Source of the DNA: Acidobacteriota bacterium | GTDB lineage: Bacteria; Acidobacteriota; UBA6911; RPQK01; JAJDTT01 | Reading direction: 5' to 3' | DNA: 64,000 bases | NCBI GenBank assembly: GCA_965222655.1 | Contig: CBDCUP010000003.1 | Location: 103,932 to 167,931 of the forward strand | Part shown: piece by piece, positions 1 through 64,000 of the stretch | Position numbering within the stretch: position 1 is the first letter of the stretch | Layout of the letters: every line of letters starts with the position of its first letter | Position numbers and translations under genes: made by a program | The notes under the pieces: generated by a model | What the model was told of the DNA's origin: nothing | Database searches by the model: none | Seen by the model: the letters and a program-made list of their open reading frames with translations, nothing else

Positions 1-11
1 GTCGTCCCGAG

Positions 12-1286
12 CTATCTGGCCTTTGCTTCGAGGTGGTCACTCCCATTGGTCAACCACTCAAGATTGAATCGAGCCAGGTCAATTCGCGTATCCGTCCCCC
101 AGTCTACCTCCGCCTTGCCGAACCTTCGTGGTGGGACGTTATAGGACAGAAGAACGGTCATGTCGGGTGCCACCGCAAGATCCGAGTAGCCCCCCGGTCC
201 AGCGGTGACTACTCTCGACACCGGCCAGGTGCGGCACTCGTCGTAGCTGACCCTCACGGTCATGTGGGACCTGGCATCTGTCTTGGAAGGATGGGCCAAC
301 AACACACGATTCTTTCGGAAGCTCTCTTGATCTGTGAAGCGCACCAGGCTGCCCTGACAGGACGGTTCCGGGAGAGTGGCGTCGTTCCGAACCTCGGACC
401 AGGTTTGCCCCCCATCAGGGCTCCGGGCATAGGCACGGCGGAACGTCCTCTGACGGCTGCGCATGTTCATGTAAAGAGACCCATCCATGGTCTCGACCAC
501 TTCACACTCATCGGAGGCATTTTCCGTGAGCGGCTCTCCTCGTTTCCAGGTGGCGCCGTGGTCATCGCTGAAGGTAACGTAAGACAGCTGCACGCTCTGG
601 CCCCGCCAATGCGAACTCCAGATGAGGGGCAGTGAGATGTGGAAGATCAGGTCCAGGAGCTTCTCGGACTCGGGTCCAATCTGACCAGCCCAGGGGATTA
701 GCGCAGGGGTGATGTCCGCCCAACTTGGGATCAGCAATCGGCCACTCTTCAGCTGAATCCCGTGCCCCGGACCCGTGCCGACATAGCCCCAGGCCGGGTC
801 TCTTGCAGAACCGGTAATGTCTACGGGTTCGGACCAGGTTGCACCTTCGTCGGTGCTCTTCATGACAAAGACGCTACGGTTGTTCTTGCAGAAGGGCAAC
901 CAGATCGTCCCGGTCTCTCTATCCACCACCGGGCACGTGTTCCCCATGGTATGAGGACCCTCGTCGACAATCACCTGCACGTCGGTCCAGGTCTTGCCGT
1001 AGTCAAAGCTCCGGCGCAGAACGACATCGATGTCATCCCAATCCCGGCAACTGCGCTTCCTGGCTTCAGCCAGGACAAGAACGGTACCCTTCGGCGAGAC
1101 GATCAGCGAACTGTTTCGATAGCAGACATAGCCGTTTTCTCCGGCTCGAAACAGGGTCAACGTTTCAAACAGGCTTTCCTGACTCTGGCCTCTCGCTTCA
1201 AGCGTGAGAATCCCCAGGTCGGCGCCTGCCACAAAGAAAACAGAGACGCAGCACAGTAACAGCCATCCTAGGCGGGAACGAACCAT
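12..1286 (-). CDS. Exo-alpha-sialidase (GH33, BNR/Asp-box repeats), secreted
   Basis: There are four Asp-box motifs (SFDYGKTW, STDEGATWS, SDDHGATWK, SPDGGQTWS). The protein is strongly paralogous to the ORFs at 40783..42072 and 50979..52136. The start at 1286 gives MVRSRLGWLLLCC, a signal peptide, and is preceded by AAGGAG with a 6-nt spacer. The track's extension to 1328 is rejected. Confidence 0.85.
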   Translation of the reverse strand: MVRSRLGWLLLCCVSVFFVAGADLGILTLEARGQSQESLFETLTLFRAGENGYVCYRNSSLIVSPKGTVLVLAEARKRSCRDWDDIDVVLRRSFDYGKTWTDVQVIVDEGPHTMGNTCPVVDRETGTIWLPFCKNNRSVFVMKSTDEGATWSEPVDITGSARDPAWGYVGTGPGHGIQLKSGRLLIPSWADITPALIPWAGQIGPESEKLLDLIFHISLPLIWSSHWRGQSVQLSYVTFSDDHGATWKRGEPLTENASDECEVVETMDGSLYMNMRSRQRTFRRAYARSPDGGQTWSEVRNDATLPEPSCQGSLVRFTDQESFRKNRVLLAHPSKTDARSHMTVRVSYDECRTWPVSRVVTAGPGGYSDLAVAPDMTVLLSYNVPPRRFGKAEVDWGTDTRIDLARFNLEWLTNGSDHLEAKAR

Positions 1287-1500
1287 AATGATCTCCTTGT
1301 CACTCATGGGAGCCAACTTGCTTGTCATTGTCGACCATCGAAGAGAGCCAAATCAAGGACAGCCGAGATTTTACTTCGCAGCTCATTTTCGGATTGTGTT
1401 TCCTCGCGGGCGCCCTATAGTCTTACTCGAAAGAGAATCGGGGCCTTCGGTTACCCTGAGTCGAGGTAATAGCTTCCGAGAGCACAAGGGAGATATCTAG

Positions 1501-4386
1501 ATGAGACAGCTTTACTTCCTCATGTGTGCGCTTGCAGCAACGCTGACATGCGCCTTTGGGGAGGGGCTGGTGAGCTCAACGAGACAGCGCCTCAATCTCG
1601 ATGGAGTCTGGCAATTTCAGCTGGATCCCGAAGATCAAGGCGAGAAACTGGGGTGGGGTTCTGACCCCAGGGCTCTCTCAAACACAATTCGTGTACCCGG
1701 TATTTGGCAAACACAAGGTTTCGGCGAACCCCGCGGCCAGCTCCGCCATGATTACCAGGGCGCGGTCTGGTACAAGCGCACCTTCACGATTCCGGCCGAG
1801 TGGAAGGGGCGCGAGATTTGGCTGCACGTCGGGGGCATCCTTCGTCGCGCCCAGATCTATCTCAATGGGAAGACGGTGGGCAGCTATGACGGAATGATGA
1901 CGGCCTTCAGGGTCGACCTGAGGGATGCTCTTCTTCCGGGCCAGTCCAACTCGTTGGTGATCCGGGTGGATAACCGGATGCGATCCGGAAAGTATACTCC
2001 GGTTCCCCAGGGTGCCACTCCTTCACGAAAGTGGGACTTCTCCTCTCCCCTGGGAGCCTTCAACTTCGTCGGAAACTGGGGAGGCATCTATCGCAGTGTC
2101 TTCCTAGAAAGCACAGAAAGAATCTGGGTCGATCAGCAGTCGGTGCAGACGGATATCGATCAGCAAAAAGTGACGGTTTCCGTCCTGATTGGGAATCGTT
2201 CTGTCCAGGCCAATCAGAAGGTGGAGGTCAGCGTCACTCTCACGGGACCCCGGGGCCAGGTGGTGGCCGAGGAGAGCCGCCATTGTATCCTCCGGGGAGG
2301 CGAATTGGAGCCGGTGTCACTGGGAATAAGGGTACCGGCAATGCATCTCTGGTCGCCGGAAGACCCGGCCCTGTATACCGTACGCACTCGCGTACAGCTC
2401 GGCCGGCAGACGCTTGATGAGGTCCACGGCAGGTTCGGTATCAGGAAACTGTCCAAGCGCGATAACATTCTCCTTCTGAACAACCGGCCTTACTATTTGA
2501 GAGGCTATTCAGTGGGGCGGGGTGATCCGTTGGAGGGGATGATCCCTGTCAGCAAGGAATACTATCTGAAGCAATTTCGACTGGCTAAAGATTATGGATT
2601 CAACCATGTTCGCTACCACTCGATGACTCCACCCCCGGAAGCCTTCGAGGCCGCAGACGAAGTTGGAATCCTCCTCCATGTCGAACTGCCGGTGATGTTC
2701 ACCGGCTGGCTCATGCCAAGCGCAGATCTGTTGCGGCGGGAGATGGAAAGAATCCTGCTGGCTCATCGCAATCATCCTTCGCTTTTTGCCGTGGCTCTCG
2801 GCAATGAGTTCAATCTCCACCGCGACTTTGACACTGAAATGGAGAAGTCGGCTTTCCTCACCACGGTTGAGGACCTGCACCGGCTGGGCAGGCGCCTGGC
2901 CCCTCACATCTTCATCATGTCCAATGCCGGATATCCTCTTTTCCCCAGCGACCTGATAGCCAGCTATAAAGGCACCATCGCGGGTGTCCCTACGCTCAAA
3001 CACGAGTCCGGTGGCTATCACGACTCCTTGCCGGACATCGACCTGGCAGAGAGATTCACGGGGGTACTCAAATCAGACCAGCTGGCCGAGCGCGGCCGTT
3101 GGGTGGAGGAGAACGGCCTGAAAGCAATCTATCCGACACTGCGAAAACACTCGGAACGACTCCAGCAGATGGTGCGAAAATGGCATTTTGAGAGGGTGCG
3201 GAGCATACCGGAATTCTCCGGTTACCAATTCTGGCTGCTCATCGATTCTCCCGCCGACCACTACCAGGACTCCTGGGAAGACGGGCTTCTGAACTACTTT
3301 GGCGAGCCCAAGGCAATCACCAGACAGGAAATGCAGCAGATCAATGCACCGACTGTGGTTCTTATCGGCAGCGGAGTAGAGGATCGCGCCTTCTGGGCCG
3401 ACCGGGGAAAAACGGTTGACCTGTCCATATCCCACTACTCTTCCAAAGATCTTCAGAAGGCCAGGCTCGATTGGAAGCTCAAGCTGGAAGGGAAGACACT
3501 TCACCAGGGAACCGCCGAAAACATTCGGATCCGTACAGGGCAAGTGAAATACGTCACCACCGCTTCCATCCCCCCTCTTGCTCTTGAGCGCGCCACGCGG
3601 TTGGAGTTGTGGGTGGAATTGAAAGAAGACGATTTTCGACAAACCAATCATTGGAGCTTTTGGGCCTTTCCCAACACCGTCCTGGAGCGGGCCCAGGGAC
3701 TGATCAGCCTGAAGGGGGTGCGATCGGATTATCTGAAGCAGCGCTACCCATTCCTGACCGAATCTTCCAGGATTTCGCCTGAGGCCATGTTGGTGATCGC
3801 ATCACGATTGGACTGGAGCGTTTTCGACTACCTCCGCCGAGGGGGACGGGTGTTCTTGATGGTCGAACCCAATCAGTTTGACGAGCAAGTGGCGACGGAC
3901 TATTTTCCATTCATGGGCAAGTCGATTGGCACCTATGTCGACCCCAAACATCCTGCACTCGTAAACTACCCGCACCAGGGCTATTGCGATCTTCAATTCT
4001 TTGATCTCCTGGAAGGCGGCACCGCTCTCCGAATACCGGAATCTGCTGAGCTTTGGATGACCAGTGTGGGAGGTGACTTGGGACAGGGGAGACGCGACAG
4101 GCGAGTTGCCGAGCGAATTACGCCGATCGTCTGGGGACTGCAAAACAGAGGGGGAAGCTCGGGCGGCGGTTACCGCCGACTGGCCTGGCTGTCGGAGACC
4201 GGAGTGGGGGAGGGAAAGCTCCTCATCTGCACCCTACGACTGCGCGAGAATCTGGACGACGCTCGACCGGCAACCGTCTATCTATTCGACACCTTACTCC
4301 GATACGCGTTGTCTCCCGATTTCGCACCTGCCGGGTCCATTTCTGAAGAGGAGCTATCCGGCTTGTTGACACCCTACCTTCATTAA
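1501..4386 (+). CDS. Glycoside hydrolase family 2-like (beta-galactosidase/beta-glucuronidase type), secreted
   Basis: 961 aa with an N-terminal signal peptide. The GH2 sugar-binding-domain motif (WQTQGFGEPRG...YQGAVWYKRTF...LHVGGI....IYLNG) is followed by a TIM-barrel region. AAGGGAG lies upstream. Confidence 0.7.
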   Translation: MRQLYFLMCALAATLTCAFGEGLVSSTRQRLNLDGVWQFQLDPEDQGEKLGWGSDPRALSNTIRVPGIWQTQGFGEPRGQLRHDYQGAVWYKRTFTIPAEWKGREIWLHVGGILRRAQIYLNGKTVGSYDGMMTAFRVDLRDALLPGQSNSLVIRVDNRMRSGKYTPVPQGATPSRKWDFSSPLGAFNFVGNWGGIYRSVFLESTERIWVDQQSVQTDIDQQKVTVSVLIGNRSVQANQKVEVSVTLTGPRGQVVAEESRHCILRGGELEPVSLGIRVPAMHLWSPEDPALYTVRTRVQLGRQTLDEVHGRFGIRKLSKRDNILLLNNRPYYLRGYSVGRGDPLEGMIPVSKEYYLKQFRLAKDYGFNHVRYHSMTPPPEAFEAADEVGILLHVELPVMFTGWLMPSADLLRREMERILLAHRNHPSLFAVALGNEFNLHRDFDTEMEKSAFLTTVEDLHRLGRRLAPHIFIMSNAGYPLFPSDLIASYKGTIAGVPTLKHESGGYHDSLPDIDLAERFTGVLKSDQLAERGRWVEENGLKAIYPTLRKHSERLQQMVRKWHFERVRSIPEFSGYQFWLLIDSPADHYQDSWEDGLLNYFGEPKAITRQEMQQINAPTVVLIGSGVEDRAFWADRGKTVDLSISHYSSKDLQKARLDWKLKLEGKTLHQGTAENIRIRTGQVKYVTTASIPPLALERATRLELWVELKEDDFRQTNHWSFWAFPNTVLERAQGLISLKGVRSDYLKQRYPFLTESSRISPEAMLVIASRLDWSVFDYLRRGGRVFLMVEPNQFDEQVATDYFPFMGKSIGTYVDPKHPALVNYPHQGYCDLQFFDLLEGGTALRIPESAELWMTSVGGDLGQGRRDRRVAERITPIVWGLQNRGGSSGGGYRRLAWLSETGVGEGKLLICTLRLRENLDDARPATVYLFDTLLRYALSPDFAPAGSISEEELSGLLTPYLH

Positions 4387-4410
4387 CCTTACAACATCGA
4401 ACCGTGCACC

Positions 4411-5424
4411 ATGGTTGTGGATAAAGAATCCGTTGAGTTGGGCTTGATTGGCTGCGGGGGATTCGGCAGTCACCTTGCCACCGAGATTTTTCAGGATGTT
4501 GAAGGGCTGAGACTGGGGGCGGTCTATGACGTTGACCGTCCTGCGGCCCAGCGTCTGGGAGAGCAGCTGGCCGTCCCGGTGGTCAGTTGTGTCGAGGAAA
4601 TGTTCGGTATCCCTTCAGCGGATGCGGTTTTAATTGCCACACCGCACGATACCCACGAACGGCTGACTGTGATGGCGGCCGAAGCCGGCAAGCACATCTT
4701 CTGTGAGAAGGCGATGGCACGCACTGTGGACGAATGTCGTGTCATGATCGAGGCGGCCGAGATCCATGGAGTCAAGCTCATGGTGGGCCATAAGCGGCGC
4801 CTACGACCCGAGTACGCGCGACTGGCGGAAATCGTGCACAGCGGACGATTGGGAAAACCGGTTGCGGCAACCGTAACCGGCTTTCACTATTCGGACTACT
4901 ATCGGGGATGGTGGTCGGAGAAGAGGCGCTCGGGGGGAGAATTGCACTGTGCCGGTGCACACGATCTCGACTTCCTGCGGTTCCTCATGGGGGATGTGCA
5001 AACCGTCTTCGCGGTTGAGGGGCCGCGAATCAGCAGCGAGCATGATTGGCCAGATAGTATCCTGGTGACGCTGCAGTTTCGCAGCGGTGCGGTCGGCAGT
5101 CTTCAGATCGCGTTCAACTATCCGATGCTTTCCTTCCAGAACTCCTTTGCTACGCGAATAGCATGCGAGAGGGGGGCTGTCTGGTACGATCCTGAGCAGA
5201 TTACTGTGGCCTGGCAGGAAATCGGAGAAGAAGAACAAGAGGTGAAATTTTCGGATCACGGCTACAATGAAGCCTACCGTTTGGAACTGAAGAACTTTGT
5301 CGAATGGATCCAGCAAGATGCGGAGCCAGTCCTGACCGCAGAGAACGGACTTCGGTGTGTAGAACTGATGCAAGCCGCCTATCAGTCTGCTGCGGATGGA
5401 AAACCCATCCATTTGCCGCTCTAG
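4411..5424 (+). CDS. Gfo/Idh/MocA family NAD(P)-dependent oxidoreductase (sugar dehydrogenase-like)
   Basis: GLIGCGGFG Rossmann motif at the N-terminus, plus the EKAMA..........GHKRR pattern typical of the family. Confidence 0.8.
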   Translation: MVVDKESVELGLIGCGGFGSHLATEIFQDVEGLRLGAVYDVDRPAAQRLGEQLAVPVVSCVEEMFGIPSADAVLIATPHDTHERLTVMAAEAGKHIFCEKAMARTVDECRVMIEAAEIHGVKLMVGHKRRLRPEYARLAEIVHSGRLGKPVAATVTGFHYSDYYRGWWSEKRRSGGELHCAGAHDLDFLRFLMGDVQTVFAVEGPRISSEHDWPDSILVTLQFRSGAVGSLQIAFNYPMLSFQNSFATRIACERGAVWYDPEQITVAWQEIGEEEQEVKFSDHGYNEAYRLELKNFVEWIQQDAEPVLTAENGLRCVELMQAAYQSAADGKPIHLPL

Positions 5425-5481
5425 AGGCCGATTCAGCGGGCTTTCACGGCCTGGAAGCAGCCTCTTAGAAAGGGGAAAGAG

Positions 5482-6327
5482 ATGATTATTGATGTCCATT
5501 GCCACCTGGGAAAGTCGGAGTATCTAAAGCCGGATATCAAGGAAGAGGAGAAGAGGATCTCGGGAGGAAAGGAGCCACACTACGCCAGTGATGAGGAGGT
5601 GGCTGAAACGATCCGAGCACAGGTAGATCGGGCCATCCTCCTTCCCTTCCATTGGAGCCAACTAGGCGTCCATGTGAGCAACGAACGCGCCGCCGAATTC
5701 GTCGAAAAATACTCGGATACGTTTATCGGCTTCCTCTCGGTGGATCCACACTTGCCCGAAGCCTACGAGGATCTCAAGAAAGGGTTTTTCGAACTGGGAC
5801 TCAAGGGGGTGAAGATGAGCGCCATCTATCAGAACTTTGATCCCCTGGACGATAGGATGAAGCCCATTTACGCGTTCGCGGAGAAGCACGGTCTGCCAAT
5901 GATGCTGCATCAGGCGACGGTTCCGTTCCGTCGCTCTCTTTTGAAGTACGCGAGTCCCGCGTTGTTCGACGAGGTGGCGCTGGAATTTCCCAACCTGAAG
6001 ATGATCATGGCTCATATGGGACACCCCTGGGTCGAGGACTGCATCGTCATGGTTCGAAAGCATCCTCACGTCTACGCCGACGTCTCGGGGGTCTTACTGC
6101 GGCCCTGGATGGCCTATAACTTCCTCCGCTTGGCCACTGAGTGGGGGATATTGGACAAACTCCTTTTCGGGTCCGATTACCCCTTCGTGATGACCCCTCA
6201 AGAGACCATCGACCGCCTTCGCGGCATCAACGACATCTTGGAGGGCACCAAACTGCCACGGGTGCCGGAAGATGCGATCGAGAAGATCATCCACAGGGAT
6301 TCCTTGGCGATGCTCGGGTTAGAGTAG
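5482..6327 (+). CDS. Amidohydrolase_2 family metal-dependent hydrolase (candidate sugar lactonase)
   Basis: The N-terminus MIIDVHCHLG is the hallmark of amidohydrolase 2 TIM-barrel enzymes, a family that includes L-fucono- and L-rhamnono-lactonases. A GGGAAAGAG ribosome-binding site lies upstream. Confidence 0.7.
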   Translation: MIIDVHCHLGKSEYLKPDIKEEEKRISGGKEPHYASDEEVAETIRAQVDRAILLPFHWSQLGVHVSNERAAEFVEKYSDTFIGFLSVDPHLPEAYEDLKKGFFELGLKGVKMSAIYQNFDPLDDRMKPIYAFAEKHGLPMMLHQATVPFRRSLLKYASPALFDEVALEFPNLKMIMAHMGHPWVEDCIVMVRKHPHVYADVSGVLLRPWMAYNFLRLATEWGILDKLLFGSDYPFVMTPQETIDRLRGINDILEGTKLPRVPEDAIEKIIHRDSLAMLGLE

Positions 6328-6392
6328 CAGGACAACCGGTCCAAACGGGGACCCATTGCACCAAATGTTCTGTGATAGACGATCGAACAGAA

Positions 6393-7625
6393 ATGGCTAC
6401 TGATAGCTCTGAAGTAAACAAGGTTACAGTCCTGACCGTCAGTATTGGACTGGCCTTCTTGAGTGGCGCCACCATCAACTGGCTACCCGTCACTTACGCC
6501 CACTTTGAGAGAGAATTCGCTGCAGGGCTCCAGGCACAGGGCAGCACTTGGGGTCTTTTCTTCGTGGGTGGGATCGTCATTGCTGCGCTCGGCGGATGGC
6601 TCACCAAAAGCTTGGGCCTGAAACGAGCGGCGTCTGGCACCCTCTTGGTGCTCGGCCTCGGCATGTCGATCGTCGGGGGAGCACCACTCTTTGGGGTGTT
6701 GTTGATAGGGTGCTTTCTATTCGGCATGGGCATGAACTGGATGACGATCGTCTACAGCACCCTCATCTCCTCTCATTTCCAAGAGCGCCGCCAGTCGCTC
6801 TTCCTCTGGGCCAACGCCGCCCTGTCCGGAGGGTCTTTCCTGACTCTGCCTCTGCTCGGAATCTGGTTCGAGCACACGGAATACACGGGCGGATGGCGCT
6901 CCGCTTATTTGGGTCTGGGTGCGGGCGCGATCCTTGGAGGTGGATTGTTGTTTTGGTTGTGTAGCAGTCTGGAACCGGTCGCGACGGCCGAAGAGGAAAC
7001 GGGCACTAAAGAGTCCAGCGGTCTCAAATCCCTGCTGGGTCAGGGTGGGTTCTGGTTGATTGGGCTGTGCTTTTTTCTCTACGCCATGGCCCAGCTGGCA
7101 ATCTGTTCCTGGGTAGGACAGCTCTACCGCTACCGACTTTCAATCGACGATGCCCAGGCGGGTTCCCTGCTCGGGTTCAATTCACTCGGATACTTGATCG
7201 GACTGCTGATTCTCTCCTGGCTCTCCAGCAGGCGCAACTACAATGACCGTCTCCTGCTGGCGGTCTGCTGCGGAAGCGCCACCGTCGTTCTGATCGCCGT
7301 CATACTGAGTCAGGAATATACACTCGGTTTGGTTCTCATGACGCTGGAAGGAGCCACCATTGCCGGAAGTGGTCCCGCCATTTTCTCGTTTGTGGGCGCT
7401 CGTTTCCAGAAAGAAGGAGCCCTCGCTTTCGCCCTGTTGGTTGGTTTCTCCCAAGTGGGTGCTTCGGCCGGACCCTATTCGGTGGGATTCCTGGGAGAGA
7501 GACTCGGAGGGCTGGAGACCGCGATTTGGATCGTGCCCTTTCTAAGTGCGGTGGTAGCGCTGTTGAGCCTGACTTGGGAGTTCGGGGACAGGAAGCGACG
7601 AGGCAAGGCTCAAGGGGCGGCTTGA
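6393..7625 (+). CDS. MFS transporter
   Basis: About 410 aa with 12 predicted hydrophobic segments. The start is re-assigned to the ATG at 6393 (MATDSSEV); the track ORF runs from 6141 through the 3' end of the upstream gene. Confidence 0.75.
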   Translation: MATDSSEVNKVTVLTVSIGLAFLSGATINWLPVTYAHFEREFAAGLQAQGSTWGLFFVGGIVIAALGGWLTKSLGLKRAASGTLLVLGLGMSIVGGAPLFGVLLIGCFLFGMGMNWMTIVYSTLISSHFQERRQSLFLWANAALSGGSFLTLPLLGIWFEHTEYTGGWRSAYLGLGAGAILGGGLLFWLCSSLEPVATAEEETGTKESSGLKSLLGQGGFWLIGLCFFLYAMAQLAICSWVGQLYRYRLSIDDAQAGSLLGFNSLGYLIGLLILSWLSSRRNYNDRLLLAVCCGSATVVLIAVILSQEYTLGLVLMTLEGATIAGSGPAIFSFVGARFQKEGALAFALLVGFSQVGASAGPYSVGFLGERLGGLETAIWIVPFLSAVVALLSLTWEFGDRKRRGKAQGAA

Positions 7626-7640
7626 AGGTGGAGGAAGAAG

Positions 7641-8827
7641 ATGGAACGGATGCGTATCACGGGACTGCAGACCTTTCTGGTGAACGCGCATTGGCGCAAC
7701 TGGACGATCGTGCGGCTGGATACCGACAGCGGTCTGTCCGGCTACGGGGAAGGGACACTCGAGGGCCGTGAACAGACTGTCGAGACTGCCATCCGCGAGC
7801 TGGAGCGCTACCTGGTGGGCAAGGATCCCTTTCAGATCGAGCGCCACTTCCAGGAAATGTACCGACGAGCCTTCTGGACCGGGGGGGCCGTGCTCAACAG
7901 CGCCATCAGCGCAGTGGACATGGCACTTTGGGACATCAAGGGCAAGGCCCTGGGTGTTCCGGTCTACGAGCTCCTGGGTGGCCGGGTGCGTGACCGGATC
8001 AAGCTTTATGCCAACGCCTGGTACAAAGGTGGGGCTTCACCGGAAGAGATGGCGGATCAGGCCAAAGAGACAATAGCCCGGGATTCAAGGGACTCAAGTT
8101 CAACCCTTTTATACGCCGTGAGGGCTACGACTTCTACCGCCTGGACAACGACATCCTCTGGACCGGTGTCGACTGCGTTGCAGCCGTGAGAGAGGCGATA
8201 GGTCCCAGCATCGATCTCTACATCGACTGCAACGGTGTCTTCAACACGGTCGGGAACGCGGTCCGGGTAGCAAAGCTACTGGAGCCGTATAACATCGGCT
8301 TTATAGAGGAGCCGATCCCGCACGAGAACCTCTCGGAGATGGCTTACTTCCGCCGCAAGGTCAATATCCCTGTGGCAACCGGGGAACGTCTCTTCACGAC
8401 ATTTACGTTCCAGCAGCTCCTGGAGATTGAAGGTGCGGATATAGTTCAGCCTGATCTCTGCCATTGCGGCGGAATCTGGGAAGCTCGCAAGATTGCCGCC
8501 ATCGCCGACACTCACTATGTGGCCATGGCGCCCCACAACCCCAACGGCGCCGTCGGCCATAGCGCCACCGTCCAACTTGCCGCCTCTGTTCCGAACTTTC
8601 TGGTACTGGAATACTTCCCTCCCGAGAGCTGGCGCGAAAGTGTCGTTTCCGATTCTTTTGCAATTGAGGATGGCTGGCTGGAGATTGCCGACCGGCCTGG
8701 CCTCGGAATCGAATTCAATGAAGAGGAAGCAGCCAAGCGTCCCTACCAGCCTGTCGATCTATACGATCTGCACCGCAAGGAGTTCGAGCTGCACGTCCCC
8801 GGATTCGAGGAAGGGCCGGAGGAATGA
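7641..8827 (+). pseudogene. Enolase-superfamily sugar-acid dehydratase (D-galactonate/D-mannonate dehydratase-like), interrupted by a -1 frameshift near 8079-8083
   Basis: N-terminal part 7641..8189 ends in nonsense (TIARDSRDSSS...). The C-terminal part continues in the frame of ORF 8186..8827, with homologous sequence (GFKGLKFNPFIRREGYDFYRLDNDILWTGVDCVAAVREAIGPS) already readable upstream of 8186. The shift falls in the homopolymer run gcccggg at about 8076-8083. Confidence 0.75.
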
Positions 8828-8845
8828 TTGTCCACAAATCAAGCA

Positions 8846-9034
8846 CTTAGGGCTCGCGCAAGAATAACTTCGCAGAGCTGGCGCTCAGCTTTGCGCCAGA
8901 TTTGGTCGCGAACGATTGAGCGAAACCGCAGGCGTAGCCGGGCCTACGTTGAGGATTTTGTGATTGAGGAGCGGCCGAAGATGGTGTGAAGATGAGATGC
9001 CAGAATGTGAAGTTATTTTTGCGCGAGCCCTTAG
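8846..9034. repeat. MITE-like element with 26-bp terminal inverted repeats
   Basis: Left arm cttagggctcgcgcaagaataacttc (8846-8871) is the reverse complement of right arm gaagttatttttgcgcgagcccttag (9009-9034), with 1 mismatch. Internal hairpins lie at ctggcgc..gcgccag and cgtag-ccgggc-ctacg. The element sits between convergent genes. Confidence 0.5.
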
Positions 9035-9248
9035 ACGATCACATAGTGCTGGAACGTCTCTGCCGCCTGGCCCGGCTCTTTTGCCTCAATCGTCAGTCGA
9101 TGGCGGCCTTTGGATAGTGTCTCGCCCGGGATCGTCCATTCCCAGTGATGGGCTGGCTTGAGATTGGCGAAATACACCGAACTTGCCGAAGGTCTTAACA
9201 GTCTCGGAATTTCAATCAAGTGAGCTGTTCTCTGAGACCGCCCTTTCG

Positions 9249-10583
9249 TCACAGCCGGGGTGTCCCGAAACAGCCTTTTACGGCCTTGGCCGTCGGCACG
9301 AAGTGCCTACTTAAAGGGTTGACCGGCCGATAGTCGATGCGGGCAATGACTTCAGCCTGGTCGGTGCCGTCGAAGACGTTCACTTGCAGCGTCGCCGCTT
9401 TACCTTCCGGCAAACGTTTCGGACATCCCACGATTTCGCCGATCGCGCCGACTTTCGATTCGGCACTGCTTCGATACCTATGCGTGATCTTGGTGCCGTC
9501 CACGTCCAGAATCCGATAGCCGCGCGGTTCGCCGCTGACGCCGATCTCACGCTGGCCCTCAGGCGACTTCCACCAGGTGCCGCAAACGCTAATCGACTCG
9601 ACGAATTCGATCCCTTTGTGGAGCAGTCGGTTGTTCTCATGCAGATGTCCCTGCAATACCAGCCCAACGCCGTGTTTGGACAGCAGGTCGACGACTTCGT
9701 CCGCGTTCTGAATCACCCAGTGAGGGGTTTTGGCGGCCGTGGTGTCGCGCCGCTCGGGATAGTCGGTGTGCAGCGGAATGTGAATTGCCACCACCGTCTT
9801 CATGCCGTCAGGTACCGTGCGTAGGTCCTCAGCGAGCCAGTGCAGTTCTCGCCGTGAGACCTGCCCCTCGACCTTTTTGTAGCCATCGGATCCTCGATTT
9901 ACGCGACAGCCGTCGAGCGTGACATAATGCACCCGCCCCCAATCAAAAGAGTAATAAGTCGGCCCGAACAGCTGCTGGAACTCACCACGGGGGTCAGACT
10001 GTTCGACCAGCATCTCGTGATTACCTACGGCGTTGCGGACAGGGCACTTCAACCGACTGGTGAGTTCGACGTATTGGCGCCCCGTCTTGTTTTGCAGCGA
10101 GATGTCGCCTCCCATCCAGCACAGAGCCGGTAGGGGGTTCATTTCGTTGATCTCGTCGATAGTGGCTTGCAACCGTTTGAATGACTGGCGGTCCTGCCCC
10201 TGACCAAGATGGATATCGGCAAGGTACAGCGCTCGGTAGTCGTCCTGCTCCTCAGTCTTCCGGAGCCGAAAGACCGGCGGCTTCGCGACGGCCATCTCCG
10301 TGGGAATATAGAAGCGGTCGGTCCAATAACCGCGGGGTGTTGTAACGAACAAGAAGGGCCCGCTCCCAGACCCGACGGACATCCGAAACTGTCCCGCGCC
10401 ATCGGTGCTGACGACATCAAACCCGTTGGAAACGCGGACACCGGCGAGCGGCTCTGTCCCAACAACAACGTGCCCAGTGATTTCAGCTGGCTTGACCAGG
10501 GCGGCGAGCGTCAGGTTCCAACTCGGCGTGGCGAGCGTCAGCCCCAAGGCTGAAGTGCGTTGCAGAAATGTCCGTCGGTCCAT
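9249..10583 (-). CDS. Tat-secreted metallophosphoesterase (calcineurin-like) with N-terminal carboxypeptidase-regulatory-like domain
   Basis: Twin-arginine motif MDRRTFLQRTSALGL. Phosphoesterase motifs are GDISL, GNHE and the ...GHLHEN pattern. Start chosen at the Met just before the Tat motif (10583 or 10592). Confidence 0.7.
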   Translation of the reverse strand: MDRRTFLQRTSALGLTLATPSWNLTLAALVKPAEITGHVVVGTEPLAGVRVSNGFDVVSTDGAGQFRMSVGSGSGPFLFVTTPRGYWTDRFYIPTEMAVAKPPVFRLRKTEEQDDYRALYLADIHLGQGQDRQSFKRLQATIDEINEMNPLPALCWMGGDISLQNKTGRQYVELTSRLKCPVRNAVGNHEMLVEQSDPRGEFQQLFGPTYYSFDWGRVHYVTLDGCRVNRGSDGYKKVEGQVSRRELHWLAEDLRTVPDGMKTVVAIHIPLHTDYPERRDTTAAKTPHWVIQNADEVVDLLSKHGVGLVLQGHLHENNRLLHKGIEFVESISVCGTWWKSPEGQREIGVSGEPRGYRILDVDGTKITHRYRSSAESKVGAIGEIVGCPKRLPEGKAATLQVNVFDGTDQAEVIARIDYRPVNPLSRHFVPTAKAVKGCFGTPRL

Positions 10584-10747
10584 GGGGACCATCCTGATCT
10601 CGTGTTTTAGAGGATCTCTACACGTCTCGTGCGGTTTCATGATGCCATACGATGGGGCTTTGTGCATTACCCAAGTGCTGGAGTATCCTATCTTGACGGT
10701 GGCGTGGGGCCGTGCTATATAACCATCGATTAGAAAGGAAACCTTCG

Positions 10748-12046
10748 ATGAAGTCTTCAAGACGCGTCTTCGTTAAGTCCGGCCTAACCCTTGCGGCTGG
10801 AACCAGCCTGATCGGGAAATCCGCAGAGTCAGAGGCCACCCCTGGCGGTGAGAAGGGCGTCCTCTACGAAGGATATGCAATCAAACCCAGACCGAGCGTT
10901 CAGGAAGCAACTCTTGCGAAGTTGAAGGATGGGCGCTACTGGCTCCTTTTTGGTGAGGGTTCCAAGGGTGAGGCCTCTCACTACAAAGATCCGGGTTTTA
11001 TGAAGGGAAGGTTCTCCAACGATGGGGGGCGTTCCTGGCAGGAGACGATGCAGCTGCAGACCAAGGATGGATCGCCGATCGCGACGGCGCGGGTCACCCC
11101 CCACCACAGCCTGTTCAGGCTTCCTTCGGGCGCCCTGGGTTTGATCCATGGAGGACCCTATGCCCGATCGGGGCGGGACGGGACGGTCTTGTTCCGCAAA
11201 TCTACAGACGAAGGTCAGAGCTGGTCGGCTCCGGTGACCGTGGATCCCTACTTCTCCCTCAGCCGGACCGGCAGCGTTCGAGTCCTCAGCAACGGGCGCA
11301 TTTTGACGCCGGTCGTGTCCTGGATCAGCCCGGACGCGGGACCGACGTCGGAAAGCGTGGAACGTACCCTTTTCTTCACCTTGGTTTTCTACTCCGACAA
11401 TGAGGGAGAGTCATGGAATCGTGCCCTGAGCGAGTTGTTCATTCCCTGGGACAAAATGAACCTGGGTGCACAGAGCTTCGATGAGCCGGTCGTGGAAGAG
11501 CTGAAAGATGGCCGGGTCCTGATGTATGCACGAACCCAGATGGGGAATCTCTACCAGAGCGTTTCCGAAGACAGAGGGATTACATGGTCGGTTCCCTCCC
11601 CCTTGCCCCATGCCACATCTGATGCGCCCTGCACCCTCATTCGGATCCCGGCGACCTCCGATCTGCTGCTGGTCTGGAATCAGGTCTCCGAAGAGGAAAC
11701 CAAGGCCGGCCTGAATCGACACCGACTGTCTTGCGCGGTCTCGCAGGATGAGGGCAAGATCTGGAAACATCACAGAAACCTGGAATCGCTGGATGACACC
11801 ACCCATGTGCCACCTCCAGAGGGTCCCCTTCGCGTAATCAAATCAGGAAGTTACACTCAGCCGACCGATCGCAAGCGCTATCATCGAGCCCCGGGACCGC
11901 TTCGGGTGAGCTATTGCACCGTTGCCTTTACCGGAGATGAAGTGACTTTCGCCTACGACTACGGATACGGCGTCGGTGAGTTGTTAGATGCCCAGGCAAC
12001 CAAGATCAAGATCGTTTCTCTGGATTGGCTTTACGGTCGGGTTTGA
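10748..12046 (+). CDS. BNR/Asp-box repeat protein of the sialidase superfamily, secreted
   Basis: Asp-boxes are SNDGGRSWQ, STDEGQSWS, SDNEGESWN, SEDRGITWS and SQDEGKIWK. The signal is MKSSRRVFVKSGLTLAAG. It lacks the obvious RIP motif of the three GH33 paralogs, so its activity is uncertain. Confidence 0.65.
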   Translation: MKSSRRVFVKSGLTLAAGTSLIGKSAESEATPGGEKGVLYEGYAIKPRPSVQEATLAKLKDGRYWLLFGEGSKGEASHYKDPGFMKGRFSNDGGRSWQETMQLQTKDGSPIATARVTPHHSLFRLPSGALGLIHGGPYARSGRDGTVLFRKSTDEGQSWSAPVTVDPYFSLSRTGSVRVLSNGRILTPVVSWISPDAGPTSESVERTLFFTLVFYSDNEGESWNRALSELFIPWDKMNLGAQSFDEPVVEELKDGRVLMYARTQMGNLYQSVSEDRGITWSVPSPLPHATSDAPCTLIRIPATSDLLLVWNQVSEEETKAGLNRHRLSCAVSQDEGKIWKHHRNLESLDDTTHVPPPEGPLRVIKSGSYTQPTDRKRYHRAPGPLRVSYCTVAFTGDEVTFAYDYGYGVGELLDAQATKIKIVSLDWLYGRV

Positions 12047-12118
12047 GAGTGCTCAAAGCAGGGGCGCCGACCGTGCTCGCGGGGAAGCCTGAAGCGCGAG
12101 CGAGGGGTTGGGGATCTG

Positions 12119-12222
12119 CGAGATTGTGCTGTTGTCCGCTCTCTCCTGCCTGCGTCGTCCTCGACGGCCGGAACTTGGCCCCATATTGCAGACGATTCAA
12201 GCCGTGCGCGGCTCTGTTGGAT
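12119..12222 (-). repeat. Intergenic repeat family copy A (ATTGTGCTGTTG...GCGGCTCTGTTGG core), carrying a 30-nt insertion
   Basis: Alignable by eye to copies at 16575-16665, 32786-32865 and 59746-59822. The shared blocks are attgtgctgttg, ggaacttg, atattgcagacga, tcaag and gcggctctgttgg. Confidence 0.6.
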
Positions 12223-13159
12223 CGGCACTGGCATGTCTCTCGTCGTGCCTCTGCAGAGCCTCAAGGACCCGATCGGTCAGGATCTGGACGTATCTCGCCG
12301 TATCCTGATCCGGAGTGAAGGTGGCTGAGCGCACCATGCCGCTGGAGATCAATCCGCGCTCGAGGAGCAGCCGCTTCTCCATATACAAATACAACTCCAG
12401 ATTCTGGAGACTGAACACGATGTGGGGAAGAACATCCGAGAAGATGTCAAGGGCGGTCTTGACATCGCCCGCCTTGGCGAGTGAGAAGACCTCCTGAAGG
12501 AGTTCTGCCATCCCCAGTCCCGGCATTGAGCCGCAGGCGCCGGACAGGATCCCCTCCACCAGATAGAGGCCACCCCAACCTTCAAGTACCTCGACCCCTC
12601 CCTCGGTTTCCTCCTGGATCTGTCGCAGCTTTGGAGCCATGAGTGGCTCCTCCAGTTTGAGGTAGCGAAACTGTGGATACTCCCGATGCAGCCGCCCAGC
12701 AAATGACGGGCTCAGTGTCGCGCCGGTAGGGTTGAAATCCTGAATGAGCACAGGCAGGGAAGTCGCTTCCAGGAGGGTTGCCAGATAGCGAAAAATATCC
12801 TCGTCCGGGAGTGCGAAGAGACGGGGCACAGCCACCGAGATAGCTCCAGCACCCAACTCCTCATTCCTTTTCGCGATCTCGGCCGCCAACTTGGCCGAAT
12901 AATGATTGGACTGTGCGACGACGCGGAGCCGCCCGTCTGAGGCCTCGACTGCGGCTTCCACTAGAGCATACCGTTCGTCCAGGCTCAGCTTGTAGAACTC
13001 ACTTGCGTAGGCAGGCAGACAAACGGCAGGGAGTTGCTTGGCGACGGAGAACTTGACCAGGCGACGCAGAGAGTCCAGGTCCAGTTCCTCCCCGGCATCA
13101 AATGGTGCTACCAGAACGGGAACAATTCCTCGAATGTTCAGCCTTTCCTCACCTGTCAT
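12197..13159 (-). CDS. Dihydrodipicolinate synthase family aldolase/lyase (candidate N-acetylneuraminate lyase or 2-keto-3-deoxy-sugar-acid aldolase)
   Basis: DHDPS/NanA-family fold signatures over about 300 aa. The last roughly 10 codons are contributed by the repeat element, so the C-terminus is uncertain. Context is sialidases and sugar-acid dehydratases. Confidence 0.6.
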   Translation of the reverse strand: MTGEERLNIRGIVPVLVAPFDAGEELDLDSLRRLVKFSVAKQLPAVCLPAYASEFYKLSLDERYALVEAAVEASDGRLRVVAQSNHYSAKLAAEIAKRNEELGAGAISVAVPRLFALPDEDIFRYLATLLEATSLPVLIQDFNPTGATLSPSFAGRLHREYPQFRYLKLEEPLMAPKLRQIQEETEGGVEVLEGWGGLYLVEGILSGACGSMPGLGMAELLQEVFSLAKAGDVKTALDIFSDVLPHIVFSLQNLELYLYMEKRLLLERGLISSGMVRSATFTPDQDTARYVQILTDRVLEALQRHDERHASADPTEPRTA

Positions 13160-13325
13160 CTCATCTCTGCGATTCCAGACGCACGTAGCAGCGACTCTTC
13201 AAGTAGTCGCAACCATAGCAGTTCAAGGCATCCAGGACATCCAAATTGGAAGATCGCGAACAAAAGCATGCCAACTCCGAAATCCCGTGTCGCTCATGGA
13301 AAGAGGATGCTATTCTCTAGGGAAA

Positions 13326-15023
13326 ATGAAATCGAGTCATGACAACGTATTTCTGATCTTCTCCCTATTGCTTCTCGTCCCGTTCGGCTGCACAGCTTCG
13401 ACTAACGATCGAATCGTGATCCTGACCTTTGACGGGAGCTTCAAGTCCCACCGGACCTTGGTGGCACCGCTTCTCAAGGAGCTGGGTCTGGGTGCAACCT
13501 TCTTCGTGAACCACCCATCGAACGACCCATCGAACGACCAATCCGATTCCCTGACCTGGTCGGAAATCGCCGAGATCGACCAGATGGGTTTCGAGATCGG
13601 GAATCGCGGCTGGAGCTGTCTCGACCTTTCCGTGCCGAGAAACGCAGCTCGACTCCTTGGCGATCTCGCCCTGGTTGAATTCGAATTGGACAAGGTAGAA
13701 GTGCCTCGGCCGATCAGCTTTGCCTACTGCCAGGACAGCTTCGGTCCGGAAGCACTGGGAAAGTTGGATAGCCGCGGATACCGCTTCGGACGCCGAGGGG
13801 TCGAACCCAGGCCTTCGAGTCCTGGATTCGACCCGACAAACCATCATCCCCTTTCCATTCCCGCCTCCGGCAGCGTCGATTCAAACTGGACCGAAGAGGG
13901 TTTCAATCGATTGGTCAACCATGCCAGTGGCGAGTCGATTGTGGTATTGCGTTTTGGCGCGGTCGGGGACGCGAATCAAGCCGCCCCGAGTATCACCGCT
14001 GAGAGCTTCAGGAAGTTCATGAATCAACTCAAAGAGCAGAGGTATATGGTGGCTGCAATGAGGGATCTGGACGATCGCTTCAGCTGGCAGACCGAGGATC
14101 AAGATCCCGGTCTGCCCTCGCGACATCCAGAACCCCAACAAGGGCGCCTTTCGCTGCCAGAAGAAATGGAATCGACTCGGGACGAACTGGCTTTCTGGTT
14201 GAAGAACATGATCCGCGACCACGGATACAAGTGGGAGGAGGCGGCACAGGTGACCGGCCTCAGCCTGGATGCACTGCAGGAAGAGGCGGAGAAGCTCGGA
14301 TTGGGAGAGCTGTCTGCAAATGTCCCGACGGGAGGACTCCGAATTCTTCCCTACCCCGGAGGGCGTCATCCACGCATCGGCCACCTGGAAGCGGCCATCG
14401 ATCCCATGCGAGGCACCAAGGTAAGCATCTTCCTGCCCTGGGAAGGTGCTGGCTACGCCGTGATCGATCTTCCGGAGACCTTCGAGGCGGAGGGAGAGCA
14501 GCTCATCTTTCTCGCCCATGCCCACGTTCCCACGATCTGGAATCTGCAGAACCAATGGTTGGAGAACGTCGATTGGAGCCGAACCTCCGATGGCGGTGTG
14601 GAGAGCGAGCGCGTTCTACCGAATCAGGTATCCTTCGGATCCGCCGCTCGACTTGATGGAGAACAGGTGAAATTGGAGTTGTGGTTGAAGAACGGATCCA
14701 CCAAGACCCTCAAAGAGCTGCGGGCCGCCGTTTGTCTGATGCTCAAGGGTGCCCCGGACTTCAACACCCAGACGAAGGAAAATAAGATCTTTCGCTGTCC
14801 CGTATCAGCGGTCAGATCGGCAAAGGGAGATCGGTGGATATTGATCGCTTGGGATTACTGCCAAGTCCCGGGAGGCAACCAGGATGTTCCCTGCTTGCAC
14901 GCCGACCCCGTGTTTGAGGATTGCCCACCTGGAGAGGCAGTGCGAGCAGAGGGAAGAGTGTGGTTCTACGAAGGAGAAGACATTGAGGGCGAACTTGAGA
15001 AATCAGCCGGTCTATTCCGTTAA
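13326..15023 (+). CDS. Polysaccharide deacetylase (NodB homology domain) fused to a roughly 330-aa C-terminal domain of unknown function, secreted
   Basis: Start re-assigned to the ATG at 13326 (MKSSHDNVFLIFSLLLLVPFGC, a signal peptide). The NodB-like region is RIVILTFDGSFKSHRTL...ATFFV...; the C-terminal half has no family I recognise. Confidence 0.65.
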   Translation: MKSSHDNVFLIFSLLLLVPFGCTASTNDRIVILTFDGSFKSHRTLVAPLLKELGLGATFFVNHPSNDPSNDQSDSLTWSEIAEIDQMGFEIGNRGWSCLDLSVPRNAARLLGDLALVEFELDKVEVPRPISFAYCQDSFGPEALGKLDSRGYRFGRRGVEPRPSSPGFDPTNHHPLSIPASGSVDSNWTEEGFNRLVNHASGESIVVLRFGAVGDANQAAPSITAESFRKFMNQLKEQRYMVAAMRDLDDRFSWQTEDQDPGLPSRHPEPQQGRLSLPEEMESTRDELAFWLKNMIRDHGYKWEEAAQVTGLSLDALQEEAEKLGLGELSANVPTGGLRILPYPGGRHPRIGHLEAAIDPMRGTKVSIFLPWEGAGYAVIDLPETFEAEGEQLIFLAHAHVPTIWNLQNQWLENVDWSRTSDGGVESERVLPNQVSFGSAARLDGEQVKLELWLKNGSTKTLKELRAAVCLMLKGAPDFNTQTKENKIFRCPVSAVRSAKGDRWILIAWDYCQVPGGNQDVPCLHADPVFEDCPPGEAVRAEGRVWFYEGEDIEGELEKSAGLFR

Positions 15024-15036
15024 CCTCTTGCAGAAC

Positions 15037-16560
15037 ATGATCCGTCGAACTCGGATAATCGTATGCTGCCTGGGCATCTTGCTGGCCGCGCTGGTTGAGA
15101 CACCCGCAGGCGAGAAGGGCAATCCGGTAAAGCCTTATCGAGTCATCTTCAACTGTGACGGGCACGCAGTGGCAAAGGACGCGCAGGGGGATCTCAAGCA
15201 GTGGATTGAGAACCTGTTCGGGCCACTGGAGAACAGCCACGTCGACGCGCTGTTCTGGTGCGATGGTGCGGGAGGCAACACCGCCAATTACGAGAGCGAG
15301 GTGCTGGAGCGTACCGGAGCCCGTGCCGGCAAACCACGTAGCTACATTGACAAATGGATCGCCGAGGGAAATGACCCACCTAAAGTTGTCGTGAGAGAAG
15401 CTCACCAGCGCGGACTGGACGTCTTTTTCTCGTTTCGAATCAACGACATCCATGACTCCTTCATGCCGGACGAGCGGCCGACTTTCAAAGTAGAAAATCC
15501 CGGCTGGATGCTCGGCGAGCAGAATTATGGGAGCGTCACCAGTTTTCCGACCGCGTTGAATTTCACTGTGCCTCAGGTCCGCGACCTGAAGTTCAGGATC
15601 GTGGAAGAGATCTTTCAGAAGTACGACTTCGACGGGCTGGAGGTCGATTTCTTACGCAGCTCGCCCTACTTCATGCCGGGCACGGAGGCCCAAAACGCCC
15701 ATCTCCTCACCGGGTTGTTGCAGCGGATCCGCAAACACTTGAACGCGCGGGGAGCGGAGCGCGGCCGGCCTATTCGGCTGGCAGTTCGCGTCAATGAAAA
15801 TCTAAGTTCCTGCCGCCAGGACGGCTTCGATGTGCGCGCCTGGCTCGAGCAGGACCTGGTCGACATGATCGCGCTCGGCAGTGGCGTGATGGATATCGAG
15901 GTCGAGGAGTTCAAGCAGCTGGCCGCGAGGCACGGCGTCTATGTCTATCCCTGCCTCTACGGCTGGCCCAGCAAATACAATCCGATCCCGGCCGAGCTGG
16001 CTACCGGGCTGGCCCTGAACTACTGGGCACAGGGCGCCGACGGCATCTATTTGTTCAACTGGTTCCCGCATCCGAAGAATAATAGTGAAAAGCACGGTCC
16101 CTACATGACGGGATTGATGAAGCAGCTGGGGGATCCCGCCGCCTTGCGTGCCAGCCAGCGACACATCATGTTTGCCGCCGATCGGGGCCGGCCGCAACGG
16201 TCCTATCAATACAACTGGTTGCACTGTGTGTTGCCGGAGGCGCTGCCCCTGGACAAGCCGCTGCGGGCCACCATCCGCGCGTTCGAGCAATTTCCCGAGG
16301 GCGTGCAGTTAACTCTGCAGATGCAGGTGCAGAATCTGCAGGCCGACGATGAAATCGCGGTGCGCCTGGCTGGCCAACTAGTGACCGGCTGGCGGCGGGA
16401 CGCGAATGGCCGTCTGACGGCACCCGTCAAGCCCTCCCTGCTGCGACAGGGTTCGAACCCAGTGTCCATGCAGCTCATGGAACGCGCGGCCACGTCAGCA
16501 GCTCCGCGCACTGTCACCGCGCTGGAGCTGCACGCGGTACGAAAGATCGATAATCAATAG
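15037..16560 (+). CDS. Secreted TIM-barrel-like protein of an uncharacterised glycoside-hydrolase-like family (paralog of 42332..44089 and 59929..61677)
   Basis: Signal peptide MIRRTRIIVCCLGILLAALV. Shared blocks with the two Tat paralogs are HVDAL, RxNDxHD, F(D/E)(R/F)DP and LYLFNW. It sits 13 bp downstream of the deacetylase, in apparent operon. Confidence 0.55.
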   Translation: MIRRTRIIVCCLGILLAALVETPAGEKGNPVKPYRVIFNCDGHAVAKDAQGDLKQWIENLFGPLENSHVDALFWCDGAGGNTANYESEVLERTGARAGKPRSYIDKWIAEGNDPPKVVVREAHQRGLDVFFSFRINDIHDSFMPDERPTFKVENPGWMLGEQNYGSVTSFPTALNFTVPQVRDLKFRIVEEIFQKYDFDGLEVDFLRSSPYFMPGTEAQNAHLLTGLLQRIRKHLNARGAERGRPIRLAVRVNENLSSCRQDGFDVRAWLEQDLVDMIALGSGVMDIEVEEFKQLAARHGVYVYPCLYGWPSKYNPIPAELATGLALNYWAQGADGIYLFNWFPHPKNNSEKHGPYMTGLMKQLGDPAALRASQRHIMFAADRGRPQRSYQYNWLHCVLPEALPLDKPLRATIRAFEQFPEGVQLTLQMQVQNLQADDEIAVRLAGQLVTGWRRDANGRLTAPVKPSLLRQGSNPVSMQLMERAATSAAPRTVTALELHAVRKIDNQ

Positions 16561-16574
16561 GAAGTTCCTTTTAA

Positions 16575-16665
16575 GGAGGTAGATTGTGCTGTTGACCGGT
16601 CGCTCCTCGGAACTTGTGCTCATATTGCAGACGAGTCAAGTCGCTTGCGGCTCTGTTGGACTGCG
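16575..16665 (-). repeat. Intergenic repeat family copy B; contains perfect SD (AAGGAGG 16573-16579) and a GTG-initiated 33-codon ORF (16586..16687) on the + strand
   Basis: Sequence aaggaggtagattGTGctgttgaccggtcgctcctcggaacttg...gcggctctgttgg. The translation VLLTGRSSELVLILQTSQVACGSVGLRWLGTAH resembles the translations of the other copies. Confidence 0.6.
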
Positions 16666-16679
16666 CTGGCTAGGAACTG

Positions 16680-16707
16680 CTCACTGATCACTGCTTACTG
16701 CTCACTA
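16680..16707. repeat. Heptamer tandem repeat (CTCACTG ATCACTG CTTACTG CTCACTA), the reverse complement of a CAGTGAG array
   Basis: Direct reading. The same heptamer array in the opposite orientation occurs at 32684-32711. Both lie next to copies of the roughly 90-nt repeat. Confidence 0.7.
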
Positions 16708-16715
16708 TTCAAGTT

Positions 16716-17690
16716 TCAGATCACGGCGCTTTGGAACCGCTCGAGCTCTTTCTTTTCCCACTCGGATAAACGGCCAGCATATTCGTGAGCCTGGTTTACG
16801 AAGTCAACCCCAGCCATACGCTTCCATCCCTGCATCAGCTGCTGGAACACCGGTCCCGGCTTACCGTCTCCCACTAGCTGGCCCTCGAAGGAGCGGGCGT
16901 GTACCAGAGAGTAGGTTGTGGCGGTGCACAGGATCTCGTCGGCCTGGAGCGCCTCGTAGCGTCCCAGGTTGGCTTCCCGCGTGGGAATCCCCAATTCCCG
17001 GGCCACATCTAGCGTGGCACCCCGCGAGACCCCGAGCAAGATGTTCCGTCCCTCGGGACTGATCAGGACACCGTCCTTGACCAGGAACACGTTCCAGCCG
17101 GGACCTTCTGCCAGGAACCCGTCCGGGTCGAGAAGAATCGGCCACTTGTCTGCTCCCATCCGGGCTCCCTGCAGCTGGGCCAGCTGGTAGTGGAGGCGGC
17201 TGCGAGTCTTGGCCTTCGGATCCACTATATGGGCCGGTACTGCCTGCTGCGGGACGATGACCAGCTCGACTCCGGGGTCGTAGTTGGGGGCGAACTGGCC
17301 CATGTGGGTAATGAGAGGCCAGCAATTGATAGAGACCGTCGGCCTGACCCCCTGAGGAAAGACGGTGCGGTATAGGGACAATGGTCCCCTGGAGACATTG
17401 TGCATGATCAGCCAGTCCACGTCACCCGCCTCGGTGGGGGTATTCCGCTCCAAGATCTGGTGGGTGAGCTCCTCCATCTCCTCCAGCGAGATTCCCGATT
17501 CGATCTCCAGCAGACGGAGAGAGCCGTAGAGGCGATCGAGATGATGGCGGAGCCGGAAGGGCTTTCTCTGGAAGGTTCGGGTCATCTCAAAAGCCATATC
17601 TCCAAACATCGAAGACGAGTCGAAGATGGAAACCCGTGCTTCGGACTCCTGCACGTACTCACCATTGAAGTAGACGGTTCTTCCAGACAT
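16716..17690 (-). CDS. Class IV (branched-chain/D-amino-acid) aminotransferase
   Basis: 324 aa of PLP fold-type IV; the stretches MSGRTVYFNGEYV...EARVSIFD and ...ILLGVSRG...ELGIP match the ilvE/dat family. Confidence 0.7.
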   Translation of the reverse strand: MSGRTVYFNGEYVQESEARVSIFDSSSMFGDMAFEMTRTFQRKPFRLRHHLDRLYGSLRLLEIESGISLEEMEELTHQILERNTPTEAGDVDWLIMHNVSRGPLSLYRTVFPQGVRPTVSINCWPLITHMGQFAPNYDPGVELVIVPQQAVPAHIVDPKAKTRSRLHYQLAQLQGARMGADKWPILLDPDGFLAEGPGWNVFLVKDGVLISPEGRNILLGVSRGATLDVARELGIPTREANLGRYEALQADEILCTATTYSLVHARSFEGQLVGDGKPGPVFQQLMQGWKRMAGVDFVNQAHEYAGRLSEWEKKELERFQSAVI

Positions 17691-17917
17691 TAGTAACTCC
17701 TCCTGAGACCCTAGACACGGCCATACAACGAGTCCGGTGTCACAATCTTGATCTTGGCTGCACTCTCCCGGTTCTGGGGTGCACCGGCGCTATAGCCGAG
17801 GTTATACACTATGGCCACTTCGTTTTTATTGAAAACTACGGTGGGATAGCACACGCCGCTTCGAGAAATTCTCGCCGTGTTGCTCGCACAAATGCCTCAT
17901 TCTTGCGAGACGGCTCA

Positions 17918-19036
17918 CTATTTTACAGGCGGATACAACGGAATCGACCTTCGGCGGGCTACCTCACGGGCGACCTCCTCGACCTTTCCCTTCATGACAA
18001 ACATCGCGCCGCGAAGCACAGCAGTCTCACCCATAAGAAGATCGCCGGCAGTCGGATTGACGTGAAGACACTGCGAGCCTTTGGGTGAATCGCTCAGATC
18101 CGCGAAGACCGCACGAAAACGTCGCGCGGTGGCTGCCAGCACCTGGTCTCCGTCTTTGGATTGACGCAGGATGATCCCCGCCGTCACGCGGTCGGGGCTA
18201 ATTCCACACATATCGAAAGAGAACCCGTCTTCGGTTTTCGCCATCGGTCGCCCCTCCGGCTCGTAGTACTGGGCGGTGGGACGAAAAAGGAAACAGTCAC
18301 CCTTTTCGCCCTGGCACGGCTTGACCTGGTAACGCTTGGCATTGATGGGGGACTTCCACAGGCTGCGTCTGAGTTCGGTCATCTTCCGCAAGCCCTCAGC
18401 GGTGACCACAAACGTACGCTCACCCGTCAACTCTGCAAAGGTAGGACAGCTGACCAGTCCCCAGTGAAAATAGGCGTACGCGTCCCGCCAGTCCCAGGAG
18501 CTTTGGTTTTTCAGCCTGGCCTCGACCGCGACCATCTCCTTCTCCGCCTTCAAACGAACCTGGTATCGGAAGAGACCGGGCCTGGACACCGTTAGCTCGA
18601 ACTCTCTCTCAGAATCTTGTTTCCATTCGGTGAGTTGATCCTCGGTATTCAACTTGAGCAGCGTCTCCGGACCTCGAGTGAGGACGAAGGGTTTGCTCGA
18701 TCTCTCCTTCCGCCGACCTCTTCCGAAGATGGCATCTTTCGGATCGATCACCCGCATTTCGACGCCGGGCGGTTTGAATCCGGGATGAGCCACGTTGATG
18801 GCTTCAGTCCAGAATTCGATGGGGCCCTCGACCCCGGCAGCGTCTATTCTAATGGGATTTGAGCCTCGGTCTATGTGCTCGGTTGGGCCGAGTCGGAACA
18901 ACGATCGCTCCGGGGTGGTGGCTTGATCTTGGTCCTGAAGAAAGAACGGTGTGCTAGCCTGCACAAGTTCGCTGGAGCCTGCGGATAGTGCGCCAACAGC
19001 CGTCGTCCGAAGGAATTCCCGTCTCGATTGACTCAT
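17918..19036 (-). CDS. Tat-secreted hypothetical protein (no recognisable family)
   Basis: Twin-arginine signal MSQSRREFLRTTAVGALSAG. 372 aa with coding-like composition. It lies downstream of the TonB-like gene, after a terminator. Confidence 0.5.
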   Translation of the reverse strand: MSQSRREFLRTTAVGALSAGSSELVQASTPFFLQDQDQATTPERSLFRLGPTEHIDRGSNPIRIDAAGVEGPIEFWTEAINVAHPGFKPPGVEMRVIDPKDAIFGRGRRKERSSKPFVLTRGPETLLKLNTEDQLTEWKQDSEREFELTVSRPGLFRYQVRLKAEKEMVAVEARLKNQSSWDWRDAYAYFHWGLVSCPTFAELTGERTFVVTAEGLRKMTELRRSLWKSPINAKRYQVKPCQGEKGDCFLFRPTAQYYEPEGRPMAKTEDGFSFDMCGISPDRVTAGIILRQSKDGDQVLAATARRFRAVFADLSDSPKGSQCLHVNPTAGDLLMGETAVLRGAMFVMKGKVEEVAREVARRRSIPLYPPVK

Positions 19037-19064
19037 CGCCGCGCCAACTGATCTAAAGCCGCGG

Positions 19065-19097
19065 AAAAAAAAGTGGCGGGCTGTTCAGGCCCGCCAC
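19065..19097 (-). terminator. Rho-independent terminator for the TonB-receptor-like gene
   Basis: On the minus strand the stem gtggcgggc / gcccgccac (9 bp, with a 7-nt loop) is immediately followed by a run of 8 T (A-run 19065-19072 on the + strand). It sits 45 bp after the stop at 19142. Confidence 0.65.
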
Positions 19098-19141
19098 TCG
19101 TGAAACAGAATTGGGAAGTTCGCCTCTTGGATCGTCCTCAG

Positions 19142-22100
19142 CTAGAAGATGTACTTCAGAGCGAACTGCATGCTGCGCCCATCGGCGGCACCGGTTATCC
19201 GCCCGAAGGTGGAAGAAGTCAAGGCGGCACCGCCAAAACCCGCAGGGTTTCTCAGCACGGCATGATTCAAGACATTGAACATCTCCCAACGGAACTGGAG
19301 ACGGTGCGACTCTTTGAAGTTGAAGTCCTTGGTCAGTCCGAAGTCGAGCCAGAAAGCACTGGGCCCACGTTCGGAGAAGAGTCCAACATCACCGAATGAT
19401 CCGTTCGTCTCAGCCTGCCCACTGGCGGTACACCCCCCGCCTGGCGTGGGGAAGCAGAAAGCGGCTGGGTTGAGCCACGCCAATTTGTCCGGCCCAGTCA
19501 ACTGAACGTTCGCGCCGGTCCTGTTGGGCCGTTTTCCAAAGCCCAATCCATCGCCGCGGGTATCGAATCCGCTGATGACGTTGATGGGATAGGCACTCCG
19601 CCAACCCATGATTCCCGACAGATTCCACCCGTTCGTCAGGAAGCGCGCGGCCGAGTCTGATGCGCCGCCAGGAAGCGTATATATCCAGTTTCCCATAAAG
19701 CGACGGCGTGTATCTGAGGTCTTGGGACCGTAGGAGCCAGCAATGTTGCTGAAATCCTGTGTAAACCGGTCACCGGTACCAAAGCCCGCATCGACGGAAT
19801 GGTAGGTGTGTGCCTTTGCCAACACGAAGCTGGTGAGGAAGGTGAGGTCATCTCTTCGCCCCCTCAAACTCAGGTGCATGGAATGGTAATCGGTTCGGCC
19901 ATCACTGAGGCGCATCAGAATCGGGCCGAAATCGGGTCTTCCACGCTGCCCGGTCGCGGGATCGATCAGGTTGGGGAAAAAGTTGGTGAGTAGCTTGTTT
20001 CCCGCGCTGCCCACATAAGAGGCCGTGGCGCCCAGCCAGGGCGTCATCTGACGTTCCAGGCTCATATTCCAGTGAGAGGCGTATTCATCAGCCCGGTCGC
20101 GCTCGGCGGGCGAAGGAGTGGAGGGGAGCTCCAGTATCGATGCCGGGATCTGCGACAGGTCTCCACTCTTCAAACCGTCGATGACCGCTTCTTGAAATTC
20201 AAAGGGGAAGGGAAACCGAATCGGTTGGAAAGCGGCCGGAATATCGACCGGAGCGAACTGTGCGAAAGACGGAAACGTGGGGTCTGGCAAGAAAGCCATG
20301 TCGAAGTAATAGAAAGGCTGCGGAGGGGTGTAAGTCACTGCTCCGCCAAGCCGCAAGACCGTCGTCCCTTCGTCGTCCAGATCAATCACCATACCGAGAC
20401 GGGGGGCGAAATTGTTCTTGTCTGGGTCAAATATGGGTGTCTCCCGATTCGGGATGAAAGCCCCAAATATATCAGAGCCGGCGATATTCCAGGGTCCCAC
20501 GAATCCCGTGTAATACTCGTAGCGCAGTCCCAGGTTGAGCTGGACGCGATCGCTCACCCGCCAGTCGTCATTCACGTACCAACCCGTCTGCCAGTGTTCG
20601 AATCCGTCGAACCCATCGGGAAAGCCGAACCAGATTTGCAGATACAGCGGATCTCTCTCGAAGAGCAGATCGTCCACACTGGCGTAGCGAACGATCGGGT
20701 TCTCGGCGATGATCCGCTTGGAGTCCATTTTTCGGGCCTCGAAGCCGAATTTCAGATGGTGACGGTCCCGAACCCAGGAGAAGTTATCGGCGAGCGTATA
20801 GGTTTTCGTCTTGAAGTTGATGATGCACTGCCCGTCGATATTGGTCAATCCCGCGCTGCGAGCCGAACCTCCTCCGGCGGGAAACGAGCCACGCAGAGCG
20901 CCCTGCAGACGGGTCAGCTGGTTGCTGTTGATGCCGAAACGGAATTCGTTGAGGACTCTGGGTGAGAGGGTGTAATTGTGCTGAACTGCGAGATTTCTGA
21001 AGCGGGTCGGGAACTGACGGGTATGACCCTCAAACTCCGTGAAATTCGGGGTGATGAAATCCTGGTTGTTGAAGCTGTAGCGTGCCTGGAAGTGCTGCGT
21101 GTCGGTGAGCTCGACATCGCCTCTCCAGAGATAAGTCTTCTCGTCGTTGTTGGCCGCAGCGTTGCGCGCGTGAAAGCAGACTCGGGGATCGCTGGTGGGC
21201 GAGCAGTTTGCCGGGGTCAATTGCCGGTACAGGTCCGCGAGCATGGGATTGGGAGTGGCGTGTCTGATTCTTCCTATTTCAGGATCCACCAGGGTTGCAC
21301 TGTCAATACCAAGGTTGTTTGCAATCACCTCGTCTGTCAAGCGATTCCCGGAAACCGATCGGCCGCGATCGAGCTTTGCATTCTCGATGTTGAAAAAGAA
21401 AAAGGCCCGATCCTTCACAACGGGGCCGCCGATGTTTCCACCATATTGATCGTGCTTCAGGTCGGGCCGGGGCACTCCATTGGCGTTGCTGAAGAAGTTA
21501 TTGGCGTTGAACCTGTCCCTGCGAAAGAAATAGAAGGCGGTCCCGTGGAAGTCGTTGGTGCCCGACTTGGTGCTGATATTGATGACGGCACCGGTGGCGC
21601 GACCATACTCAGCCGAAAAGGAACTGCCGGTTGTCTTGAGCTCGGAAATGGCCTCAATGCTTATGGTGTTGATGACGGCTCCATTGCCGCCGGTCCCGGC
21701 GGCTTGGTCGCCGGCCGCGTTGTTTTCTCCGAAGGACATGTCAACGCCATCGAGCAGCCAGTTGTTGCCGTATCCGGGAGCACCGTAAAACTCGACGCCG
21801 CCCCGCTGGCCGGACAGACTTCCGGTTCCGCTTCCGGATCCAGGTTCCGCGTTGGAAGCGATCACTCCGGGTTGTAGATTGATCATGTCGAAGAAACTGC
21901 GGCCGTTCAGGGGCAGCTCCTTGGTCGTCTTTTCGTCCACGACAATCCCAAGCTGCGGATTGGATCGGTTAATCAGCGGTGTGGTCGCAACCACCTCCAC
22001 TTCCTCCGTGACCGCTCCGACCTCCAGCTGAAAGTCGATTCGGGGCCGGGTGCCTGATTCCAGGATGATTGTTCCACTGACGGCCTTCCGAAAACCCGGA

Positions 22101-22360
22101 ATCTCCACGGTCACGACGTAATCGCCGAGAGGCAACAGTGGAAATTCGTAGAACCCCCCATTGCCCGTGACGGTGGCGTTGATCTTGTTGGTCCCGACGT
22201 TGGTTGCGTTTACATCCGCTCCGGGGATGACGCCCCCGCTCTCATCGGTGACGCTTCCGAAGATCGCTGCTCCGCCTAGTTGGGCCCCCAAGCTCGTGAA
22301 GAGTAGAGGCGAAATCAATACCGCTATCAACAGCAAAGACCTACAATTCTTGTAATTCAT
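19142..22360 (-). CDS. TonB-dependent receptor-like outer-membrane protein with N-terminal carboxypeptidase-regulatory-like domain (Acidobacteria type)
   Basis: 1072 aa. Signal peptide MNYKNCRSLLLIAVLISPLLF. CarboxypepD_reg-like region is AAIFGSVTDESGGVIPGADVNATN...GFYEF..LPLGDYVVTVE, followed by a plug region (ELPLNGRSF) and a long beta-barrel. The C-terminal YIF is a porin-like terminal aromatic. GGGAGA lies upstream of the ATG at 22360. Confidence 0.75.
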   Translation of the reverse strand: MNYKNCRSLLLIAVLISPLLFTSLGAQLGGAAIFGSVTDESGGVIPGADVNATNVGTNKINATVTGNGGFYEFPLLPLGDYVVTVEIPGFRKAVSGTIILESGTRPRIDFQLEVGAVTEEVEVVATTPLINRSNPQLGIVVDEKTTKELPLNGRSFFDMINLQPGVIASNAEPGSGSGTGSLSGQRGGVEFYGAPGYGNNWLLDGVDMSFGENNAAGDQAAGTGGNGAVINTISIEAISELKTTGSSFSAEYGRATGAVINISTKSGTNDFHGTAFYFFRRDRFNANNFFSNANGVPRPDLKHDQYGGNIGGPVVKDRAFFFFNIENAKLDRGRSVSGNRLTDEVIANNLGIDSATLVDPEIGRIRHATPNPMLADLYRQLTPANCSPTSDPRVCFHARNAAANNDEKTYLWRGDVELTDTQHFQARYSFNNQDFITPNFTEFEGHTRQFPTRFRNLAVQHNYTLSPRVLNEFRFGINSNQLTRLQGALRGSFPAGGGSARSAGLTNIDGQCIINFKTKTYTLADNFSWVRDRHHLKFGFEARKMDSKRIIAENPIVRYASVDDLLFERDPLYLQIWFGFPDGFDGFEHWQTGWYVNDDWRVSDRVQLNLGLRYEYYTGFVGPWNIAGSDIFGAFIPNRETPIFDPDKNNFAPRLGMVIDLDDEGTTVLRLGGAVTYTPPQPFYYFDMAFLPDPTFPSFAQFAPVDIPAAFQPIRFPFPFEFQEAVIDGLKSGDLSQIPASILELPSTPSPAERDRADEYASHWNMSLERQMTPWLGATASYVGSAGNKLLTNFFPNLIDPATGQRGRPDFGPILMRLSDGRTDYHSMHLSLRGRRDDLTFLTSFVLAKAHTYHSVDAGFGTGDRFTQDFSNIAGSYGPKTSDTRRRFMGNWIYTLPGGASDSAARFLTNGWNLSGIMGWRSAYPINVISGFDTRGDGLGFGKRPNRTGANVQLTGPDKLAWLNPAAFCFPTPGGGCTASGQAETNGSFGDVGLFSERGPSAFWLDFGLTKDFNFKESHRLQFRWEMFNVLNHAVLRNPAGFGGAALTSSTFGRITGAADGRSMQFALKYIF

Positions 22361-22510
22361 AATTGATCTCCCAGTTTGGATACTGCCCTCGTTACAGGTT
22401 GGCGTTTCTAAGTGATGCCCGCCGGTTCTGCCGGTTCTGTAAGAGTCACATGCTGATTCTTTCATAGGCATTCTACAAATAAATTTCGGGACAGTTTACA
22501 ACGACACGCC

Positions 22511-22552
22511 GAGAAAAGCAAAGCAAAAACACGAGAAAAGCAAAGCAAAAAC
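22511..22552. repeat. 21-bp tandem direct repeat x2 (gagaaaagcaaagcaaaaaca) in the AT-rich region upstream of the TonB-like gene
   Basis: Direct reading: ...gccgagaaaagcaaagcaaaaacacgagaaaagcaaagcaaaaacatt... Confidence 0.7.
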
Positions 22553-23039
22553 ATTATTTAGGAGAATTTTGTAGGAATATGTACCCGTTCCAGTTCGATT
22601 AAAGACGTACAGCGAAGTATTCGGGACGGTCACCATTACAATCAATTACCCAGTTTCTGCAAGCGGCGGGCCAAACAGGTTCCAGCAATTTAAACTACTG
22701 ATTTAACACGGCTTATAACTCTGTTCAGAAAACGCTAGATCCAAGATATTGGATCAGCCAATTGGGACTGAACCGACATAAGAGTTAGCGTTTTCAACAA
22801 GTTATCTAAGAGTCCAAGGCCGATCCAAAAAACCGATTATCTTCGGGAAAATCCCAAGAAACTTGAGTTCCATAAGAGTCGCAGGTCGCTGAGTAAGAGA
22901 TCTATTGATGCAAGAGTAAGGAGTGTACCGTTCTTTCTGTAATTTCCCGTTAAGAGGGAATTTCTCGGGATACCGAGGATTGGGTTGACGAGGAACCTGG
23001 CGCGGCTCAGGCGGAAGGAGGCTGTAGGCCGAGTGCAGC

Positions 23040-24430
23040 CTGAGCCGTGCGGCGCGGCGCGCCGGGCCCCCCCGGAAGGGGGCCAAAGGCCGTCAGCCGA
23101 AGGGTTGAGCCGTCAGAGGTCTGGGACAAGATTCTCTAAATCATTCATCCAAAATGAAAGGAGAATCCAATGGCCCCAGACCTGGAAGACAGAGTACCAC
23201 GAGAGATCCTAGAGGCGTTGATCCAAGAAGGAACGGAGGCCTTTCGCAAGGTGTTGGAGAAGCTCTTGAACTTGGCCATGGGATTGGAACGGTCGGAGTT
23301 TCTGGGAGCCGAGCCCTACGAGAGAACGAGCCAGCGACGGGGCCACGCCAACGGTTACAAGGACAAGAAGATCGCCACGCGTGTGGGAGAGCTCCGACTG
23401 AAGATCCCTCAGGTGCGAGGGCTGTCGTTCTACCCTCAATCGCTGGAGAAGGGCTGCCGCTCGGAAAAGGCGCTGAAGTTGGCCATTGCCGAGATGTATG
23501 TCATGGGCGTCTCCACGCGCAAGGTCACGGAAATCACCGAGCAGCTGTGTGGCACGGAGATCTCCGCCAGCCAGGTCTCACGGGTCGCCTCCCTGCTGGA
23601 TGAGGAGCTGGAGAAGTTCCGTAGCCGGCCGCTGAGCGGTGAGTATCCCTTCGTCTACCTGGACGCCCATTACGAGAAAGTCCGTGTCGATGGACGAGTT
23701 CAGGACCTGGCCATCCTCAAGGCAGTCGGTGTGCAGGCTTCCGGTCACCGTGAGGTCTTGGGTCTGAGCGCCCGGCTGAGCGAGGCGGAGGTCCACTGGA
23801 GAGCGTTTTTTGAGGATCTGGCCGGGCGGGGACTCAAGGGAATGGAGCTCGTCGTCAGTGACGACCACGCGGGACTGAAGGCCGCTCGACGAGCGGTGTT
23901 TCCCGCGGTTCCCTGGCAGCGCTGCCAGTTTCATCTGAGCCAGAATGCTCAGCGCTTTGCCCGTCGGCTCCAAGAGCGGGGCCAGATCGGCCAAGCGATG
24001 CGGGACATCTTCAACAGCCCCACCCTCGAGGATGCCGAAGCCATGCTCAAACGCAAGATCAAGGCGTTCACCGAAACCAACCAGGCACTGGCCCAGTGGA
24101 TGGAAGACAACGTGCGCGAGGGGTTGACGGTCTACGCCTTCCCCCGCAGTCTGCACAAGAAGATCCGGACGATTAACGGCGTGGAGAATCTCAACAAACA
24201 GATCCGGCGCCGCACTCGAGTGGTGGGAATCTTCCCCCATATCGACTCGGCGTTGCGACTGATCTCAGCCGTGCTGGCGGAGATTCACGACGAGTGGCTC
24301 ACGGGCCGCTGCTATCTGAACCTGGAGAGCTGGCAAGAAGAGGAGGCATCCTAGAAGAGCGTTTCCCTAAACCCGAGACCCTCAGATCAGCGAGGGTTCT
24401 CGGTAAGGGGCAGCCCGCGATCGTGGCTCT
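23040..24430 (+). mobile_element. IS256-family insertion sequence (boundaries approximate)
   Basis: Contains a complete IS256/mutator-type transposase gene. Candidate outer inverted match TTTCTGTAATTTC at 22937 / GAAATTACAGAAA at 24627. The ends could not be resolved by eye. Confidence 0.4.
23170..24354 (+). CDS. IS256 family transposase (mutator-type)
   Basis: 394 aa. Characteristic blocks are KVLEKLLNLAMGLERSEFLGAEPYERT..RRGHANGYKDK, YLDAHYEKVR, LVVSDDHAGLK.A...FP....QRCQFH and the ...AEIHDEWLTGRCYL C-terminus. Confidence 0.9.
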   Translation: MAPDLEDRVPREILEALIQEGTEAFRKVLEKLLNLAMGLERSEFLGAEPYERTSQRRGHANGYKDKKIATRVGELRLKIPQVRGLSFYPQSLEKGCRSEKALKLAIAEMYVMGVSTRKVTEITEQLCGTEISASQVSRVASLLDEELEKFRSRPLSGEYPFVYLDAHYEKVRVDGRVQDLAILKAVGVQASGHREVLGLSARLSEAEVHWRAFFEDLAGRGLKGMELVVSDDHAGLKAARRAVFPAVPWQRCQFHLSQNAQRFARRLQERGQIGQAMRDIFNSPTLEDAEAMLKRKIKAFTETNQALAQWMEDNVREGLTVYAFPRSLHKKIRTINGVENLNKQIRRRTRVVGIFPHIDSALRLISAVLAEIHDEWLTGRCYLNLESWQEEEAS

Positions 24431-24821
24431 GAGGGCTTCTGACAGGGCCTCTTTTCTTGGAGAAGGAGGTGGGGGCGCTGAATCGCTCTCTGCGAGTAGT
24501 GCAAGCTGCTCCGGCCTCTCATTTTGATAGATCTGCTGGTTGCCTTAGAGAGATTCACAGCGAGCGGCTCACGGGCCACTGCTTTCTGCACCCGAGAGCC
24601 AAGAGAGGAGGATCCTGTCCCACAACCGACCCTGAAATTACAGAAAAATTGTTGCGCTGCCCAAGAGTAAAACAGTGCCGCGAACGGTGGAATGATCCAG
24701 CGCGGCTGGGGGGACTACGACAGCGACCGAAGTGTCGATCTCTACGCATCTGGCATGAGGGTAAGGCGCTGGGATATCCAGGTCCGGAAGGCGGGTGGAA
24801 GCAGTATGTGGAAGGGGCTCT

Positions 24822-26162
24822 CTATCGACTTTGAGAGGGTGACTTGCTGTTGTTTTCCACAATAGGCTTTCGACTTTTCAGGGCACGTTTCGCGGCCCTT
24901 AGCCGTGCCTGTTCTTTTTCCGAATAGGTCTTGAGCAGCTGGAATTGGCGAAGGTGTTCAACGGCTTTTTCGGCCTGGCCGGTCTGCTGGTAGAGTTGGC
25001 CGAGAAGATAGTGCGCCTGACTGTGGTTCGGCTGCCGACTCAGGGCCTCTAAAAAGTGTTTCTGAGCTTCCTCTAACTGATTGATCTCTTTAAACGTTTG
25101 TCCCAACTCGAGATGAAGCCGAAGGGCAGTCCCGTCAATCCCGAGTCCCTGGCGTAGCCACCCGAGGGCCTCCTGATGTCGACCCACCCGTCTGGCGGCT
25201 TGCCCCAGAGCCGCCAGGACGTCCACATTGTCAGCTTGCAGTTGATGGGCGTGCTCGAGTATCCGTACTGCCTGTTCCGCTCGCCCTGCCTGGGTGTAAG
25301 CTTGCCCCAAATAATAGTAGGCCGACCAGTTCTTCGGCTCCTCAGCGATCACCTCCTTAAAAGCCTTTTCAGCCTCACCAAATCGTAGCTGGCGAGTATG
25401 GAGCAAGCCCAGAAGAAGCCGGGTCGACGCCGAGACAGGCAGAGATGACAGGAGTTTTCCAGCTTTATCGTACTTGCCGAACTTGATCAAGAGATTGACG
25501 CCCTCCATCTTTTCCTCTGGCTTCAAAGTCAGCTTGTTTAACAAAGCCGAGGCCTGTTCATCCAAATCGAGGCGAAGAAGTTGTCTGAGAAGTTGCAGGG
25601 CGGTCGGGCCGTCCAACTGTGCGAAGGGCAAGCGAGTCAGTTGCTCGAAGGATTTCTCCAGGTTCCCCCGCGCTGATTCCAGTCGGGAATGCAAGATAAT
25701 CAAGCGGGGGTTTTTCGGCTCCAATCTCTCAGCGGAAGTCAGGTGTTGTTCGGCGGCCGCGAAGTCTTTCTGCAGAACGGTCTGCTCTGCCAGCGCTTCA
25801 TGTGCCGGCACAAAGCCGGGGTATTTGGAGAGGGCTTGATTCCAGGCCTGCCTGGCCGACTGCGGACGAGACTTGGCCTGTAGCGACTTCCCCCACGTCA
25901 CCAGACTCCAGGCGTGAAGATACCTCAACTCCTCGGAGTCCGGCTTCAATCGAACAGCCCCTTCGTACTCCAACACGGCGTCCGAAATTCGACCCTCCAT
26001 GAAAGCCCGTTTGGCAGCTTCCAGATGACTCAAAATGGCTTTCGTCGAGTCCTGGGCAATCGAGTAGATTTGGAGCAGGAGGAGCAAAGTTAGTAACAAG
26101 GAGCTGAATCGTACAATCCAATTCCAACGCACGTGTTTAGCATATTGGTCGAAGTTGCCCAT
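24822..26162 (-). CDS. TPR-repeat protein with N-terminal membrane anchor/signal
   Basis: Multiple 34-residue TPR-like repeats (W-LG-Y-----A---F---L) and a hydrophobic N-terminus LLLTLLLLLQIY. Confidence 0.65.
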   Translation of the reverse strand: MGNFDQYAKHVRWNWIVRFSSLLLTLLLLLQIYSIAQDSTKAILSHLEAAKRAFMEGRISDAVLEYEGAVRLKPDSEELRYLHAWSLVTWGKSLQAKSRPQSARQAWNQALSKYPGFVPAHEALAEQTVLQKDFAAAEQHLTSAERLEPKNPRLIILHSRLESARGNLEKSFEQLTRLPFAQLDGPTALQLLRQLLRLDLDEQASALLNKLTLKPEEKMEGVNLLIKFGKYDKAGKLLSSLPVSASTRLLLGLLHTRQLRFGEAEKAFKEVIAEEPKNWSAYYYLGQAYTQAGRAEQAVRILEHAHQLQADNVDVLAALGQAARRVGRHQEALGWLRQGLGIDGTALRLHLELGQTFKEINQLEEAQKHFLEALSRQPNHSQAHYLLGQLYQQTGQAEKAVEHLRQFQLLKTYSEKEQARLRAAKRALKSRKPIVENNSKSPSQSR

Positions 26163-26181
26163 GTAGAATTTCCAACATCAC

Positions 26182-26407
26182 CTACGCCGAAGGCGTTATT
26201 GCGGGTAGCCCAGGGTTAGCGATGCGAAGCGAGCTACCCTGGGTCAAGATCGGTCAACAAAATGCCTTACCCCAACGGGGTTACTGCCGACCGGAAACGT
26301 GTTGGCAATAACGCTTTCAGCGTAGAAAAGACGGGACGACTTAAACCCAGGGTAGCTCGCTTCGCATCGCCAACCCTGGGCTACCCGCAATAACGCCTTT
26401 GGCGTAG
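26182..26407. repeat. Large nested inverted-repeat element (two 63-bp arms, 2 mismatches, 100-bp spacer)
   Basis: Arm A 26182-26244 is ctacgccgaaggcgttattgcgggtagcccagggttagcgatgcgaagcgagctaccctgggt. Arm B 26345-26407 is its reverse complement, acccagggtagctcgcttcgcatcgccaaccctgggctacccgcaataacgcctttggcgtag. Each arm is itself an imperfect hairpin (gcccagggttagc / gctaccctgggt). The spacer contains a partial third copy, ggcaataacgctttcagcgtag. Confidence 0.75.
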
Positions 26408-26454
26408 ATCGAGGCCTATGGGAAAAAGCCGACGCACGAGACCGCGGGCCTCTG

Positions 26455-28176
26455 TTAGCGAATCGTTCTAAGATCTTTTCCCTCTTCCAGAAGAACACGG
26501 CGGTTAGCCGCAACATCCTTGAATTCCTGACGCTGGCCCGAGGGCCAGATAACCTCCAGACAGTCTACGATTGATCGATCCCCCAGCCCGAAATGAAACA
26601 TTCGTTGACTGTCAGACAAATAACTTGATCCTGCGTGCAGCTCTTGAGAGTGACTGGTTTCTCCCAACGTTGCTGTGACTCGCGCTCCGATGCCGTCTCG
26701 ATTCGAAGCGAGGCCTCTCAGATAAACCTGGAGGAAATTGGATCTGCCCGGAGCGTCATTGCGCAGCAAGTCGACGCGATCGTCCAGGTTGACGACTACG
26801 ATATCCAGGTCGCCATCGCGATCCCAGTCCAACCAGGCTGCGCCTCGTGACGACTTGATGATCCCCAGCCCCTCCCCCAGCGACTCCCCTACTTCAACAA
26901 ACCTGCCGTCCCCTCGGTTCTGGAACAACTGATTCGGTTGTCGATACTCAGTGCCCAGCTTGAAGCGATCGACCTCGGGATAGATGTGACCGTTTGCGAC
27001 GAAGATATCGGGTCGAAAATCGTTGTTGAAATCGGCCAGAAGCGCCCCGAAGCCCAAATAGCGAAATGTGACTTGGGCAACCTGCGCTGAGAACGTCGCG
27101 TCCGCAAAGTATGTTTTTCTATTCTGGTACAGCACATGGTAATCGTTCGAAAAGTTGGTCGAGTAGAGATCCAGCAAGCCATCGCCGTCGTAGTCCCCGA
27201 CGTCGACGCCCATGTTGGCCTGTTCCCGGCCGTCCTGATTGTAGGCCAGACCCATCAGGAGCGAGATCTCGGTAAAGGTGCCGTCTCCGTTGTTTCGCCA
27301 GAGGAAGTTCGGATTGCTGTCATTGGCGACAAACACATCGAGGTCTCCGTCGAGATCGACATCGGTCCAAAGCGGCTGAAAGCCGTAAGACCTTTTACTC
27401 GCCGAAACACCTGACTGATCCGAGACGTCTTCGAATGTCCCGTCGCCGTTGTTACGGAAAAGCCGGTCCTGTGCGCCCGGTAGACCTCTGGGACCGCAGG
27501 CAACGGCCACGCCGGCGTAGGAGCAGTACTGTGGATCACCGGATGATTTCTCGAAGTCGAACTCCAGATAGTTGGCCAGGTAAAGATCCAGATGTCCGTC
27601 CTTGTCGTAATCGCCGAAGGCTGCACCGGTGCTCCACCCAGGGTCGGCAACCGACCCGGTCACTCCAACCTCGGAGAATGTTCCGCTTCCCTGGTTACGG
27701 TAGAGGAAATTGGGACCGTAGTTTGTCACGTAGAGATCGGTGTCTCCGTCGTTGTCGTAGTCTGCGGTGACGCAACCCATGCCCCAGGCGCTGTCCCGGA
27801 GTCCGGCTGGAGCGGTCGCGTCAGAGAATGTTCCGTCGCGGTTGTTTCGGTAGAGTCGGTCACTGGGCCCCTTCTTCCTGTTCCAGGAGTGACGATCGGT
27901 GCCGTTTGCGAAAAACAGATCGGGCCATCCGTCTCCATCGAAGTCCAGCACGCAAACACCACCCGTCATAGTTTCCACCAGGAAGTCCTTTTCTGGCGTC
28001 CCCGCACTGACGATCAGGTCCACACCGGCGCTCTGAGTGACATCTTTGAAGTGCCAATAGTGCTGGGCAATTCCGAGATGGCTGTTGGTCGTAAAGAGTT
28101 GTAAGAGAAGGATTCCCGCAGTGTACGAGCGCCCCCTGGATCTCGTCGCAGGCGGATAGTTCCTTTGACACGACAC
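26455..28176 (-). CDS. ASPIC/UnbV-domain FG-GAP repeat protein (CRTAC1-like), secreted
   Basis: Repeated FG-GAP/calcium-binding D-x-D-x-D-G motifs (DFDGDGWPDLF, DYDNDGDTDLY, DYDKDGHLDLY, DYDGDGLLDLY, DWDRDGDLDIV) followed by a UnbV-ASPIC C-terminal region. It is paralogous to 44260..46116. Confidence 0.8.
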   Translation of the reverse strand: MSCQRNYPPATRSRGRSYTAGILLLQLFTTNSHLGIAQHYWHFKDVTQSAGVDLIVSAGTPEKDFLVETMTGGVCVLDFDGDGWPDLFFANGTDRHSWNRKKGPSDRLYRNNRDGTFSDATAPAGLRDSAWGMGCVTADYDNDGDTDLYVTNYGPNFLYRNQGSGTFSEVGVTGSVADPGWSTGAAFGDYDKDGHLDLYLANYLEFDFEKSSGDPQYCSYAGVAVACGPRGLPGAQDRLFRNNGDGTFEDVSDQSGVSASKRSYGFQPLWTDVDLDGDLDVFVANDSNPNFLWRNNGDGTFTEISLLMGLAYNQDGREQANMGVDVGDYDGDGLLDLYSTNFSNDYHVLYQNRKTYFADATFSAQVAQVTFRYLGFGALLADFNNDFRPDIFVANGHIYPEVDRFKLGTEYRQPNQLFQNRGDGRFVEVGESLGEGLGIIKSSRGAAWLDWDRDGDLDIVVVNLDDRVDLLRNDAPGRSNFLQVYLRGLASNRDGIGARVTATLGETSHSQELHAGSSYLSDSQRMFHFGLGDRSIVDCLEVIWPSGQRQEFKDVAANRRVLLEEGKDLRTIR

Positions 28177-28244
28177 GAACGCTATTATAGATTTACTGCT
28201 ATGGCTCTTGTGATTCCTTTTCTATCGGTATCAAGGGTTTCTAG

Positions 28245-29927
28245 ATGATGACAAGAATTCTCTTCTTCATCGCCGCTCTTTCCTTCTCACTTCCGCTGCA
28301 GTTTGAATCGCCTCGGGCTGAGTCTACCGAAGGCGACAAAAAGAAGACCAAACAGAGCAAAGCGGTGCAAAAAGAGGAAAGCGAAGATTACTTTGACCGC
28401 TGGATCAAGTCGGATGTGGTCTACATCATCAGCCCCGACGAAAAAGCAGTATTCGGCAAGCTGACGACGGCCGAGGAAAAAGAGCAGTTTATAGAGCAAT
28501 TCTGGTATCGTCGTGATCCCGATCCGCGATCGGCGGCGAACGAATTCAAAGCAGAGCACTATCGGCGTATCGCCTACGCCAATGAGCGTTTCAAGAGCGG
28601 CGGCCCCGGCTGGAGAAGCGACCGCGGACGTGTCTATATCATTCACGGTCCAGCCGACAGCATCGAATCCCACCCCTCAGGCGGCACCATGGATCGACCC
28701 GCCAACGAAGGCGGGGGGCAGGTCACCACCTATCCTTTCGAGGTCTGGTGGTATCGCCATATCGACGGGATTGGTTCGGTTGAGCTGGAATTTGTCGATC
28801 AGACCTACACCGGCAAGTATCACCTGGCAATTCATCCGGCGGAAAAGGATGCCCTGATGTTCAGTGGTGGGGTGAGTACCTCCACCTTGGCGGAAATGAT
28901 GGGGTTGTCGGAGAGGAAAGACCACCCTTATCTTTCGCCCTACGACCGTGACAACTATCCGTTCATGTCTCGCCGCATGCAGGACAATCCGTTCATCCGC
29001 TACGAAACCTGGGCCTTGGTACAACGTCCGCCCCGAATCAAGTACAAGGATCTTCAGGAGCTCGTCAACTTCGACATCTCTTATAACAGTCTTCCCTTCA
29101 AGACCAGGCAACATTATTTCCGACTCAATGAAGAACAGTCGATCGTTCCAATAACAATGGAGCTGCAAAATAGAGACCTGACGTTCGTCGAGGAAAACGG
29201 TGTCCATGTCGCTAGAATCGCCATGTACGGGATCGTCACAAGCATCACCAACAGGATCGTCAAGGAATTCGAAGAAGACCTGATCATTTCGTATACACCC
29301 GAGCAACTCCAGTCGGGTCTGTTGTCTCGCTCGGTCTACCAGCAGATCGTTTTGCTTCACCGGAAGGAGCGTTACAAGCTGGATCTGGTTCTCAAAGACC
29401 TGAACAGCAGCCACGTCGGCCTGGTTCAGCAAAGGATTGTCTCCCCGGCTTACGAGGTCGAAGAGCTAGCGGCCAGCTCGCTGATCCTCGCCGATTTGGT
29501 TGAACCCTTGGAGAGGATTTATTCGGACGATGAAATGTTTGTCTTGGGCGACGTCAAAGTCCGCCCTCGGCTGGATCATACTTTCTCTGAGAAAGAGACG
29601 CTGGGAATTTATCTACAGGTCTACAACACGAGTATCGACCAGTCCACATTGAGCCCCTCCATTTCCGTGGTTTACGAGATCACCCAGGGTGGAAAGACAG
29701 TGTTGCAGTTAGTCGATCAGGGTGGTCGATCTTTGTATTTCCATTCAGGGCAGCGCTTGGTGCTGCTGAAAAAGCTGAGGATCCTTGGAATCGAGCCTGG
29801 AAGGTACCGGATGCAGGTCACGGTAAGGGACCGAATCAGCGACCGCGCTGTGGTGGCGGCCGATGATTTCGAGATCGTCGCCACGCCAGCCCGGTTAGCC
29901 GCCAACATCAATTCTGCATCTGAATAA
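28245..29927 (+). CDS. GWxTD domain-containing protein, secreted
   Basis: Signal peptide MMTRILFFIAALSFSL. The GWxTD signature is FKSGGPGWRSDRGRVYIIHGPAD plus FWYRRD. This family is abundant in Acidobacteria. Confidence 0.75.
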   Translation: MMTRILFFIAALSFSLPLQFESPRAESTEGDKKKTKQSKAVQKEESEDYFDRWIKSDVVYIISPDEKAVFGKLTTAEEKEQFIEQFWYRRDPDPRSAANEFKAEHYRRIAYANERFKSGGPGWRSDRGRVYIIHGPADSIESHPSGGTMDRPANEGGGQVTTYPFEVWWYRHIDGIGSVELEFVDQTYTGKYHLAIHPAEKDALMFSGGVSTSTLAEMMGLSERKDHPYLSPYDRDNYPFMSRRMQDNPFIRYETWALVQRPPRIKYKDLQELVNFDISYNSLPFKTRQHYFRLNEEQSIVPITMELQNRDLTFVEENGVHVARIAMYGIVTSITNRIVKEFEEDLIISYTPEQLQSGLLSRSVYQQIVLLHRKERYKLDLVLKDLNSSHVGLVQQRIVSPAYEVEELAASSLILADLVEPLERIYSDDEMFVLGDVKVRPRLDHTFSEKETLGIYLQVYNTSIDQSTLSPSISVVYEITQGGKTVLQLVDQGGRSLYFHSGQRLVLLKKLRILGIEPGRYRMQVTVRDRISDRAVVAADDFEIVATPARLAANINSASE

Positions 29928-30014
29928 GCTTCCTGCGGTGGCACGACCGTCGCCAGAACAACAACACAATCCAGCACCGCGATCTTAGGGCTCCCGATTT
30001 TCAAGGGGAACAAC

Positions 30015-30629
30015 ATGGAAGGAAATCCGCAGCCAATGAAATTGGGTATGTTTCTAATGCCCGTTCACGATCCTGGCAAACCACTGGCCCAATGCTATGA
30101 CGAGGACCTGGAGCTGGTCTGTCTGGCGGCAAAAGGCTTTTTTCCCATCAGCCACCATATGGTCTCGACCGAGGTCTTGGTCAATCACTGGAGCACCTAC
30201 AGTGAGGGTGCCAGAGCCTCCGGACGCCAGATCAGCAAACGGGACTGGAGAATTTCACGGAATATTTTCGTCGCTCAGACGACCGCCGAGGCACGGGACA
30301 CGGCCCGCAGCAACTCGCTGGGTCAGTGCATCGAGTACATTCTGGAACTGACCCGGCGAGGTCCCGGAGTGGAGATGTGGAAGCGGAACTTGAACATGAC
30401 CGATGCAGAATGCGATCTCGAGTACTTTCTGGACGAGGTGATCATTGCAGGAGACCCCGAGGAGGTGACTCGGCAGCTGATTGCCCTGAGGGACGAGGTC
30501 GGCGACTTTGGCACATTGGTCCTTGTAGCTCACGACTGGGACGACAAACAACGCTGGCTGGAGAGCCTGGAGCTGTTCGGGCAAGAGGTCGTCCCAGCCC
30601 TGAACAAGCAACTGGGCGGAGTAAGTTAG
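30015..30629 (+). CDS. Luciferase-like monooxygenase (LLM) family protein, unusually short (204 aa), possibly degenerate
   Basis: N-terminal MKLGMFLMP and C-terminal ...GDPEEVTRQLIALRDEVGDFGTLVL... resemble LLM flavin oxidoreductases, but about 100 aa of the central barrel appear to be missing. Confidence 0.4.
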   Translation: MEGNPQPMKLGMFLMPVHDPGKPLAQCYDEDLELVCLAAKGFFPISHHMVSTEVLVNHWSTYSEGARASGRQISKRDWRISRNIFVAQTTAEARDTARSNSLGQCIEYILELTRRGPGVEMWKRNLNMTDAECDLEYFLDEVIIAGDPEEVTRQLIALRDEVGDFGTLVLVAHDWDDKQRWLESLELFGQEVVPALNKQLGGVS

Positions 30630-30703
30630 GGTTCGAGATCCTTTTGGATCGATCTATCGCGAACGGGGGGACAGATGATTTGGAATCAGGTTGGTACTTG
30701 GCG

Positions 30704-32674
30704 TTGAAGCCGGGTGCGGCGACTTGGAGCGTTTCCTGGCTACTCGCAACGTCGCTTGTTGGCGTCGCCTGCTCGAATGCTGGCGACTCTCCTGATTCCG
30801 TCCAGCTCGATGCCGGTGGATGGTCTGCGTACGGGGGTGACCCCGGCGGCTCTCGCTATTCCTCTCTCAACCAGATCAATCGAGAAAATGTTGATCGCCT
30901 CCAGATTGCCTGGACTCACCGAACGGGCGATGTTTCCGACGGCACGAAGTGGAAATCTCAGAGTCGTTTCGAAGCGACACCCATTCTCTTTGGCGGGACA
31001 CTCTACCTGAGCACACCCTTCAACCGGGTACTTGCACTGAACCCGACTACCGGCGATCTCCTTTGGAGCTATGATCCCGGACTGGATCTCTCCGCCGGCT
31101 ACTGGGCCTTGGTCTCGCGGGGAGTGGCCGCCTGGGAGGACGCTTCTCCTGCGAGTGGGGCGATCCCCCATCGGAGGATCTTCCTGGCGACCCAAGACGC
31201 ACGATTGATCTGCCTGGATGCGTCCAGTGGAAAACCATGTACGGATTTCGGGAACAACGGGCAGGTCGATCTCGCTCTGGGGGTGGGAGTAGTCGAACGC
31301 ATCAACTACGGAGTGACTTCGCCTCCGGCGATCATCGATGACCTGGTCGTGGTCGGCTCGTTCGTCGGGGACAACCGGGGAGTGGAGGTCGAAAGCGGGG
31401 TCGTCCGGGCCTTTGACGCCCGTACCGGAGAACCGAGATGGAGCTGGGACCCGATTCCCCGGAGTCCTGAGGCCGACGGCTGGGAGACATGGGAAGGCGA
31501 TGGAGCCCGGCGCACTGGGGCCGCCAATGCCTGGTCCATCATCTCGGCCGATCCAGAACGGGATCTCGTCTTTATCCCGACCGGGAGCGCCAGTCCTGAC
31601 TTTTATGGTGGGGAGCGCCTCGGCAGCAACCTCCACGCCAACTCGGTTGTTGCCCTTCGGGCTTCCAGCGGTGAGGTCGTTTGGCACTTTCAAGTCGTGC
31701 ATCATGATCTCTGGGACTATGATGTTGCCGCCCAGCCAACCCTGACCGTGGTTCCCCGCGACGGGAGCGTCATCCCCGCGACGGTCGTGTCTACCAAAAT
31801 GGGCCACATCTTCGTCCTGGATCGGGAATCCGGAGCCCCTCTCTTCCCGATCGAAGAACGCCCGGTGCCTGCGAGCGGTGTGCCCGGAGAAAAAGCCTGG
31901 CCCACTCAGCCTTTCCCGGTGCTCCCTCCTCCTCTTCATCCCCACTCGCTCACTCCCGAGGAGGCCTGGGGGATCACGGAGGAAGATCGTTCCGCTTGCA
32001 GAGAAATCTTGGAGGGCCTGAGCTACTCGGGCATCTATACGCCGCCCGGTTTGGAAAAGACCCTGCTTTACCCCGGCCTGGCCAGTGGGATCAATTGGGG
32101 GTCGGCAGCGGCTGACCCTGAACGAGGCGTCCTGGTCGTCAACGTCAACCGGTTCCCCGACTGGATCAAGCTCTTTCCACACAGCCAACTGGAAGAGGAG
32201 GGCCGCGGGCTGCCCGCCGAAGCTGCAGCCACCAATTTCGAGGGCACGCCCTACGGCATGGCTCTCAACCGCATCTTCTCACCCAGTGGGCTGCCCTGCA
32301 ATCCACCGCCCTGGGGAACCACGGTGGCGATCGACTTGGAACACGGAAAAGTGCTGTGGGAAACCCCGCTGGGGGTCATGCCTGCGGCGAAACATCATCC
32401 CGACGCATCCAAGTGGGGCTCGCTCAATTCGGGCGGACCCATCATTACGGGCGGGGGGCTCGTTTTCGTCGCAGCTGGCCAGGAGGACGTCCTGCGTGCG
32501 CTCGACATCGAAGACGGAAAAGAAGTCTGGCGGGCGGAGCTCCCGGCGGGCGGCCAGGCGACTCCCATGACTTACCAGCTGGACGGGAAACAGTACGTCG
32601 TCATCGCCGCCGGAGGCCACTCTGGGTGGGGTACGACGCTAGGTGACTACCTGGTGGCGTTTGCTTTGCCTTAG
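30704..32674 (+). CDS. PQQ-dependent dehydrogenase (quinoprotein alcohol/glucose dehydrogenase family), secreted
   Basis: The propeller signature WSAYGGDPGGSRYSSLNQINRENVDRLQIAWTHRTG is followed by W-containing blade motifs. The start is uncertain: TTG at 30704 gives MKPGAATWSVSWLLATSLVGVAC; alternatively TTG at 30680, which is preceded by GGGGGA. The track ORF from 30326 overlaps the LLM gene and is rejected. Confidence 0.7.
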   Translation: MKPGAATWSVSWLLATSLVGVACSNAGDSPDSVQLDAGGWSAYGGDPGGSRYSSLNQINRENVDRLQIAWTHRTGDVSDGTKWKSQSRFEATPILFGGTLYLSTPFNRVLALNPTTGDLLWSYDPGLDLSAGYWALVSRGVAAWEDASPASGAIPHRRIFLATQDARLICLDASSGKPCTDFGNNGQVDLALGVGVVERINYGVTSPPAIIDDLVVVGSFVGDNRGVEVESGVVRAFDARTGEPRWSWDPIPRSPEADGWETWEGDGARRTGAANAWSIISADPERDLVFIPTGSASPDFYGGERLGSNLHANSVVALRASSGEVVWHFQVVHHDLWDYDVAAQPTLTVVPRDGSVIPATVVSTKMGHIFVLDRESGAPLFPIEERPVPASGVPGEKAWPTQPFPVLPPPLHPHSLTPEEAWGITEEDRSACREILEGLSYSGIYTPPGLEKTLLYPGLASGINWGSAAADPERGVLVVNVNRFPDWIKLFPHSQLEEEGRGLPAEAAATNFEGTPYGMALNRIFSPSGLPCNPPPWGTTVAIDLEHGKVLWETPLGVMPAAKHHPDASKWGSLNSGGPIITGGGLVFVAAGQEDVLRALDIEDGKEVWRAELPAGGQATPMTYQLDGKQYVVIAAGGHSGWGTTLGDYLVAFALP

Positions 32675-32683
32675 GATTCTCCT

Positions 32684-32711
32684 GAGTGAGCAGTGAGCAG
32701 TGAGCAGTGAG
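32684..32711. repeat. Heptamer tandem repeat GAGTGAG (CAGTGAG)x3
   Basis: Direct reading, immediately after the PQQ-dehydrogenase stop codon. It is the inverse of the array at 16680-16707. Confidence 0.7.
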
Positions 32712-32785
32712 AAAACTCCAAGGGACAAGGTACAAACAAACAAACAAATTCCAAACGATGCGGCAGCAATACGCAGCGAAATTCA

Positions 32786-32865
32786 ACAGAGCCGCGAACG
32801 ACTTGACCTGTCGGCGAAGCGAGGCCAAGTTCCGAGGAGAGAGCTGGACAACAGCACAATCTCCC
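32786..32865 (+). repeat. Intergenic repeat family copy C
   Basis: Sequence aacagagccgcgaacgacttgacctgtcggcgaagcgaggccaagttccgaggagagagctggacaacagcacaatct aligns to copy D at 59746-59822 and to the reverse complements of copies A and B. Confidence 0.6.
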
Positions 32866-32900
32866 GTGATTTCAGCCAGAGTTTCCTCCCAAATTTGTGC

Positions 32901-33887
32901 TCAGCGCCCAGTCCCTCGAATCTCCGTTCTGACTTCAAATAGCGTCTTGCCTGCCGTCACATAGAGCGTCTTGAGATCGGGACCGCCGAAGGCACAGTTG
33001 GTCAAAGTATCCTCCGGAATAGGAATGAACTGCTTGAGTCGACCGTTCGGCGAGAAAACGTGGATCCCGCACTTCGTGTCGAGAGTTTCCGTGAGGTCAG
33101 GCCGAAGTCGGTTTCGACCGGCTGCGACGTAGAGGTTACCTTCCGTATCTACGGCCATGCCATCTCCGCTGCGACCCGGGAAGAAATCGTGAAACACCCT
33201 CATGTTGTCAACGCTGCCGTCGCTCAGCAGATCGTAGGCTCTGATCATTCGGGGCCCCGTTTCGGATTCCGCACCATCCTCGACCAGGTAGAGCGTCCTA
33301 TCGTCGTGGGAAATCACGATCCCGTTGGGTTGAACGATTTCAGGTTCGACAAGAATACGGGAAATCGCACCGTCCGGATCGATCCGGTAGACCGCATTGA
33401 CGCCGGTCTGGTCGGCGGCCGGATTCGGTGATGGCCGGTCGGTGAAGTAGATTCGCCCCGCGCTGTCGATGCTGAGATCATTGGGACCATGGAAGCGCTT
33501 TCCTTCGAACCTCGCGGCGATGATCTCGATCTCACCTGTCTCCATGTCGGTCCGGGTGACGCGTGGCTGATCCGTCTGCGGGTCACTGGCTTCGGTGGCA
33601 ACCAGCCGCCACCGGTGATCGAAGATGAGTCCCAGAGCTCGGTTGCTGGGCTGGCGAAAGGTAGAGAGTTGGCGGCTAGTCGACCACTTCATGATTCGGT
33701 CGTTGCGGGCATCGGTGAAGTAGACGTTTCCCTGGGCGTCGACAGTAGGCCCTTCGGTGAATGCAATGGTGGCCGCTACTTTCACCTCCGGTGGATCGGT
33801 GGTCTCGATCGTTTCTGCTGTCGAGGGAGCAGAGCAGCCCGGCAGCAACCAGGTTACCAGGAGCGACAGCGCTATTGCTTTTTTCAC
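32901..33887 (-). CDS. SMP-30/gluconolactonase/LRE-family lactonase, lipoprotein/secreted
   Basis: Six-bladed propeller motifs (EGPTVDAQGNVYFTD, HGPNDLSIDSAGRIYFTD, PNGIVISHDDRTLYLVE, GDGMAVDTEGNLYVA). Start re-assigned to the GTG at 33887 (MKKAIALSLLVTWLLPGC), which is preceded by GGAGAG. The track's 5' extension overlaps the divergent SDR gene. Confidence 0.65.
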   Translation of the reverse strand: MKKAIALSLLVTWLLPGCSAPSTAETIETTDPPEVKVAATIAFTEGPTVDAQGNVYFTDARNDRIMKWSTSRQLSTFRQPSNRALGLIFDHRWRLVATEASDPQTDQPRVTRTDMETGEIEIIAARFEGKRFHGPNDLSIDSAGRIYFTDRPSPNPAADQTGVNAVYRIDPDGAISRILVEPEIVQPNGIVISHDDRTLYLVEDGAESETGPRMIRAYDLLSDGSVDNMRVFHDFFPGRSGDGMAVDTEGNLYVAAGRNRLRPDLTETLDTKCGIHVFSPNGRLKQFIPIPEDTLTNCAFGGPDLKTLYVTAGKTLFEVRTEIRGTGR

Positions 33888-33978
33888 AATTCTCTCCGAC
33901 AGTGGAGTCCAGATCACCCGCTTCGGAGCCGCAGCCTCCTCTGACATGGGGTTCTGCATCATGGGCATACAATAGGGG

Positions 33979-34788
33979 TTGAAGACGATGGAATCAAAGG
34001 GCGTTAAAGACAAGGTTGTGATCGTTACCGGCGCCGCAAGAGGAATTGGCCTTGCCATTGCAAAGCGCTTCGCAGTTGAAGGCGCCTTGGTTGTCGTCGC
34101 TGATATCAATGCAGAGGGAGCGCGTTCGGTAGCAGAATCGATCAACGGCACAGGGGGTCGAGCTATTGCTGTCACAACAGATGTTTCTGATGACGGGCAG
34201 GTGAAAGCCCTGCTTGATCAAACAGTCGAACTCTATGGCACCATGGATGTCTTGGTCAATAATGCCGCTCTGGTGGCTCCAAATAGGCATTTTCTGGAGG
34301 CCGACAAGCCCTGGTGGGATAGGTTCATCGCAGTCAACCTGACAGGCTCATTTCTGTGCGGGTTGCGAGCTGCACAGATCATGGCTCGCAAGCGGAAGGG
34401 ATCTATCATCAATCTGTCGTCTGGCGGCGCCAGTAGAGCACATCGAGCTTTCGTTGCCTATGATGCGACCAAGGGGGGGATTGAAGCGATGACCCGAGCG
34501 ATGTCTCTCGACCTGGGTCCCTATGGGGTTCGAGTGAATGCGCTCGTACCAGGCTCGATCAATACGCAGGGCTACAACAGGAAAGAACGGAAACTACGGG
34601 GCGTGAATATTCCTCTGGGCCGGATCGGTGAGCCTGATGACCTGACAGGTGCAGCCCTCTTTCTTGCCTCTGACGATTCCTCCTATATCACGGGGCAGCG
34701 TATTGTGGTTGATGGTGGAATGGCTGCCCAACAGCGATCCGCCACGGTAGACATCTTTCCAACCAGCGAGTTTCCAACGCTAGACTAA
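33979..34788 (+). CDS. SDR family oxidoreductase (short-chain dehydrogenase)
   Basis: TGAARGIG NAD-binding motif, the NNAA motif and the catalytic YxxxK motif (YDATK). Confidence 0.85.
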   Translation: MKTMESKGVKDKVVIVTGAARGIGLAIAKRFAVEGALVVVADINAEGARSVAESINGTGGRAIAVTTDVSDDGQVKALLDQTVELYGTMDVLVNNAALVAPNRHFLEADKPWWDRFIAVNLTGSFLCGLRAAQIMARKRKGSIINLSSGGASRAHRAFVAYDATKGGIEAMTRAMSLDLGPYGVRVNALVPGSINTQGYNRKERKLRGVNIPLGRIGEPDDLTGAALFLASDDSSYITGQRIVVDGGMAAQQRSATVDIFPTSEFPTLD

Positions 34789-34803
34789 GACTAGAGAGAA
34801 TAG

Positions 34804-36453
34804 ATGCAATCGAGCACCGTACAGCCACGGCCTCGCGTCGCCGAAGTGGTTGCTTCAGTATTGAGGGCAAAGCGGGTTCCCTACTTGTTCGGAATCCCGG
34901 GTGGCGGCAGCTCGATTGACTTGATCGAGAGTTGTGGACAGAAGGGAATCCCCTTTGTTCTGGCTCAGCATGAGACCACCAGTGCCATGATGGCGGCTGT
35001 CTGCGGGCAGCTATCCGAGAGCTGCGGAGTTTGCCTCTCGATCATGGGACCGGGAGCCGTCAATCTGGCAGGTGGAGCCTCCTACGCTTACTGGGAACGG
35101 TATCCTCTGCTGGCGATGACGGAGAGCTACGGTTCCACCGAGGCTCCATCCATGTCGATTCAGAAGATGGACCACTCCCAACTGTTCGGTGGCTTTTCCA
35201 AGCAATCTGTCACTTTGGGATCCAGCGCACCCAGCCGACAACTGGAGGAGGCCATCAACCGTGCGTGCAGCGAAAGGCCGGGACCGGTTCACCTCGATCT
35301 TCCCCTTCACATCATGACCCAGCAGGCCACGTCCCCCCGAGCTTCCGAGCCGTCGAGTTCAGGCTGCTCGGCGCCTGAGGGAGGAGACCTGGACAGAGTG
35401 GCGCGCACGATTGAAGCAGCTGCTCGGCCTGTCCTGGTGGTCGGTCCGGTGGTTCAACGTCAGAAGGCAGAGTCAGCTCTGCTCGGCCTGGTTGAGAAAC
35501 TGCAGCTTGCGACGCTGGTCAGCTCGAAGGCCAGAGGAGTCATTGACGAGAATCATCCTCTCTTCGCGGGCGTGGTCACCGGTGCTTACGGGCAGACCAC
35601 CCTGGAGGGCAAGATCGTCCACCAGAGTGACCTCGTCATCGCCATCGGTTTGGACCGAATGGAACTCCTGTCACCCTGGCAGTATCCCCAACCCATGGTG
35701 TCCTTGGATGCGATCGCGGTTCCCGAGCAAGAAGAGGTAAGTCGACCGCTAGTCAAGGCATACGGCCCTCTCACCGACCTGCTCGAATCGCTCACCGAGC
35801 GACTCTCCGATCGCCGCATCTGGGACGCCACTGACCTCGAAGTGTTCTGGGACGAAGTCCGACATTCTCTCGGAGCCAACGGGGGAGATTTGAACGCTGC
35901 TTCGCTCCTGGCCAGGGCACGACAGCTGGCTCCTCGAGAGACCCTCCTGACCACGGAAACTGGGATCTACAATGCGGTGAACCTCTATCTTTGGAAGGTT
36001 CCGGCATCAGGAACCTATTTCGGCTCCAGCGGAGCCAACACCATGGGATACTCGATTCCGGCTGCCCTTGGGACTTCGCTGCTTCGACCGGATTGCAAGA
36101 CTGTGGCACTGGTCGGCGACGGAGGATTCCTGATGCGAGCGTCGGAGCTGGAGACAGCGCTGCGCCTGAAACTGGCCCCGGTGATCATCATCTTCGATGA
36201 CGGAACCCTGGGACTGATACGAATCAAACAGCGAGCCAAAGGCTATCGGAGAGCAGGGGTCGACCTCGCTTCAACTGACTTCGTTCGCCTGGCGGAGAGT
36301 TTTGGCGGGTGCGGCTGGATGGTCCGGACCCTCGAGGACTTTGATGCAGCCTTTCGAAGGGCGCTGTCCTCAGACCAGCTGACGGTCATCGACGCCCGAC
36401 TCGATTCGGACGTCTACGCTTCCCATATGGGTCCAATCAGAGGGATTCAGTGA
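34804..36453 (+). CDS. Thiamine-pyrophosphate-dependent enzyme (acetolactate synthase large-subunit-like)
   Basis: 549 aa with a three-domain TPP-enzyme layout and the C-terminal TPP-binding motif G.GGFLM. It starts 16 bp after the SDR stop, in operon. Confidence 0.75.
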   Translation: MQSSTVQPRPRVAEVVASVLRAKRVPYLFGIPGGGSSIDLIESCGQKGIPFVLAQHETTSAMMAAVCGQLSESCGVCLSIMGPGAVNLAGGASYAYWERYPLLAMTESYGSTEAPSMSIQKMDHSQLFGGFSKQSVTLGSSAPSRQLEEAINRACSERPGPVHLDLPLHIMTQQATSPRASEPSSSGCSAPEGGDLDRVARTIEAAARPVLVVGPVVQRQKAESALLGLVEKLQLATLVSSKARGVIDENHPLFAGVVTGAYGQTTLEGKIVHQSDLVIAIGLDRMELLSPWQYPQPMVSLDAIAVPEQEEVSRPLVKAYGPLTDLLESLTERLSDRRIWDATDLEVFWDEVRHSLGANGGDLNAASLLARARQLAPRETLLTTETGIYNAVNLYLWKVPASGTYFGSSGANTMGYSIPAALGTSLLRPDCKTVALVGDGGFLMRASELETALRLKLAPVIIIFDDGTLGLIRIKQRAKGYRRAGVDLASTDFVRLAESFGGCGWMVRTLEDFDAAFRRALSSDQLTVIDARLDSDVYASHMGPIRGIQ

Positions 36454-36477
36454 GATACCAATCGGGACGGCATTCGG

Positions 36478-36846
36478 CTATTGCAACTGATTTCGCCGGT
36501 CTCGGATGGGTCGGTAGCAGTATTCGTTCATAAGCGCTACGGCCCCAAGGTCTCCGTGGTCCCGGGCCACTTCTGCATAAGATTGCAGAGCTTGGCGAAT
36601 TGCCTGGTACGCGACTTCGGACTGGCTACGAGCATCCTCCTTTCGGCTGGTACGCAAGGCTCGACCCACGGCGCCGAAGGCGTCCGACGAGGATTTGTGC
36701 TCTGCTTTCAGGATCGGCGGTGTTCCCCATGACGACATCGGCTTCGTATAGTCTTTCCAGCATCGTTTCCAATTCGGCAGCGGCCAGGCGCTCAAGCGCC
36801 GGATTGCAGCCCTACAACAGCAACGCCGGCAACTAGCCACGTCCAA
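36478..36846 (-). pseudogene. Truncated C-terminal fragment paralogous to the C-terminus of the 784-aa protein at 53146..55500
   Basis: The end ...AEVARDHGDLGAVALMNEYCYRPIRD aligns with ...AKVVRDPSDLGALAVLNCYAYDYLKG, the last residues of 53146..55500. Nothing upstream matches the first roughly 650 aa. Confidence 0.5.
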
Positions 36847-36965
36847 TATTGCCTGGTCATCTTTTACGCTACGACTGCCTGTGAAGCGAGAACCCTGGAG
36901 CTCTTCGAAGGCCCGAGAGAAAGTAGGAGCAACCTGTTACACTGCTTCATAACACGGATATTGCT

Positions 36966-39254
36966 ATGAGTCCAACGTCCCCAGCCTTCACCTGTTTACC
37001 TCTGATCTTGATGGTGCTCGTTCCACTACAAGAGCAGAGGGGAAGGCCCAGGTCCGCGCCGCCTGAGACCCACGAGCAAGACTCCGTCGTTGGTGGCAGA
37101 AACGTACACTGGTCCTTTCAGCCAATCGAATCCCCGGCAGTGCCCGCAGCAGCGAACCGCTCCTGGGTCAGAAATCCAATCGATGCGTTTGTTCTAAGTA
37201 GACTGGAGAGCGAGAGCATTTCACCTTCTCCCGAAGCCGACAAGAACACCTTGATACGACGGGTCAGTCTGGACCTGGTCGGCTTCCCTCCGTCGCCAGA
37301 CCAGGTCAGCAGCTTCCTGAGCGATGAGCGTCCGGATGCCTACGAACGTTTGGTTGACGGGCTTCTCTCCTCGCCCCACTACGGGGAAAGGTGGGCCCTA
37401 TACTGGTTGGATCTAGCACGCTATGCCGACAGTGACGGCTACGAGGGTGACCGCGTACGACCTCACGCCTGGCGTTATCGTGAGTGGGTCATCAAAGCCC
37501 TCAATGAGGATATGCCATTCGACCAGTTCACTATCGAGCAAATCGCCGGTGACCTTCTTCCGGAGGCCACCATCAAACAGAAAGTAGCAACCGGATTTCA
37601 CCGCAATACATTGACCAACCGGGAAGGCGGCGTGGACGTCGAGCAGTTCCGCTTTGAGCAATTGGTCGACCGCAACAGAACGGTGGGGACCGTGTGGCTG
37701 GGACTCACGGTAGAGTGCGCCCAGTGCCATGACCACAAATATGACCCAATCACACAGAAGGACTACTATCGGCTGCTTGCCTTCTTCAACTCCGACGAGG
37801 AAGTCAATATCGACGCTCCTCTTGCCGGAGAGATGGGGTCCTACACTAGAGGACGACCGGAATATGACGCAAAGCGTCAGAAACTTCTGCAGGAATACGG
37901 CCTGTTTGAACTGCAGAGGCCCTGGGAATTGAAGATGCTTCAGGCCTCGGCCAACCCGGGAAAGTGGCCCGTTTGGGACGATGCCTATGTGATGTTCCAG
38001 TTGTTGCTGGATAACGGCGAAACCATTCTAGGCAACGATCCAGACCGGCGGACCCGCAAGGAGCAATTGGCACTCACGGCCCACTTCGTCGGCAACTACG
38101 GCCGCGTCATCACCAAGGAACGTTCCGAAGAACTCAGGCTCAAAGAACTCAGGAAGAAGCTGGACAATCTCAGCCGGGCTTTTCCGGCCTTGAGTGAGGC
38201 GCAAACGATTGCGGCAAGCGCGCATCCCCGCAAGTCCTACATCCACATCCGAGGGGACTATCGCAACAAGGGGATAGAAGTTCAGCCGGCAACCCCGGGT
38301 TTTCTCCATCCCATGCCGCAGGATTCAAACGGGTCACGGCTCACACTGGCGCGTTGGATAGCTGCCCCGAACAATCCTGTGACGCCCAGGGTGACCGTCA
38401 ATCGACTCTGGCAGGAGCTGCTCGGACGCGGCCTTGTGAGGACCTCGGAGGACTTTGGAAGCCGCGGCGATCGGCCTTCCCACCCGCAACTCCTCGACTG
38501 GCTGGCGAACGACTTTGTGAGTCGCGGTTGGAGTCTGAAGAAGGTGATGAGGCGGATCGTGACGTCTGCGACCTACCGACAATCATCCGCCCGAGGGCCA
38601 GAAATGGAATCCCGCGATCCAGACAACGTCCTGCTGAGCCGGCAGAATCGACTCCGACTCCCGGCCGAGCTGATTCGCGATTCGTCTCTGGCCGTGAGTG
38701 GCTTGCTCTACCCGGCCATCGGGGGAAGGAGCGTGCGGCCCCCCCAACCGGAGGCTGTGACGGGGTTGATGCACTTGAACTTCACATGGGAGGAAAGCCA
38801 GGGCCGGGACCGCTACCGTCGGGGGCTATACGTCCATCGTCAGCGCTCGATGCCCTACCCCCTTCTACAGAATTTCGATGCGCCGGAGTTCACCGTGACG
38901 CTTTGTCGCCGGGAGCGGTCCAACACGCCGCTGCAGGCGCTTAATCTGTTGAACGATCCGGTGTTTTTCGAAGCCGCGCAGGCGCTGGCTGTACGCATCC
39001 TGAGGGATGTGTCCGGGAGCTTTGACGACCGATTGGACCATGCCTTCCAGCTATGCCTTTCCCGCCCTCCCTATCCCAGCGAGCAGCAGCGCATGTCACA
39101 ATATTTTGCGCGCAAACTGAAGCTTTTGGACGAGGGTTCTGCCGAGTCTTTGTTCCCCATCGATCTGGAAGGTGAGAGCAGGATCGAGGCTGCGGCCTGG
39201 GTAGGACTGAGCAGCATCCTGCTCAACCTGGATGAGTTCATCACCAGAGAATAG
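36966..39254 (+). CDS. DUF1549/DUF1553 (PSCyt2/PSD1) domain protein, secreted
   Basis: DUF1549 block is W.RNPIDAF...L...G; DUF1553 blocks are WL.LARYADSDGYE.D..RPHAWRYR.WVI.A, TIEQIAGDLLP, REGGVD.EQFRFE and CAQCHDHKYDP. It is paralogous to 55602..58214. Confidence 0.85.
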   Translation: MSPTSPAFTCLPLILMVLVPLQEQRGRPRSAPPETHEQDSVVGGRNVHWSFQPIESPAVPAAANRSWVRNPIDAFVLSRLESESISPSPEADKNTLIRRVSLDLVGFPPSPDQVSSFLSDERPDAYERLVDGLLSSPHYGERWALYWLDLARYADSDGYEGDRVRPHAWRYREWVIKALNEDMPFDQFTIEQIAGDLLPEATIKQKVATGFHRNTLTNREGGVDVEQFRFEQLVDRNRTVGTVWLGLTVECAQCHDHKYDPITQKDYYRLLAFFNSDEEVNIDAPLAGEMGSYTRGRPEYDAKRQKLLQEYGLFELQRPWELKMLQASANPGKWPVWDDAYVMFQLLLDNGETILGNDPDRRTRKEQLALTAHFVGNYGRVITKERSEELRLKELRKKLDNLSRAFPALSEAQTIAASAHPRKSYIHIRGDYRNKGIEVQPATPGFLHPMPQDSNGSRLTLARWIAAPNNPVTPRVTVNRLWQELLGRGLVRTSEDFGSRGDRPSHPQLLDWLANDFVSRGWSLKKVMRRIVTSATYRQSSARGPEMESRDPDNVLLSRQNRLRLPAELIRDSSLAVSGLLYPAIGGRSVRPPQPEAVTGLMHLNFTWEESQGRDRYRRGLYVHRQRSMPYPLLQNFDAPEFTVTLCRRERSNTPLQALNLLNDPVFFEAAQALAVRILRDVSGSFDDRLDHAFQLCLSRPPYPSEQQRMSQYFARKLKLLDEGSAESLFPIDLEGESRIEAAAWVGLSSILLNLDEFITRE

Positions 39255-39256
39255 CT

Positions 39257-40693
39257 ATGGAATTCGACGAGCTCAGACGGATCCTAACCCGCCGAGACTT
39301 CTTGGGAAGTTGCGCCGCCGGCATCGAAACGATTGCGCTGGCCCAACTGTTGGCCACCGAAGGACGGGCGGAGGGGAACGAACCACCGATCGATAATCCC
39401 TTGGCTCCCAGACCCCCTCATTTCGAACCGACCGCAAAGAACCTGATCGTCCTGTTCATGGCGGGAGCCCCGAGTCAGATTGATTTGTTCGATCCCAAAC
39501 CCGAACTTCAGAAATGGCATGGCCAGTCGCTGCCCCCGTCGATGACCGAGGGGATGAAGCTGGCCTTCATTGAGCCCAGCGCCAAGGTCTTTGCCAGTTC
39601 TCGAACCTTCAAACCCTACGGGGAAAGCGGCATAGAGTTTTCCGATTACCTGCCCCACCTGGCAACCTGTGCCGACGATATCTGCCTGATTCGGTCGATG
39701 TACACCGAAGCCTTCAACCACCATCCAGGCCAACTGTTGCTGATGACGGGCAGCATGCAGTTTGGCCGCCCCACCCTGGGGTCCTGGGTGTCCTATGGTC
39801 TGGGCAGTGAGAGCCAGGACCTTCCCGGGTTCGTGGTTCTGAGCTCGGGAAAGGGAACCAGTGGTGGAACGACCAACTGGTCCTCCGGGTTTCTGCCGTC
39901 GGTGTACCAGGGGGTGCCATTCCGGGATCAGGGAGACCCGATTCTCTATCTGTCCAACCCTGGGGGGATGAGCCAGGAAATGCAGCGGGAGCGGCTGGAC
40001 GCCCTGCGGGACTTGAACCAACAGCATTATCTGAGAACCCGCGATCGTGAAATCGCCTCGCGCATTGCTTCCTACGAGCTGGCCTTTCGAATGCAGGCGG
40101 CTGCCCCACAGTTGATCGATTTCTCGGATGAGCCCAAACACGTCCTCGACAGCTACGGTGTCAACGATGAAACAACCCGGCCTTTCGCTGTCAATTGTCT
40201 GTTGGCCCGCAGAATGGTCGAGCAGGGGGTCCGGTGCATCCTGCTGGCACACTCCAGCTGGGACGACCACGAGCAGATCGACAAGAGGTTGAAAAAGAAC
40301 TGCGCCATTACGGATCAGCCCGCAGCAGCTCTGTTGAAGGACTTAAAGGAGCGAGGCCTGTTGGACAGCACGCTCGTCGTGTGGGGAGGTGAGTTCGGCC
40401 GCACTCCCCTGGCTCAGATCATCCGGGAAAATGAGGGTGCGGGGCGGGATCACCACCCCGACTGCTTTACCATGTGGATGGCAGGAGGCGGGGTCCGCGG
40501 CGGTCAGGTCATCGGGAAAACCGATGAGTTCGGTTTGAGGATCGTCCAGGACAAGGTACACGTCCATGATCTGCAAGCCACGATTCTGCACCTTCTAGGC
40601 CTGGACCATACCCGTTTAACATACCGCCACATGGGCCGCGATTTCCGCCTGACCGATGTGGCTGGCGAGGTGGTGAAAAAAGTTCTCGCTTGA
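39257..40693 (+). CDS. DUF1501 domain protein (sulfatase/alkaline-phosphatase-superfamily-like), Tat-secreted
   Basis: Tat motif LTRRDFLGSCAAG. The DUF1501 blocks are FMAGAPSQ.DLFDPKPEL, HHPGQ, VVWGGEFGRTP and GRDHHP.CF. It starts 2 nt after the DUF1553 stop, so translation is coupled. It is paralogous to 58219..59655. Confidence 0.85.
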   Translation: MEFDELRRILTRRDFLGSCAAGIETIALAQLLATEGRAEGNEPPIDNPLAPRPPHFEPTAKNLIVLFMAGAPSQIDLFDPKPELQKWHGQSLPPSMTEGMKLAFIEPSAKVFASSRTFKPYGESGIEFSDYLPHLATCADDICLIRSMYTEAFNHHPGQLLLMTGSMQFGRPTLGSWVSYGLGSESQDLPGFVVLSSGKGTSGGTTNWSSGFLPSVYQGVPFRDQGDPILYLSNPGGMSQEMQRERLDALRDLNQQHYLRTRDREIASRIASYELAFRMQAAAPQLIDFSDEPKHVLDSYGVNDETTRPFAVNCLLARRMVEQGVRCILLAHSSWDDHEQIDKRLKKNCAITDQPAAALLKDLKERGLLDSTLVVWGGEFGRTPLAQIIRENEGAGRDHHPDCFTMWMAGGGVRGGQVIGKTDEFGLRIVQDKVHVHDLQATILHLLGLDHTRLTYRHMGRDFRLTDVAGEVVKKVLA

Positions 40694-40775
40694 CGTGGCG
40701 GTGGTCTCCAGGCCGCCGTATTCTTTGTTCCGAGCCTATGGCTCGACGCACGGCGGCCTGGAGACCACCGCCACG
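40694..40775. repeat. Long hairpin repeat (25-bp perfect stem cgtggcggtggtctccaggccgccg / cggcggcctggagaccaccgccacg, 32-nt loop), exactly filling the gap between convergent genes
   Basis: Direct reading. It begins 1 nt after the DUF1501 stop and ends 8 nt before the stop of the minus-strand sialidase gene. A second, more eroded copy lies at 44139-44201. Confidence 0.7.
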
Positions 40776-40782
40776 ACCCCGT

Positions 40783-42072
40783 TCAGGGGGCCTTTTTCTG
40801 CAAGCTATCAGCCCCGTCAGTCAACCATTCCAGGTCGAAGCGAGCGACTGAAACCTTGGCGTCCGGTCCGGGGTAGCCAGCACCCGAAGTCCAGACCAGG
40901 TCCTTGGTGTAAATGCAGAGAATGCTCATGTCAGGCGCAACCGCAAGGTTCGAGTAGCCGGCCGATCCCGGGTAGAGGACCTTCGATACCGGCCAGGTTT
41001 TGCCCTCGTCGTAGCTGAGCCTGATCGTCATCTGGGATCTCTCAGTCGTGCTGGCCGGGTTGGACACTAGGATACGATTCTTGTTGAAACTCTCCTGATC
41101 GGTGAAGCGCACCACGCTGCCCTGACAGGAAGGCTCGGGGAGCGTCTCGTCGTATTTCACCTCCGACCAGGTTTCCCCACCGTCCTTGCTCCAGGCATAG
41201 CCGCGGCGATGGCTCTGATCAATAACTCGAGATGATGGCCACCTTTGCTTAGCAGTACGGCTCCTCAGAGTCATGTACAAGGTACCGTCAACGGTTTCTA
41301 CGGCCTCACACTCATCGGATTTGTCCTTGGTCAGAATTTCGCCTCGCTTCCAGGTTTCTCCGTGATCGTCGCTGAAGAAGGCATAGGACCACTGGACATT
41401 CTGGGGGCGCCACTGCCTCCAGATCACGGGTCGCATAAGGGAGTAGACCATCTCGATCACGTCCTTTAGTTGGCCCTCGGCGCCCTCTGCTAATTCGACG
41501 GGTCCCGGAGTTTCATCTCCCCAGGCCGGTATCAGAAGCCGTCCACTCTTCAGCTGGATGCCGTGCCCCGGACCTGACCCAAGGAAACTCCAGACGGGAT
41601 CCTTGACGTCGTCGGTGATTTCGACCGGCTCCGACCAGGTCTCACCATCGTCTGTGCTTTTCTTCACGAAGACCTGGCGGTTGTTCTTGCAGTAGAGGAG
41701 CACAATGGTTCCGGTCTGGTGATCCACCACCGGACATTCATTGCCAATCGTGTGTTTCCCGTCATCGGCCACGACCTGCATCTCCTCCCAGGTCTGGCCG
41801 CTATCGAAACTGCGTCTGAGCACAATGTCGGTATCGTCCCAATCATGGCCGTCGTTCTTCCTGGCTTCGGCAAAGGCGAGGATCGTCCCCTTGGTCGAAA
41901 CCGCTAGCGCAGGAATCCGGTAGAGAAAGTACCCTCCCTCTCCAACTTTAAACAAAGCCGTTTCAACCGGCGACCCCGCGCTTTCCTGGCTTTCTGGATC
42001 CGACATTGGCGGTTCCGAAGCCGTGCAGCCTAAAAGGAAGGCAGTAAGAAGTATCGGGATGATGTGTCTCAT
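40783..42072 (-). CDS. Exo-alpha-sialidase (GH33), lipoprotein
   Basis: Lipobox MRHIIPILLTAFLLGC. YRIP motif (YFLYRIPALAVS). Asp-boxes are SFDSGQTW, STDDGETWS, SDDHGETWK and SKDGGETWS. It is about 55-60% identical by eye to 12..1286. Confidence 0.85.
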   Translation of the reverse strand: MRHIIPILLTAFLLGCTASEPPMSDPESQESAGSPVETALFKVGEGGYFLYRIPALAVSTKGTILAFAEARKNDGHDWDDTDIVLRRSFDSGQTWEEMQVVADDGKHTIGNECPVVDHQTGTIVLLYCKNNRQVFVKKSTDDGETWSEPVEITDDVKDPVWSFLGSGPGHGIQLKSGRLLIPAWGDETPGPVELAEGAEGQLKDVIEMVYSLMRPVIWRQWRPQNVQWSYAFFSDDHGETWKRGEILTKDKSDECEAVETVDGTLYMTLRSRTAKQRWPSSRVIDQSHRRGYAWSKDGGETWSEVKYDETLPEPSCQGSVVRFTDQESFNKNRILVSNPASTTERSQMTIRLSYDEGKTWPVSKVLYPGSAGYSNLAVAPDMSILCIYTKDLVWTSGAGYPGPDAKVSVARFDLEWLTDGADSLQKKAP

Positions 42073-42331
42073 GACTCAGCCTCCTGTGATTGTTTCTGGA
42101 AGTGGTTCTGGACATCGCTTGAAGGATCCTTCCAAGTAGTAGGCTCTTCTGGGGCCTAAGTCAACAGGCCGGACGACGATACGGCCCTTATTTCGAGAGG
42201 AGACTGATCCGTTCGAACGAGGGGGGATACAAATCTTGCCTCGTCGGCGCAGTGGGAGTACATTGGTCAATCATTATCAGGCAGTCTTTCTGTCAAGTCT
42301 TTTTCTACCCAACCAAAGGAGGGAACCAATC

Positions 42332-44089
42332 ATGTCTTCCAACCGAAGGAATTTCTTGAAGACCGTGGCTGCGGCAGGCGGAACCGCTGCTGCTGCTGGC
42401 ACACTTTCCGCATCCACAGGCCCAGGGGCTGTCTCCAGCGCCGAGTCTCACGGCAGTAAAGAAAAACCCCCGTTTCGTTTGATCTGGGAGGGGGAGTGGA
42501 ACGATGTGCCCTGCTCCGACTATCCACTGACCCCGGAAAGATGGGCCAAAGAAGCCCTGGCGCCCCTGGCCAACACCCACGTGGACGCTTTGGCCTACAA
42601 CGTCTGCAGCAGCGACGGCTATGTCGCCCAGCTGGAGCACGGGGAATTGCTGCTCGACAACGTCGAGCAGTTCGAAGATGCCTGGTATTGGAGATACCGG
42701 GAAAACACCAAGGGGCTGATCAAGGCAGGCGCCAACCCTCCCGACATGGCCGTCAAGTATGGACAGAAATACGGGATGAAGATCTTCGCGGTCATCCGGA
42801 TGAACGATCCCCACGACCAGGTCTACGCCTTCAGGCACGAGGTAAGTAATTTCAAGCTAAACCACCCTGAGTATTTGCTGGGAAACCCGCACTGGGAAGT
42901 AGGTGACAAGGCTCAAAAGGAATACGCGCCGGATACCATGGAATCCTTCACCTGGGGCCTGTTTGACTACTCTCACAAGGCGGTGCGGGATCACAAGCTG
43001 GCCATCATCAATGAGTTCGCCACTCGCTGGGATAACGATGGAGTCATGCTGGATTTCGAGCGGGATCCCATGTACTTCTGGCCTCCCCAGGGAGGTGGGG
43101 CTAAGCCCGAGAACCAGGAGAAGATGACCGATCTGATCCGATCAATCAGAGCGACGCTGGACAAAGTTCAGGCTCAACGCGGGAAAAAGCAGTTACTGAT
43201 GGTGCGGGGAGTTGCCAACATCCAGTTGTGTCAGGAGCGTGGATTGGATATCCCCACCTGGGTCAAGGAAGGCCTGGTGCAAGTAATCATTCCAGGAGCG
43301 GGCTACGCACCCTTCACGTTGAACCTGAAGCCCTGGCTGGAGCTGGTGGAAGGTAAGGAGTGTTGGATCTATCCTTCGAACAACCATTGGAAACATACCG
43401 AGGTCACCAGGGCCTGGGCGCTCCAGATGCTCGACGAAGGAGCCCATGGGCTCTACCTCTTCAACTGGGGCCATCTGATATTCGGTTACAGGGCGGCCGA
43501 GTCCCCCTTGGTTCCCGTCGGTTCCAACTGGCGCGGGAGCGCCTATTCGGTCTGGTACGATGAGGCCCCTCCCGACTTCTACACCACTCTGCACGAGATC
43601 GGAGATATTCGAGCCGTGCAGTTCAAGAACAAGCGGTACGTCCTGGATTCGATCCCGCATGAGGTGATGAAGGATCGGCTGCGGGGCGGCAAGATAGGTA
43701 GCCGGCTGTATCGAGGAATCGACGATGTCGTGCTACCCGTGGAGCTCTCAGTCGGCCGGCATGAGGTCCCATTCCGGATCTCTGACGCTCTGCAATCGGC
43801 TCACGAGTACGGATTCGATCCCAAGGCCACACTCACGATGATGATCGTGAATCACACTCATCCTGATCGCTTCACGGTAACCTTGAACGATACGCTTCTG
43901 AACGATGACACCCGCTCGAGCCGGGATGTCTACATCATGAACAACTTCTCCAGGGTGCAGTATCCGATTCCGTTAGAGGCGCTGAATCATGGACAGAACA
44001 CGCTGAAGCTCCACATGACCAAGACCAATCCGCAGATGAGGCCCAACCCGGTGCTGCAGAACGTGGATATCTCGATCGAGTACGTCTGA
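42332..44089 (+). CDS. Tat-secreted TIM-barrel-like protein of an uncharacterised glycoside-hydrolase-like family (paralog)
   Basis: Tat motif MSSNRRNFLKTVAAAGG. Start at ATG 42332, preceded by AAGGAGGG. It is about 70% identical to 59929..61677 (PPFRLIWEGEWNDVPCSDYPLTPE.WA, IRMND.HDQ, AIINEFATRWDNDGVMLDF.RDPM.FWPPQGG, LYLFNWGHL). Confidence 0.6.
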   Translation: MSSNRRNFLKTVAAAGGTAAAAGTLSASTGPGAVSSAESHGSKEKPPFRLIWEGEWNDVPCSDYPLTPERWAKEALAPLANTHVDALAYNVCSSDGYVAQLEHGELLLDNVEQFEDAWYWRYRENTKGLIKAGANPPDMAVKYGQKYGMKIFAVIRMNDPHDQVYAFRHEVSNFKLNHPEYLLGNPHWEVGDKAQKEYAPDTMESFTWGLFDYSHKAVRDHKLAIINEFATRWDNDGVMLDFERDPMYFWPPQGGGAKPENQEKMTDLIRSIRATLDKVQAQRGKKQLLMVRGVANIQLCQERGLDIPTWVKEGLVQVIIPGAGYAPFTLNLKPWLELVEGKECWIYPSNNHWKHTEVTRAWALQMLDEGAHGLYLFNWGHLIFGYRAAESPLVPVGSNWRGSAYSVWYDEAPPDFYTTLHEIGDIRAVQFKNKRYVLDSIPHEVMKDRLRGGKIGSRLYRGIDDVVLPVELSVGRHEVPFRISDALQSAHEYGFDPKATLTMMIVNHTHPDRFTVTLNDTLLNDDTRSSRDVYIMNNFSRVQYPIPLEALNHGQNTLKLHMTKTNPQMRPNPVLQNVDISIEYV

Positions 44090-44138
44090 TTTCCAAGACG
44101 CCACCGCGGCCGTGATTGAGGTTGGCGGACGTAGCTTT

Positions 44139-44201
44139 GGTCTCCAGGCCGAAGTCTTCTGCTCTCGAGCCTTCGGCTCGAAGCACGGCGGCCTGGAGAC
44201 C
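44139..44201. repeat. Second copy of the GGTCTCCAGGCCG...CGGCCTGGAGACC hairpin repeat, between convergent genes
   Basis: tttggtctccaggccgaagtcttctgctctcgagccttcggctcgaagcacggcggcctggagaccaccgctacgac aligns with 40705-40778. The 5' arm is partly eroded. Confidence 0.65.
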
Positions 44202-44259
44202 ACCGCTACGACTTCCTCTGAAGTCTCGGCATGAATGATCCAGGGGCGTTGAAGCATGT

Positions 44260-46116
44260 TTACCCGTCTCTCTTGGAATCCTGTCCTGTGGTCGTGACGA
44301 CCGGCTCGGGCTCGCCTTCCTGGATCGTGATTATGCGATTGACAGGGAGGTCGGCGACGGTAGAAGTCTTACCGCTGGCCCATCGGATCTCGACTTTTTC
44401 CACCTGTTCGGCCGAACCCAGACCGAAGTGTAGCCGCAGATCCGAGTGGGAGGCATAGCTGCCTCCACTAATCACGTCCCCTCTCTGCCGCTTACCGTCG
44501 GCAGTCAAGAACACGGTGGTTCCGATCGCATCGCTCGGGCTCTTCTCAGTCCCGATCAGGCGCAGGAGAATCCAATTGTTGCTGCTGCCGGCTCGGTTGA
44601 TCAGGATCTTTGGAGAACCGTCGACGCAGTTCATGACCACATCGACCGCTCCATCATTGTTCAAATCGCCGAAGGCGGCCCCCCGCGCCGGTACGACCAC
44701 TGCGAGGCCACTTCCGGCCAGTGGCGGGACTCCCGTGAAGCGCTTTCCGGCGAGATTTTGAAAGAGCAAGGGGCGCTGCGCCCAGCTTGTACCCCAGTTG
44801 TACTGATCGACTCCGGGGTAGGTATGACCGTTGGCAACGAACAGATCCTTGAAGCCGTCGTTGTCGAAATCTAGAAATCCGGTTCCCCAGCCCAGGAACG
44901 GGATTGTTGGTCGAGCCAGACCATACCGAAAGGTGGCGTCCACAAAGAATCCCTCCCCCTCATTTCGGTACAGTGTGTTGTAGTCGTCGGAAAAATTGGT
45001 GATGTAAAAATCGACGCCCCCGTCGTTATCGAAATCCCCCACGGCGATCCCCATACCAGCCTGCTCGGCCCCCGACTCGCTCAGCGCAAAGCCTGATCGA
45101 TAGCTGATGTCCTGAAAGGCTCCGTCACCCTTGTTTCGGTAGAGGTAGTTGGGGGTAGAGTCATTGGCGACGACCAAATCAATCCAACCGTCGTCGTCGA
45201 CGTCAACCCAGGCTGCGCCGAAGCCATAATATCCTTTGGGATCGTCCACTCCGGCTTCGACCGCCACCTCTTTGAAGGTATGATCTCCGTTATTCACAAA
45301 CAGGAAATCCCGAGTCCCCTCGAGGCCCCGCGGACCACACATCACCGGCTTCCCCCGAAACTGGCAGAAGCTGTCGTCGATCGAATTGACCTCGGGATCG
45401 GGGAGACTGGCAGGGTCGAATTTCAGATAGCCGCAAACGAAAAGATCGAGGTGACCGTCGCGGTTGAAGTCGCCGAACGAGGCTGCGGTCGACCATTTGC
45501 CCAGGGCAACACCGGCCTTCTCGGCCACATCGGTGAAGGTCCCGTCACCGTCATTCTGATAGAGCCGGTTCTTGCCGAAGTTGGTCACATAGAGATCGGG
45601 CCAGCCGTCGTTGTTGTAATCACCAACAGTTGCACCGAAACCCCATCTTTCGTTGGCCACCTTGGCCTCTGAGGTCACCTCCTTGAAGGTGCCATCCTGA
45701 TTGTTCCGAAAAAGAGCCGATCTGGGTGAATCCTCTTTGCCCTGGAGGGCCTCATAGGTGGAGCCACTGACCAGATAGATATCGAGCCATCCGTCCCGGT
45801 CGTAGTCGATCAGAGCGACTCCACCTGATGGGACCTCGAGAATATAGCTCTTGGACTTGGACCCGGAGCGGTGAATGAATCGATCTACTCCGCTTTGGGA
45901 GGTGACATCGGCAAAGATCTCCGGTGCGTCGTCGACAAAGCCGCCGGCCGTGATCGGGCGCATCTCTTTGTCGAAGACAGGAGGGTGGGCTTCACCAGAG
46001 ACGACGCCCGACTTCTGCTGAGTCTGACCTGAAAGTTGCTGGAGCCAAGGCCAGGCGACACACGGGACAAGGGCGAGTACCCATATCCACTGAAATGACT
46101 TCGATCTCATGAACAC
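44260..46116 (-). CDS. ASPIC/UnbV-domain FG-GAP repeat protein, secreted (paralog of 26455..28176)
   Basis: Motifs DYDRDGWLDIY, DYNNDGWPDLY, DFNRDGHLDLF, DVDDDGWIDLV, DFDNDGGVDFY and DLNNDGAVDVV, with a UnbV-ASPIC C-terminus. Confidence 0.8.
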   Translation of the reverse strand: MFMRSKSFQWIWVLALVPCVAWPWLQQLSGQTQQKSGVVSGEAHPPVFDKEMRPITAGGFVDDAPEIFADVTSQSGVDRFIHRSGSKSKSYILEVPSGGVALIDYDRDGWLDIYLVSGSTYEALQGKEDSPRSALFRNNQDGTFKEVTSEAKVANERWGFGATVGDYNNDGWPDLYVTNFGKNRLYQNDGDGTFTDVAEKAGVALGKWSTAASFGDFNRDGHLDLFVCGYLKFDPASLPDPEVNSIDDSFCQFRGKPVMCGPRGLEGTRDFLFVNNGDHTFKEVAVEAGVDDPKGYYGFGAAWVDVDDDGWIDLVVANDSTPNYLYRNKGDGAFQDISYRSGFALSESGAEQAGMGIAVGDFDNDGGVDFYITNFSDDYNTLYRNEGEGFFVDATFRYGLARPTIPFLGWGTGFLDFDNDGFKDLFVANGHTYPGVDQYNWGTSWAQRPLLFQNLAGKRFTGVPPLAGSGLAVVVPARGAAFGDLNNDGAVDVVMNCVDGSPKILINRAGSSNNWILLRLIGTEKSPSDAIGTTVFLTADGKRQRGDVISGGSYASHSDLRLHFGLGSAEQVEKVEIRWASGKTSTVADLPVNRIITIQEGEPEPVVTTTGQDSKRDG

Positions 46117-46283
46117 CCTTCCTCACCTACGCACGGTTGACCGCTCTGTTGGTCATCATCGATACAGATTGTAATACGATGATAGTCCGGAAAGTTGACA
46201 GCCACAGGATTGTTGGCAAGTTTTTGAAAGAGCGCGTAAGGTTGTCAATAATTTGGAAGCACGGCGGAGCCGAAAACGGAACA

Positions 46284-47441
46284 ATGCAGATTCTAGAGTG
46301 CGCGGGCATTTCTCGTCGAAGATGGTTTTCCCTGTTCTCGGGCATGCTGGCTTTCGGCCTGCGCTTCTGGGAAAGCCTGGGCAGCGCTGGTCCAGCTTCG
46401 ACCCAATCCCAACCTGCCCAAGGGACAGTCCACTCCCAGCCACATCTCAGCGATGATGGTTATCGACCCAGCTCCCTCGCCGACGTAGAGGGAAACATAA
46501 CACCAGCGGATAAGTTCTTTGTTCGCAGTCACCACCCTGAACCCGAACTGTCGTTCGTGAACTGGAAGCTTCGCATCGAAGGTAAAGTCAGCAAACCTCT
46601 GGAGCTTACCTTCAGCGACCTGATTGAAGCGCCTACGAGAAAACAAGAGGTGCTGCTGGAGTGTGCTGGGAATACCCACAGTCTCATCAGCAACGGCCTC
46701 TGGGAAGGTGTGGCGCTGTCCTACCTTCTGGAGCAGGCGGCGCTCCTGCCGGAGGCGCAGCGGGTCATGCTGGTGGGTGCGGATTCGGGGACGCTGCTGA
46801 GCGAGAGTCGGATCTCACCCTTTGCTCGGGTATTGCCTCTCGACAAGTGCCTGGCACCGGAAGCGGTGGTGAGTTTCAGGTTGAATGACCAATTCCTTCC
46901 CCTCAGGAATGGTTTCCCAGCTCGTGCCATCTTTCCCGGATGGTATGCCATGGATTCCGTCAAGTGGCTGCAGCGCATCGTGGTGCTGGGCCCGTCCGAC
47001 TGGCCGGACGCTTACTACGCCAGCGGCATGGACCTTCTGTACCACCGCTGGATAAAGGGTAGGACCGAGGAGAAGGTCACCACGCGCGTCTCTGAGATTC
47101 TGTTGAAATCCTCCATCGCCTTTCCCAGCTCCGAGTCTCGGTTGGCCGTCGGAACCTATCGTGTGTCGGGTTTCGCCTGGGCGGGAGAACGGACAGTCCG
47201 AGCTGTGCGGGTGAGCGTTGACGGTGGCACGAAATGGAACCCAGCCAGCCTCGAGGCCTCCTCCAGACCCTTTACCTGGGTCAGATGGAACTACGATTGG
47301 AGCGCGGAACCAGGTGACTTCGTCCTTATGAGTCAGGCCCAGGACAGCACCGGCAAATGGCAGCCGCTGCAACGGGACCGGGCGCGAAGCGATGGCTATG
47401 AGCTGAACTCGGTCCTGCCGGTCAGGTGCTCGGTAAAATAG
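46284..47441 (+). CDS. Molybdopterin-dependent oxidoreductase, sulfite-oxidase family (Oxidored_molyb plus Mo-co dimerisation domain), Tat-like signal
   Basis: Start re-assigned to the ATG at 46284 (MQILECAGISRRRWFSLFSGMLAFG). The Moco-domain core is FFVRSHHPEPELSFVNWKLRIEGKV.KPLELTFSDL...EVLLECAGNTHS. The C-terminal dimerisation region is VSGFAWAGERTVRAVRVSVDGGTKW. Confidence 0.7.
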   Translation: MQILECAGISRRRWFSLFSGMLAFGLRFWESLGSAGPASTQSQPAQGTVHSQPHLSDDGYRPSSLADVEGNITPADKFFVRSHHPEPELSFVNWKLRIEGKVSKPLELTFSDLIEAPTRKQEVLLECAGNTHSLISNGLWEGVALSYLLEQAALLPEAQRVMLVGADSGTLLSESRISPFARVLPLDKCLAPEAVVSFRLNDQFLPLRNGFPARAIFPGWYAMDSVKWLQRIVVLGPSDWPDAYYASGMDLLYHRWIKGRTEEKVTTRVSEILLKSSIAFPSSESRLAVGTYRVSGFAWAGERTVRAVRVSVDGGTKWNPASLEASSRPFTWVRWNYDWSAEPGDFVLMSQAQDSTGKWQPLQRDRARSDGYELNSVLPVRCSVK

Positions 47442-47474
47442 CATGTTCTGGGCTCTTCCCGGGTGCAGCGCCTT

Positions 47475-49550
47475 ATGAGAAAAACAGTCGCCATCCTGTG
47501 TCTCGCTCCCCTGATCTCCTCGATCGCCTTGGGGTTCCCACAGAAGAGCTCCCGCGATTTGGTCGGGGCTCAACGAGCGCAGGCCGCCGAGCTCATTCAA
47601 AAGGCTCAGGGAGAGTTGAAGCGTCGAGACTATCCGCAGGCGGCCAAGTATTTCCGAAGTCTCACGGAGTTGATTCCTGACAATGCTCAGGCGCACCTGG
47701 GTCTGGCCACGGCGCTCATGGGAATGCGCGATTTGACGGGCGCCGATGCTGCCCTCGAGAAGGCCGCTCGCCTGGCGCCCGAGGACCTGAATATCTTCCT
47801 GGCACGCGCCAAAGTCGAAGCCTCTCTGGGGAAGCTCGAGAAGGCCCGCCGAACTCTGGCCAAAGCCAGGTCGATGAGTCCCAATGACCCCCGGGTCGAA
47901 CTTCGCTCGATTGAAGTCGAACTGGCTGCCAATCAGACGGCCGAGGTTCTGCAGCAGGCCAAAGATCTTTCGAGGGCACATCCAGGAGACCCGTCCATTC
48001 ACGCGTACCTGGGTTCATTGTTGATGTCGGCGAACCTCTTGGAGGCGGCGGCAGAGGAACTGGAGTTGGCTCACAAGCTCGATCCGTCTGAGGAGCCCTA
48101 TGCCCTCGAACTGGCAGAGGCCTGGGTTCGCTTGGACCGCGATCGCGAGGCTCTCGGTTTGCTGCGGCCACTGAAAACGGGGACCTCCCAAAGACAGCAA
48201 CCGGGCCGCTTCTACCCGTTGCTGGCCCGAGCCGAGCTGGGCAGCGGACATCTGCCTGCTGCCCTGGAAAGCATCGAGAGGGCCATCCAAGGGCAGCCGA
48301 AAGATCCGGCAAGCTGGCTGCTCCTTGCCTTGATCCGGCTCGAGTCCCAGCAAGCTTCCGAGGCCGAGACTGCTCTACAAGAGGCTATTGCCCTGGCGCC
48401 CACTTCCCTCAAGCTTCACGCAGGGGCCCTCGCCGTGTACGTGGAGAGGCAGGAGTATGAAGCCGGGCGGCGTTTCTTCACACGCCTGTCCAAGGAGCAT
48501 CCTGAGAACCCCCTTTTCCTGGTCGATCTGCTGAGACTCAACGTTTCCGGCAAAGATACGGCCAAGGTGAAGGAGGTCCTGAGATCGGCGGCCCGGTATT
48601 TTCCTTCCGACGGCCAGCTACACAAGCTGCTGGGCCAGGTTCTCTATTCCGAAGAGCTCGAGGCATTGGCTCTAGCCGAGTTCCTCCGTTGCCATCAGTC
48701 CGGCATGACAGATCCAGAGGTCTCCCTGCAGCTGGCACGGTTGGGAAGCAGGGCTGGTGCCTTTCAGGATGCGGTGGAGAGGGGACTTTCAGTCGTCGGC
48801 AGGACTGACCTCGCGGCGAGCATAAGGGCAGCCGCGGCCTCAGTGGTAGGGGAGAGCCATGCCGCCGTGGGAGAGACGCAAAAGGCCGTCGAGTATCTCA
48901 ACCTTGCAGTTGAACTGGATCCTGAGACGGACGAATTCTACATTTCGCTGGCACGAGTCCATGAGAACGCCGATGACAACGTCGCCGCGTCGACCGTGCT
49001 GAGAAAGGGTCTCAACCGAAACCCGGACTCGGGAGACTTGAGGCTGGCACTGGGATTGAATCTGATTGCCCTGGGCGACTTCGGCGGCGCTATCGAGGTG
49101 CTGGAGAAATTGACCAAGCGTTTTCCTGACCGGCTGGAGGCCTACAGACCGCTGGCAGATGCCTACACCTCGACGGGAAATTCGGAAGCATCCACAAAGA
49201 CCCTTCGTCGACTCCATGGCAGACAGCCCGATTACCCGATGATTCAGGTGTTATTGGCCCAGTCTTTGCTCGAGCAGGGCGCCCCTCAACAGGAGGTCTT
49301 GAGCCTGCTCGAGGGCGCTCGCAAGGCTTCCCCCTCGGACGCAGAGATCTACTTGTTGCTAGGAAGAATCTACAGTTCGATGGGGAGGGCTGAAGATGCT
49401 CTGGTGGAGCTCAAGCGCGCGGTTGAATTGGAACCTGCTTCGCCCACGTATCGCTATCAACTGGGCCTGATCTATCATCGGTTGGGGAAAGAGGAACTTG
49501 CGGAGGAGCAATTTGTCCGAAAGGCCCACTTGGAAAGGGTCGATCCCTGA
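47475..49550 (+). CDS. TPR-repeat protein, secreted
   Basis: Signal peptide MRKTVAILCLAPLISS, followed by more than 15 TPR-like repeats (A...L..A....P.......LG). ATG chosen at 47475 rather than the track's GTG at 47463. Confidence 0.65.
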   Translation: MRKTVAILCLAPLISSIALGFPQKSSRDLVGAQRAQAAELIQKAQGELKRRDYPQAAKYFRSLTELIPDNAQAHLGLATALMGMRDLTGADAALEKAARLAPEDLNIFLARAKVEASLGKLEKARRTLAKARSMSPNDPRVELRSIEVELAANQTAEVLQQAKDLSRAHPGDPSIHAYLGSLLMSANLLEAAAEELELAHKLDPSEEPYALELAEAWVRLDRDREALGLLRPLKTGTSQRQQPGRFYPLLARAELGSGHLPAALESIERAIQGQPKDPASWLLLALIRLESQQASEAETALQEAIALAPTSLKLHAGALAVYVERQEYEAGRRFFTRLSKEHPENPLFLVDLLRLNVSGKDTAKVKEVLRSAARYFPSDGQLHKLLGQVLYSEELEALALAEFLRCHQSGMTDPEVSLQLARLGSRAGAFQDAVERGLSVVGRTDLAASIRAAAASVVGESHAAVGETQKAVEYLNLAVELDPETDEFYISLARVHENADDNVAASTVLRKGLNRNPDSGDLRLALGLNLIALGDFGGAIEVLEKLTKRFPDRLEAYRPLADAYTSTGNSEASTKTLRRLHGRQPDYPMIQVLLAQSLLEQGAPQQEVLSLLEGARKASPSDAEIYLLLGRIYSSMGRAEDALVELKRAVELEPASPTYRYQLGLIYHRLGKEELAEEQFVRKAHLERVDP

Positions 49551-49557
49551 GGCGAAA

Positions 49558-50955
49558 ATGAACCAGGGCAATACCATCCCCAACCCCATTGTCACTGGAC
49601 TAGCAATTCCGGTCGTTTTCTCGTTATGCCTCTTCTCCCAAGGCTCAGATGCATGGATCGACGAGGCCCGAGATTTGCTGAGCGGCAAACGCTATTCGGA
49701 GGCCTTGACTTTCTTCGACGAGGCCAAACGTAAGGCTCCCGAGGATCCCAACCCCTACTTCTATTCAGGCGTTGCCCTAGCCGAGTTGCGACGCTTAAGC
49801 GAAGCTGCTGCCGAGCTAAGAGGAGCGATTCGTTTGGACCCCAAGACGGCGAGGTACGGACTCGTCTATGCGGACGTACTCGCCAACCTGGGAGACGATA
49901 CCGCTGCGGTCAAGGCTCTGGAGGCCTTTGAGGAGCAGAGCTATTCCGTACAGCTGACGAAGGAACGCCTTTGGCTGCTTTCCGATCTCTATTTCCGCCT
50001 GGGGAAGTTTGATGAGGCTTTGAGGGCGCTGGGTTGGTTTGCCGAGCAGAATCCCGAAGACGAGCGCCTGGAACTTCACCGGGGGGAGATCTACCTGGCT
50101 GCCGGGAACCTCGAGCCCGCCGAGGTAGCGTTTCGAAAGGCTCTGGAACGTGCCAGCAACGAGGCGGGTGCCCATTACGGTCTCGGCTTTGCGCTGTGGA
50201 TGAAGAATGAGCTGGATGATTCCAAAGAAGCGCTGCTCGAGGCTGTGGAGCTCGATCCGTCGAATGCCAAATACCTTCGCCAGCTGGGTGAAGTATGTCT
50301 TGCTCGCCAGGAAGCCAAAGAAGCTATCGAGTATCTAGAGCGTGCCGACGCGACTGGCCCTAAGCTGCCACAGCTGTATCGCGCATTAGGGAGGGCCTAC
50401 CGGAAGGTGGGCAAGCCGGAAAAGGCGAATGGGTACTTGGAGAAGTTCGAAGCGTTGATGTCGTCCCAGCAGAGCGAAAAGGATAAGGGAAGCAGGCTTC
50501 AGTATCTGATGGTCCAAGGGAAGACACAACTCGAGAAAGGACAGCTCTCGGAGTCCCTCGATCTATTCCACCAGGCTCTGGAAGTAGATCCCGATCTTTG
50601 GGTGGCCCACAGCTTTCTGGCCAAGCTCTACATCTCTTCGCGCTATTGGGAACAAGCGCGCCAGCATCTGAAGAAGCTGGAAGAGCTTGCACCTGATGCC
50701 TACGAAGGAAGATACTTGATGGCGTTGTTCTGGTACGAACGAGGAGACCCCGAGCGTGCCCTGCAGTATGGGGAAAAAGCGAAGGAGCTGTGGCGTGGCG
50801 ATGCGACCCTGCGCAATCTCATGGGCAACATCCTCTCGTCTCTTGGACGCCCGGAGAGCGCCTTGGTAGAATATTCCTCGGCCGTAGCGATGGACCCCGG
50901 TCAGGTTGCCTACGAGATGAACTACGAGGTTCTGGCTCGACGGCTTGGCAAATAA
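49558..50955 (+). CDS. TPR-repeat protein, secreted
   Basis: Start at ATG 49558 (MNQGNTIPNPIVTGLAIPVVFSLCLFSQG), followed by TPR repeats. It lies tandem to the previous TPR gene. Confidence 0.65.
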   Translation: MNQGNTIPNPIVTGLAIPVVFSLCLFSQGSDAWIDEARDLLSGKRYSEALTFFDEAKRKAPEDPNPYFYSGVALAELRRLSEAAAELRGAIRLDPKTARYGLVYADVLANLGDDTAAVKALEAFEEQSYSVQLTKERLWLLSDLYFRLGKFDEALRALGWFAEQNPEDERLELHRGEIYLAAGNLEPAEVAFRKALERASNEAGAHYGLGFALWMKNELDDSKEALLEAVELDPSNAKYLRQLGEVCLARQEAKEAIEYLERADATGPKLPQLYRALGRAYRKVGKPEKANGYLEKFEALMSSQQSEKDKGSRLQYLMVQGKTQLEKGQLSESLDLFHQALEVDPDLWVAHSFLAKLYISSRYWEQARQHLKKLEELAPDAYEGRYLMALFWYERGDPERALQYGEKAKELWRGDATLRNLMGNILSSLGRPESALVEYSSAVAMDPGQVAYEMNYEVLARRLGK

Positions 50956-50978
50956 GCAGAAGGGAGATGGAGGGAACA

Positions 50979-52136
50979 ATGAACTTGAGATCGTGGCTGT
51001 TGTTGTCTGTCTGTGTCAGTGTGCTAACGTCGTGCGGCTCGCCCCAGCCGGAACAATTGACCGAAGAGCCAAAGGGGACGAATCCGCTCTTCGAAGAAAC
51101 CAGCCTGTTCGAAAAGGGAGAGAAGGACTATTTCTGCTTCCGGATCCCCGCCCTGGTGACTTCAACCAAGGGCACCCTCCTAGCCTTCGCCGAGGCCAGA
51201 AACACCATCTGCCGGGACGATGCTGACATCGAGCTGGTTCTGAAACGAAGTCTGGATAATGGAAAAACCTGGAGCGACCTCCAGATAGTCGTCGACGACG
51301 GGATCCATACCGCCGGCAATCCCTGCCCCGTGGTGGACCAGACGACTGGGACCATTTGGCTGCCCTATACCAAGAACAACCAACGGGTTCTCGTTACCAA
51401 GAGCACCGACGACGGAGTGAGCTGGTCGGAGCCGGTCGAGATCACCGAGTCGGTCAAGGACCCCACCTGGAAATACCTGGGAACCGGACCGGGACACGGA
51501 ATCCAGTTGGCGAGCGGCAGGCTGCTGATTCCCAGTTGGGGAGACACCAGCCCCGGTCCGGCGACCTGGAAGCCCGATAAGCCCAACTGGGGTAAGGTCC
51601 AGTTCTCCTATACCTTCTTCAGTGATGACCACGGAGCCACCTGGCAGAGAGGAGAAACCCTGACCAACGATATGTCGGATGAGTGCGAAGCCGTGGAGAC
51701 CGTGGATGGTTCCATTTACATGAACATGCGCAGCCGCCAGAAAAAGCATCGTCGAGCCTATTCGAGGAGTCAGGATGGCGGAAACACCTGGTCGGACGTG
51801 GAATTTGACGAAACGCTCCCGGAGCCGTCCTGTCAAGCCGGCCTGGTGCGTTTCACCCATCAGGACCAATTCCAGAAGAATCGAGTCCTGCTTACCCATC
51901 CTTCCAACACCGAAGAGAGATCGCACATGACGGCGAGAGTCAGCTATGATGAAGGGAAGACCTGGCCGGTTTCGAAATTGGTCTATGAAGGTTGGGCGGC
52001 CTACTCTGACCTTGCGATAGCCCCTGATATGACGATCGCGTGTCTATACGAGGTAGACAGATACGCCAAGATTATCCTGGCCCGCTTCAATATCGAGTGG
52101 CTGACGGAGGGAAGTGATTCTCTCCAAGCGAGGTAG
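50979..52136 (+). CDS. Exo-alpha-sialidase (GH33), lipoprotein
   Basis: Start at ATG 50979, preceded by GGAGGG. Lipobox MNLRSWLLLSVCVSVLTSC. FRIP motif (YFCFRIPALVTS). Asp-boxes are SLDNGKTWS, STDDGVSWS, SDDHGATWQ and SQDGGNTWS. The track's 5' extension from 50790 overlaps the TPR gene and is rejected. Confidence 0.85.
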   Translation: MNLRSWLLLSVCVSVLTSCGSPQPEQLTEEPKGTNPLFEETSLFEKGEKDYFCFRIPALVTSTKGTLLAFAEARNTICRDDADIELVLKRSLDNGKTWSDLQIVVDDGIHTAGNPCPVVDQTTGTIWLPYTKNNQRVLVTKSTDDGVSWSEPVEITESVKDPTWKYLGTGPGHGIQLASGRLLIPSWGDTSPGPATWKPDKPNWGKVQFSYTFFSDDHGATWQRGETLTNDMSDECEAVETVDGSIYMNMRSRQKKHRRAYSRSQDGGNTWSDVEFDETLPEPSCQAGLVRFTHQDQFQKNRVLLTHPSNTEERSHMTARVSYDEGKTWPVSKLVYEGWAAYSDLAIAPDMTIACLYEVDRYAKIILARFNIEWLTEGSDSLQAR

Positions 52137-52216
52137 AGAGTTTGATGCGCCGTGTCCCCTGCTATTGCGCGGAGAAAGGTTGCTCAGGGAATTCTTGCTT
52201 AAGGAGCGAGGTCTCG

Positions 52217-53134
52217 ATGGGTAGGAGCATCCTCGCAATCTTCGTGCTCGTCCTGGGATCGAGTTTCGCCCTTGCCTCATCGAGCAGCTTGACCGATTTT
52301 CAGTCCTCCTCTGTCGGCAGCGCCTACGGCATTGTAAGCAGAGTGAGCTTCTCGACGGGCTTGATGATGCTGGAGCCGGACGCATTGGCCCACTCGCCGG
52401 TCGGATCCATGCAGAACTTCAGCTTCCCTGAGCCGGTGTGGATGATCGGCTACCGTTCGGAGATCTTGGACTGGCAAGGCCAGAAGCCGAAGGAAAACCA
52501 CCTCTGTCACACCTTCTTCGGGGACCAGATGGTCCATCAGGACAACGACCAGGTGATGAAGGCCATCTATTCGGATGCCTTCACCGAGGAGATTCGATTC
52601 CCTGACGGCTTTGGGATGCGCCTGAAAGCCGGAGAGTCACTACACTGGATGCCCTTGTTCAACAACCGTACCGAACGCCCGGTGCGGGTGGGCATGAAGT
52701 GTGAGGTGCTCTTGATCCGTGAAAAGGACCTGAAGCAACAGCTACGCCCACTGCATGCCATCATGCGCAGCGTGAACATGCCTCACCTGTTCTTCGTTCC
52801 ACCCGGTCGGCACCAGCACGAAAGCACCTTCAAGCTTCCTTTCAACGGCCGGATCCACGCCATGGGGACCCATATCCATCCTCATGGCCAATCGGTCGAG
52901 CTATTTAATGTGACGCGTCAGGAAAACGTCTGGAAGGGAATGCAGAAGACCGACGAACGAGGTGAGATGGTGGCCATGGAAGTCTATTCGAATACTGAGG
53001 GCTACCCAGTTCGTTCAGGCGAGACCTACCGCGTGAAGAGCGTCTACCAGAATCCCACCGACCAAAAGATCGATGCCATGGCGGGTCTTTTCATCTTCTA
53101 TTCCCTGGATGAGCCTGATCCTTCCAATCCCTGA
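52217..53134 (+). CDS. Secreted hypothetical protein with a C-terminal His-rich motif (HAMGTHIHPHGQ)
   Basis: Start at ATG 52217 with AAGGAG upstream. Signal peptide MGRSILAIFVLVLGSSFALA. No family recognised. It lies 11 bp upstream of the glycoside-hydrolase-like (GH-like) gene at 53146, in operon. Confidence 0.5.
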   Translation: MGRSILAIFVLVLGSSFALASSSSLTDFQSSSVGSAYGIVSRVSFSTGLMMLEPDALAHSPVGSMQNFSFPEPVWMIGYRSEILDWQGQKPKENHLCHTFFGDQMVHQDNDQVMKAIYSDAFTEEIRFPDGFGMRLKAGESLHWMPLFNNRTERPVRVGMKCEVLLIREKDLKQQLRPLHAIMRSVNMPHLFFVPPGRHQHESTFKLPFNGRIHAMGTHIHPHGQSVELFNVTRQENVWKGMQKTDERGEMVAMEVYSNTEGYPVRSGETYRVKSVYQNPTDQKIDAMAGLFIFYSLDEPDPSNP

Positions 53135-53145
53135 AGAGGTAGCGC

Positions 53146-55500
53146 ATGAGCAACAGGCTTTTCGCCGCGGTCCTTTCCTGCTTACTGTTTCCTTGCCCAA
53201 GTCTGGAAGCCTCCATCGAGGCTCAGAGTGCGCTGGATGGGAAGAGCCTTGCGCTTGTCCTGTCGCCCAAGGCACCGGATCTGGAGAAATTCGCCGCCAG
53301 CGAGCTGAAGCGGTATCTGGACGACCTCTACGGAATTCAGGCCCGGATCGTTGCCTCGCTGGGACCTGTGGAGGAGATCTCCATCGTCCTGGGCAGCCCC
53401 GCCACCAACCCGGCCGTCGAAGCAGTTCTTTCCTCAGCGCCCTGGCCTGAGGTCAGCGATCAGGGGATCGTCCTGAAACGGGTTGGCAGGCAGGGACGGC
53501 CGATTCTTCTCATCGGAGGAGGCAGCCCTGCGGCAACGCTCTGGGCCGTCTACGACTTCGTCCAGCTGTGTGGGGTGCGCTTCCTGCTGGAGAAGGATGT
53601 GCTTCCCGAGAAGCCCTCCCCTTTTCCTCCGTCGACCCTGGATCTGGTTCACGAACCTGAACTCCGCTTCCGGTCCTATCGCGGAATCAACGATCTCGCC
53701 ACTTCCCTCGTGTTCTACGGGATGGAAGACTACCGGCATCTGATCGACCAGCTGGCGAAGCTGAAGTTCAATGTACTCTACGTTCAGACCTATCCTTCCC
53801 AACCCTTTGTCCATTATGAGTTTCGTGGGCAGTCGAAGACCACCGGAGTATTGCATTACGGCTGGAAACTGCCCATCCATCCCCAGACCATCGGCCGGAA
53901 GCTCTTTAGGGGAATGAGTGAGTTCACCAATCCCGACTTCGAAACTGCTCGGAGCTATGAGGAGAGAGTAGTCGCAGCTGAGGAGCTGCTTCACAACATC
54001 TTCGCCTATGCGAAGAGTCGAGGAATGCAGACCGGCCTCATGTTCTGGATCAATCAGTTCACCTCGGAGTTCAATCGGCGTCTACCGGAGTGGTCGGATC
54101 GGGAATACATCCCGATCGAAGCCATCAAGGGATTTCGGACCGCCCGCCTGGGGGTTTCGGAATTTGGAGTGAACCCCAGCTTTTTTTCCTATCTGACACC
54201 CGGGAACCCGGTCGTGACCGACTTGAACCGGACCATCATCCGGGCTCATGTCAAAACCTACCCGGAAGCGGACTACTACGGTATCTTCCAGCCGGAACTG
54301 CCCAAATCGGGTGAGGAATACCTCTCGATCTGGGAGCGTCTGGACAAGAAGTACAAGCTCCAGCCAAAGTTCAAACTAGAGCAGCTGATCCACTCCGCGC
54401 GCACCAACACCCTGCCGGTCGGTGTTCGCAAGGGGGAACGACCCTTGCAGGAGCTGAAAGCCGCGATCGCCTACGCCGGCGTTCTGGACCAGTTGATCAA
54501 TGAAGAGAAGATTCTCGACTCCACCGAGAACCCGAAAGCTACCATTGTCGCCAGCACCTTCAGTGACGAGTTCTATCCAGTGATGGCTGAGATCTTCCCA
54601 GAGCGGGTCATGCTGCAGGTTCAGATGGACTATCTTTCCTCGCTGGCGGCGGAGCGGACCGAGATGCTCTCTTTCGCCGCCTCGACTCCCATGAAGGTTG
54701 GAGTCATGGCGACGCTCGCGGATGACAACATCGGCGTTCTTCCACAGCTACCCACCCCGTCCCTGCACCGCATCCTGAAGGCGATGAAGCGCTACAAGGT
54801 TCACGGATTCTTCGGGCGCAACTTCCTGGTCACGAAGCTTGAAGCGGCTACCGCATACCTGGCGCAGGCGTCCTGGAGATCGGACCTCACACCCGAAGCC
54901 GTCTACCGGGATCAGGTGGAACAGGTTTGTGGGCGGGCATCGGTTGCCGACATGCTCGAGGTCTACCGGCTACTGGAAGCGGTTACTTTGAAATCCGATC
55001 AGTCAGCCATGGGATTTCTCTTTCCGGTGCCCAACCTGATGCGAAAGCACTGGCTTGACGACTCCGGTCCAGTGGCGGCGTGGGACCAGTTGACGACGGA
55101 CTATCGCCGAGCGATCCCCCTGCTGGAATCCGCCCTGAGCAAGAGTCGGCCCCAGGGAAAGAGTTACATAGAGCAACTCTTGGGGCAGCTCAAGTCCAGC
55201 GCTCAATACATTGGTTCGGTTCAACAGGTGCGACAGGCCAGGCTGGCGTATCTCAAGGCGCAGAGGAGTCGGGAGGCGAAGGATCCAGCTGGGTATGAAG
55301 AGAGCATCGTAGAGTCTCGAGAAGGACTTCAGAGAGCTCTGAGCCTTCTCGAAGCGGCCATTGAGGACTGGGCCAAGGTGGTCCGAGACCCTTCTGATCT
55401 GGGCGCCCTCGCGGTCTTGAACTGCTACGCTTACGATTACCTCAAGGGCGTGGCCTGGGACGTGTACCTGGAGTCGCAACGATGGAGCATTACCTTCTAA
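53146..55500 (+). CDS. Secreted putative glycoside hydrolase (GH20b/GH67-N-like N-terminal domain plus TIM-barrel region; DUF4838-like architecture)
   Basis: 784 aa with signal peptide MSNRLFAAVLSCLLFPCPSLEA. The N-terminal domain resembles the non-catalytic N-domains of hexosaminidases and alpha-glucuronidases (IVLGSPATNPAVEAVLSS...GIVLKRVG.QGRPILLIGGGSPAATLWAVYDFV). The family assignment is tentative. Confidence 0.5.
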   Translation: MSNRLFAAVLSCLLFPCPSLEASIEAQSALDGKSLALVLSPKAPDLEKFAASELKRYLDDLYGIQARIVASLGPVEEISIVLGSPATNPAVEAVLSSAPWPEVSDQGIVLKRVGRQGRPILLIGGGSPAATLWAVYDFVQLCGVRFLLEKDVLPEKPSPFPPSTLDLVHEPELRFRSYRGINDLATSLVFYGMEDYRHLIDQLAKLKFNVLYVQTYPSQPFVHYEFRGQSKTTGVLHYGWKLPIHPQTIGRKLFRGMSEFTNPDFETARSYEERVVAAEELLHNIFAYAKSRGMQTGLMFWINQFTSEFNRRLPEWSDREYIPIEAIKGFRTARLGVSEFGVNPSFFSYLTPGNPVVTDLNRTIIRAHVKTYPEADYYGIFQPELPKSGEEYLSIWERLDKKYKLQPKFKLEQLIHSARTNTLPVGVRKGERPLQELKAAIAYAGVLDQLINEEKILDSTENPKATIVASTFSDEFYPVMAEIFPERVMLQVQMDYLSSLAAERTEMLSFAASTPMKVGVMATLADDNIGVLPQLPTPSLHRILKAMKRYKVHGFFGRNFLVTKLEAATAYLAQASWRSDLTPEAVYRDQVEQVCGRASVADMLEVYRLLEAVTLKSDQSAMGFLFPVPNLMRKHWLDDSGPVAAWDQLTTDYRRAIPLLESALSKSRPQGKSYIEQLLGQLKSSAQYIGSVQQVRQARLAYLKAQRSREAKDPAGYEESIVESREGLQRALSLLEAAIEDWAKVVRDPSDLGALAVLNCYAYDYLKGVAWDVYLESQRWSITF

Positions 55501-55601
55501 CGGCCTGGGCGAGGGAGTCCTTGGCTTGGCTTGATTGCCCATACTAGAAGGTCCAGAATGGACCCAAGTTGATCGTGTTCGAACCATCCACATTGCCCCA
55601 G

Positions 55602-58214
55602 ATGAACTTGAAGCGTCTGGGACTGGTCACGCTTTCAGGGATTCTCCTTACCTCCTTCACCTCGCAAAACCCCGGGGGAGCGGCTGCCGAAGAGCTTCCA
55701 CCGCCAGCAGAAAGCGGAGCGGATTTCATCCGTGACGTAAAACCCATTTTCGAGAGCCGCTGCTACAGCTGCCACGGCTCCCAACAGCAATTGGGTGGCC
55801 TGCGCCTTAATCGCCGAGAGGACGCCCTTCGAGGAGGTAATTCCGGCCCCTCGATCCATCCGGGAAATAGTGCGGAAAGCAAGTTGATCCACCTGGTAGC
55901 GGGCGTCAAGGAAGGTGAAGTGATGCCCCTGGTAGGAGAGAGGCTCACCCGCCAGGAAGTCGGAATCCTTCGCACCTGGATCGATGATGGTGCGGACTGG
56001 CCGGTGGTCGCGGATCCCCAGAATACAAAGGCTGACACCGATTCTTCCAGCGAAAACAACTCGCACTGGTCCTTCCAACCGATTGAGCGACCTGAAGTTC
56101 CCGCGGTTCGGAAGCGGAACTGGATCAGGAACCCGATCGACGCCTTTATTATGGCCAGGCTGGAGGAGGAAGGAATCGCGCCTTCCGCACAGGCCGATCA
56201 GATCACGCTGATTCGTCGGCTGAGTCTCGACTTGATCGGGCTCCCCCCGACTCCCGAGGACGTCTCGAAGTTCCTGATGGACAACCGCTCGGATGCCTAC
56301 GAGCATCTGGTCGACCGATTCCTAGAATCTGAGCACTACGGTGAGAAGTGGGCCGTGCACTGGCTTGATCTTGCCCGCTATGCCGACAGTGACGGCTACG
56401 AGAAAGATTGGGTCAGGCCCCACGCCTGGCGCTACCGCCATTGGGTCATCGACGCCCTGAATCGAGACATGCCTTTCAACCAGTTCACGATCGAGCAGAT
56501 CGCGGGCGACTTGCTTCCCAACGCTACCACTGCACAAAAGGTAGCCACAGGTTTTCATCGGAACACGCTGACCAACCGTGAGGGCGGCGTCGACATCGAA
56601 CAGTTCCGCTTCGAGCAGGTTATCGACCGAGCCAACACCGTGGGAACGGTCTGGCTGGGACTGACCGTAGGCTGCGCACAGTGTCACGATCACAAATACG
56701 ACCCGATTTCCCAGAAAGACTACTATCGCCTCTTCGCCTTCTTCGACGGGGACGAGGAGGTCAACATCGAAGCCCAGCTCCCCGGTGAGATGGGGCCCTA
56801 TTTGCAAGCTCTTCCTGGATATCTCGAAAGGCGCCAGGCCTTGTTGGAAGAGTACGGAGCTCCCGCACTTCAACCCGCCTGGGAAAAGAGGATGCTGGAG
56901 ACGGCGGCCAATCCGGGTAAGTGGACCGACTGGGACGAGGCTTATGACGCTTTGGAGAAGACCCTGGATAACGGCAACAAGATTCTGAAAACCGACCCGC
57001 CCAGACGCACGCGGAAAGAAGGAACGGCGCTAGAGGATCATTTCGCAAGAAACTACAACCGGGTGCTGAGCAAGGAGCGCCAGGAGGAGCTCAAGTTCAA
57101 AGAGCTGTACGAAAAGCTTGTTGAAATGCGGGAATCGTTCCCGGCTTTGAGTCAGGCGCAGACGATTGCCACGAGCCAGAGCCCGATCGAAACGCATGTC
57201 CATCTCCGGGGAGACTATCAAGCGAAAGGCATCCAGGTTCAACCAGGAACCCCCGAGTTCTTGAATTCAGTGCCCTCTGATCCCAAGCCCAACCGACTCA
57301 CGCTGGCTCGCTGGATCACCTCTGACGAGAACCCCCTGACCGCCAGAGTGGCCGTGAACCGCCTCTGGCAGGAACTGTTCGGCCAGGGGCTCGTAAGGAC
57401 TTCCGAAGACTTCGGAACACAGGGGCAGAGACCTTCTCATCCGAAGCTCCTGGACTGGCTGGCGACGGAGTTCGTGAGCCGCGACTGGAGCATCAAGGCG
57501 ATGATCAAGACCATCGTAGTGTCAGCCGCCTACCGGCAGTCCTCCCAGGAGAGGCCCTCGCTGGAGTCTGGTGAACAGGAAAATTCGCTGATCGCCCGTC
57601 AATCCCGTCTGCGGCTGCCCGCTGAGTTGATCCGAGACGCGGCGCTGTCAGCAAGTGGCCTCTTGAACCCATCCATCGGGGGAAAGAGTGTAAGGCCCCC
57701 TCAACCGAAGGAGGTTGTCGACGTGGGCTTTGGCAATTCTGTGAAATGGGAAGAGAGTCGAGGCGCTGGTCGGTACCGCCGCGGACTTTACATTCATTTC
57801 CAGCGGACGGTTCCGTATCCGTTCTTGATGAATTTCGATGCTTCCGAAAAGAACATCACCTCCTGCCGGAGGAACCGCTCGAACACGCCCCTACAGGCTC
57901 TAAACCTGCTGAATGATCCAGTATTCCTGGAAGCGGCCCAGGCACTTGCTGCCCGCACACTGCGGGAGGTCCCGGGCAGTTTTGATAATCGCCTGGGGCA
58001 CGCATTTCGGCTCTGCCTGGCCCGCGACCCCAGATCGAGCGAGCGCACGAGGCTGACCGAGTACTTTCGACAGCAGCAGCAGATGTTGGATTCGGAAACG
58101 GCCCAGGTGCTGTTCCCACTCGATCTCGACGGCGTCGATCGGATTCAAGCAGCGGCCTGGGTGGGTCTCAGCAGTGTCCTGTTGAACCTGGACGAGTTCG
58201 TCAGCCGGGAGTAG
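55602..58214 (+). CDS. PSCyt1 (CxxCH cytochrome-c-like) plus DUF1549 plus DUF1553 domain protein, secreted
   Basis: Start at ATG 55602 (MNLKRLGLVTLSGILLTSF). The heme motif CYSCHG lies within the PSCyt1 block FIRDVKPIFESRCYSCHGSQQQLGGLRL. DUF1549/DUF1553 blocks are as in 36966..39254 (WLDLARYADSDGYEKDWVRPHAWRYRHWVIDA, CAQCHDHKYDP). Confidence 0.85.
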   Translation: MNLKRLGLVTLSGILLTSFTSQNPGGAAAEELPPPAESGADFIRDVKPIFESRCYSCHGSQQQLGGLRLNRREDALRGGNSGPSIHPGNSAESKLIHLVAGVKEGEVMPLVGERLTRQEVGILRTWIDDGADWPVVADPQNTKADTDSSSENNSHWSFQPIERPEVPAVRKRNWIRNPIDAFIMARLEEEGIAPSAQADQITLIRRLSLDLIGLPPTPEDVSKFLMDNRSDAYEHLVDRFLESEHYGEKWAVHWLDLARYADSDGYEKDWVRPHAWRYRHWVIDALNRDMPFNQFTIEQIAGDLLPNATTAQKVATGFHRNTLTNREGGVDIEQFRFEQVIDRANTVGTVWLGLTVGCAQCHDHKYDPISQKDYYRLFAFFDGDEEVNIEAQLPGEMGPYLQALPGYLERRQALLEEYGAPALQPAWEKRMLETAANPGKWTDWDEAYDALEKTLDNGNKILKTDPPRRTRKEGTALEDHFARNYNRVLSKERQEELKFKELYEKLVEMRESFPALSQAQTIATSQSPIETHVHLRGDYQAKGIQVQPGTPEFLNSVPSDPKPNRLTLARWITSDENPLTARVAVNRLWQELFGQGLVRTSEDFGTQGQRPSHPKLLDWLATEFVSRDWSIKAMIKTIVVSAAYRQSSQERPSLESGEQENSLIARQSRLRLPAELIRDAALSASGLLNPSIGGKSVRPPQPKEVVDVGFGNSVKWEESRGAGRYRRGLYIHFQRTVPYPFLMNFDASEKNITSCRRNRSNTPLQALNLLNDPVFLEAAQALAARTLREVPGSFDNRLGHAFRLCLARDPRSSERTRLTEYFRQQQQMLDSETAQVLFPLDLDGVDRIQAAAWVGLSSVLLNLDEFVSRE

Positions 58215-58218
58215 AAAG

Positions 58219-59655
58219 ATGGATCTGAGAACATTCAAACTCTCTCAAACCCGTCGTGATTTTCTCAGCAGATGTGCCGGCGGAATCGGGACTGTTGCCC
58301 TGGCGCATCTGATGGCGTTGGAGGGGCGTACCGCTACGAGTCGGTTGACCGGGACCAATCCTCTGGCTCCCAAGTCTCCTCACTTCGCCCCCACCGCCAA
58401 GAACATGATCTTCCTTTTCATGGCGGGTGCTCCCAGCCAGCTCGACCTGTTCGATCCCAAACCGGAGCTAGTGAAGTGGCACGGAAAGCCGCTTCCCGGC
58501 TCCATGACGAAGGATCTAAAACTGGCATTCATCAAACCGTCGGCAAAGATCTTGGCGAGCGCTCGGCAGTTCAAGAAATATGGTGAGTGCGGTATGGAGT
58601 TTTCCGACTACCTGCCTCACACGGCGTCCAAGGCCGATGACATCTGTCTGATTCGTTCCATGCACACCGAGGCATTCAACCACCATCCGGGTCAGATGCT
58701 GTTGACGAGCGGTACGACCCAATTCGGGCGACCCACCGTGGGGTCCTGGGCGGTGTACGGACTGGGCAGCGAAAACCAGGACCTGCCCGGCTTCGTCGTC
58801 CTCAGCTCGGGTCGAGGGACCAGCGGAGGCTCCAACAATTGGTCGAGCGGTTTTCTCCCCTCACTGTACCAGGGAGTCCCTTTTCGAAGCAAAGGAGCCC
58901 CGATCCTCTATTTGCCCAACCCCCCGGGAGTCGGTCCGGAGATGCAGCGGGCCCGGCTGGACGCCCTTCGCGACCTCAACCAGGACGAGTATCTGGAAAC
59001 GGGAGATCGCGAGATCCTCTCTCGAATCGCATCCTACGAACTGGCCTATCGGATGCAGATGTCGGCCCCAGATTTGCTCGATTTCTCCGACGAACCCAAA
59101 CATATTCTGGACCTCTACGGTGTCAACCAAGAGCCTACCGGGCCCTACGCAACCAATTGTTTGCTGGCGAGGCGGATGGTCGAACGGGGGGTTCGCTTCG
59201 TCATGCTGGCCCATGCAAGCTGGGACGATCACGATAAGATCGACGAAGGCCTGAAGAAGAACTGTGAGATCACCGATCAGCCCATAGCTGCGCTCTTGCA
59301 GGACCTGAAGCAGCGCGGGCTATTAGACACCACCTTGGTTGTCTGGGGCGGCGAATTCGGCCGCACGCCCCTGTCCCAGGCTGGCCGTGCCGACCAGGCG
59401 CCGGGACGCGATCACCATCCAGATTGTTTCAGCATGTGGTTAGCCGGCGGAGGAATCCGAGGCGGCCAGACCATCGGCAAAACGGACGAACTCGGTTTGA
59501 ACGTGGTTGAGGACAAGATCCACATTCACGACCTACAGGCCACTATCCTCAAGTGTCTGGGCTTCGACCACACAAAGCTGACCTACCACCACATGGGACG
59601 AGACTTTCGCCTCACAGATGTCGGAGGGAAGGTCGTTGAAAAACTGCTGGTGTAG
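58219..59655 (+). CDS. DUF1501 domain protein (sulfatase-like), Tat-secreted
   Basis: Tat motif QTRRDFLSRCAGG. Roughly 75% identical to 39257..40693. It starts 4 nt after the DUF1553 stop. Confidence 0.85.
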   Translation: MDLRTFKLSQTRRDFLSRCAGGIGTVALAHLMALEGRTATSRLTGTNPLAPKSPHFAPTAKNMIFLFMAGAPSQLDLFDPKPELVKWHGKPLPGSMTKDLKLAFIKPSAKILASARQFKKYGECGMEFSDYLPHTASKADDICLIRSMHTEAFNHHPGQMLLTSGTTQFGRPTVGSWAVYGLGSENQDLPGFVVLSSGRGTSGGSNNWSSGFLPSLYQGVPFRSKGAPILYLPNPPGVGPEMQRARLDALRDLNQDEYLETGDREILSRIASYELAYRMQMSAPDLLDFSDEPKHILDLYGVNQEPTGPYATNCLLARRMVERGVRFVMLAHASWDDHDKIDEGLKKNCEITDQPIAALLQDLKQRGLLDTTLVVWGGEFGRTPLSQAGRADQAPGRDHHPDCFSMWLAGGGIRGGQTIGKTDELGLNVVEDKIHIHDLQATILKCLGFDHTKLTYHHMGRDFRLTDVGGKVVEKLLV

Positions 59656-59745
59656 CCCTTTTTGCAGGCTTCTAAGCTGACTTCATTTGGTTTCAGATTA
59701 CAGGTTAAAGGTTCCCGTTTGCCGAAAAACATGAAACGAAATCCG

Positions 59746-59822
59746 ACAGAGCCGCGAGCGACTTGACTCGTCAGCAACATGAGGCCAATTTCCGAGGAGC
59801 GACCGGTCAGCAGCACAATCTA
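59746..59822 (+). repeat. Intergenic repeat family copy D
   Basis: gacagagccgcgagcgacttgactcgtcagcaacatgaggccaatttccgaggagcgaccggtcagcagcacaatct. Its reverse strand encodes MLLTGRSSEIGLMLLTSQVARGSVGF (track ORF 59583..59816). Confidence 0.6.
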
Positions 59823-59928
59823 CCCTGTACTCAACCGGAGTTTCTTTCTCGAATGGGGCCAGCTCGGCTGGGGGCGCGACCTGTAAAGATAGTACGACCC
59901 TGGAACAACCACAACGGAAGGAGATCCC

Positions 59929-61677
59929 ATGTCTTTCAACCGCAGGAACTTTCTAAGAACTGTAGCGGCAGCAGGCGGAACTGCCGCTTCGGCCAGTGCC
60001 TTGGCGAAAGCCTCAGCAGCTCGAGGCCCAAGCGGTACTGCCGCGACAGAGGACAATCGTCCCCCCTTTCGACTCATCTGGGAAGGTGAATGGAACGACG
60101 TTCCCTGTTCGGATTACCCCCTGACACCAGAGAAGTGGGCGCAGGAATCGATCACTCCGATCGTCAACACCGACGTGGATGCCTTGGTCTACAACCTTTG
60201 CAGCAGCGACGGCTACGTCGCCGAGCTGAAGAACGGCGAGCGGCTACTCGCCAACGTCAAGCAGTTTGACGATTCCTGGATCTGGCGCTATCGAGAAAAC
60301 ACCAAACGGCTGATCGAGGCGGGGGCCAACCCCCCCGATCTGGCGGTCAAATATGGGCGCAGGTATGGGTTGAAGATCTTCCCGGCCATCCGCATGAACG
60401 ATGCCCACGATCAATACTTTCTTCCCGAGGTAAGCGACTTCAAGCTGAAGAATCCGCAGTACCTCCTCGGCAATCCGCACTGGGGAGAGAAGGAGCAAAA
60501 GGAATATCCACTGGGCAAGATGGAGTGCTTCACCTGGGGCATGTTTGATTTTTCCCATAAGGCAATACGGGACCACAAGCTGGCTATCATCAACGAGTTT
60601 GCAACCCGCTGGGATAACGACGGAGTGATGCTGGATTTCGATCGCGATCCCATGTTCTTCTGGCCGCCTCAGGGCGGTGGTGGCAAGCCAGAGAATCAGG
60701 AGAAGATGACCGATCTGATCCGATCGGTGCGTGCCACCCTGGATAAAGTCGAAACAGAACGAGGAAAGAAGCAATTCCTGATGGTACGCCTGATCCCCAG
60801 CATCGAGGTTTGCCTCGAGAGGGGATTGGATGTCGCCACCTGGGTGAAGGAAGGTCTGGTTCAGGTGATTATTCCCGGCTCGGGTTTCGCTCCCCTGACG
60901 CTGGACCCGAAGCCCTGGCTGGAGTTGGTGGAAGGAAAGGAATGTTGGATCTACCCGGGAAACTGGCACTGGAGACCCACCAGGGAGACGCGGGCCTGGG
61001 CCGCTCAGATGCTCGACCAGGGAGCCCACGGGCTCTACCTGTTCAACTGGGGTCATCTTCTGATGGGGTACAGGCCAGGAGACCGACCCCCACCCCCGCT
61101 GCTGGGCCGCACGGAATGGCGCAATCAAGGCGGTTCGGTCTGGAGGAGTGAACTCGATCCCGATTACTACACCACCTTGAGTGAGATTGGTGACATTCGG
61201 AAAGTGCAGTTCAAGGCCAAGACCTACCTGCTGGATTCGCACCCGCACGAGCTGATCGAGAGACATGGAAGAACCCACGGAAAGCTGTTCCGCGAATACC
61301 GGGCGATCGATGACGTGGTTCTGCCCATCACCCTTTCGGTCGGCCGGCACGAGGTTCCCTTCCGAATCGGCGACGATCTCGCTCTGGCTCAGGAGGCCGC
61401 CTTCGCTCCCCGAGCAAGGCTCAAGATGGTGATCGTCAATACCACTCATCCAGACCGCTTCAGCGTGACACTGAACGACATCCCTCTGGATGACGCGACC
61501 CGTACGACTCGAGATGTGTTCATCATGAACAACTTCACTAGGGTGGAGTATCCCCTCCCGGTGGAAGCACTCGAGAGAGGCAAGAACCGGCTGAGGATCG
61601 AGATGCATGAAACCAATCCTCAGATGCGTGTGGATCCCGTCCTCGATAGCGTGGAGATTGAGATCGACTACGCATGA
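59929..61677 (+). CDS. Tat-secreted TIM-barrel-like protein of an uncharacterised glycoside-hydrolase-like family (paralog)
   Basis: Tat motif MSFNRRNFLRTVAAAGG, with AAGGAG upstream. See 42332..44089. Confidence 0.6.
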   Translation: MSFNRRNFLRTVAAAGGTAASASALAKASAARGPSGTAATEDNRPPFRLIWEGEWNDVPCSDYPLTPEKWAQESITPIVNTDVDALVYNLCSSDGYVAELKNGERLLANVKQFDDSWIWRYRENTKRLIEAGANPPDLAVKYGRRYGLKIFPAIRMNDAHDQYFLPEVSDFKLKNPQYLLGNPHWGEKEQKEYPLGKMECFTWGMFDFSHKAIRDHKLAIINEFATRWDNDGVMLDFDRDPMFFWPPQGGGGKPENQEKMTDLIRSVRATLDKVETERGKKQFLMVRLIPSIEVCLERGLDVATWVKEGLVQVIIPGSGFAPLTLDPKPWLELVEGKECWIYPGNWHWRPTRETRAWAAQMLDQGAHGLYLFNWGHLLMGYRPGDRPPPPLLGRTEWRNQGGSVWRSELDPDYYTTLSEIGDIRKVQFKAKTYLLDSHPHELIERHGRTHGKLFREYRAIDDVVLPITLSVGRHEVPFRIGDDLALAQEAAFAPRARLKMVIVNTTHPDRFSVTLNDIPLDDATRTTRDVFIMNNFTRVEYPLPVEALERGKNRLRIEMHETNPQMRVDPVLDSVEIEIDYA

Positions 61678-62552
61678 GCTCTGAGCCAAAAGGGTTGCCG
61701 AAGTATGACAAGCGTCGGATCGTTCATATCAAGGGAGTGGACCATCCCGAGTCCATTGGTGTTGGACCGGGAGGTGAAGCCTATACCACCGGGACCGGGT
61801 GTCAGGTGTATCGCCTGGACCTGGACAACAACACAGCGAAACAGTTCGCTCAAACTGAATCTCGTTGTCTGGGCTCAGTAGTCGACTCGGAGGGGAATCT
61901 GTATCTGGCACACACGGCGGGTGATGTCCTGAAGATCACACTCGACGGGGAAACCCGCGTCTACGCTGCGGGGCCAGGCGGCCAACCCTTCCTTTGCACC
62001 AACTACCCTGCCTTCGACCAGCGCGGCAACATGTATCTCTCCGACAGTGGTGATTGGTCGGAGAAGATCAACGGACATATCTATCGGGTGAAGCCCGGAG
62101 GAGGAGAGGCCGGGCTATGGTACCCCGAGCCGCTCGACACACCCAACGCCATCGCACTCGATGCCAAAGAAGAGAACCTGTACTTCGTAGAGACGCACGG
62201 CGGTGCTATTGCTCGAATCGAGATCAACGAGGACGGTTCGGCAGGTGCCTTCGAGAGAATCGTACACATGCCACGCCACGTGCCCGACGGCATCGCTTTC
62301 GACAACGACGGGAGACTCTGGATCGCTTGCCATCGTCCTGACGCGATCTACTACTTCGATCTCCAGTCCAAGCGCCTGGAACTGTTCTGTGAAGATTGGG
62401 CGGGAGAGGCGCTTCGGGGGCCGACGGACATCTCATTCGCGGGGCCTGACCGCGAGATCATGCTGGCCGCTTCTCTGGACAACCTGGTGGTCCACCGCTT
62501 CGACGGCACCGGCGTCAGAGGACTGGAGCTCAACAATCCTGTGATCGGATAA
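61674..62552 (+). CDS. SMP-30/gluconolactonase/LRE-like beta-propeller protein (candidate sugar lactonase), cytoplasmic
   Basis: Propeller blade motifs (VVDSEGNLYLA, DQRGNMYLSD, PNAIALDAKEENLYFVE, PDGIAFDNDGRLWIA). It overlaps the upstream stop by 4 nt (ATGA). Confidence 0.6.
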   Translation: MSSEPKGLPKYDKRRIVHIKGVDHPESIGVGPGGEAYTTGTGCQVYRLDLDNNTAKQFAQTESRCLGSVVDSEGNLYLAHTAGDVLKITLDGETRVYAAGPGGQPFLCTNYPAFDQRGNMYLSDSGDWSEKINGHIYRVKPGGGEAGLWYPEPLDTPNAIALDAKEENLYFVETHGGAIARIEINEDGSAGAFERIVHMPRHVPDGIAFDNDGRLWIACHRPDAIYYFDLQSKRLELFCEDWAGEALRGPTDISFAGPDREIMLAASLDNLVVHRFDGTGVRGLELNNPVIG

Positions 62553-62622
62553 TGGAGCGTTTGGCTCCACCCGAACGGTCCCGAAGCCGAGTCGATCCGA
62601 GGGAAGATGCCAGGAGGACTCC

Positions 62623-63795
62623 ATGAAGATCAGTGACATCAAAGTGCACATCATGAGCGTTCCCCGACCCGACGGCAGCCGGGTGATGCGCAACTGGATC
62701 TTTGTCGAGGTTTCCACCGACGAAGGGATCACCGGTATCGGCGAAGCAACGACTGAATACCACGAACTGGCAATCAAGGCTCAGATTGAGACGGAATTGA
62801 AGCCCAGGCTGCTGGGCATGGACCCAACCGACATCGAGCGGATCTGGCAGCTTGGATACCGGGACTTCTGGTGGCGACGAGGTGTCGTACAGAGCAGCGC
62901 CATGAGTGGTATCGACCAGGCCCTATGGGACATCAGTGGCAAGGCCGCGGGACTTCCCGTGTTCAAACTGCTGGGTGGCGCGGTGCGAGACAAGGTTCGC
63001 TGCTATATCCGCTATGGCCCCGAGTTTTATGGGGTCAGTCTCGAAGATGCCGTCCGAGCTGCCCTCGAGATGGGATTCGACGCCTTTAAACTCGGTTTTG
63101 GCTCGGTGACGAAACCCTATAACATGAGTCGGCAGACAGAGATTGCCATCGCGGAGCACACCAAGGTGAGGGAGATCATGGGTCCCGGGGTAGCGCTGAT
63201 GATCGACGCCGCTTGCATGTTTGACCCGCAGTCCGCGCACCGGCTCATTGCAGGGTTACGGCCCTTGGACATGACTTTCGTCGAGGAGCCGACCAACATG
63301 GACACGATCGAACCGACGCGGCGACTGAAGCGGGACTTCCCCGACGTCAAGATCGCCTTGGGAGAACGTCTGAACACCCGCTGGGATTTCCGTCCCTGGT
63401 TCGAGCAGCAGGCGATCGACGTCTGTCAGGCCGACATATGTCACGCCGGGGGGATCAGCGAGTTGATGAAGATCGCCCACTTCGCCGAGGTCTACGGGAT
63501 CCTGATGGCACCGCACAATCCGTACGGTCCGGTCGCGCTGGCAGCATGCGCACATGCCGCCGCGGCCATTCAGAATTTCCTGATCCTGGAACACTGTCCC
63601 ATTCAGCCCTGGTTCGAACAGGTGCAGCGGGTCGAGATACCAGTTCGACAGGGTCATATTGACGTGGCTGAACTTGCCCAGCATCCGGGATTGGGAGTAG
63701 AACTCGACATGGACCTCGTCCGCTCACGCAATCAACACCTCCCCATGGAGGCTTCGCGCTACACTGCCGTAGACGGCTCTACACCGTTGCTTTAA
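62623..63795 (+). CDS. Enolase-superfamily dehydratase (mandelate racemase / D-galactonate dehydratase-like)
   Basis: N-terminal capping domain MKISDIKVH...WIFVEVSTDEGITGIGEAT. The barrel regions include GLPVFKLLGGAVRD and a C-terminal region beginning with KIAHFAEVYGILMAPHN. It is paralogous to the frameshifted gene at 7641..8827. Confidence 0.8.
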   Translation: MKISDIKVHIMSVPRPDGSRVMRNWIFVEVSTDEGITGIGEATTEYHELAIKAQIETELKPRLLGMDPTDIERIWQLGYRDFWWRRGVVQSSAMSGIDQALWDISGKAAGLPVFKLLGGAVRDKVRCYIRYGPEFYGVSLEDAVRAALEMGFDAFKLGFGSVTKPYNMSRQTEIAIAEHTKVREIMGPGVALMIDAACMFDPQSAHRLIAGLRPLDMTFVEEPTNMDTIEPTRRLKRDFPDVKIALGERLNTRWDFRPWFEQQAIDVCQADICHAGGISELMKIAHFAEVYGILMAPHNPYGPVALAACAHAAAAIQNFLILEHCPIQPWFEQVQRVEIPVRQGHIDVAELAQHPGLGVELDMDLVRSRNQHLPMEASRYTAVDGSTPLL

Positions 63796-63826
63796 TCTCT
63801 AAGGAGGGAGGAGTCGATGAAACTAG

Positions 63827-64000
63827 GCTTGTCACAGGCATCCTATCGCTGGTTGTGCTATCCCCCGCTTCGTCATGACAACGCCGGTATCTACCTGTTC
63901 AACGTGACCGATCCGGCCTTCCTCAACTATGGACGTCCGCTTCCCTATGTAAATTCGCTCCAGGGTCCGGAACCGGGAAAGCATATTGAATGGCTGATTG
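63827..64000 (+). CDS. Partial CDS (N-terminus only), possibly a sugar-phosphate isomerase/epimerase-like TIM-barrel protein
   Basis: MKLGLSQASYRWLCYPP... with GGAGGGAGGAG ribosome-binding site upstream. It runs off the window end. Family assignment is weak. Confidence 0.3.

Follow-up and report, generated by a model that had tools for sequence, protein, structure and literature searches.

The question raised by this locus is what kind of element occupies the spacer between two minus-strand genes in the 64,000-nt stretch of Acidobacteriota DNA analysed here (the window). A preliminary description had left three options for a 226-bp structure with inverted arms: a terminator-insulator, a large structured RNA within a 5′ UTR, or a foldback-type MITE.

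Anatomy of the element between the ASPIC and TPR genes

ORF coordinates and domain matches agreed with the described placement, with both genes on the minus strand and the element starting 47 nt past the ASPIC stop and ending 19 nt ahead of the TPR ATG. A repeat search reproduced the two inverted 63-nt arms (97% complementary, 2 mismatches, 100-nt spacer) and located the third copy of the terminus that had been noticed in the spacer. The window holds one copy of the element, with the following features.

26182-26407, no strand assigned: entire element (226 bp), a member of a dispersed family of repeats 215-245 bp long (repeat search, BLAST)
26182-26244, plus: left arm (arm-sense on plus), with terminal hairpin, 12-nt linker and large hairpin
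26184-26196, plus: terminal hairpin T1, ACGCC-GAA-GGCGT, holding the CCGAAGG mini-hairpin motif (PMC13037366)
26205-26208, plus: GTAG tag, unpaired, directly 5′ of the large hairpin
26209-26243, plus: large hairpin H1, CCCAGGGT(T)AGC ... GCTACCCTGGG, 11-bp stem with one bulge
26224-26230, plus: GCGAAGC mini-hairpin capping the large hairpin, present in 107 of 109 arms (PMC13037366)
26269-26281, plus: spacer hairpin S1, ACCCC-AAC-GGGGT; 3 copies have T-A in place of C-G, a compensatory change
26282-26310, minus: spacer hairpin S2, stem TACTGCC / GGCAATA, better paired on the minus strand
26305-26325, minus: internal third terminus unit T3, arm-sense CTACGCTGAAAGCGTTATTGC (repeat search)
26345-26407, minus: right arm (arm-sense on minus; repeat search)
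26455-28176, minus: ORF with FG-GAP and UnbV_ASPIC domains, upstream neighbour, outside the element
24822-26162, minus: ORF for a TPR protein, downstream neighbour, outside the element

Each arm opens on the outside with Y-TAC; then come a hairpin of 5 bp closed over GAA and a linker of 12 nt whose last four bases are GTAG. Innermost lies an imperfect palindrome of 34 nt (CCCAGGGTTGC ... GCTACCCTGGG), with GCGAAGC in its loop; it forms the large hairpin, whose 11-bp stem is broken by one bulge or mismatch and whose loop measures 12 nt. The GTAG tag is unpaired in the ssDNA fold and invariant within this lineage, the base preceding it (arm position 23) is variable, and it stands immediately before CCCAGGG in 103 of 135 arms; in distant relatives the tag reads ATAG, AAAG or TCAG, so that its universal part is AG only. 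T3 (21-22 nt) matches the left terminus in inverted orientation (90%) and the right terminus in direct orientation (86%), and the preference of S2 for the minus strand reflects 19 cells that read as A-C on the plus strand and as G-T wobbles on the minus strand. With two facing end modules around a conserved, structured spacer that holds a third terminal unit, the element is laid out like a head-to-head REP doublet (REPIN/BIME-like).

The arm core and terminus gave no match in dinucleotide-preserving shuffles of the window. Folded as RNA, the 251-nt region containing the element reached -169.6 kcal/mol, against -86.6 +/- 4.5 kcal/mol for shuffles (z = -18.6), and a single 63-nt arm, each arm being folded separately as ssDNA, formed two local hairpins (z about -3.2), bearing out the description of a hairpin inside each arm. 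The element is a real feature, far above chance expectation. A role of its end as Shine-Dalgarno sequence of the TPR gene was dropped, since the 18 nt from AGG is too long.

Copies of the element and covariation of its hairpins

The arm-core 20-mer CAGGGTAGCTCGCTTCGCAT occurred at no fewer than 81 loci across five Acidobacteriota MAGs, one of which, of 8.6 Mb, accounted for at least 19 of them, and a second 20-mer, GCGAAGCGAGCTACCCTGGG, at no fewer than 120 metagenome loci. BLAST of the 226 bp against the fetched loci (numbered below with the prefix L), as had been suggested for finding further copies, recovered about 40 full-length copies (215-245 bp, 80-90% identical, asymmetric spacer included), besides many truncated or single-arm ones. 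Identity between copies averaged 82% within a MAG (maximum 97%) and 80% between MAGs, and none were identical; the family therefore appears old and without a recent burst, and at about 82% identity within a genome the sequences give no evidence of current activity. A literature search with the arm sequence returned unrelated primer matches only. The element is one of many copies in a group of Acidobacteriota and more distant relatives, and not a locus-specific regulator.

Thirty-four full copies were aligned for covariation. A model of local hairpins (terminal, large, two spacer hairpins and internal terminus) exceeded 500 of 500 shuffles in percentage of paired cells, in cells changed on both sides (32 versus 14.4) and in covariation score, whereas the long arm-to-arm foldback was broken at the terminal-hairpin columns in 8 of the 34 copies and had its covariation score equalled by 45 of 500 shuffles, and so was not clearly above chance. 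The two terminal hairpins switch between G-C and A-T independently of each other; T3 covaries within its own hairpin (ACGCT/AGCGT to ACACT/AGTGT); and left and right arms co-vary at arm positions 23 and 40. Since covariation occurs both within hairpins and between arms, local hairpins and arm similarity are both maintained. The suggested search for covariation in homologous copies thus returned compensatory changes, and it is by compensatory change that the hairpins are kept.

The third stem pair of T1 (arm positions 5/13) was GC in 66, AT in 32, GT in 10 and AC in 1 of 109 arms, and the T1 loop was GAA in 90 of 109; conservation of the arms is partly inflated, as exact 20-mers of arm sequence served to retrieve the loci. 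In a set of 207 distinct arms, at least 8 Watson-Crick variants of the terminal stem occur, and in metagenome relatives this stem reads ACTCC/GGAGT, ACCGC/GCGGT, ACTCT/AGAGT or ACCCC/GGGGT with the plan unchanged. Among these wider relatives the GAA loop was kept in 118 of 157 arms, and the linker was 12 nt long in 131 of 135 while its sequence differed. Both GCGAAGC and CCGAAGG are documented, extremely stable DNA mini-hairpins, and a GNA triloop closed by C-G is a stable motif specific to DNA (PMC13037366, PMC3201870).

The junction in relatives and nested insertions

Orthologous loci were found through homologues of the TPR protein. The element is present at the ASPIC-TPR junction in L088/L089 (90% protein identity) and in L062, where an IS481-family element is inserted in its spacer. 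In L082/L083 (77% identity), on the 4.24-Mb contig of CBDCMS, a MAG with many copies at other sites, the junction is empty, with 70 nt between the genes. The empty junction reads ...GGTCGAT CTACGC TGAGG TTGGAAATTCTACATGG and the window, on its minus strand, ...CCTCGAT [CTACGCC ... GGCGTAG] GTGATG TTGGAAATTCTACATGG, so that the window has 221-222 extra nt and no duplicated flank. The ASPIC-TPR spacer of the next relative, L084-L087, is unrelated in sequence and 307 nt long, so that the difference fits insertion and precise loss alike. Multi-copy, dispersed, and filled or empty at an orthologous site, the element makes the foldback-type MITE the option that was essentially right. A virtual empty-site BLAST over all fetched DNA for further filled and empty pairs recovered the window locus alone.

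The near-identity of window and L088 (about 99%, against 90% for the genes) was considered as a sign of purifying selection and rejected: the stretch of high identity spans about 800 nt, from about 26500 to 25700, reaching into the TPR gene, and so marks a recombination tract and not constraint on the element. At about 2455-2480 of L088/L089, in the TPR-side arm, the 7-mer GGGTAGC occurs in tandem triplicate (GCGGGTAGCGGGTAGCGGGTAGCCC), a slippage product, since the arm normally has two GGGTAGC units.

Several other features of the neighbourhood were recorded. A recurrent 50-75-nt motif, GGAACTT ... CAGACGA ... GCGGCTCTGTTGGA plus its reverse complement, occurs in the window at 12169-12221, 16608-16660, 32768-32842 and 59728-59802, and in L084 at 2300-2450, where one copy fills the ASPIC-TPR spacer; it is similar to promoters of the ECF-sigma type (GGAAC, spacer, CGTC). 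Between the TPR and TonB-dependent-receptor-like genes, at 23170-24354 on the plus strand, there is a transposase gene of the IS256 family (NF033543, 348 bits; Pfam Transposase_mut), a partial repeat of whose 3′ end lies at 24280-24322 and 24550-24592; the gene looks like a lineage-specific IS insertion, as the TPR and TonB-like genes are about 550-630 nt apart in L082 and L084. Paralogous blocks at 66-80% identity (37107-43668 versus 56064-61256, and 151-857 versus 40919-41658) point to duplicated gene clusters, and the FG-GAP repeat units of two ASPIC-like genes cross-match (26992-27946 and 44650-45822).

In all arm pairs 1.5-2.3 kb apart, the spacer proved to be interrupted by either a group II intron or an IS481-family element.

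IS481-family element in the repeat spacer: L062 3809-5437; L058 2448-4075; L035 5379-7006
IS481-family element in the repeat spacer: L039 7487-8000; L067 6376-7691; L032; L002
Group II intron (reverse transcriptase/maturase, TIGR04416, 367 bits): L052 3395-5501, directly after spacer hairpin S1, ACCCCAAAGGG^

The 1.63-kb IS encodes a 404-aa protein with HTH, LZ_Tnp_IS481 and rve_3 domains, whose best NCBIfam match is IS481 at 208.8 bits (cut-off 224). It was considered as parent of the MITE from the loci with arms 1.5-1.9 kb apart (L062, L058, L035, L067) and rejected: it is an insertion, because it has its own 48-nt TIRs (TGTAGCTCCCGATTCATAGGTAAC...), its own 6-bp TSD (AACCGG, in L062), and varied positions and orientations in the spacer. 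Copies at L035 1-817 and L163 2-232 have no element arm in the visible adjoining DNA, and as sampling was biased towards the repeat, a target preference of this IS for the spacer is a candidate only. The 3′ end of the group II intron lies at the identical element position in L024 and L117 (8-139), with other flanks and in a second MAG; one position used in two copies suggests retrohoming into a stem-loop.

In other MAGs, several repeat families together make up, as a mosaic, the intergenic regions that contain the element. Copies are often nested, in one orientation or the other, in the centre of a unit of about 140 nt, AAGTTTCAG ... CCCATTCGAGAAAGAAACTT ... GTCTCAGATACGCCCATCC ... AAGTTTCAG.

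Mosaics with the ~140-nt repeat: L045 5600-6400; L020 1495-1600; L005 3478-3593 (uninterrupted unit); L050 20-430

The recurrent flanks seen there are halves of this repeat and not duplications; their reading as conserved N-termini or RBS/start regions was rejected for want of long ORFs. Two copies of another, unrelated family of REP-like doublets (arms ...GGTGGTCTCCAGGCCGCCGT...) occupy 40694-40775 and 44130-44210 of the window; this family adjoins copies of the studied element in L045, L068, L015 and L048. The window also holds an inverted repeat at 8846-9034 with 29-nt arms (90% complementary) 131 nt apart, CTTAGGGCTCGCGCAAGAATAACTTCGCA / TGTGAAGTTATTTTTGCGCGAGCCCTTAG.

Mobilisation, ends and comparison with known systems

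A Y1/RAYT gene flanked by these arms was not found in the window and 201 loci (about 1.3 Mb), searched with an HUH...Y regular expression and with phmmer, using as queries an E. coli RAYT and published Acidobacteria TIRYT sequences; the window and genome loci gave no HUH/Y1 ORF. The sole match, in the metagenome locus L206, was a Y1_Tnp + DnaA_C gene 2 kb from a related doublet. It was rejected as the cognate transposase, since the repeats on either side of it (GGGGTCAG / GGGGTCAGGTCTTCAAA...) are its own and unrelated to the arms; they match the GGGGWSAS motif known from published TIRYTs, and three assemblies end inside them. The homologues of this gene are Planctomycete-like, and none lie on target MAG contigs. 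The related doublet on this Planctomycete-like metagenome contig (L206/L210) has the terminal hairpin ACTCC GAA GGAGT and stands beside dnd-type genes (PAPS_reduct/DndC-like, an AAA/SMC-like ATPase gene and DndE).

The reading we favour, which we judge about evenly poised between right and wrong, is that of an old, dispersed, non-autonomous foldback family of about 220 bp, REPIN-like, moved as ssDNA by an HUH enzyme acting in trans, with a tolerated insertion at this locus. On this reading the transposase, an HUH tyrosine enzyme (RAYT/IS200-like), would be encoded at another place in the genome and would move the element, or would once have moved it, in trans in the form of folded single-stranded DNA; between ASPIC and TPR the element would be a tolerated insertion into a spacer once 70 nt long, and any effect on read-through or mRNA stability would be a by-product. 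We infer the ssDNA/HUH mechanism from the structure and from the absent flanking duplication outside the ends. The element is filed here as functioning like a REPIN; membership is not proven, because the arm is compound, a third terminal unit is present, GTAG is lost in distant relatives and the link to a transposase is missing.

The ends themselves bear on the main rival of this REPIN-like reading, an IS630/Tc1-mariner DDE-type MITE that inserts at TA within YTAR and duplicates the TA, its hairpins being incidental or otherwise used, the true element then measuring 220-222 bp and starting at CGCCGAAGGCG. Direct repeats of 2-9 bp outside the ends (offsets 0-11, 37 doublets) were at the level of shuffled pairs. 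Thus the target-site duplication that was to be checked for was not found at 3 bp or more in the 37 doublets or at the filled/empty pair, while a palindromic TA is possible; among the observations that the preliminary description had set against its element, this lack of a flanking duplication was found, whereas uniqueness and unrelated sequence at the orthologous site were not, the element being multi-copy and the site filled in two relatives. The ends read C-TA-C ... G-TA-G, with T and A near-invariant at arm positions 2-3 at both ends (110 and 108 of 111 arms), outside which the base is variable (position 1: C 83, T 19, G 6, A 3 in 111 arms) and does not co-vary between ends (columns 1-245: CG 14, UG 10, other 10), so that a palindromic TA duplication in a YTAR target of IS630/Tc1 type is possible and would look the same as an extension of the arm. 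The empty site in L082, GATC-TA-CGCTGAGG, has a single TA at the junction, and as a single site it is compatible with both TA-duplication and HUH models. Stowaway-type MITEs have long TIRs and fold back, as this element does. Against such a MITE, a transposase gene of the IS630 family or another, bounded by these ends, was not found in the 1.3 Mb; all terminus-like units outside arms are the internal T3 unit, which itself keeps CTAC; and a DDE enzyme that binds dsDNA does not explain why the triloops stay GAA, why the wobbles are strand-specific and why three separate small hairpins show compensatory changes in many variants. We consider this reading unlikely, and on anatomy the REP doublet (REPIN-like) is the better fit than a classical DDE MITE.

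Distinctly less probable still is an RNA-level cis element of the host between ASPIC and TPR (terminator, attenuator, insulator, mRNA-stabilising hairpin or structured leader), for which speak the very stable transcript fold, the position on the coding strand between stop and start, the known stabilisation of upstream mRNA and attenuation of read-through by REP/BIME elements (PMC3733652), and the element halves being 94-96% identical between window and L062 against 82-89% for the flanking genes, a difference that partly reflects how L062 was found. The higher identity to L088 adds nothing here, given its recombination tract, and the nearest empty-site relative has a 70-nt spacer only. A scan of 25900-26700 detected no T-run intrinsic terminator at the element, the sole terminator-like site being at 26512-26496, inside the ASPIC gene, and Rfam 15 gave no match at gathering score in the whole window and none at E<=1 in 26000-26600. 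In a crude survey, 35 of 40 copies overlapped no ORF of at least 120 aa, and the 31 copies with two callable neighbours were near random in context (9 convergent, 14 tandem, 8 divergent) with both spacer orientations; being intergenic in all gene orientations, the family resembles tolerated selfish DNA and not a dedicated terminator or leader. The G-T wobbles (10, versus 1 A-C) fall on the arm-sense strand of both arms, that is on opposite genomic strands, and therefore a single transcript cannot explain the hairpins of both. Neither a terminator-insulator nor a structured 5′-UTR RNA is thus supported as primary function. We rate a shade lower again a host-used ssDNA signal or protein-binding site (ssi-like priming, recombination, or nucleoid or gyrase binding like BIMEs) that spread by usefulness. 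Both arm hairpins carry DNA mini-hairpin motifs, which are reported at replication and transcription origins, with CCGAAGG in the ssiA priming signal (PMC13037366); the architecture is kept in very divergent relatives, and the family is old and retained. Set against these are the absence of measurable positional regularity or strand bias, the frequent decayed, truncated and interrupted copies, the presence/absence polymorphism at the orthologous site, and the lack of any protein linked to the element.

A bolder, doubtful proposal, rated on a par with the DDE-type MITE, is an undescribed cross-phylum superfamily (Acidobacteriota and at least one Planctomycete-like contig) whose fixed two-hairpin CCGAAGG/GCGAAGC ends would be read as ssDNA by an enzyme that is not a canonical RAYT (a new HUH-type partner or a host ssDNA process); the elements would also serve as preferred landing sites for the group II intron and the IS481-family element.

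If the REPIN-like reading holds, it extends REPIN-like ssDNA repeats to poorly studied, mostly uncultured Acidobacteriota, and the two-hairpin end, with its rich natural covariation, could be used to seek the cognate transposase. In practice the family accounts for contig breaks in these MAGs, its insertion polymorphisms between genes can serve strain typing, and it is a case of nested mobile DNA, a group II intron and an IS481 element having landed within the repeat. The reading of the ASPIC and TPR genes themselves is unchanged.

Compared with known systems, the element shares with IS630/Tc1-mariner MITEs (Stowaway-like, Correia) its size, long TIRs, foldback and the border TA in YTAR, and differs from them in compensatory hairpin evolution and DNA mini-hairpin motifs, no parent IS having been found. 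With IS200/IS605-derived MITEs (PATEs) and IS608 it shares hairpin ends apparently acting on one DNA strand, a conserved boundary tetranucleotide (YTAC; TTAC in IS608), no flanking duplication seen outside the ends as drawn, and a terminal hairpin in two direct same-strand copies (T2, T3). Whereas the element's ends are long inverted repeats of one another, those of IS200/IS605 are not; the element's YTAC also overlaps the hairpin stem, and no tnpA/tnpB relative was seen. TIRYT genes are described in Acidobacteria (Koribacter, Terriglobus, Acidobacterium, Granulicella) with long, at times doubly palindromic flanking TIRs (PMC3733652), and the element resembles the TIRtrons/TIRYT families (PMC3733652, section 16) in its long inverted repeats with self-complementary tracts, moderately abundant dimers and Acidobacteria hosts; TIRtron TIRs, however, are defined by a flanking Y1 transposase gene, a link missing for the element, and the sole TIRYT-like gene met (L206) has a different repeat, of GGGGWSAS type.

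The closest description is that of REP doublets (REPINs, Bertels & Rainey 2011, PMC3116915; BIMEs; Di Nocera et al. 2013, PMC3733652). GTAG REPs are palindromes of about 20-40 nt with stems of 5-13 bp and loops of 2-20 nt (PMC3733652, Table 1), dispersed extragenically, with singlets as doublet remnants and head-to-head dimers that have tags outside and conserved 20-100-bp spacers with small stem-loops (PMC3733652), and the stem, loop, doublet and spacer sizes of the element lie within the published ranges (PMC3733652). Unlike REP doublets, the element has as arm a 63-nt two-hairpin compound at a fixed 12-nt spacing instead of a single 20-40-nt REP, carries a third terminal unit in its spacer, does not keep GTAG in distant relatives, had no RAYT flanked by its units in the window and 201 loci, and lives in Acidobacteriota, where only TIR-flanked RAYT-like genes (TIRYTs) are described. 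Like them, it has imperfect palindromes with an unpaired GTAG at the foot, arranged as an inverted pair with outward tags around a conserved spacer that is no longer than about 100 bp and forms small stem-loops; extragenic copies numbering in the tens or above, with singlets, decayed copies and co-varying arms (positions 23 and 40); no flanking duplication seen beyond the ends as drawn; and an apparently old family with mostly vertical inheritance. The element is of an ordinary, already known kind, with some unusual details of structure, and the repeat family is new.

Follow-up and report, generated by a model that had tools for sequence, protein, structure and literature searches.

Predicted sialoglycan-utilisation island with GH156-like proteins and two DUF1501 cassettes in an Acidobacteriota genome

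The 64,000-nt stretch of Acidobacteriota DNA analysed here (the window) contains two copies of a PSCyt2/PSD1 (PSD) and DUF1501 gene pair, each followed by a gene for a protein with a Tat signal and with GH33 sialidase genes nearby, which raises the question of whether these genes act together. The original prediction held that they form a glycan-processing module, and its gene layout, including two pairs with 2-4 nt between their genes, is borne out (Table 1). What the analysis shows is homology, fold, conserved residues, the order of genes and counts of co-occurrence; sialidase activity, substrate, operon structure and the cassette's independence of the sialidases are inferred. With a probability of about 65% for the reading as a whole, the window would be part of a glycan-utilisation island of a Bryobacterales-like soil bacterium, dedicated to removal of terminal sialic or related nonulosonic acids, in which the Tat-signal proteins are GH156-like sialidases and the PSD-DUF1501 cassette is independent of the sialidases.

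Table 1 Features of the window, in order of position
Feature	Coordinates	Strand	Evidence or remark
GH33_c, third GH33-like sialidase	12..1328	-	BNR_2 E 6e-32; 55-57% identical to GH33_a and GH33_b
BNR3, BNR_2 sialidase-superfamily protein, Tat-like signal	10712..12046	+	Pfam; motifs
Polysaccharide deacetylase-domain protein	13038..15023	+	PF01522 E 4e-10; ends 13 bp upstream of X3
X3, GH156-like, another subfamily, Sec-type N-terminus	15037..16560	+	PF02638 35.7 bits; 6rzd E 1.3e-24
TonB-dependent outer-membrane receptor (CarboxypepD_reg + OMP_b-brl_4)	19142..22471	-	Pfam
PSD_1, PSCyt2 (DUF1549) + PSD1 (DUF1553), 762 aa	36966..39254	+	Pfam E 2e-91 and 3e-95
DUF1501_1, Tat signal TRRDFL	39257..40693	+	PF07394 E 4.6e-162; 2 nt after PSD_1
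GH33_a, exo-alpha-sialidase-like lipoprotein, YRIP + 5 Asp-boxes	40783..42072	-	BNR_2 E 3e-35; PDB 1eur sialidase E 2.3e-39
X1, Tat-exported GH156-like, two domains (barrel + C-terminal beta-sandwich)	42332..44089	+	68% identity to X2; catalytic-residue columns
GH33_b, exo-alpha-sialidase-like lipoprotein, FRIP + 5 Asp-boxes	50979..52136	+	BNR_2 E 5.8e-38; motifs
unk330, secreted protein	52142..53134	+	no Pfam or NCBIfam match; conserved in L001, L002
unk784, 784 aa, weak GH67-N-like N-terminal domain	53146..55500	+	PF03648 17.8 bits, below cut-off
PSD_2, PSCyt1 + PSCyt2 + PSD1, signal peptide	55602..58214 (TTG-started ORF from 55569)	+	Pfam; motifs
DUF1501_2, Tat signal	58219..59655	+	PF07394 E 3e-157; 4 nt after PSD_2
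Spacer DUF1501_2/X2, 273 nt	59656..59928		one copy of ~80-95-nt intergenic repeat; synteny breakpoint in sister genome
X2, Tat-exported GH156-like protein	59929..61677	+	residue match to EnvSia156
SMP-30/gluconolactonase-family (SGL) lactonase	61674..62552	+	PF08450 E 2.9e-22; 4 bp overlap with X2
Enolase-superfamily sugar-acid dehydratase	62623..63795	+	MR_MLE_N, MR_MLE_C
Xylose-isomerase-like TIM-barrel (AP_endonuc_2) gene, 5' end	63817..64000	+	translation matches L003:13894-14883, which hits PF01261

The arrangement had been taken as not previously described. The PSCyt1/PSCyt2/PSD1 and DUF1501 cassette is, however, known from Planctomycetes, Verrucomicrobia, Lentisphaerae and Acidobacteria, with many copies per genome, and a carbohydrate role has already been proposed for it from CBM fusions and from sulfatase and GH neighbours (Kamneva 2012, PMC3542564; He 2017, PMC5615132). 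No function of the cassette is established in the literature searched. Both pairs in the window are copies of this widespread, translationally coupled cassette, which would encode a haem-motif protein and a Tat-exported alkaline-phosphatase-superfamily enzyme. They share its domain architectures, a PSD gene that immediately precedes DUF1501, the Tat signal on DUF1501 and CxxCH on the PSD protein; they differ from it in that two copies lie inside a sialidase-rich island and one is without PSCyt1, a domain not found by Pfam in PSD_1 or its L162 ortholog. The CxxCH motif, initially reported for the second-module protein, is present in both: CAQCH within PSCyt2 is common to the two, and a motif scan located one CxxCH in PSD_1 (CAQCH, residue 251) and two in PSD_2, at residue 369 and at residue 65 (CYSCH, extra; TTG-started ORF at 55569).

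DUF1501 had also been called sulfatase-like, and at the level of the superfamily fold this is consistent with a Foldseek search of the AF2 model of DUF1501_2, whose best PDB matches were S1 sulfatases, LtaS and NPP (probability about 1.0). The similarity is low (TM ~0.3, range 0.26-0.36, with 9-13% identity), and sequence searches matched DUF1501 to no solved structure. The invariant acidic/His motifs SWDDH, GRDHH and FNHHP could bind metal, as in alkaline-phosphatase-superfamily enzymes; unlike S1 sulfatases, DUF1501 is exported by the Tat pathway, and the C/S-x-P-x-R formylglycine motif was not found in it. Since the fold similarity is low and this motif is missing, the earlier guess of desulfation has no specific support.

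The two modules are similarly diverged, with paralog identities of 65% for PSD, 72% for DUF1501 and 68% for family X, and together with the shared gene order this fits an old duplication of the whole block. A different origin, in which two members of the very large DUF1501/PSD family came by chance to lie near recently duplicated X genes, is somewhat short of an even chance. The databases contain more than 100 relatives of DUF1501_2 at 69-80% identity, and many of these are closer to it than DUF1501_1 is (72%). X1 and X2, on the other hand, are nearer to each other (68%) than to any non-orthologous member of the family (at most 56%). The layouts also differ: GH33_a is inserted antisense in module 1, the 273-nt spacer is found in module 2, and PSCyt1 occurs only in PSD_2.

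The Tat-signal proteins X1 and X2, previously regarded as an uncharacterised family, are related to GH156, the CAZy family of inverting exo-sialidases that includes EnvSia156 (PDB 6RZD; Chuzel 2018, PMC6254351; Bule 2019, PMC6811678). A phmmer search matched X2 to 6rzd with an E-value of 6e-17, and family profiles reached 8.4e-45 and, in a match over chain residues 9-489 of 6rzd, 4.7e-82; identity to EnvSia156 is ~22%. The alignment of family X conserves the columns of EnvSia156 R129, H134, R202, R246 and N346; in X2, R155, H160, R239 and N373 correspond to R129, H134, R202 and N346, and E54 stands at the D14 position. X1 and X2 differ from EnvSia156 in that Glu replaces both the general-base Asp14 and Asn12, in their twin-arginine signal (NRRNFL) and in the lack of a Pfam model, and its +1 aromatic pocket is unconserved in them. 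Judged by sequence, they are a distinct, Tat-exported GH156 subfamily without a Pfam model and most likely inverting exo-sialidases, in which His160 would serve as the acid and Glu54 as the base instead of the usual Asp, with Arg155, Arg239 and Asn373 holding the sugar carboxylate (X2 numbering). The third paralog, X3, was confirmed as a relative (28% identity over 346 aa) with a hydrophobic, non-Tat N-terminus, directly after the deacetylase gene. It keeps Asp14 and the canonical N-x-D-G base motif and matches Pfam GHL10 (PF02638), and among its orthologs fusions to BNR_2 and to SGNH esterase domains occur.

With their changed base motif, X1 and X2 may act on another substrate or by another chemistry. 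On such a reading, which we consider rather unlikely, they have the GH156 fold with another specificity, E-x-E-W-N-D having replaced N-x-D-G in their clade; candidate substrates would be Kdo, Kdn, pseudaminic and legionaminic acid and, in polysaccharides of microbes or plants, a uronic acid or some other acidic sugar, and a non-hydrolytic role is a further possibility. The D14 column holds Asp in X3 and in 72 of 80 family representatives, with Glu in only 3 of the 80 and Glu in the preceding Asn column in only 4, and the +1 pocket has Phe at the position of W164 and Asp at that of F203. Classical Neu5Ac glycans are, besides, scarce in soil, the habitat of the host. Identity within GH156 is low and substrate diversity is probable (bioRxiv 10.1101/2022.06.28.497753). 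Against this, the catalytic His and the carboxylate triad are intact and indicate a 2-keto-acid sugar substrate, the Asp-to-Glu change is conservative and allowed by the substitution rule that defines putative GH156 sialidases, and the dominant neighbours are BNR/GH33 genes with canonical FRIP and Asp-box motifs.

Within the window, GH33_a and GH33_b resemble GH33 exo-alpha-sialidases such as that of Micromonospora viridifaciens (PDB 1EUR) in the BNR_2 propeller, the F/YRIP motif, five Asp-boxes and a Tyr that aligns within the conserved C-terminal segment, with E ~1e-39 to solved sialidases; they are short, lipoprotein-type enzymes without CBM or lectin domains. BNR3 belongs to the superfamily only, a motif scan having found no RIP motif in it. 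In all, the island encodes three retaining exo-sialidases of the GH33 type, a single protein of the BNR sialidase superfamily and the GH156-like trio X1, X2 and X3. That a sialidase accompanies each module holds for the identity and motifs of the enzymes and less well for their positions: GH33_a, between DUF1501_1 and X1, is encoded on the other strand, and GH33_b precedes PSD_2 by 3.4 kb, with unk330 and unk784 intervening. The latter is probably a glycosidase-like protein, judging from a paralog in L003 that scores above the PF03648 cut-off (27 bits); a 62% ortholog adjoins X and SGL in a Solibacteraceae locus (L022).

Neighbourhoods of 10 kb were compared at 78 family X loci from other genomes, 23 of the X1/X2 clade and 55 X3-like. 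A BNR/GH33 gene was the usual neighbour (47/78; 16/23 and 31/55 for BNR-like ORFs in the two groups), and by tblastn and HMM co-occurrence the BNR3 type is the commonest. TonB-dependent receptors recur near X genes in Acidobacteriota, relatives at 42-48% identity adjoining X in L007, L008 and L016. The glycan context of the original prediction is right and stronger than supposed, because the Tat-secreted family is homologous to GH156 sialidases, and on the strength of X1, X2 and X3 the stretch is read as an island for harvesting sialic-acid glycans.

The cassette fares differently. A DUF1501 gene lay within 10 kb at only 3-5 of the 78 GH156-like loci, and in the neighbourhood comparison no pair accompanied the X orthologs from Lentisphaeria, Opitutales and Planctomycetota, nor those from other Acidobacteriota. 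Reciprocally, among 80 metagenomic loci with DUF1501 relatives (47-72% identity), PSD was upstream in 66, a BNR-like ORF was found in 1 and an X-like ORF in 1, so the proposed module uniting DUF1501/PSD, the Tat family and GH33 fails at this breadth. Some support is left in the closest clade (69-80% identity), where 3 of 9 independent loci, a small sample from sialidase-rich genomes, have GH33 within 3.5 kb: modules 1 and 2, and L159, whose GH33 (29% identity, BNR_assoc_N domain) belongs to a different lineage, for which reason we regard it as an independent juxtaposition. These three exceed what a low background would predict, so a lineage-specific functional tie is possible, and any coupling of DUF1501/PSD to the island is lineage-specific at best and unproven.

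Recruitment of this acidobacterial subclade to sialoglycan breakdown alongside GH33 and GH156, with DUF1501 and the haem-motif PSD protein removing or modifying a substituent (sulfate, phosphate or another ester, for example) of sialylated glycans or freed acid sugars, would also account for the co-directional run from GH33_b to DUF1501_2 (gaps 5 to 101 nt), for the retention of both module orders in at least one other MAG (PSD-DUF1501-GH33-X in L162, module 2 in L001) and for other pairs of the clade that adjoin sugar-acid or oxidative sugar genes (MR_MLE, Amidohydro_2, AP_endonuc_2, GFO_IDH_MocA, TonB-dependent receptor), but it is improbable given that 6 of the 9 loci have no sialidase, that modules 1 and 2 may share one ancestral block and so represent fewer independent events, that the counts for the wider family, the missing formylglycine motif and the weak fold match of DUF1501 argue against it as described above, and that X1 and X2 are apart from the pairs in the sister genome CBDCMS. 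There, the X1 ortholog is 34 kb away from PSD_1-DUF1501_1-GH33_a, and formate-dehydrogenase and hydantoinase genes, not a PSD/DUF1501 pair, precede the X2-SGL-enolase-isomerase-MFS unit. We therefore favour the independence of the cassette: PSD and DUF1501 appear to be neighbours of GH156-like genes only in a narrow lineage, not parts of a conserved functional module, and their position would have arisen by rearrangement and duplication within a plastic island.

X2 heads a conserved unit of its own, consisting of X2, the lactonase, the sugar-acid dehydratase, the isomerase-like TIM barrel and an MFS transporter, the last of which follows the AP_endonuc_2 gene in relatives. X2-SGL-enolase is kept together in L001 and L003, and in the sister genome homology to the window (L003, from position 59918) sets in 11 bp ahead of the X2 start codon. 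The spacer before X2 is 33 nt in L001; in the window no terminator-like site was found in its 273 nt, so co-transcription of DUF1501_2 and X2 is possible. The gene order of this run is confirmed, but of the 4-bp overlaps once ascribed to all of it only that of X2 with SGL, the following gaps being 70 nt (SGL to enolase) and 21 nt (enolase to the next gene). Through this unit the sugars set free may enter an oxidative sugar-acid route; the closest model to the dehydratase is galactonate dehydratase (NF010624, 287.5 bits, under the cut-off of 311).

The Tat-secreted, TIM-barrel-like proteins that the original prediction had left as an uncharacterised family (family X, with the paralogs X1, X2 and X3 in the window) proved to be GH156-like, homologous to the exosialidase EnvSia156 (PDB 6RZD) by both phmmer and profile searches. 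EnvSia156 was the sole solved protein matched by X2 alone (phmmer E 6e-17), and X3 matched the same entry with E 1.3e-24. A 27-sequence family profile (A1) reached E 8.4e-45, and an 80-sequence profile of diverse representatives (A4) reached E 4.7e-82 over chain residues 9-489, almost the entire protein. The family also shows the (beta/alpha)8 barrel and C-terminal beta-sandwich of the GH156 fold as seen in EnvSia156. The active site of EnvSia156 comprises Asp14 as base, His134 as acid, a carboxylate triad of Arg129, Arg202 and Asn346, and the buried Arg246 (EnvSia156 paper). Residues R129, H134, R202, R246 and N346 align with R155, H160, R239, R287 and N373 of X2, and their equivalents are kept in X1 and X3 and are 88-98% conserved over the 80 representatives (95%, 90% and 98% for the triad columns Arg129, Arg202 and Asn346 in A4). 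His160 of X2 lies within an RMNDxH motif, and the column is His in X1, X2, X3 and 71/80 representatives. The Asp14 column, placed only through the deeper 80-sequence profile, is Asp in X3 and 72/80 representatives and Glu (E54) in X1 and X2, where the Asn preceding the base is likewise replaced by Glu; an N-terminal fragment of X3 searched alone gave no sequence match to 6rzd. X3, which keeps Asp14 and the other columns, thus carries all five residue features expected of a putative GH156 sialidase; X1 and X2 carry four, and in the fifth the exchange of Asp for Glu reads as a conservative substitution.

Pfam has no GH156 model. X3 matches GHL10 (PF02638), X1 and X2 match no Pfam family, and Pfam and NCBIfam searches of these two returned nothing except the Tat signal. 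The profile search recovered 4,861 cluster representatives (clustering at 50% identity) with E<=1e-3, of which 1,802 reached E<=1e-30, and members of the superfamily carry the names "hypothetical protein" or "family 10 glycosylhydrolase" in their sources. GH156, GH33 and the cassette of a PSD gene (PSCyt/PSD1 domains) with a DUF1501 gene were already known; new are the predicted assignment of the Pfam-less, Tat-exported X1/X2 clade to GH156, and the putative Glu-for-Asp base variant in that clade. The assignment offers a GH156-like sialidase identity for widespread "hypothetical" proteins that no Pfam model covers, and the clade in which Glu replaces the catalytic-base Asp merits a test for changed specificity.

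The gene layout was derived from an ORF listing and a Pfam scan of the ORFs, and it bore out the two predicted DUF1553 + DUF1501 pairs, each followed by a Tat-secreted family X paralog (module 1, PSD_1/DUF1501_1 to X1; module 2, PSD_2/DUF1501_2 to X2).

Features of the window and their positions
Feature	Position	Strand	Remarks
PSD_1 (pair 1)	36966-39254		PSCyt2 + PSD1; 762 aa
DUF1501_1 (pair 1)	39257-40693		gap to PSD_1, 2 nt
PSD_2 (pair 2)	55569/55602-58214		PSCyt1 + PSCyt2 + PSD1
DUF1501_2 (pair 2)	58219-59655		gap to PSD_2, 4 nt
X1	42332-44089		N-terminal twin-arginine signal NRRNFL
X2	59929-61677		N-terminal twin-arginine signal NRRNFL
X3	15037-16560		hydrophobic non-Tat N-terminus; 28% identity to X2 across 346 residues
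GH33_a, sialidase	40783-42072	minus	YRIP + 5 Asp-boxes; BNR_2 E 3e-35
GH33_b, sialidase	50979-52136		FRIP + 5 Asp-boxes; BNR_2 E 6e-38
BNR3, BNR_2 protein without RIP motif	10712-12046		twin-arginine-type signal SSRRVFVKSG
Unassigned 372-aa protein	17918-19036	minus	twin-arginine-type signal SRREFLRTTAVG
unk784	53146-55500		~790 aa
Isomerase-like partial gene	63817-64000		xylose-isomerase-like TIM-barrel
Split enolase-superfamily gene, MR_MLE_N	7641-8189
Split enolase-superfamily gene, MR_MLE_C	8186-8827		overlaps the MR_MLE_N ORF by 4 bp
IS256/Mutator-family transposase	23170-24354
FG-GAP/TPR block	26455-28176(-), 44260-46116(-); 46137-47441; 24822-26162(-), 47463-50955
Repeat core	12197-12216	minus	CAGAGCCGCnnnCGnCTTGA
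Repeat core	16636-16655	minus
Repeat core	32787-32806	plus
Repeat core	59747-59766	plus
Full repeat copy (example)	59738-59830

The window paralogs are 65% (PSD), 72% (DUF1501) and 68% (family X) identical to each other. TRRDFL Tat signals open both DUF1501 proteins. The PSCyt2 domains of PSD_1 and PSD_2 contain CAQCH, with an additional CYSCH in PSD_2 alone; PSD_1 lacks PSCyt1, and no PSCyt1 remnant was found 5' of it. GH33_a and GH33_b each show the six-bladed BNR propeller with F/YRIP and Asp-boxes of GH33 sialidases, and GH33_a matches solved bacterial sialidases (1eur) with E 2.3e-39. In module 1, GH33_a lies between DUF1501_1 and X1 on the opposite strand; in module 2, GH33_b lies 3.4 kb upstream of PSD_2, separated from it by unk330, for which no family match was found, and unk784. 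The isomerase-like gene at the 3' end was recovered as predicted. The 4-bp overlaps said to run from X2 into sugar-acid genes were seen only for X2 and SGL, an SMP-30/gluconolactonase-family lactonase, whereas 70 nt separate SGL from the enolase gene and 21 nt separate the latter from the next gene. The gap between DUF1501_2 and X2 is 273 nt. Further genes encode a GH2 enzyme, a TonB-dependent receptor, lactonases, two enolase-superfamily dehydratases, a GFO/IDH/MocA oxidoreductase, a PQQ dehydrogenase and MFS transporters. An Rfam search of the window found no RNA family, and a promoter/terminator scan of 55.3-64 kb gave counts at or below shuffle expectation. The twin-arginine-type signals of BNR3 and the unassigned 372-aa protein suggest that Tat export is common among the island's secreted proteins.

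The genomic neighbours of family X were surveyed at 78 loci in species-representative genomes of Acidobacteriota, Lentisphaeria, Opitutales, Planctomycetota and other groups, with BNR-like ORFs sought within 10 kb by an HMM derived from the four BNR proteins of the window. Such ORFs were found at 16/23 X1/X2-clade loci (5.2 per 100 kb) and 31/55 X3-like loci (30 of them within 3 kb; 7.9 per 100 kb); the density around DUF1501-centred loci was 0.12 per 100 kb. A TonB-dependent receptor, an X gene and a BNR/GH33 gene form a recurring unit in Acidobacteriota (L007, L008, L016), and SGL lactonases occur at 5-6/23 X1/X2-clade loci. Some X3 orthologs are also fused to BNR_2 (P0149, P0158, P0159, P0163, P0164, P0170, P0176, P0179, P0180, P0187, P0195) or to SGNH/GDSL esterase domains (P0181, P0198), Rosetta-stone evidence that the X3 subfamily works with sialidase-superfamily and (O-acetyl-)esterase activities. 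Together, the neighbour counts and fusions make the association of GH156-like with BNR/GH33 proteins, a sialidase theme, the well-supported one. The unk784-type protein near X/SGL genes has a weak GH67-N-like N-terminal domain; its search gave a marginal alpha-glucuronidase N-domain match and nothing else. It has relatives at L001:16560-18866(-), L003:16605-19016(-) and L022:13854-16073(-), among them a 34% paralog, which lies downstream of the X2 unit, and an ortholog with 62% identity from a Solibacteraceae MAG, and is probably an undescribed glycosidase-like component of X/SGL loci.

Clusters of DUF1501, PSCyt1, PSCyt2 and PSD1, with Tat signals and carbohydrate-binding-domain fusions, were described by Kamneva et al. 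2012 (PMC3542564), and both window pairs have the arrangement of that cassette, a PSCyt2 + PSD1 gene directly upstream of a Tat-signal DUF1501 gene. He et al. 2017 (PMC5615132) reported pairing of PSCyt2 genes with an unknown family, sulfatase neighbours and a possible carbohydrate role. No functional characterisation was found in the literature searched on DUF1501, DUF1553, DUF1549 and PSCyt. In a reciprocal sample of 80 metagenomic loci with DUF1501 47-72% identical to the window copies, PSD was directly upstream of DUF1501 at 66/80, the remainder being mostly truncated contigs, and a BNR-like ORF and an X-like ORF were each found at 1/80. Conversely, a DUF1501 gene lay within 10 kb of X at only 3-5/78 X loci: L001 and L005, from close Acidobacteriota relatives, and distantly L021, L059 and L063. 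The proposed PSD-DUF1501-X(-GH33) module is therefore unsupported as a conserved entity by these counts and by its separation in the sister genome CBDCMS; with no conserved neighbourhood, the outcome for DUF1501/PSD is mostly negative. The idea that the pair is linked in general to sugar-acid catabolism was dropped: in single-sequence phmmer counts, enolase, SGL, GFO/IDH/MocA, Amidohydro_2, AP_endonuc_2 and TonB-dependent receptor genes were unenriched beside the 80 DUF1501 loci. At L170:312-7372 and L079, on Acidobacteriota-like contigs, the pair directly follows a TonB-dependent receptor gene (gaps of 18 and 7 nt) and precedes GFO_IDH_MocA and 3-keto-disaccharide-hydrolase genes, which gives a hint that the cassette may process imported substrates in the periplasm.

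Among close relatives, the MAG CBDCOR (L001) is collinear with window 49749-63999. In CBDCMS, the segment from the TonB-dependent receptor through PSD_1-DUF1501_1-GH33_a (L005) is collinear with window 20064-42076, while the X1 ortholog heads a separate block (L002, collinear with window 42294-53552) about 34 kb away. The separation of X1 in CBDCMS may be an insertion, since L162, from another MAG, keeps the module 1 order of TPP enzyme, PSD, DUF1501, GH33 (minus), X, FG-GAP, Mo-oxidoreductase and TPR genes. The CBDCMS X2 ortholog is located elsewhere (L003), after formate-dehydrogenase-like and hydantoinase genes, and is followed 3' by SGL, enolase, a xylose-isomerase-like gene and an MFS transporter. 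Homology of L003 to the window begins at 59918, 11 bp ahead of the X2 start codon, and this, with the different upstream genes, places a rearrangement breakpoint at the DUF1501_2/X2 junction. The genes X2-SGL-dehydratase-isomerase-MFS behave as a unit of their own. The DUF1501_2-X2 spacer is only 33 nt in L001, and the extra sequence in the window contains a short dispersed repeat.

The original prediction also regarded DUF1501 as sulfatase-like. An AlphaFold2 model of DUF1501_2 was of moderate quality (pLDDT 71), and its best PDB matches in Foldseek were S1 sulfatases (E about 5e-6), with LtaS and NPP (probability about 1.0), but at TM 0.26-0.36 and 9-13% identity. A motif scan found no C/S-x-P-x-R formylglycine motif in DUF1501_1 or DUF1501_2; the looser pattern [CS]x[PA]xR occurred only as SQAGR at residue 386 of DUF1501_2, away from the N-terminal region where the motif usually lies. 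A PDB sequence search with DUF1501 matched no solved structure, and one with PSD_2 gave noise-level cytochrome and protease matches only. The invariant motifs GAPSQxDxFDPK, FNHHP, SWDDH and GRDHH would fit a metal-dependent hydrolase from the alkaline-phosphatase superfamily. With this fold similarity and the motif absent, the suggested desulfation or oxidation of glycans found no specific support.

The closest DUF1501 clade comprises over 100 cluster representatives that are 69-80% identical to DUF1501_2, several per genome, and clustering identified most 73% matches as DUF1501_1 orthologs. Contexts were sampled from distinct clusters. At L159 (80%), the pair is followed 1 kb on by a sialidase with BNR_assoc_N and BNR_2 domains, which belongs to another lineage and shares 29% identity with the window sialidases GH33_a, GH33_b and GH33_c. 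L166 (about 69%) has Amidohydro_2, AP_endonuc_2, a TRAP transporter, DHDPS and a sulfatase; L167 (about 70%) an MR_MLE enolase; L168 (about 70%) a second pair and transposases; L169 (about 72%) no glycan gene; L170 (about 73%) a TonB-dependent receptor, GFO_IDH_MocA and 3-keto-disaccharide hydrolase; and L079 (72%) TonB-dependent receptors and no sialidase. GH33 thus lies within 3.5 kb at 3/9 independent closest-clade loci (module 1, module 2 and L159), a binomial probability near 0.01 on an assumed background of ~5%. As the sample is small, the genomes behind it are rich in sialidases, and modules 1 and 2 may have a common ancestor, we treat this adjacency as a lead and not as a finding. We give a probability of roughly 15% to a Bryobacterales-type PSD + DUF1501 subclade dedicated to sialoglycan processing alongside GH33 and the Glu-base GH156 subfamily; its periplasmic target would be a substituent, either of sialylated glycans or of the released nonulosonic acids. 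Such a role, if true, would supply the first substrate context for one of the largest protein families still uncharacterised in Planctomycetota, Verrucomicrobiota and Acidobacteriota. The recurring sialidase adjacency in this one narrow clade is open to experimental tests. A real coupling there is unlikely by our estimate; were it real, it would offer a useful way into a very large family that has yet to be characterised.

Three loci of the same clade, L161, L164 and L165 (73% to DUF1501_2; 4.18-Mb, 0.5-Mb and 2.1-Mb contigs), carry a very recent duplicate that spans 267 C-terminal residues of PSD_1 together with DUF1501_1 (97-99%) and GH33_a (88%). The duplicate adjoins prophage-like genes for Peptidase_S74 (an endosialidase-chaperone-type domain) and terminase, with GlcNAc 2-epimerase and a further BNR_2 gene nearby.

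The window holds three GH33, one BNR and three GH156-like proteins in 64 kb, an unusually dense island of predicted sialidases in a soil Acidobacterium, and one newly described here. In the mechanism we propose, glycans capped with sialic or related nonulosonic acids would be taken up or attacked at the envelope, and the acidic caps removed by retaining lipoprotein GH33 and inverting Tat-exported GH156-like enzymes. In the latter, judging from the aligned residues, His160 would serve as acid and Glu54 or Asp as base, with Arg/Arg/Asn holding the carboxylate. Other glycosidases would then trim the underlying glycan, and released sugars could enter oxidative lactone, sugar-acid and 2-keto-3-deoxy routes by way of the X2-coupled genes for the lactonase and the dehydratase. 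The PSD/DUF1501 cassettes probably carry out a periplasmic chemistry of their own.

The core of the dispersed intergenic repeat occurs in four copies against 0.04 expected by chance; full copies are about 80-95 nt, each just downstream of genes, and related copies occur in L088 and L162. The repeat had no Rfam match and folded no better than shuffled sequence (z +1.6). At the transposase gene, 2.4 kb of the window corresponds to about 0.6 kb in L005, indicating a recent insertion. A further GH156-like paralog, with 50% identity to X1 and X2, is encoded at L005:10001-11701 in the sister genome, flanked by PQQ dehydrogenase and SGL lactonase genes; the matching site in the window (~32675-32897) is a short gap with one copy of the repeat, a pattern suggesting that the window's genome lost this gene or that the sister genome acquired it. 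A frameshifted pseudogene or a sequencing error probably explains the split enolase-superfamily gene. Two FG-GAP/ASPIC-UnbV paralogs each adjoin TPR-repeat proteins, one also adjoining a sulfite-oxidase-like molybdopterin oxidoreductase, and this block is kept with X1 in L002 and L162.
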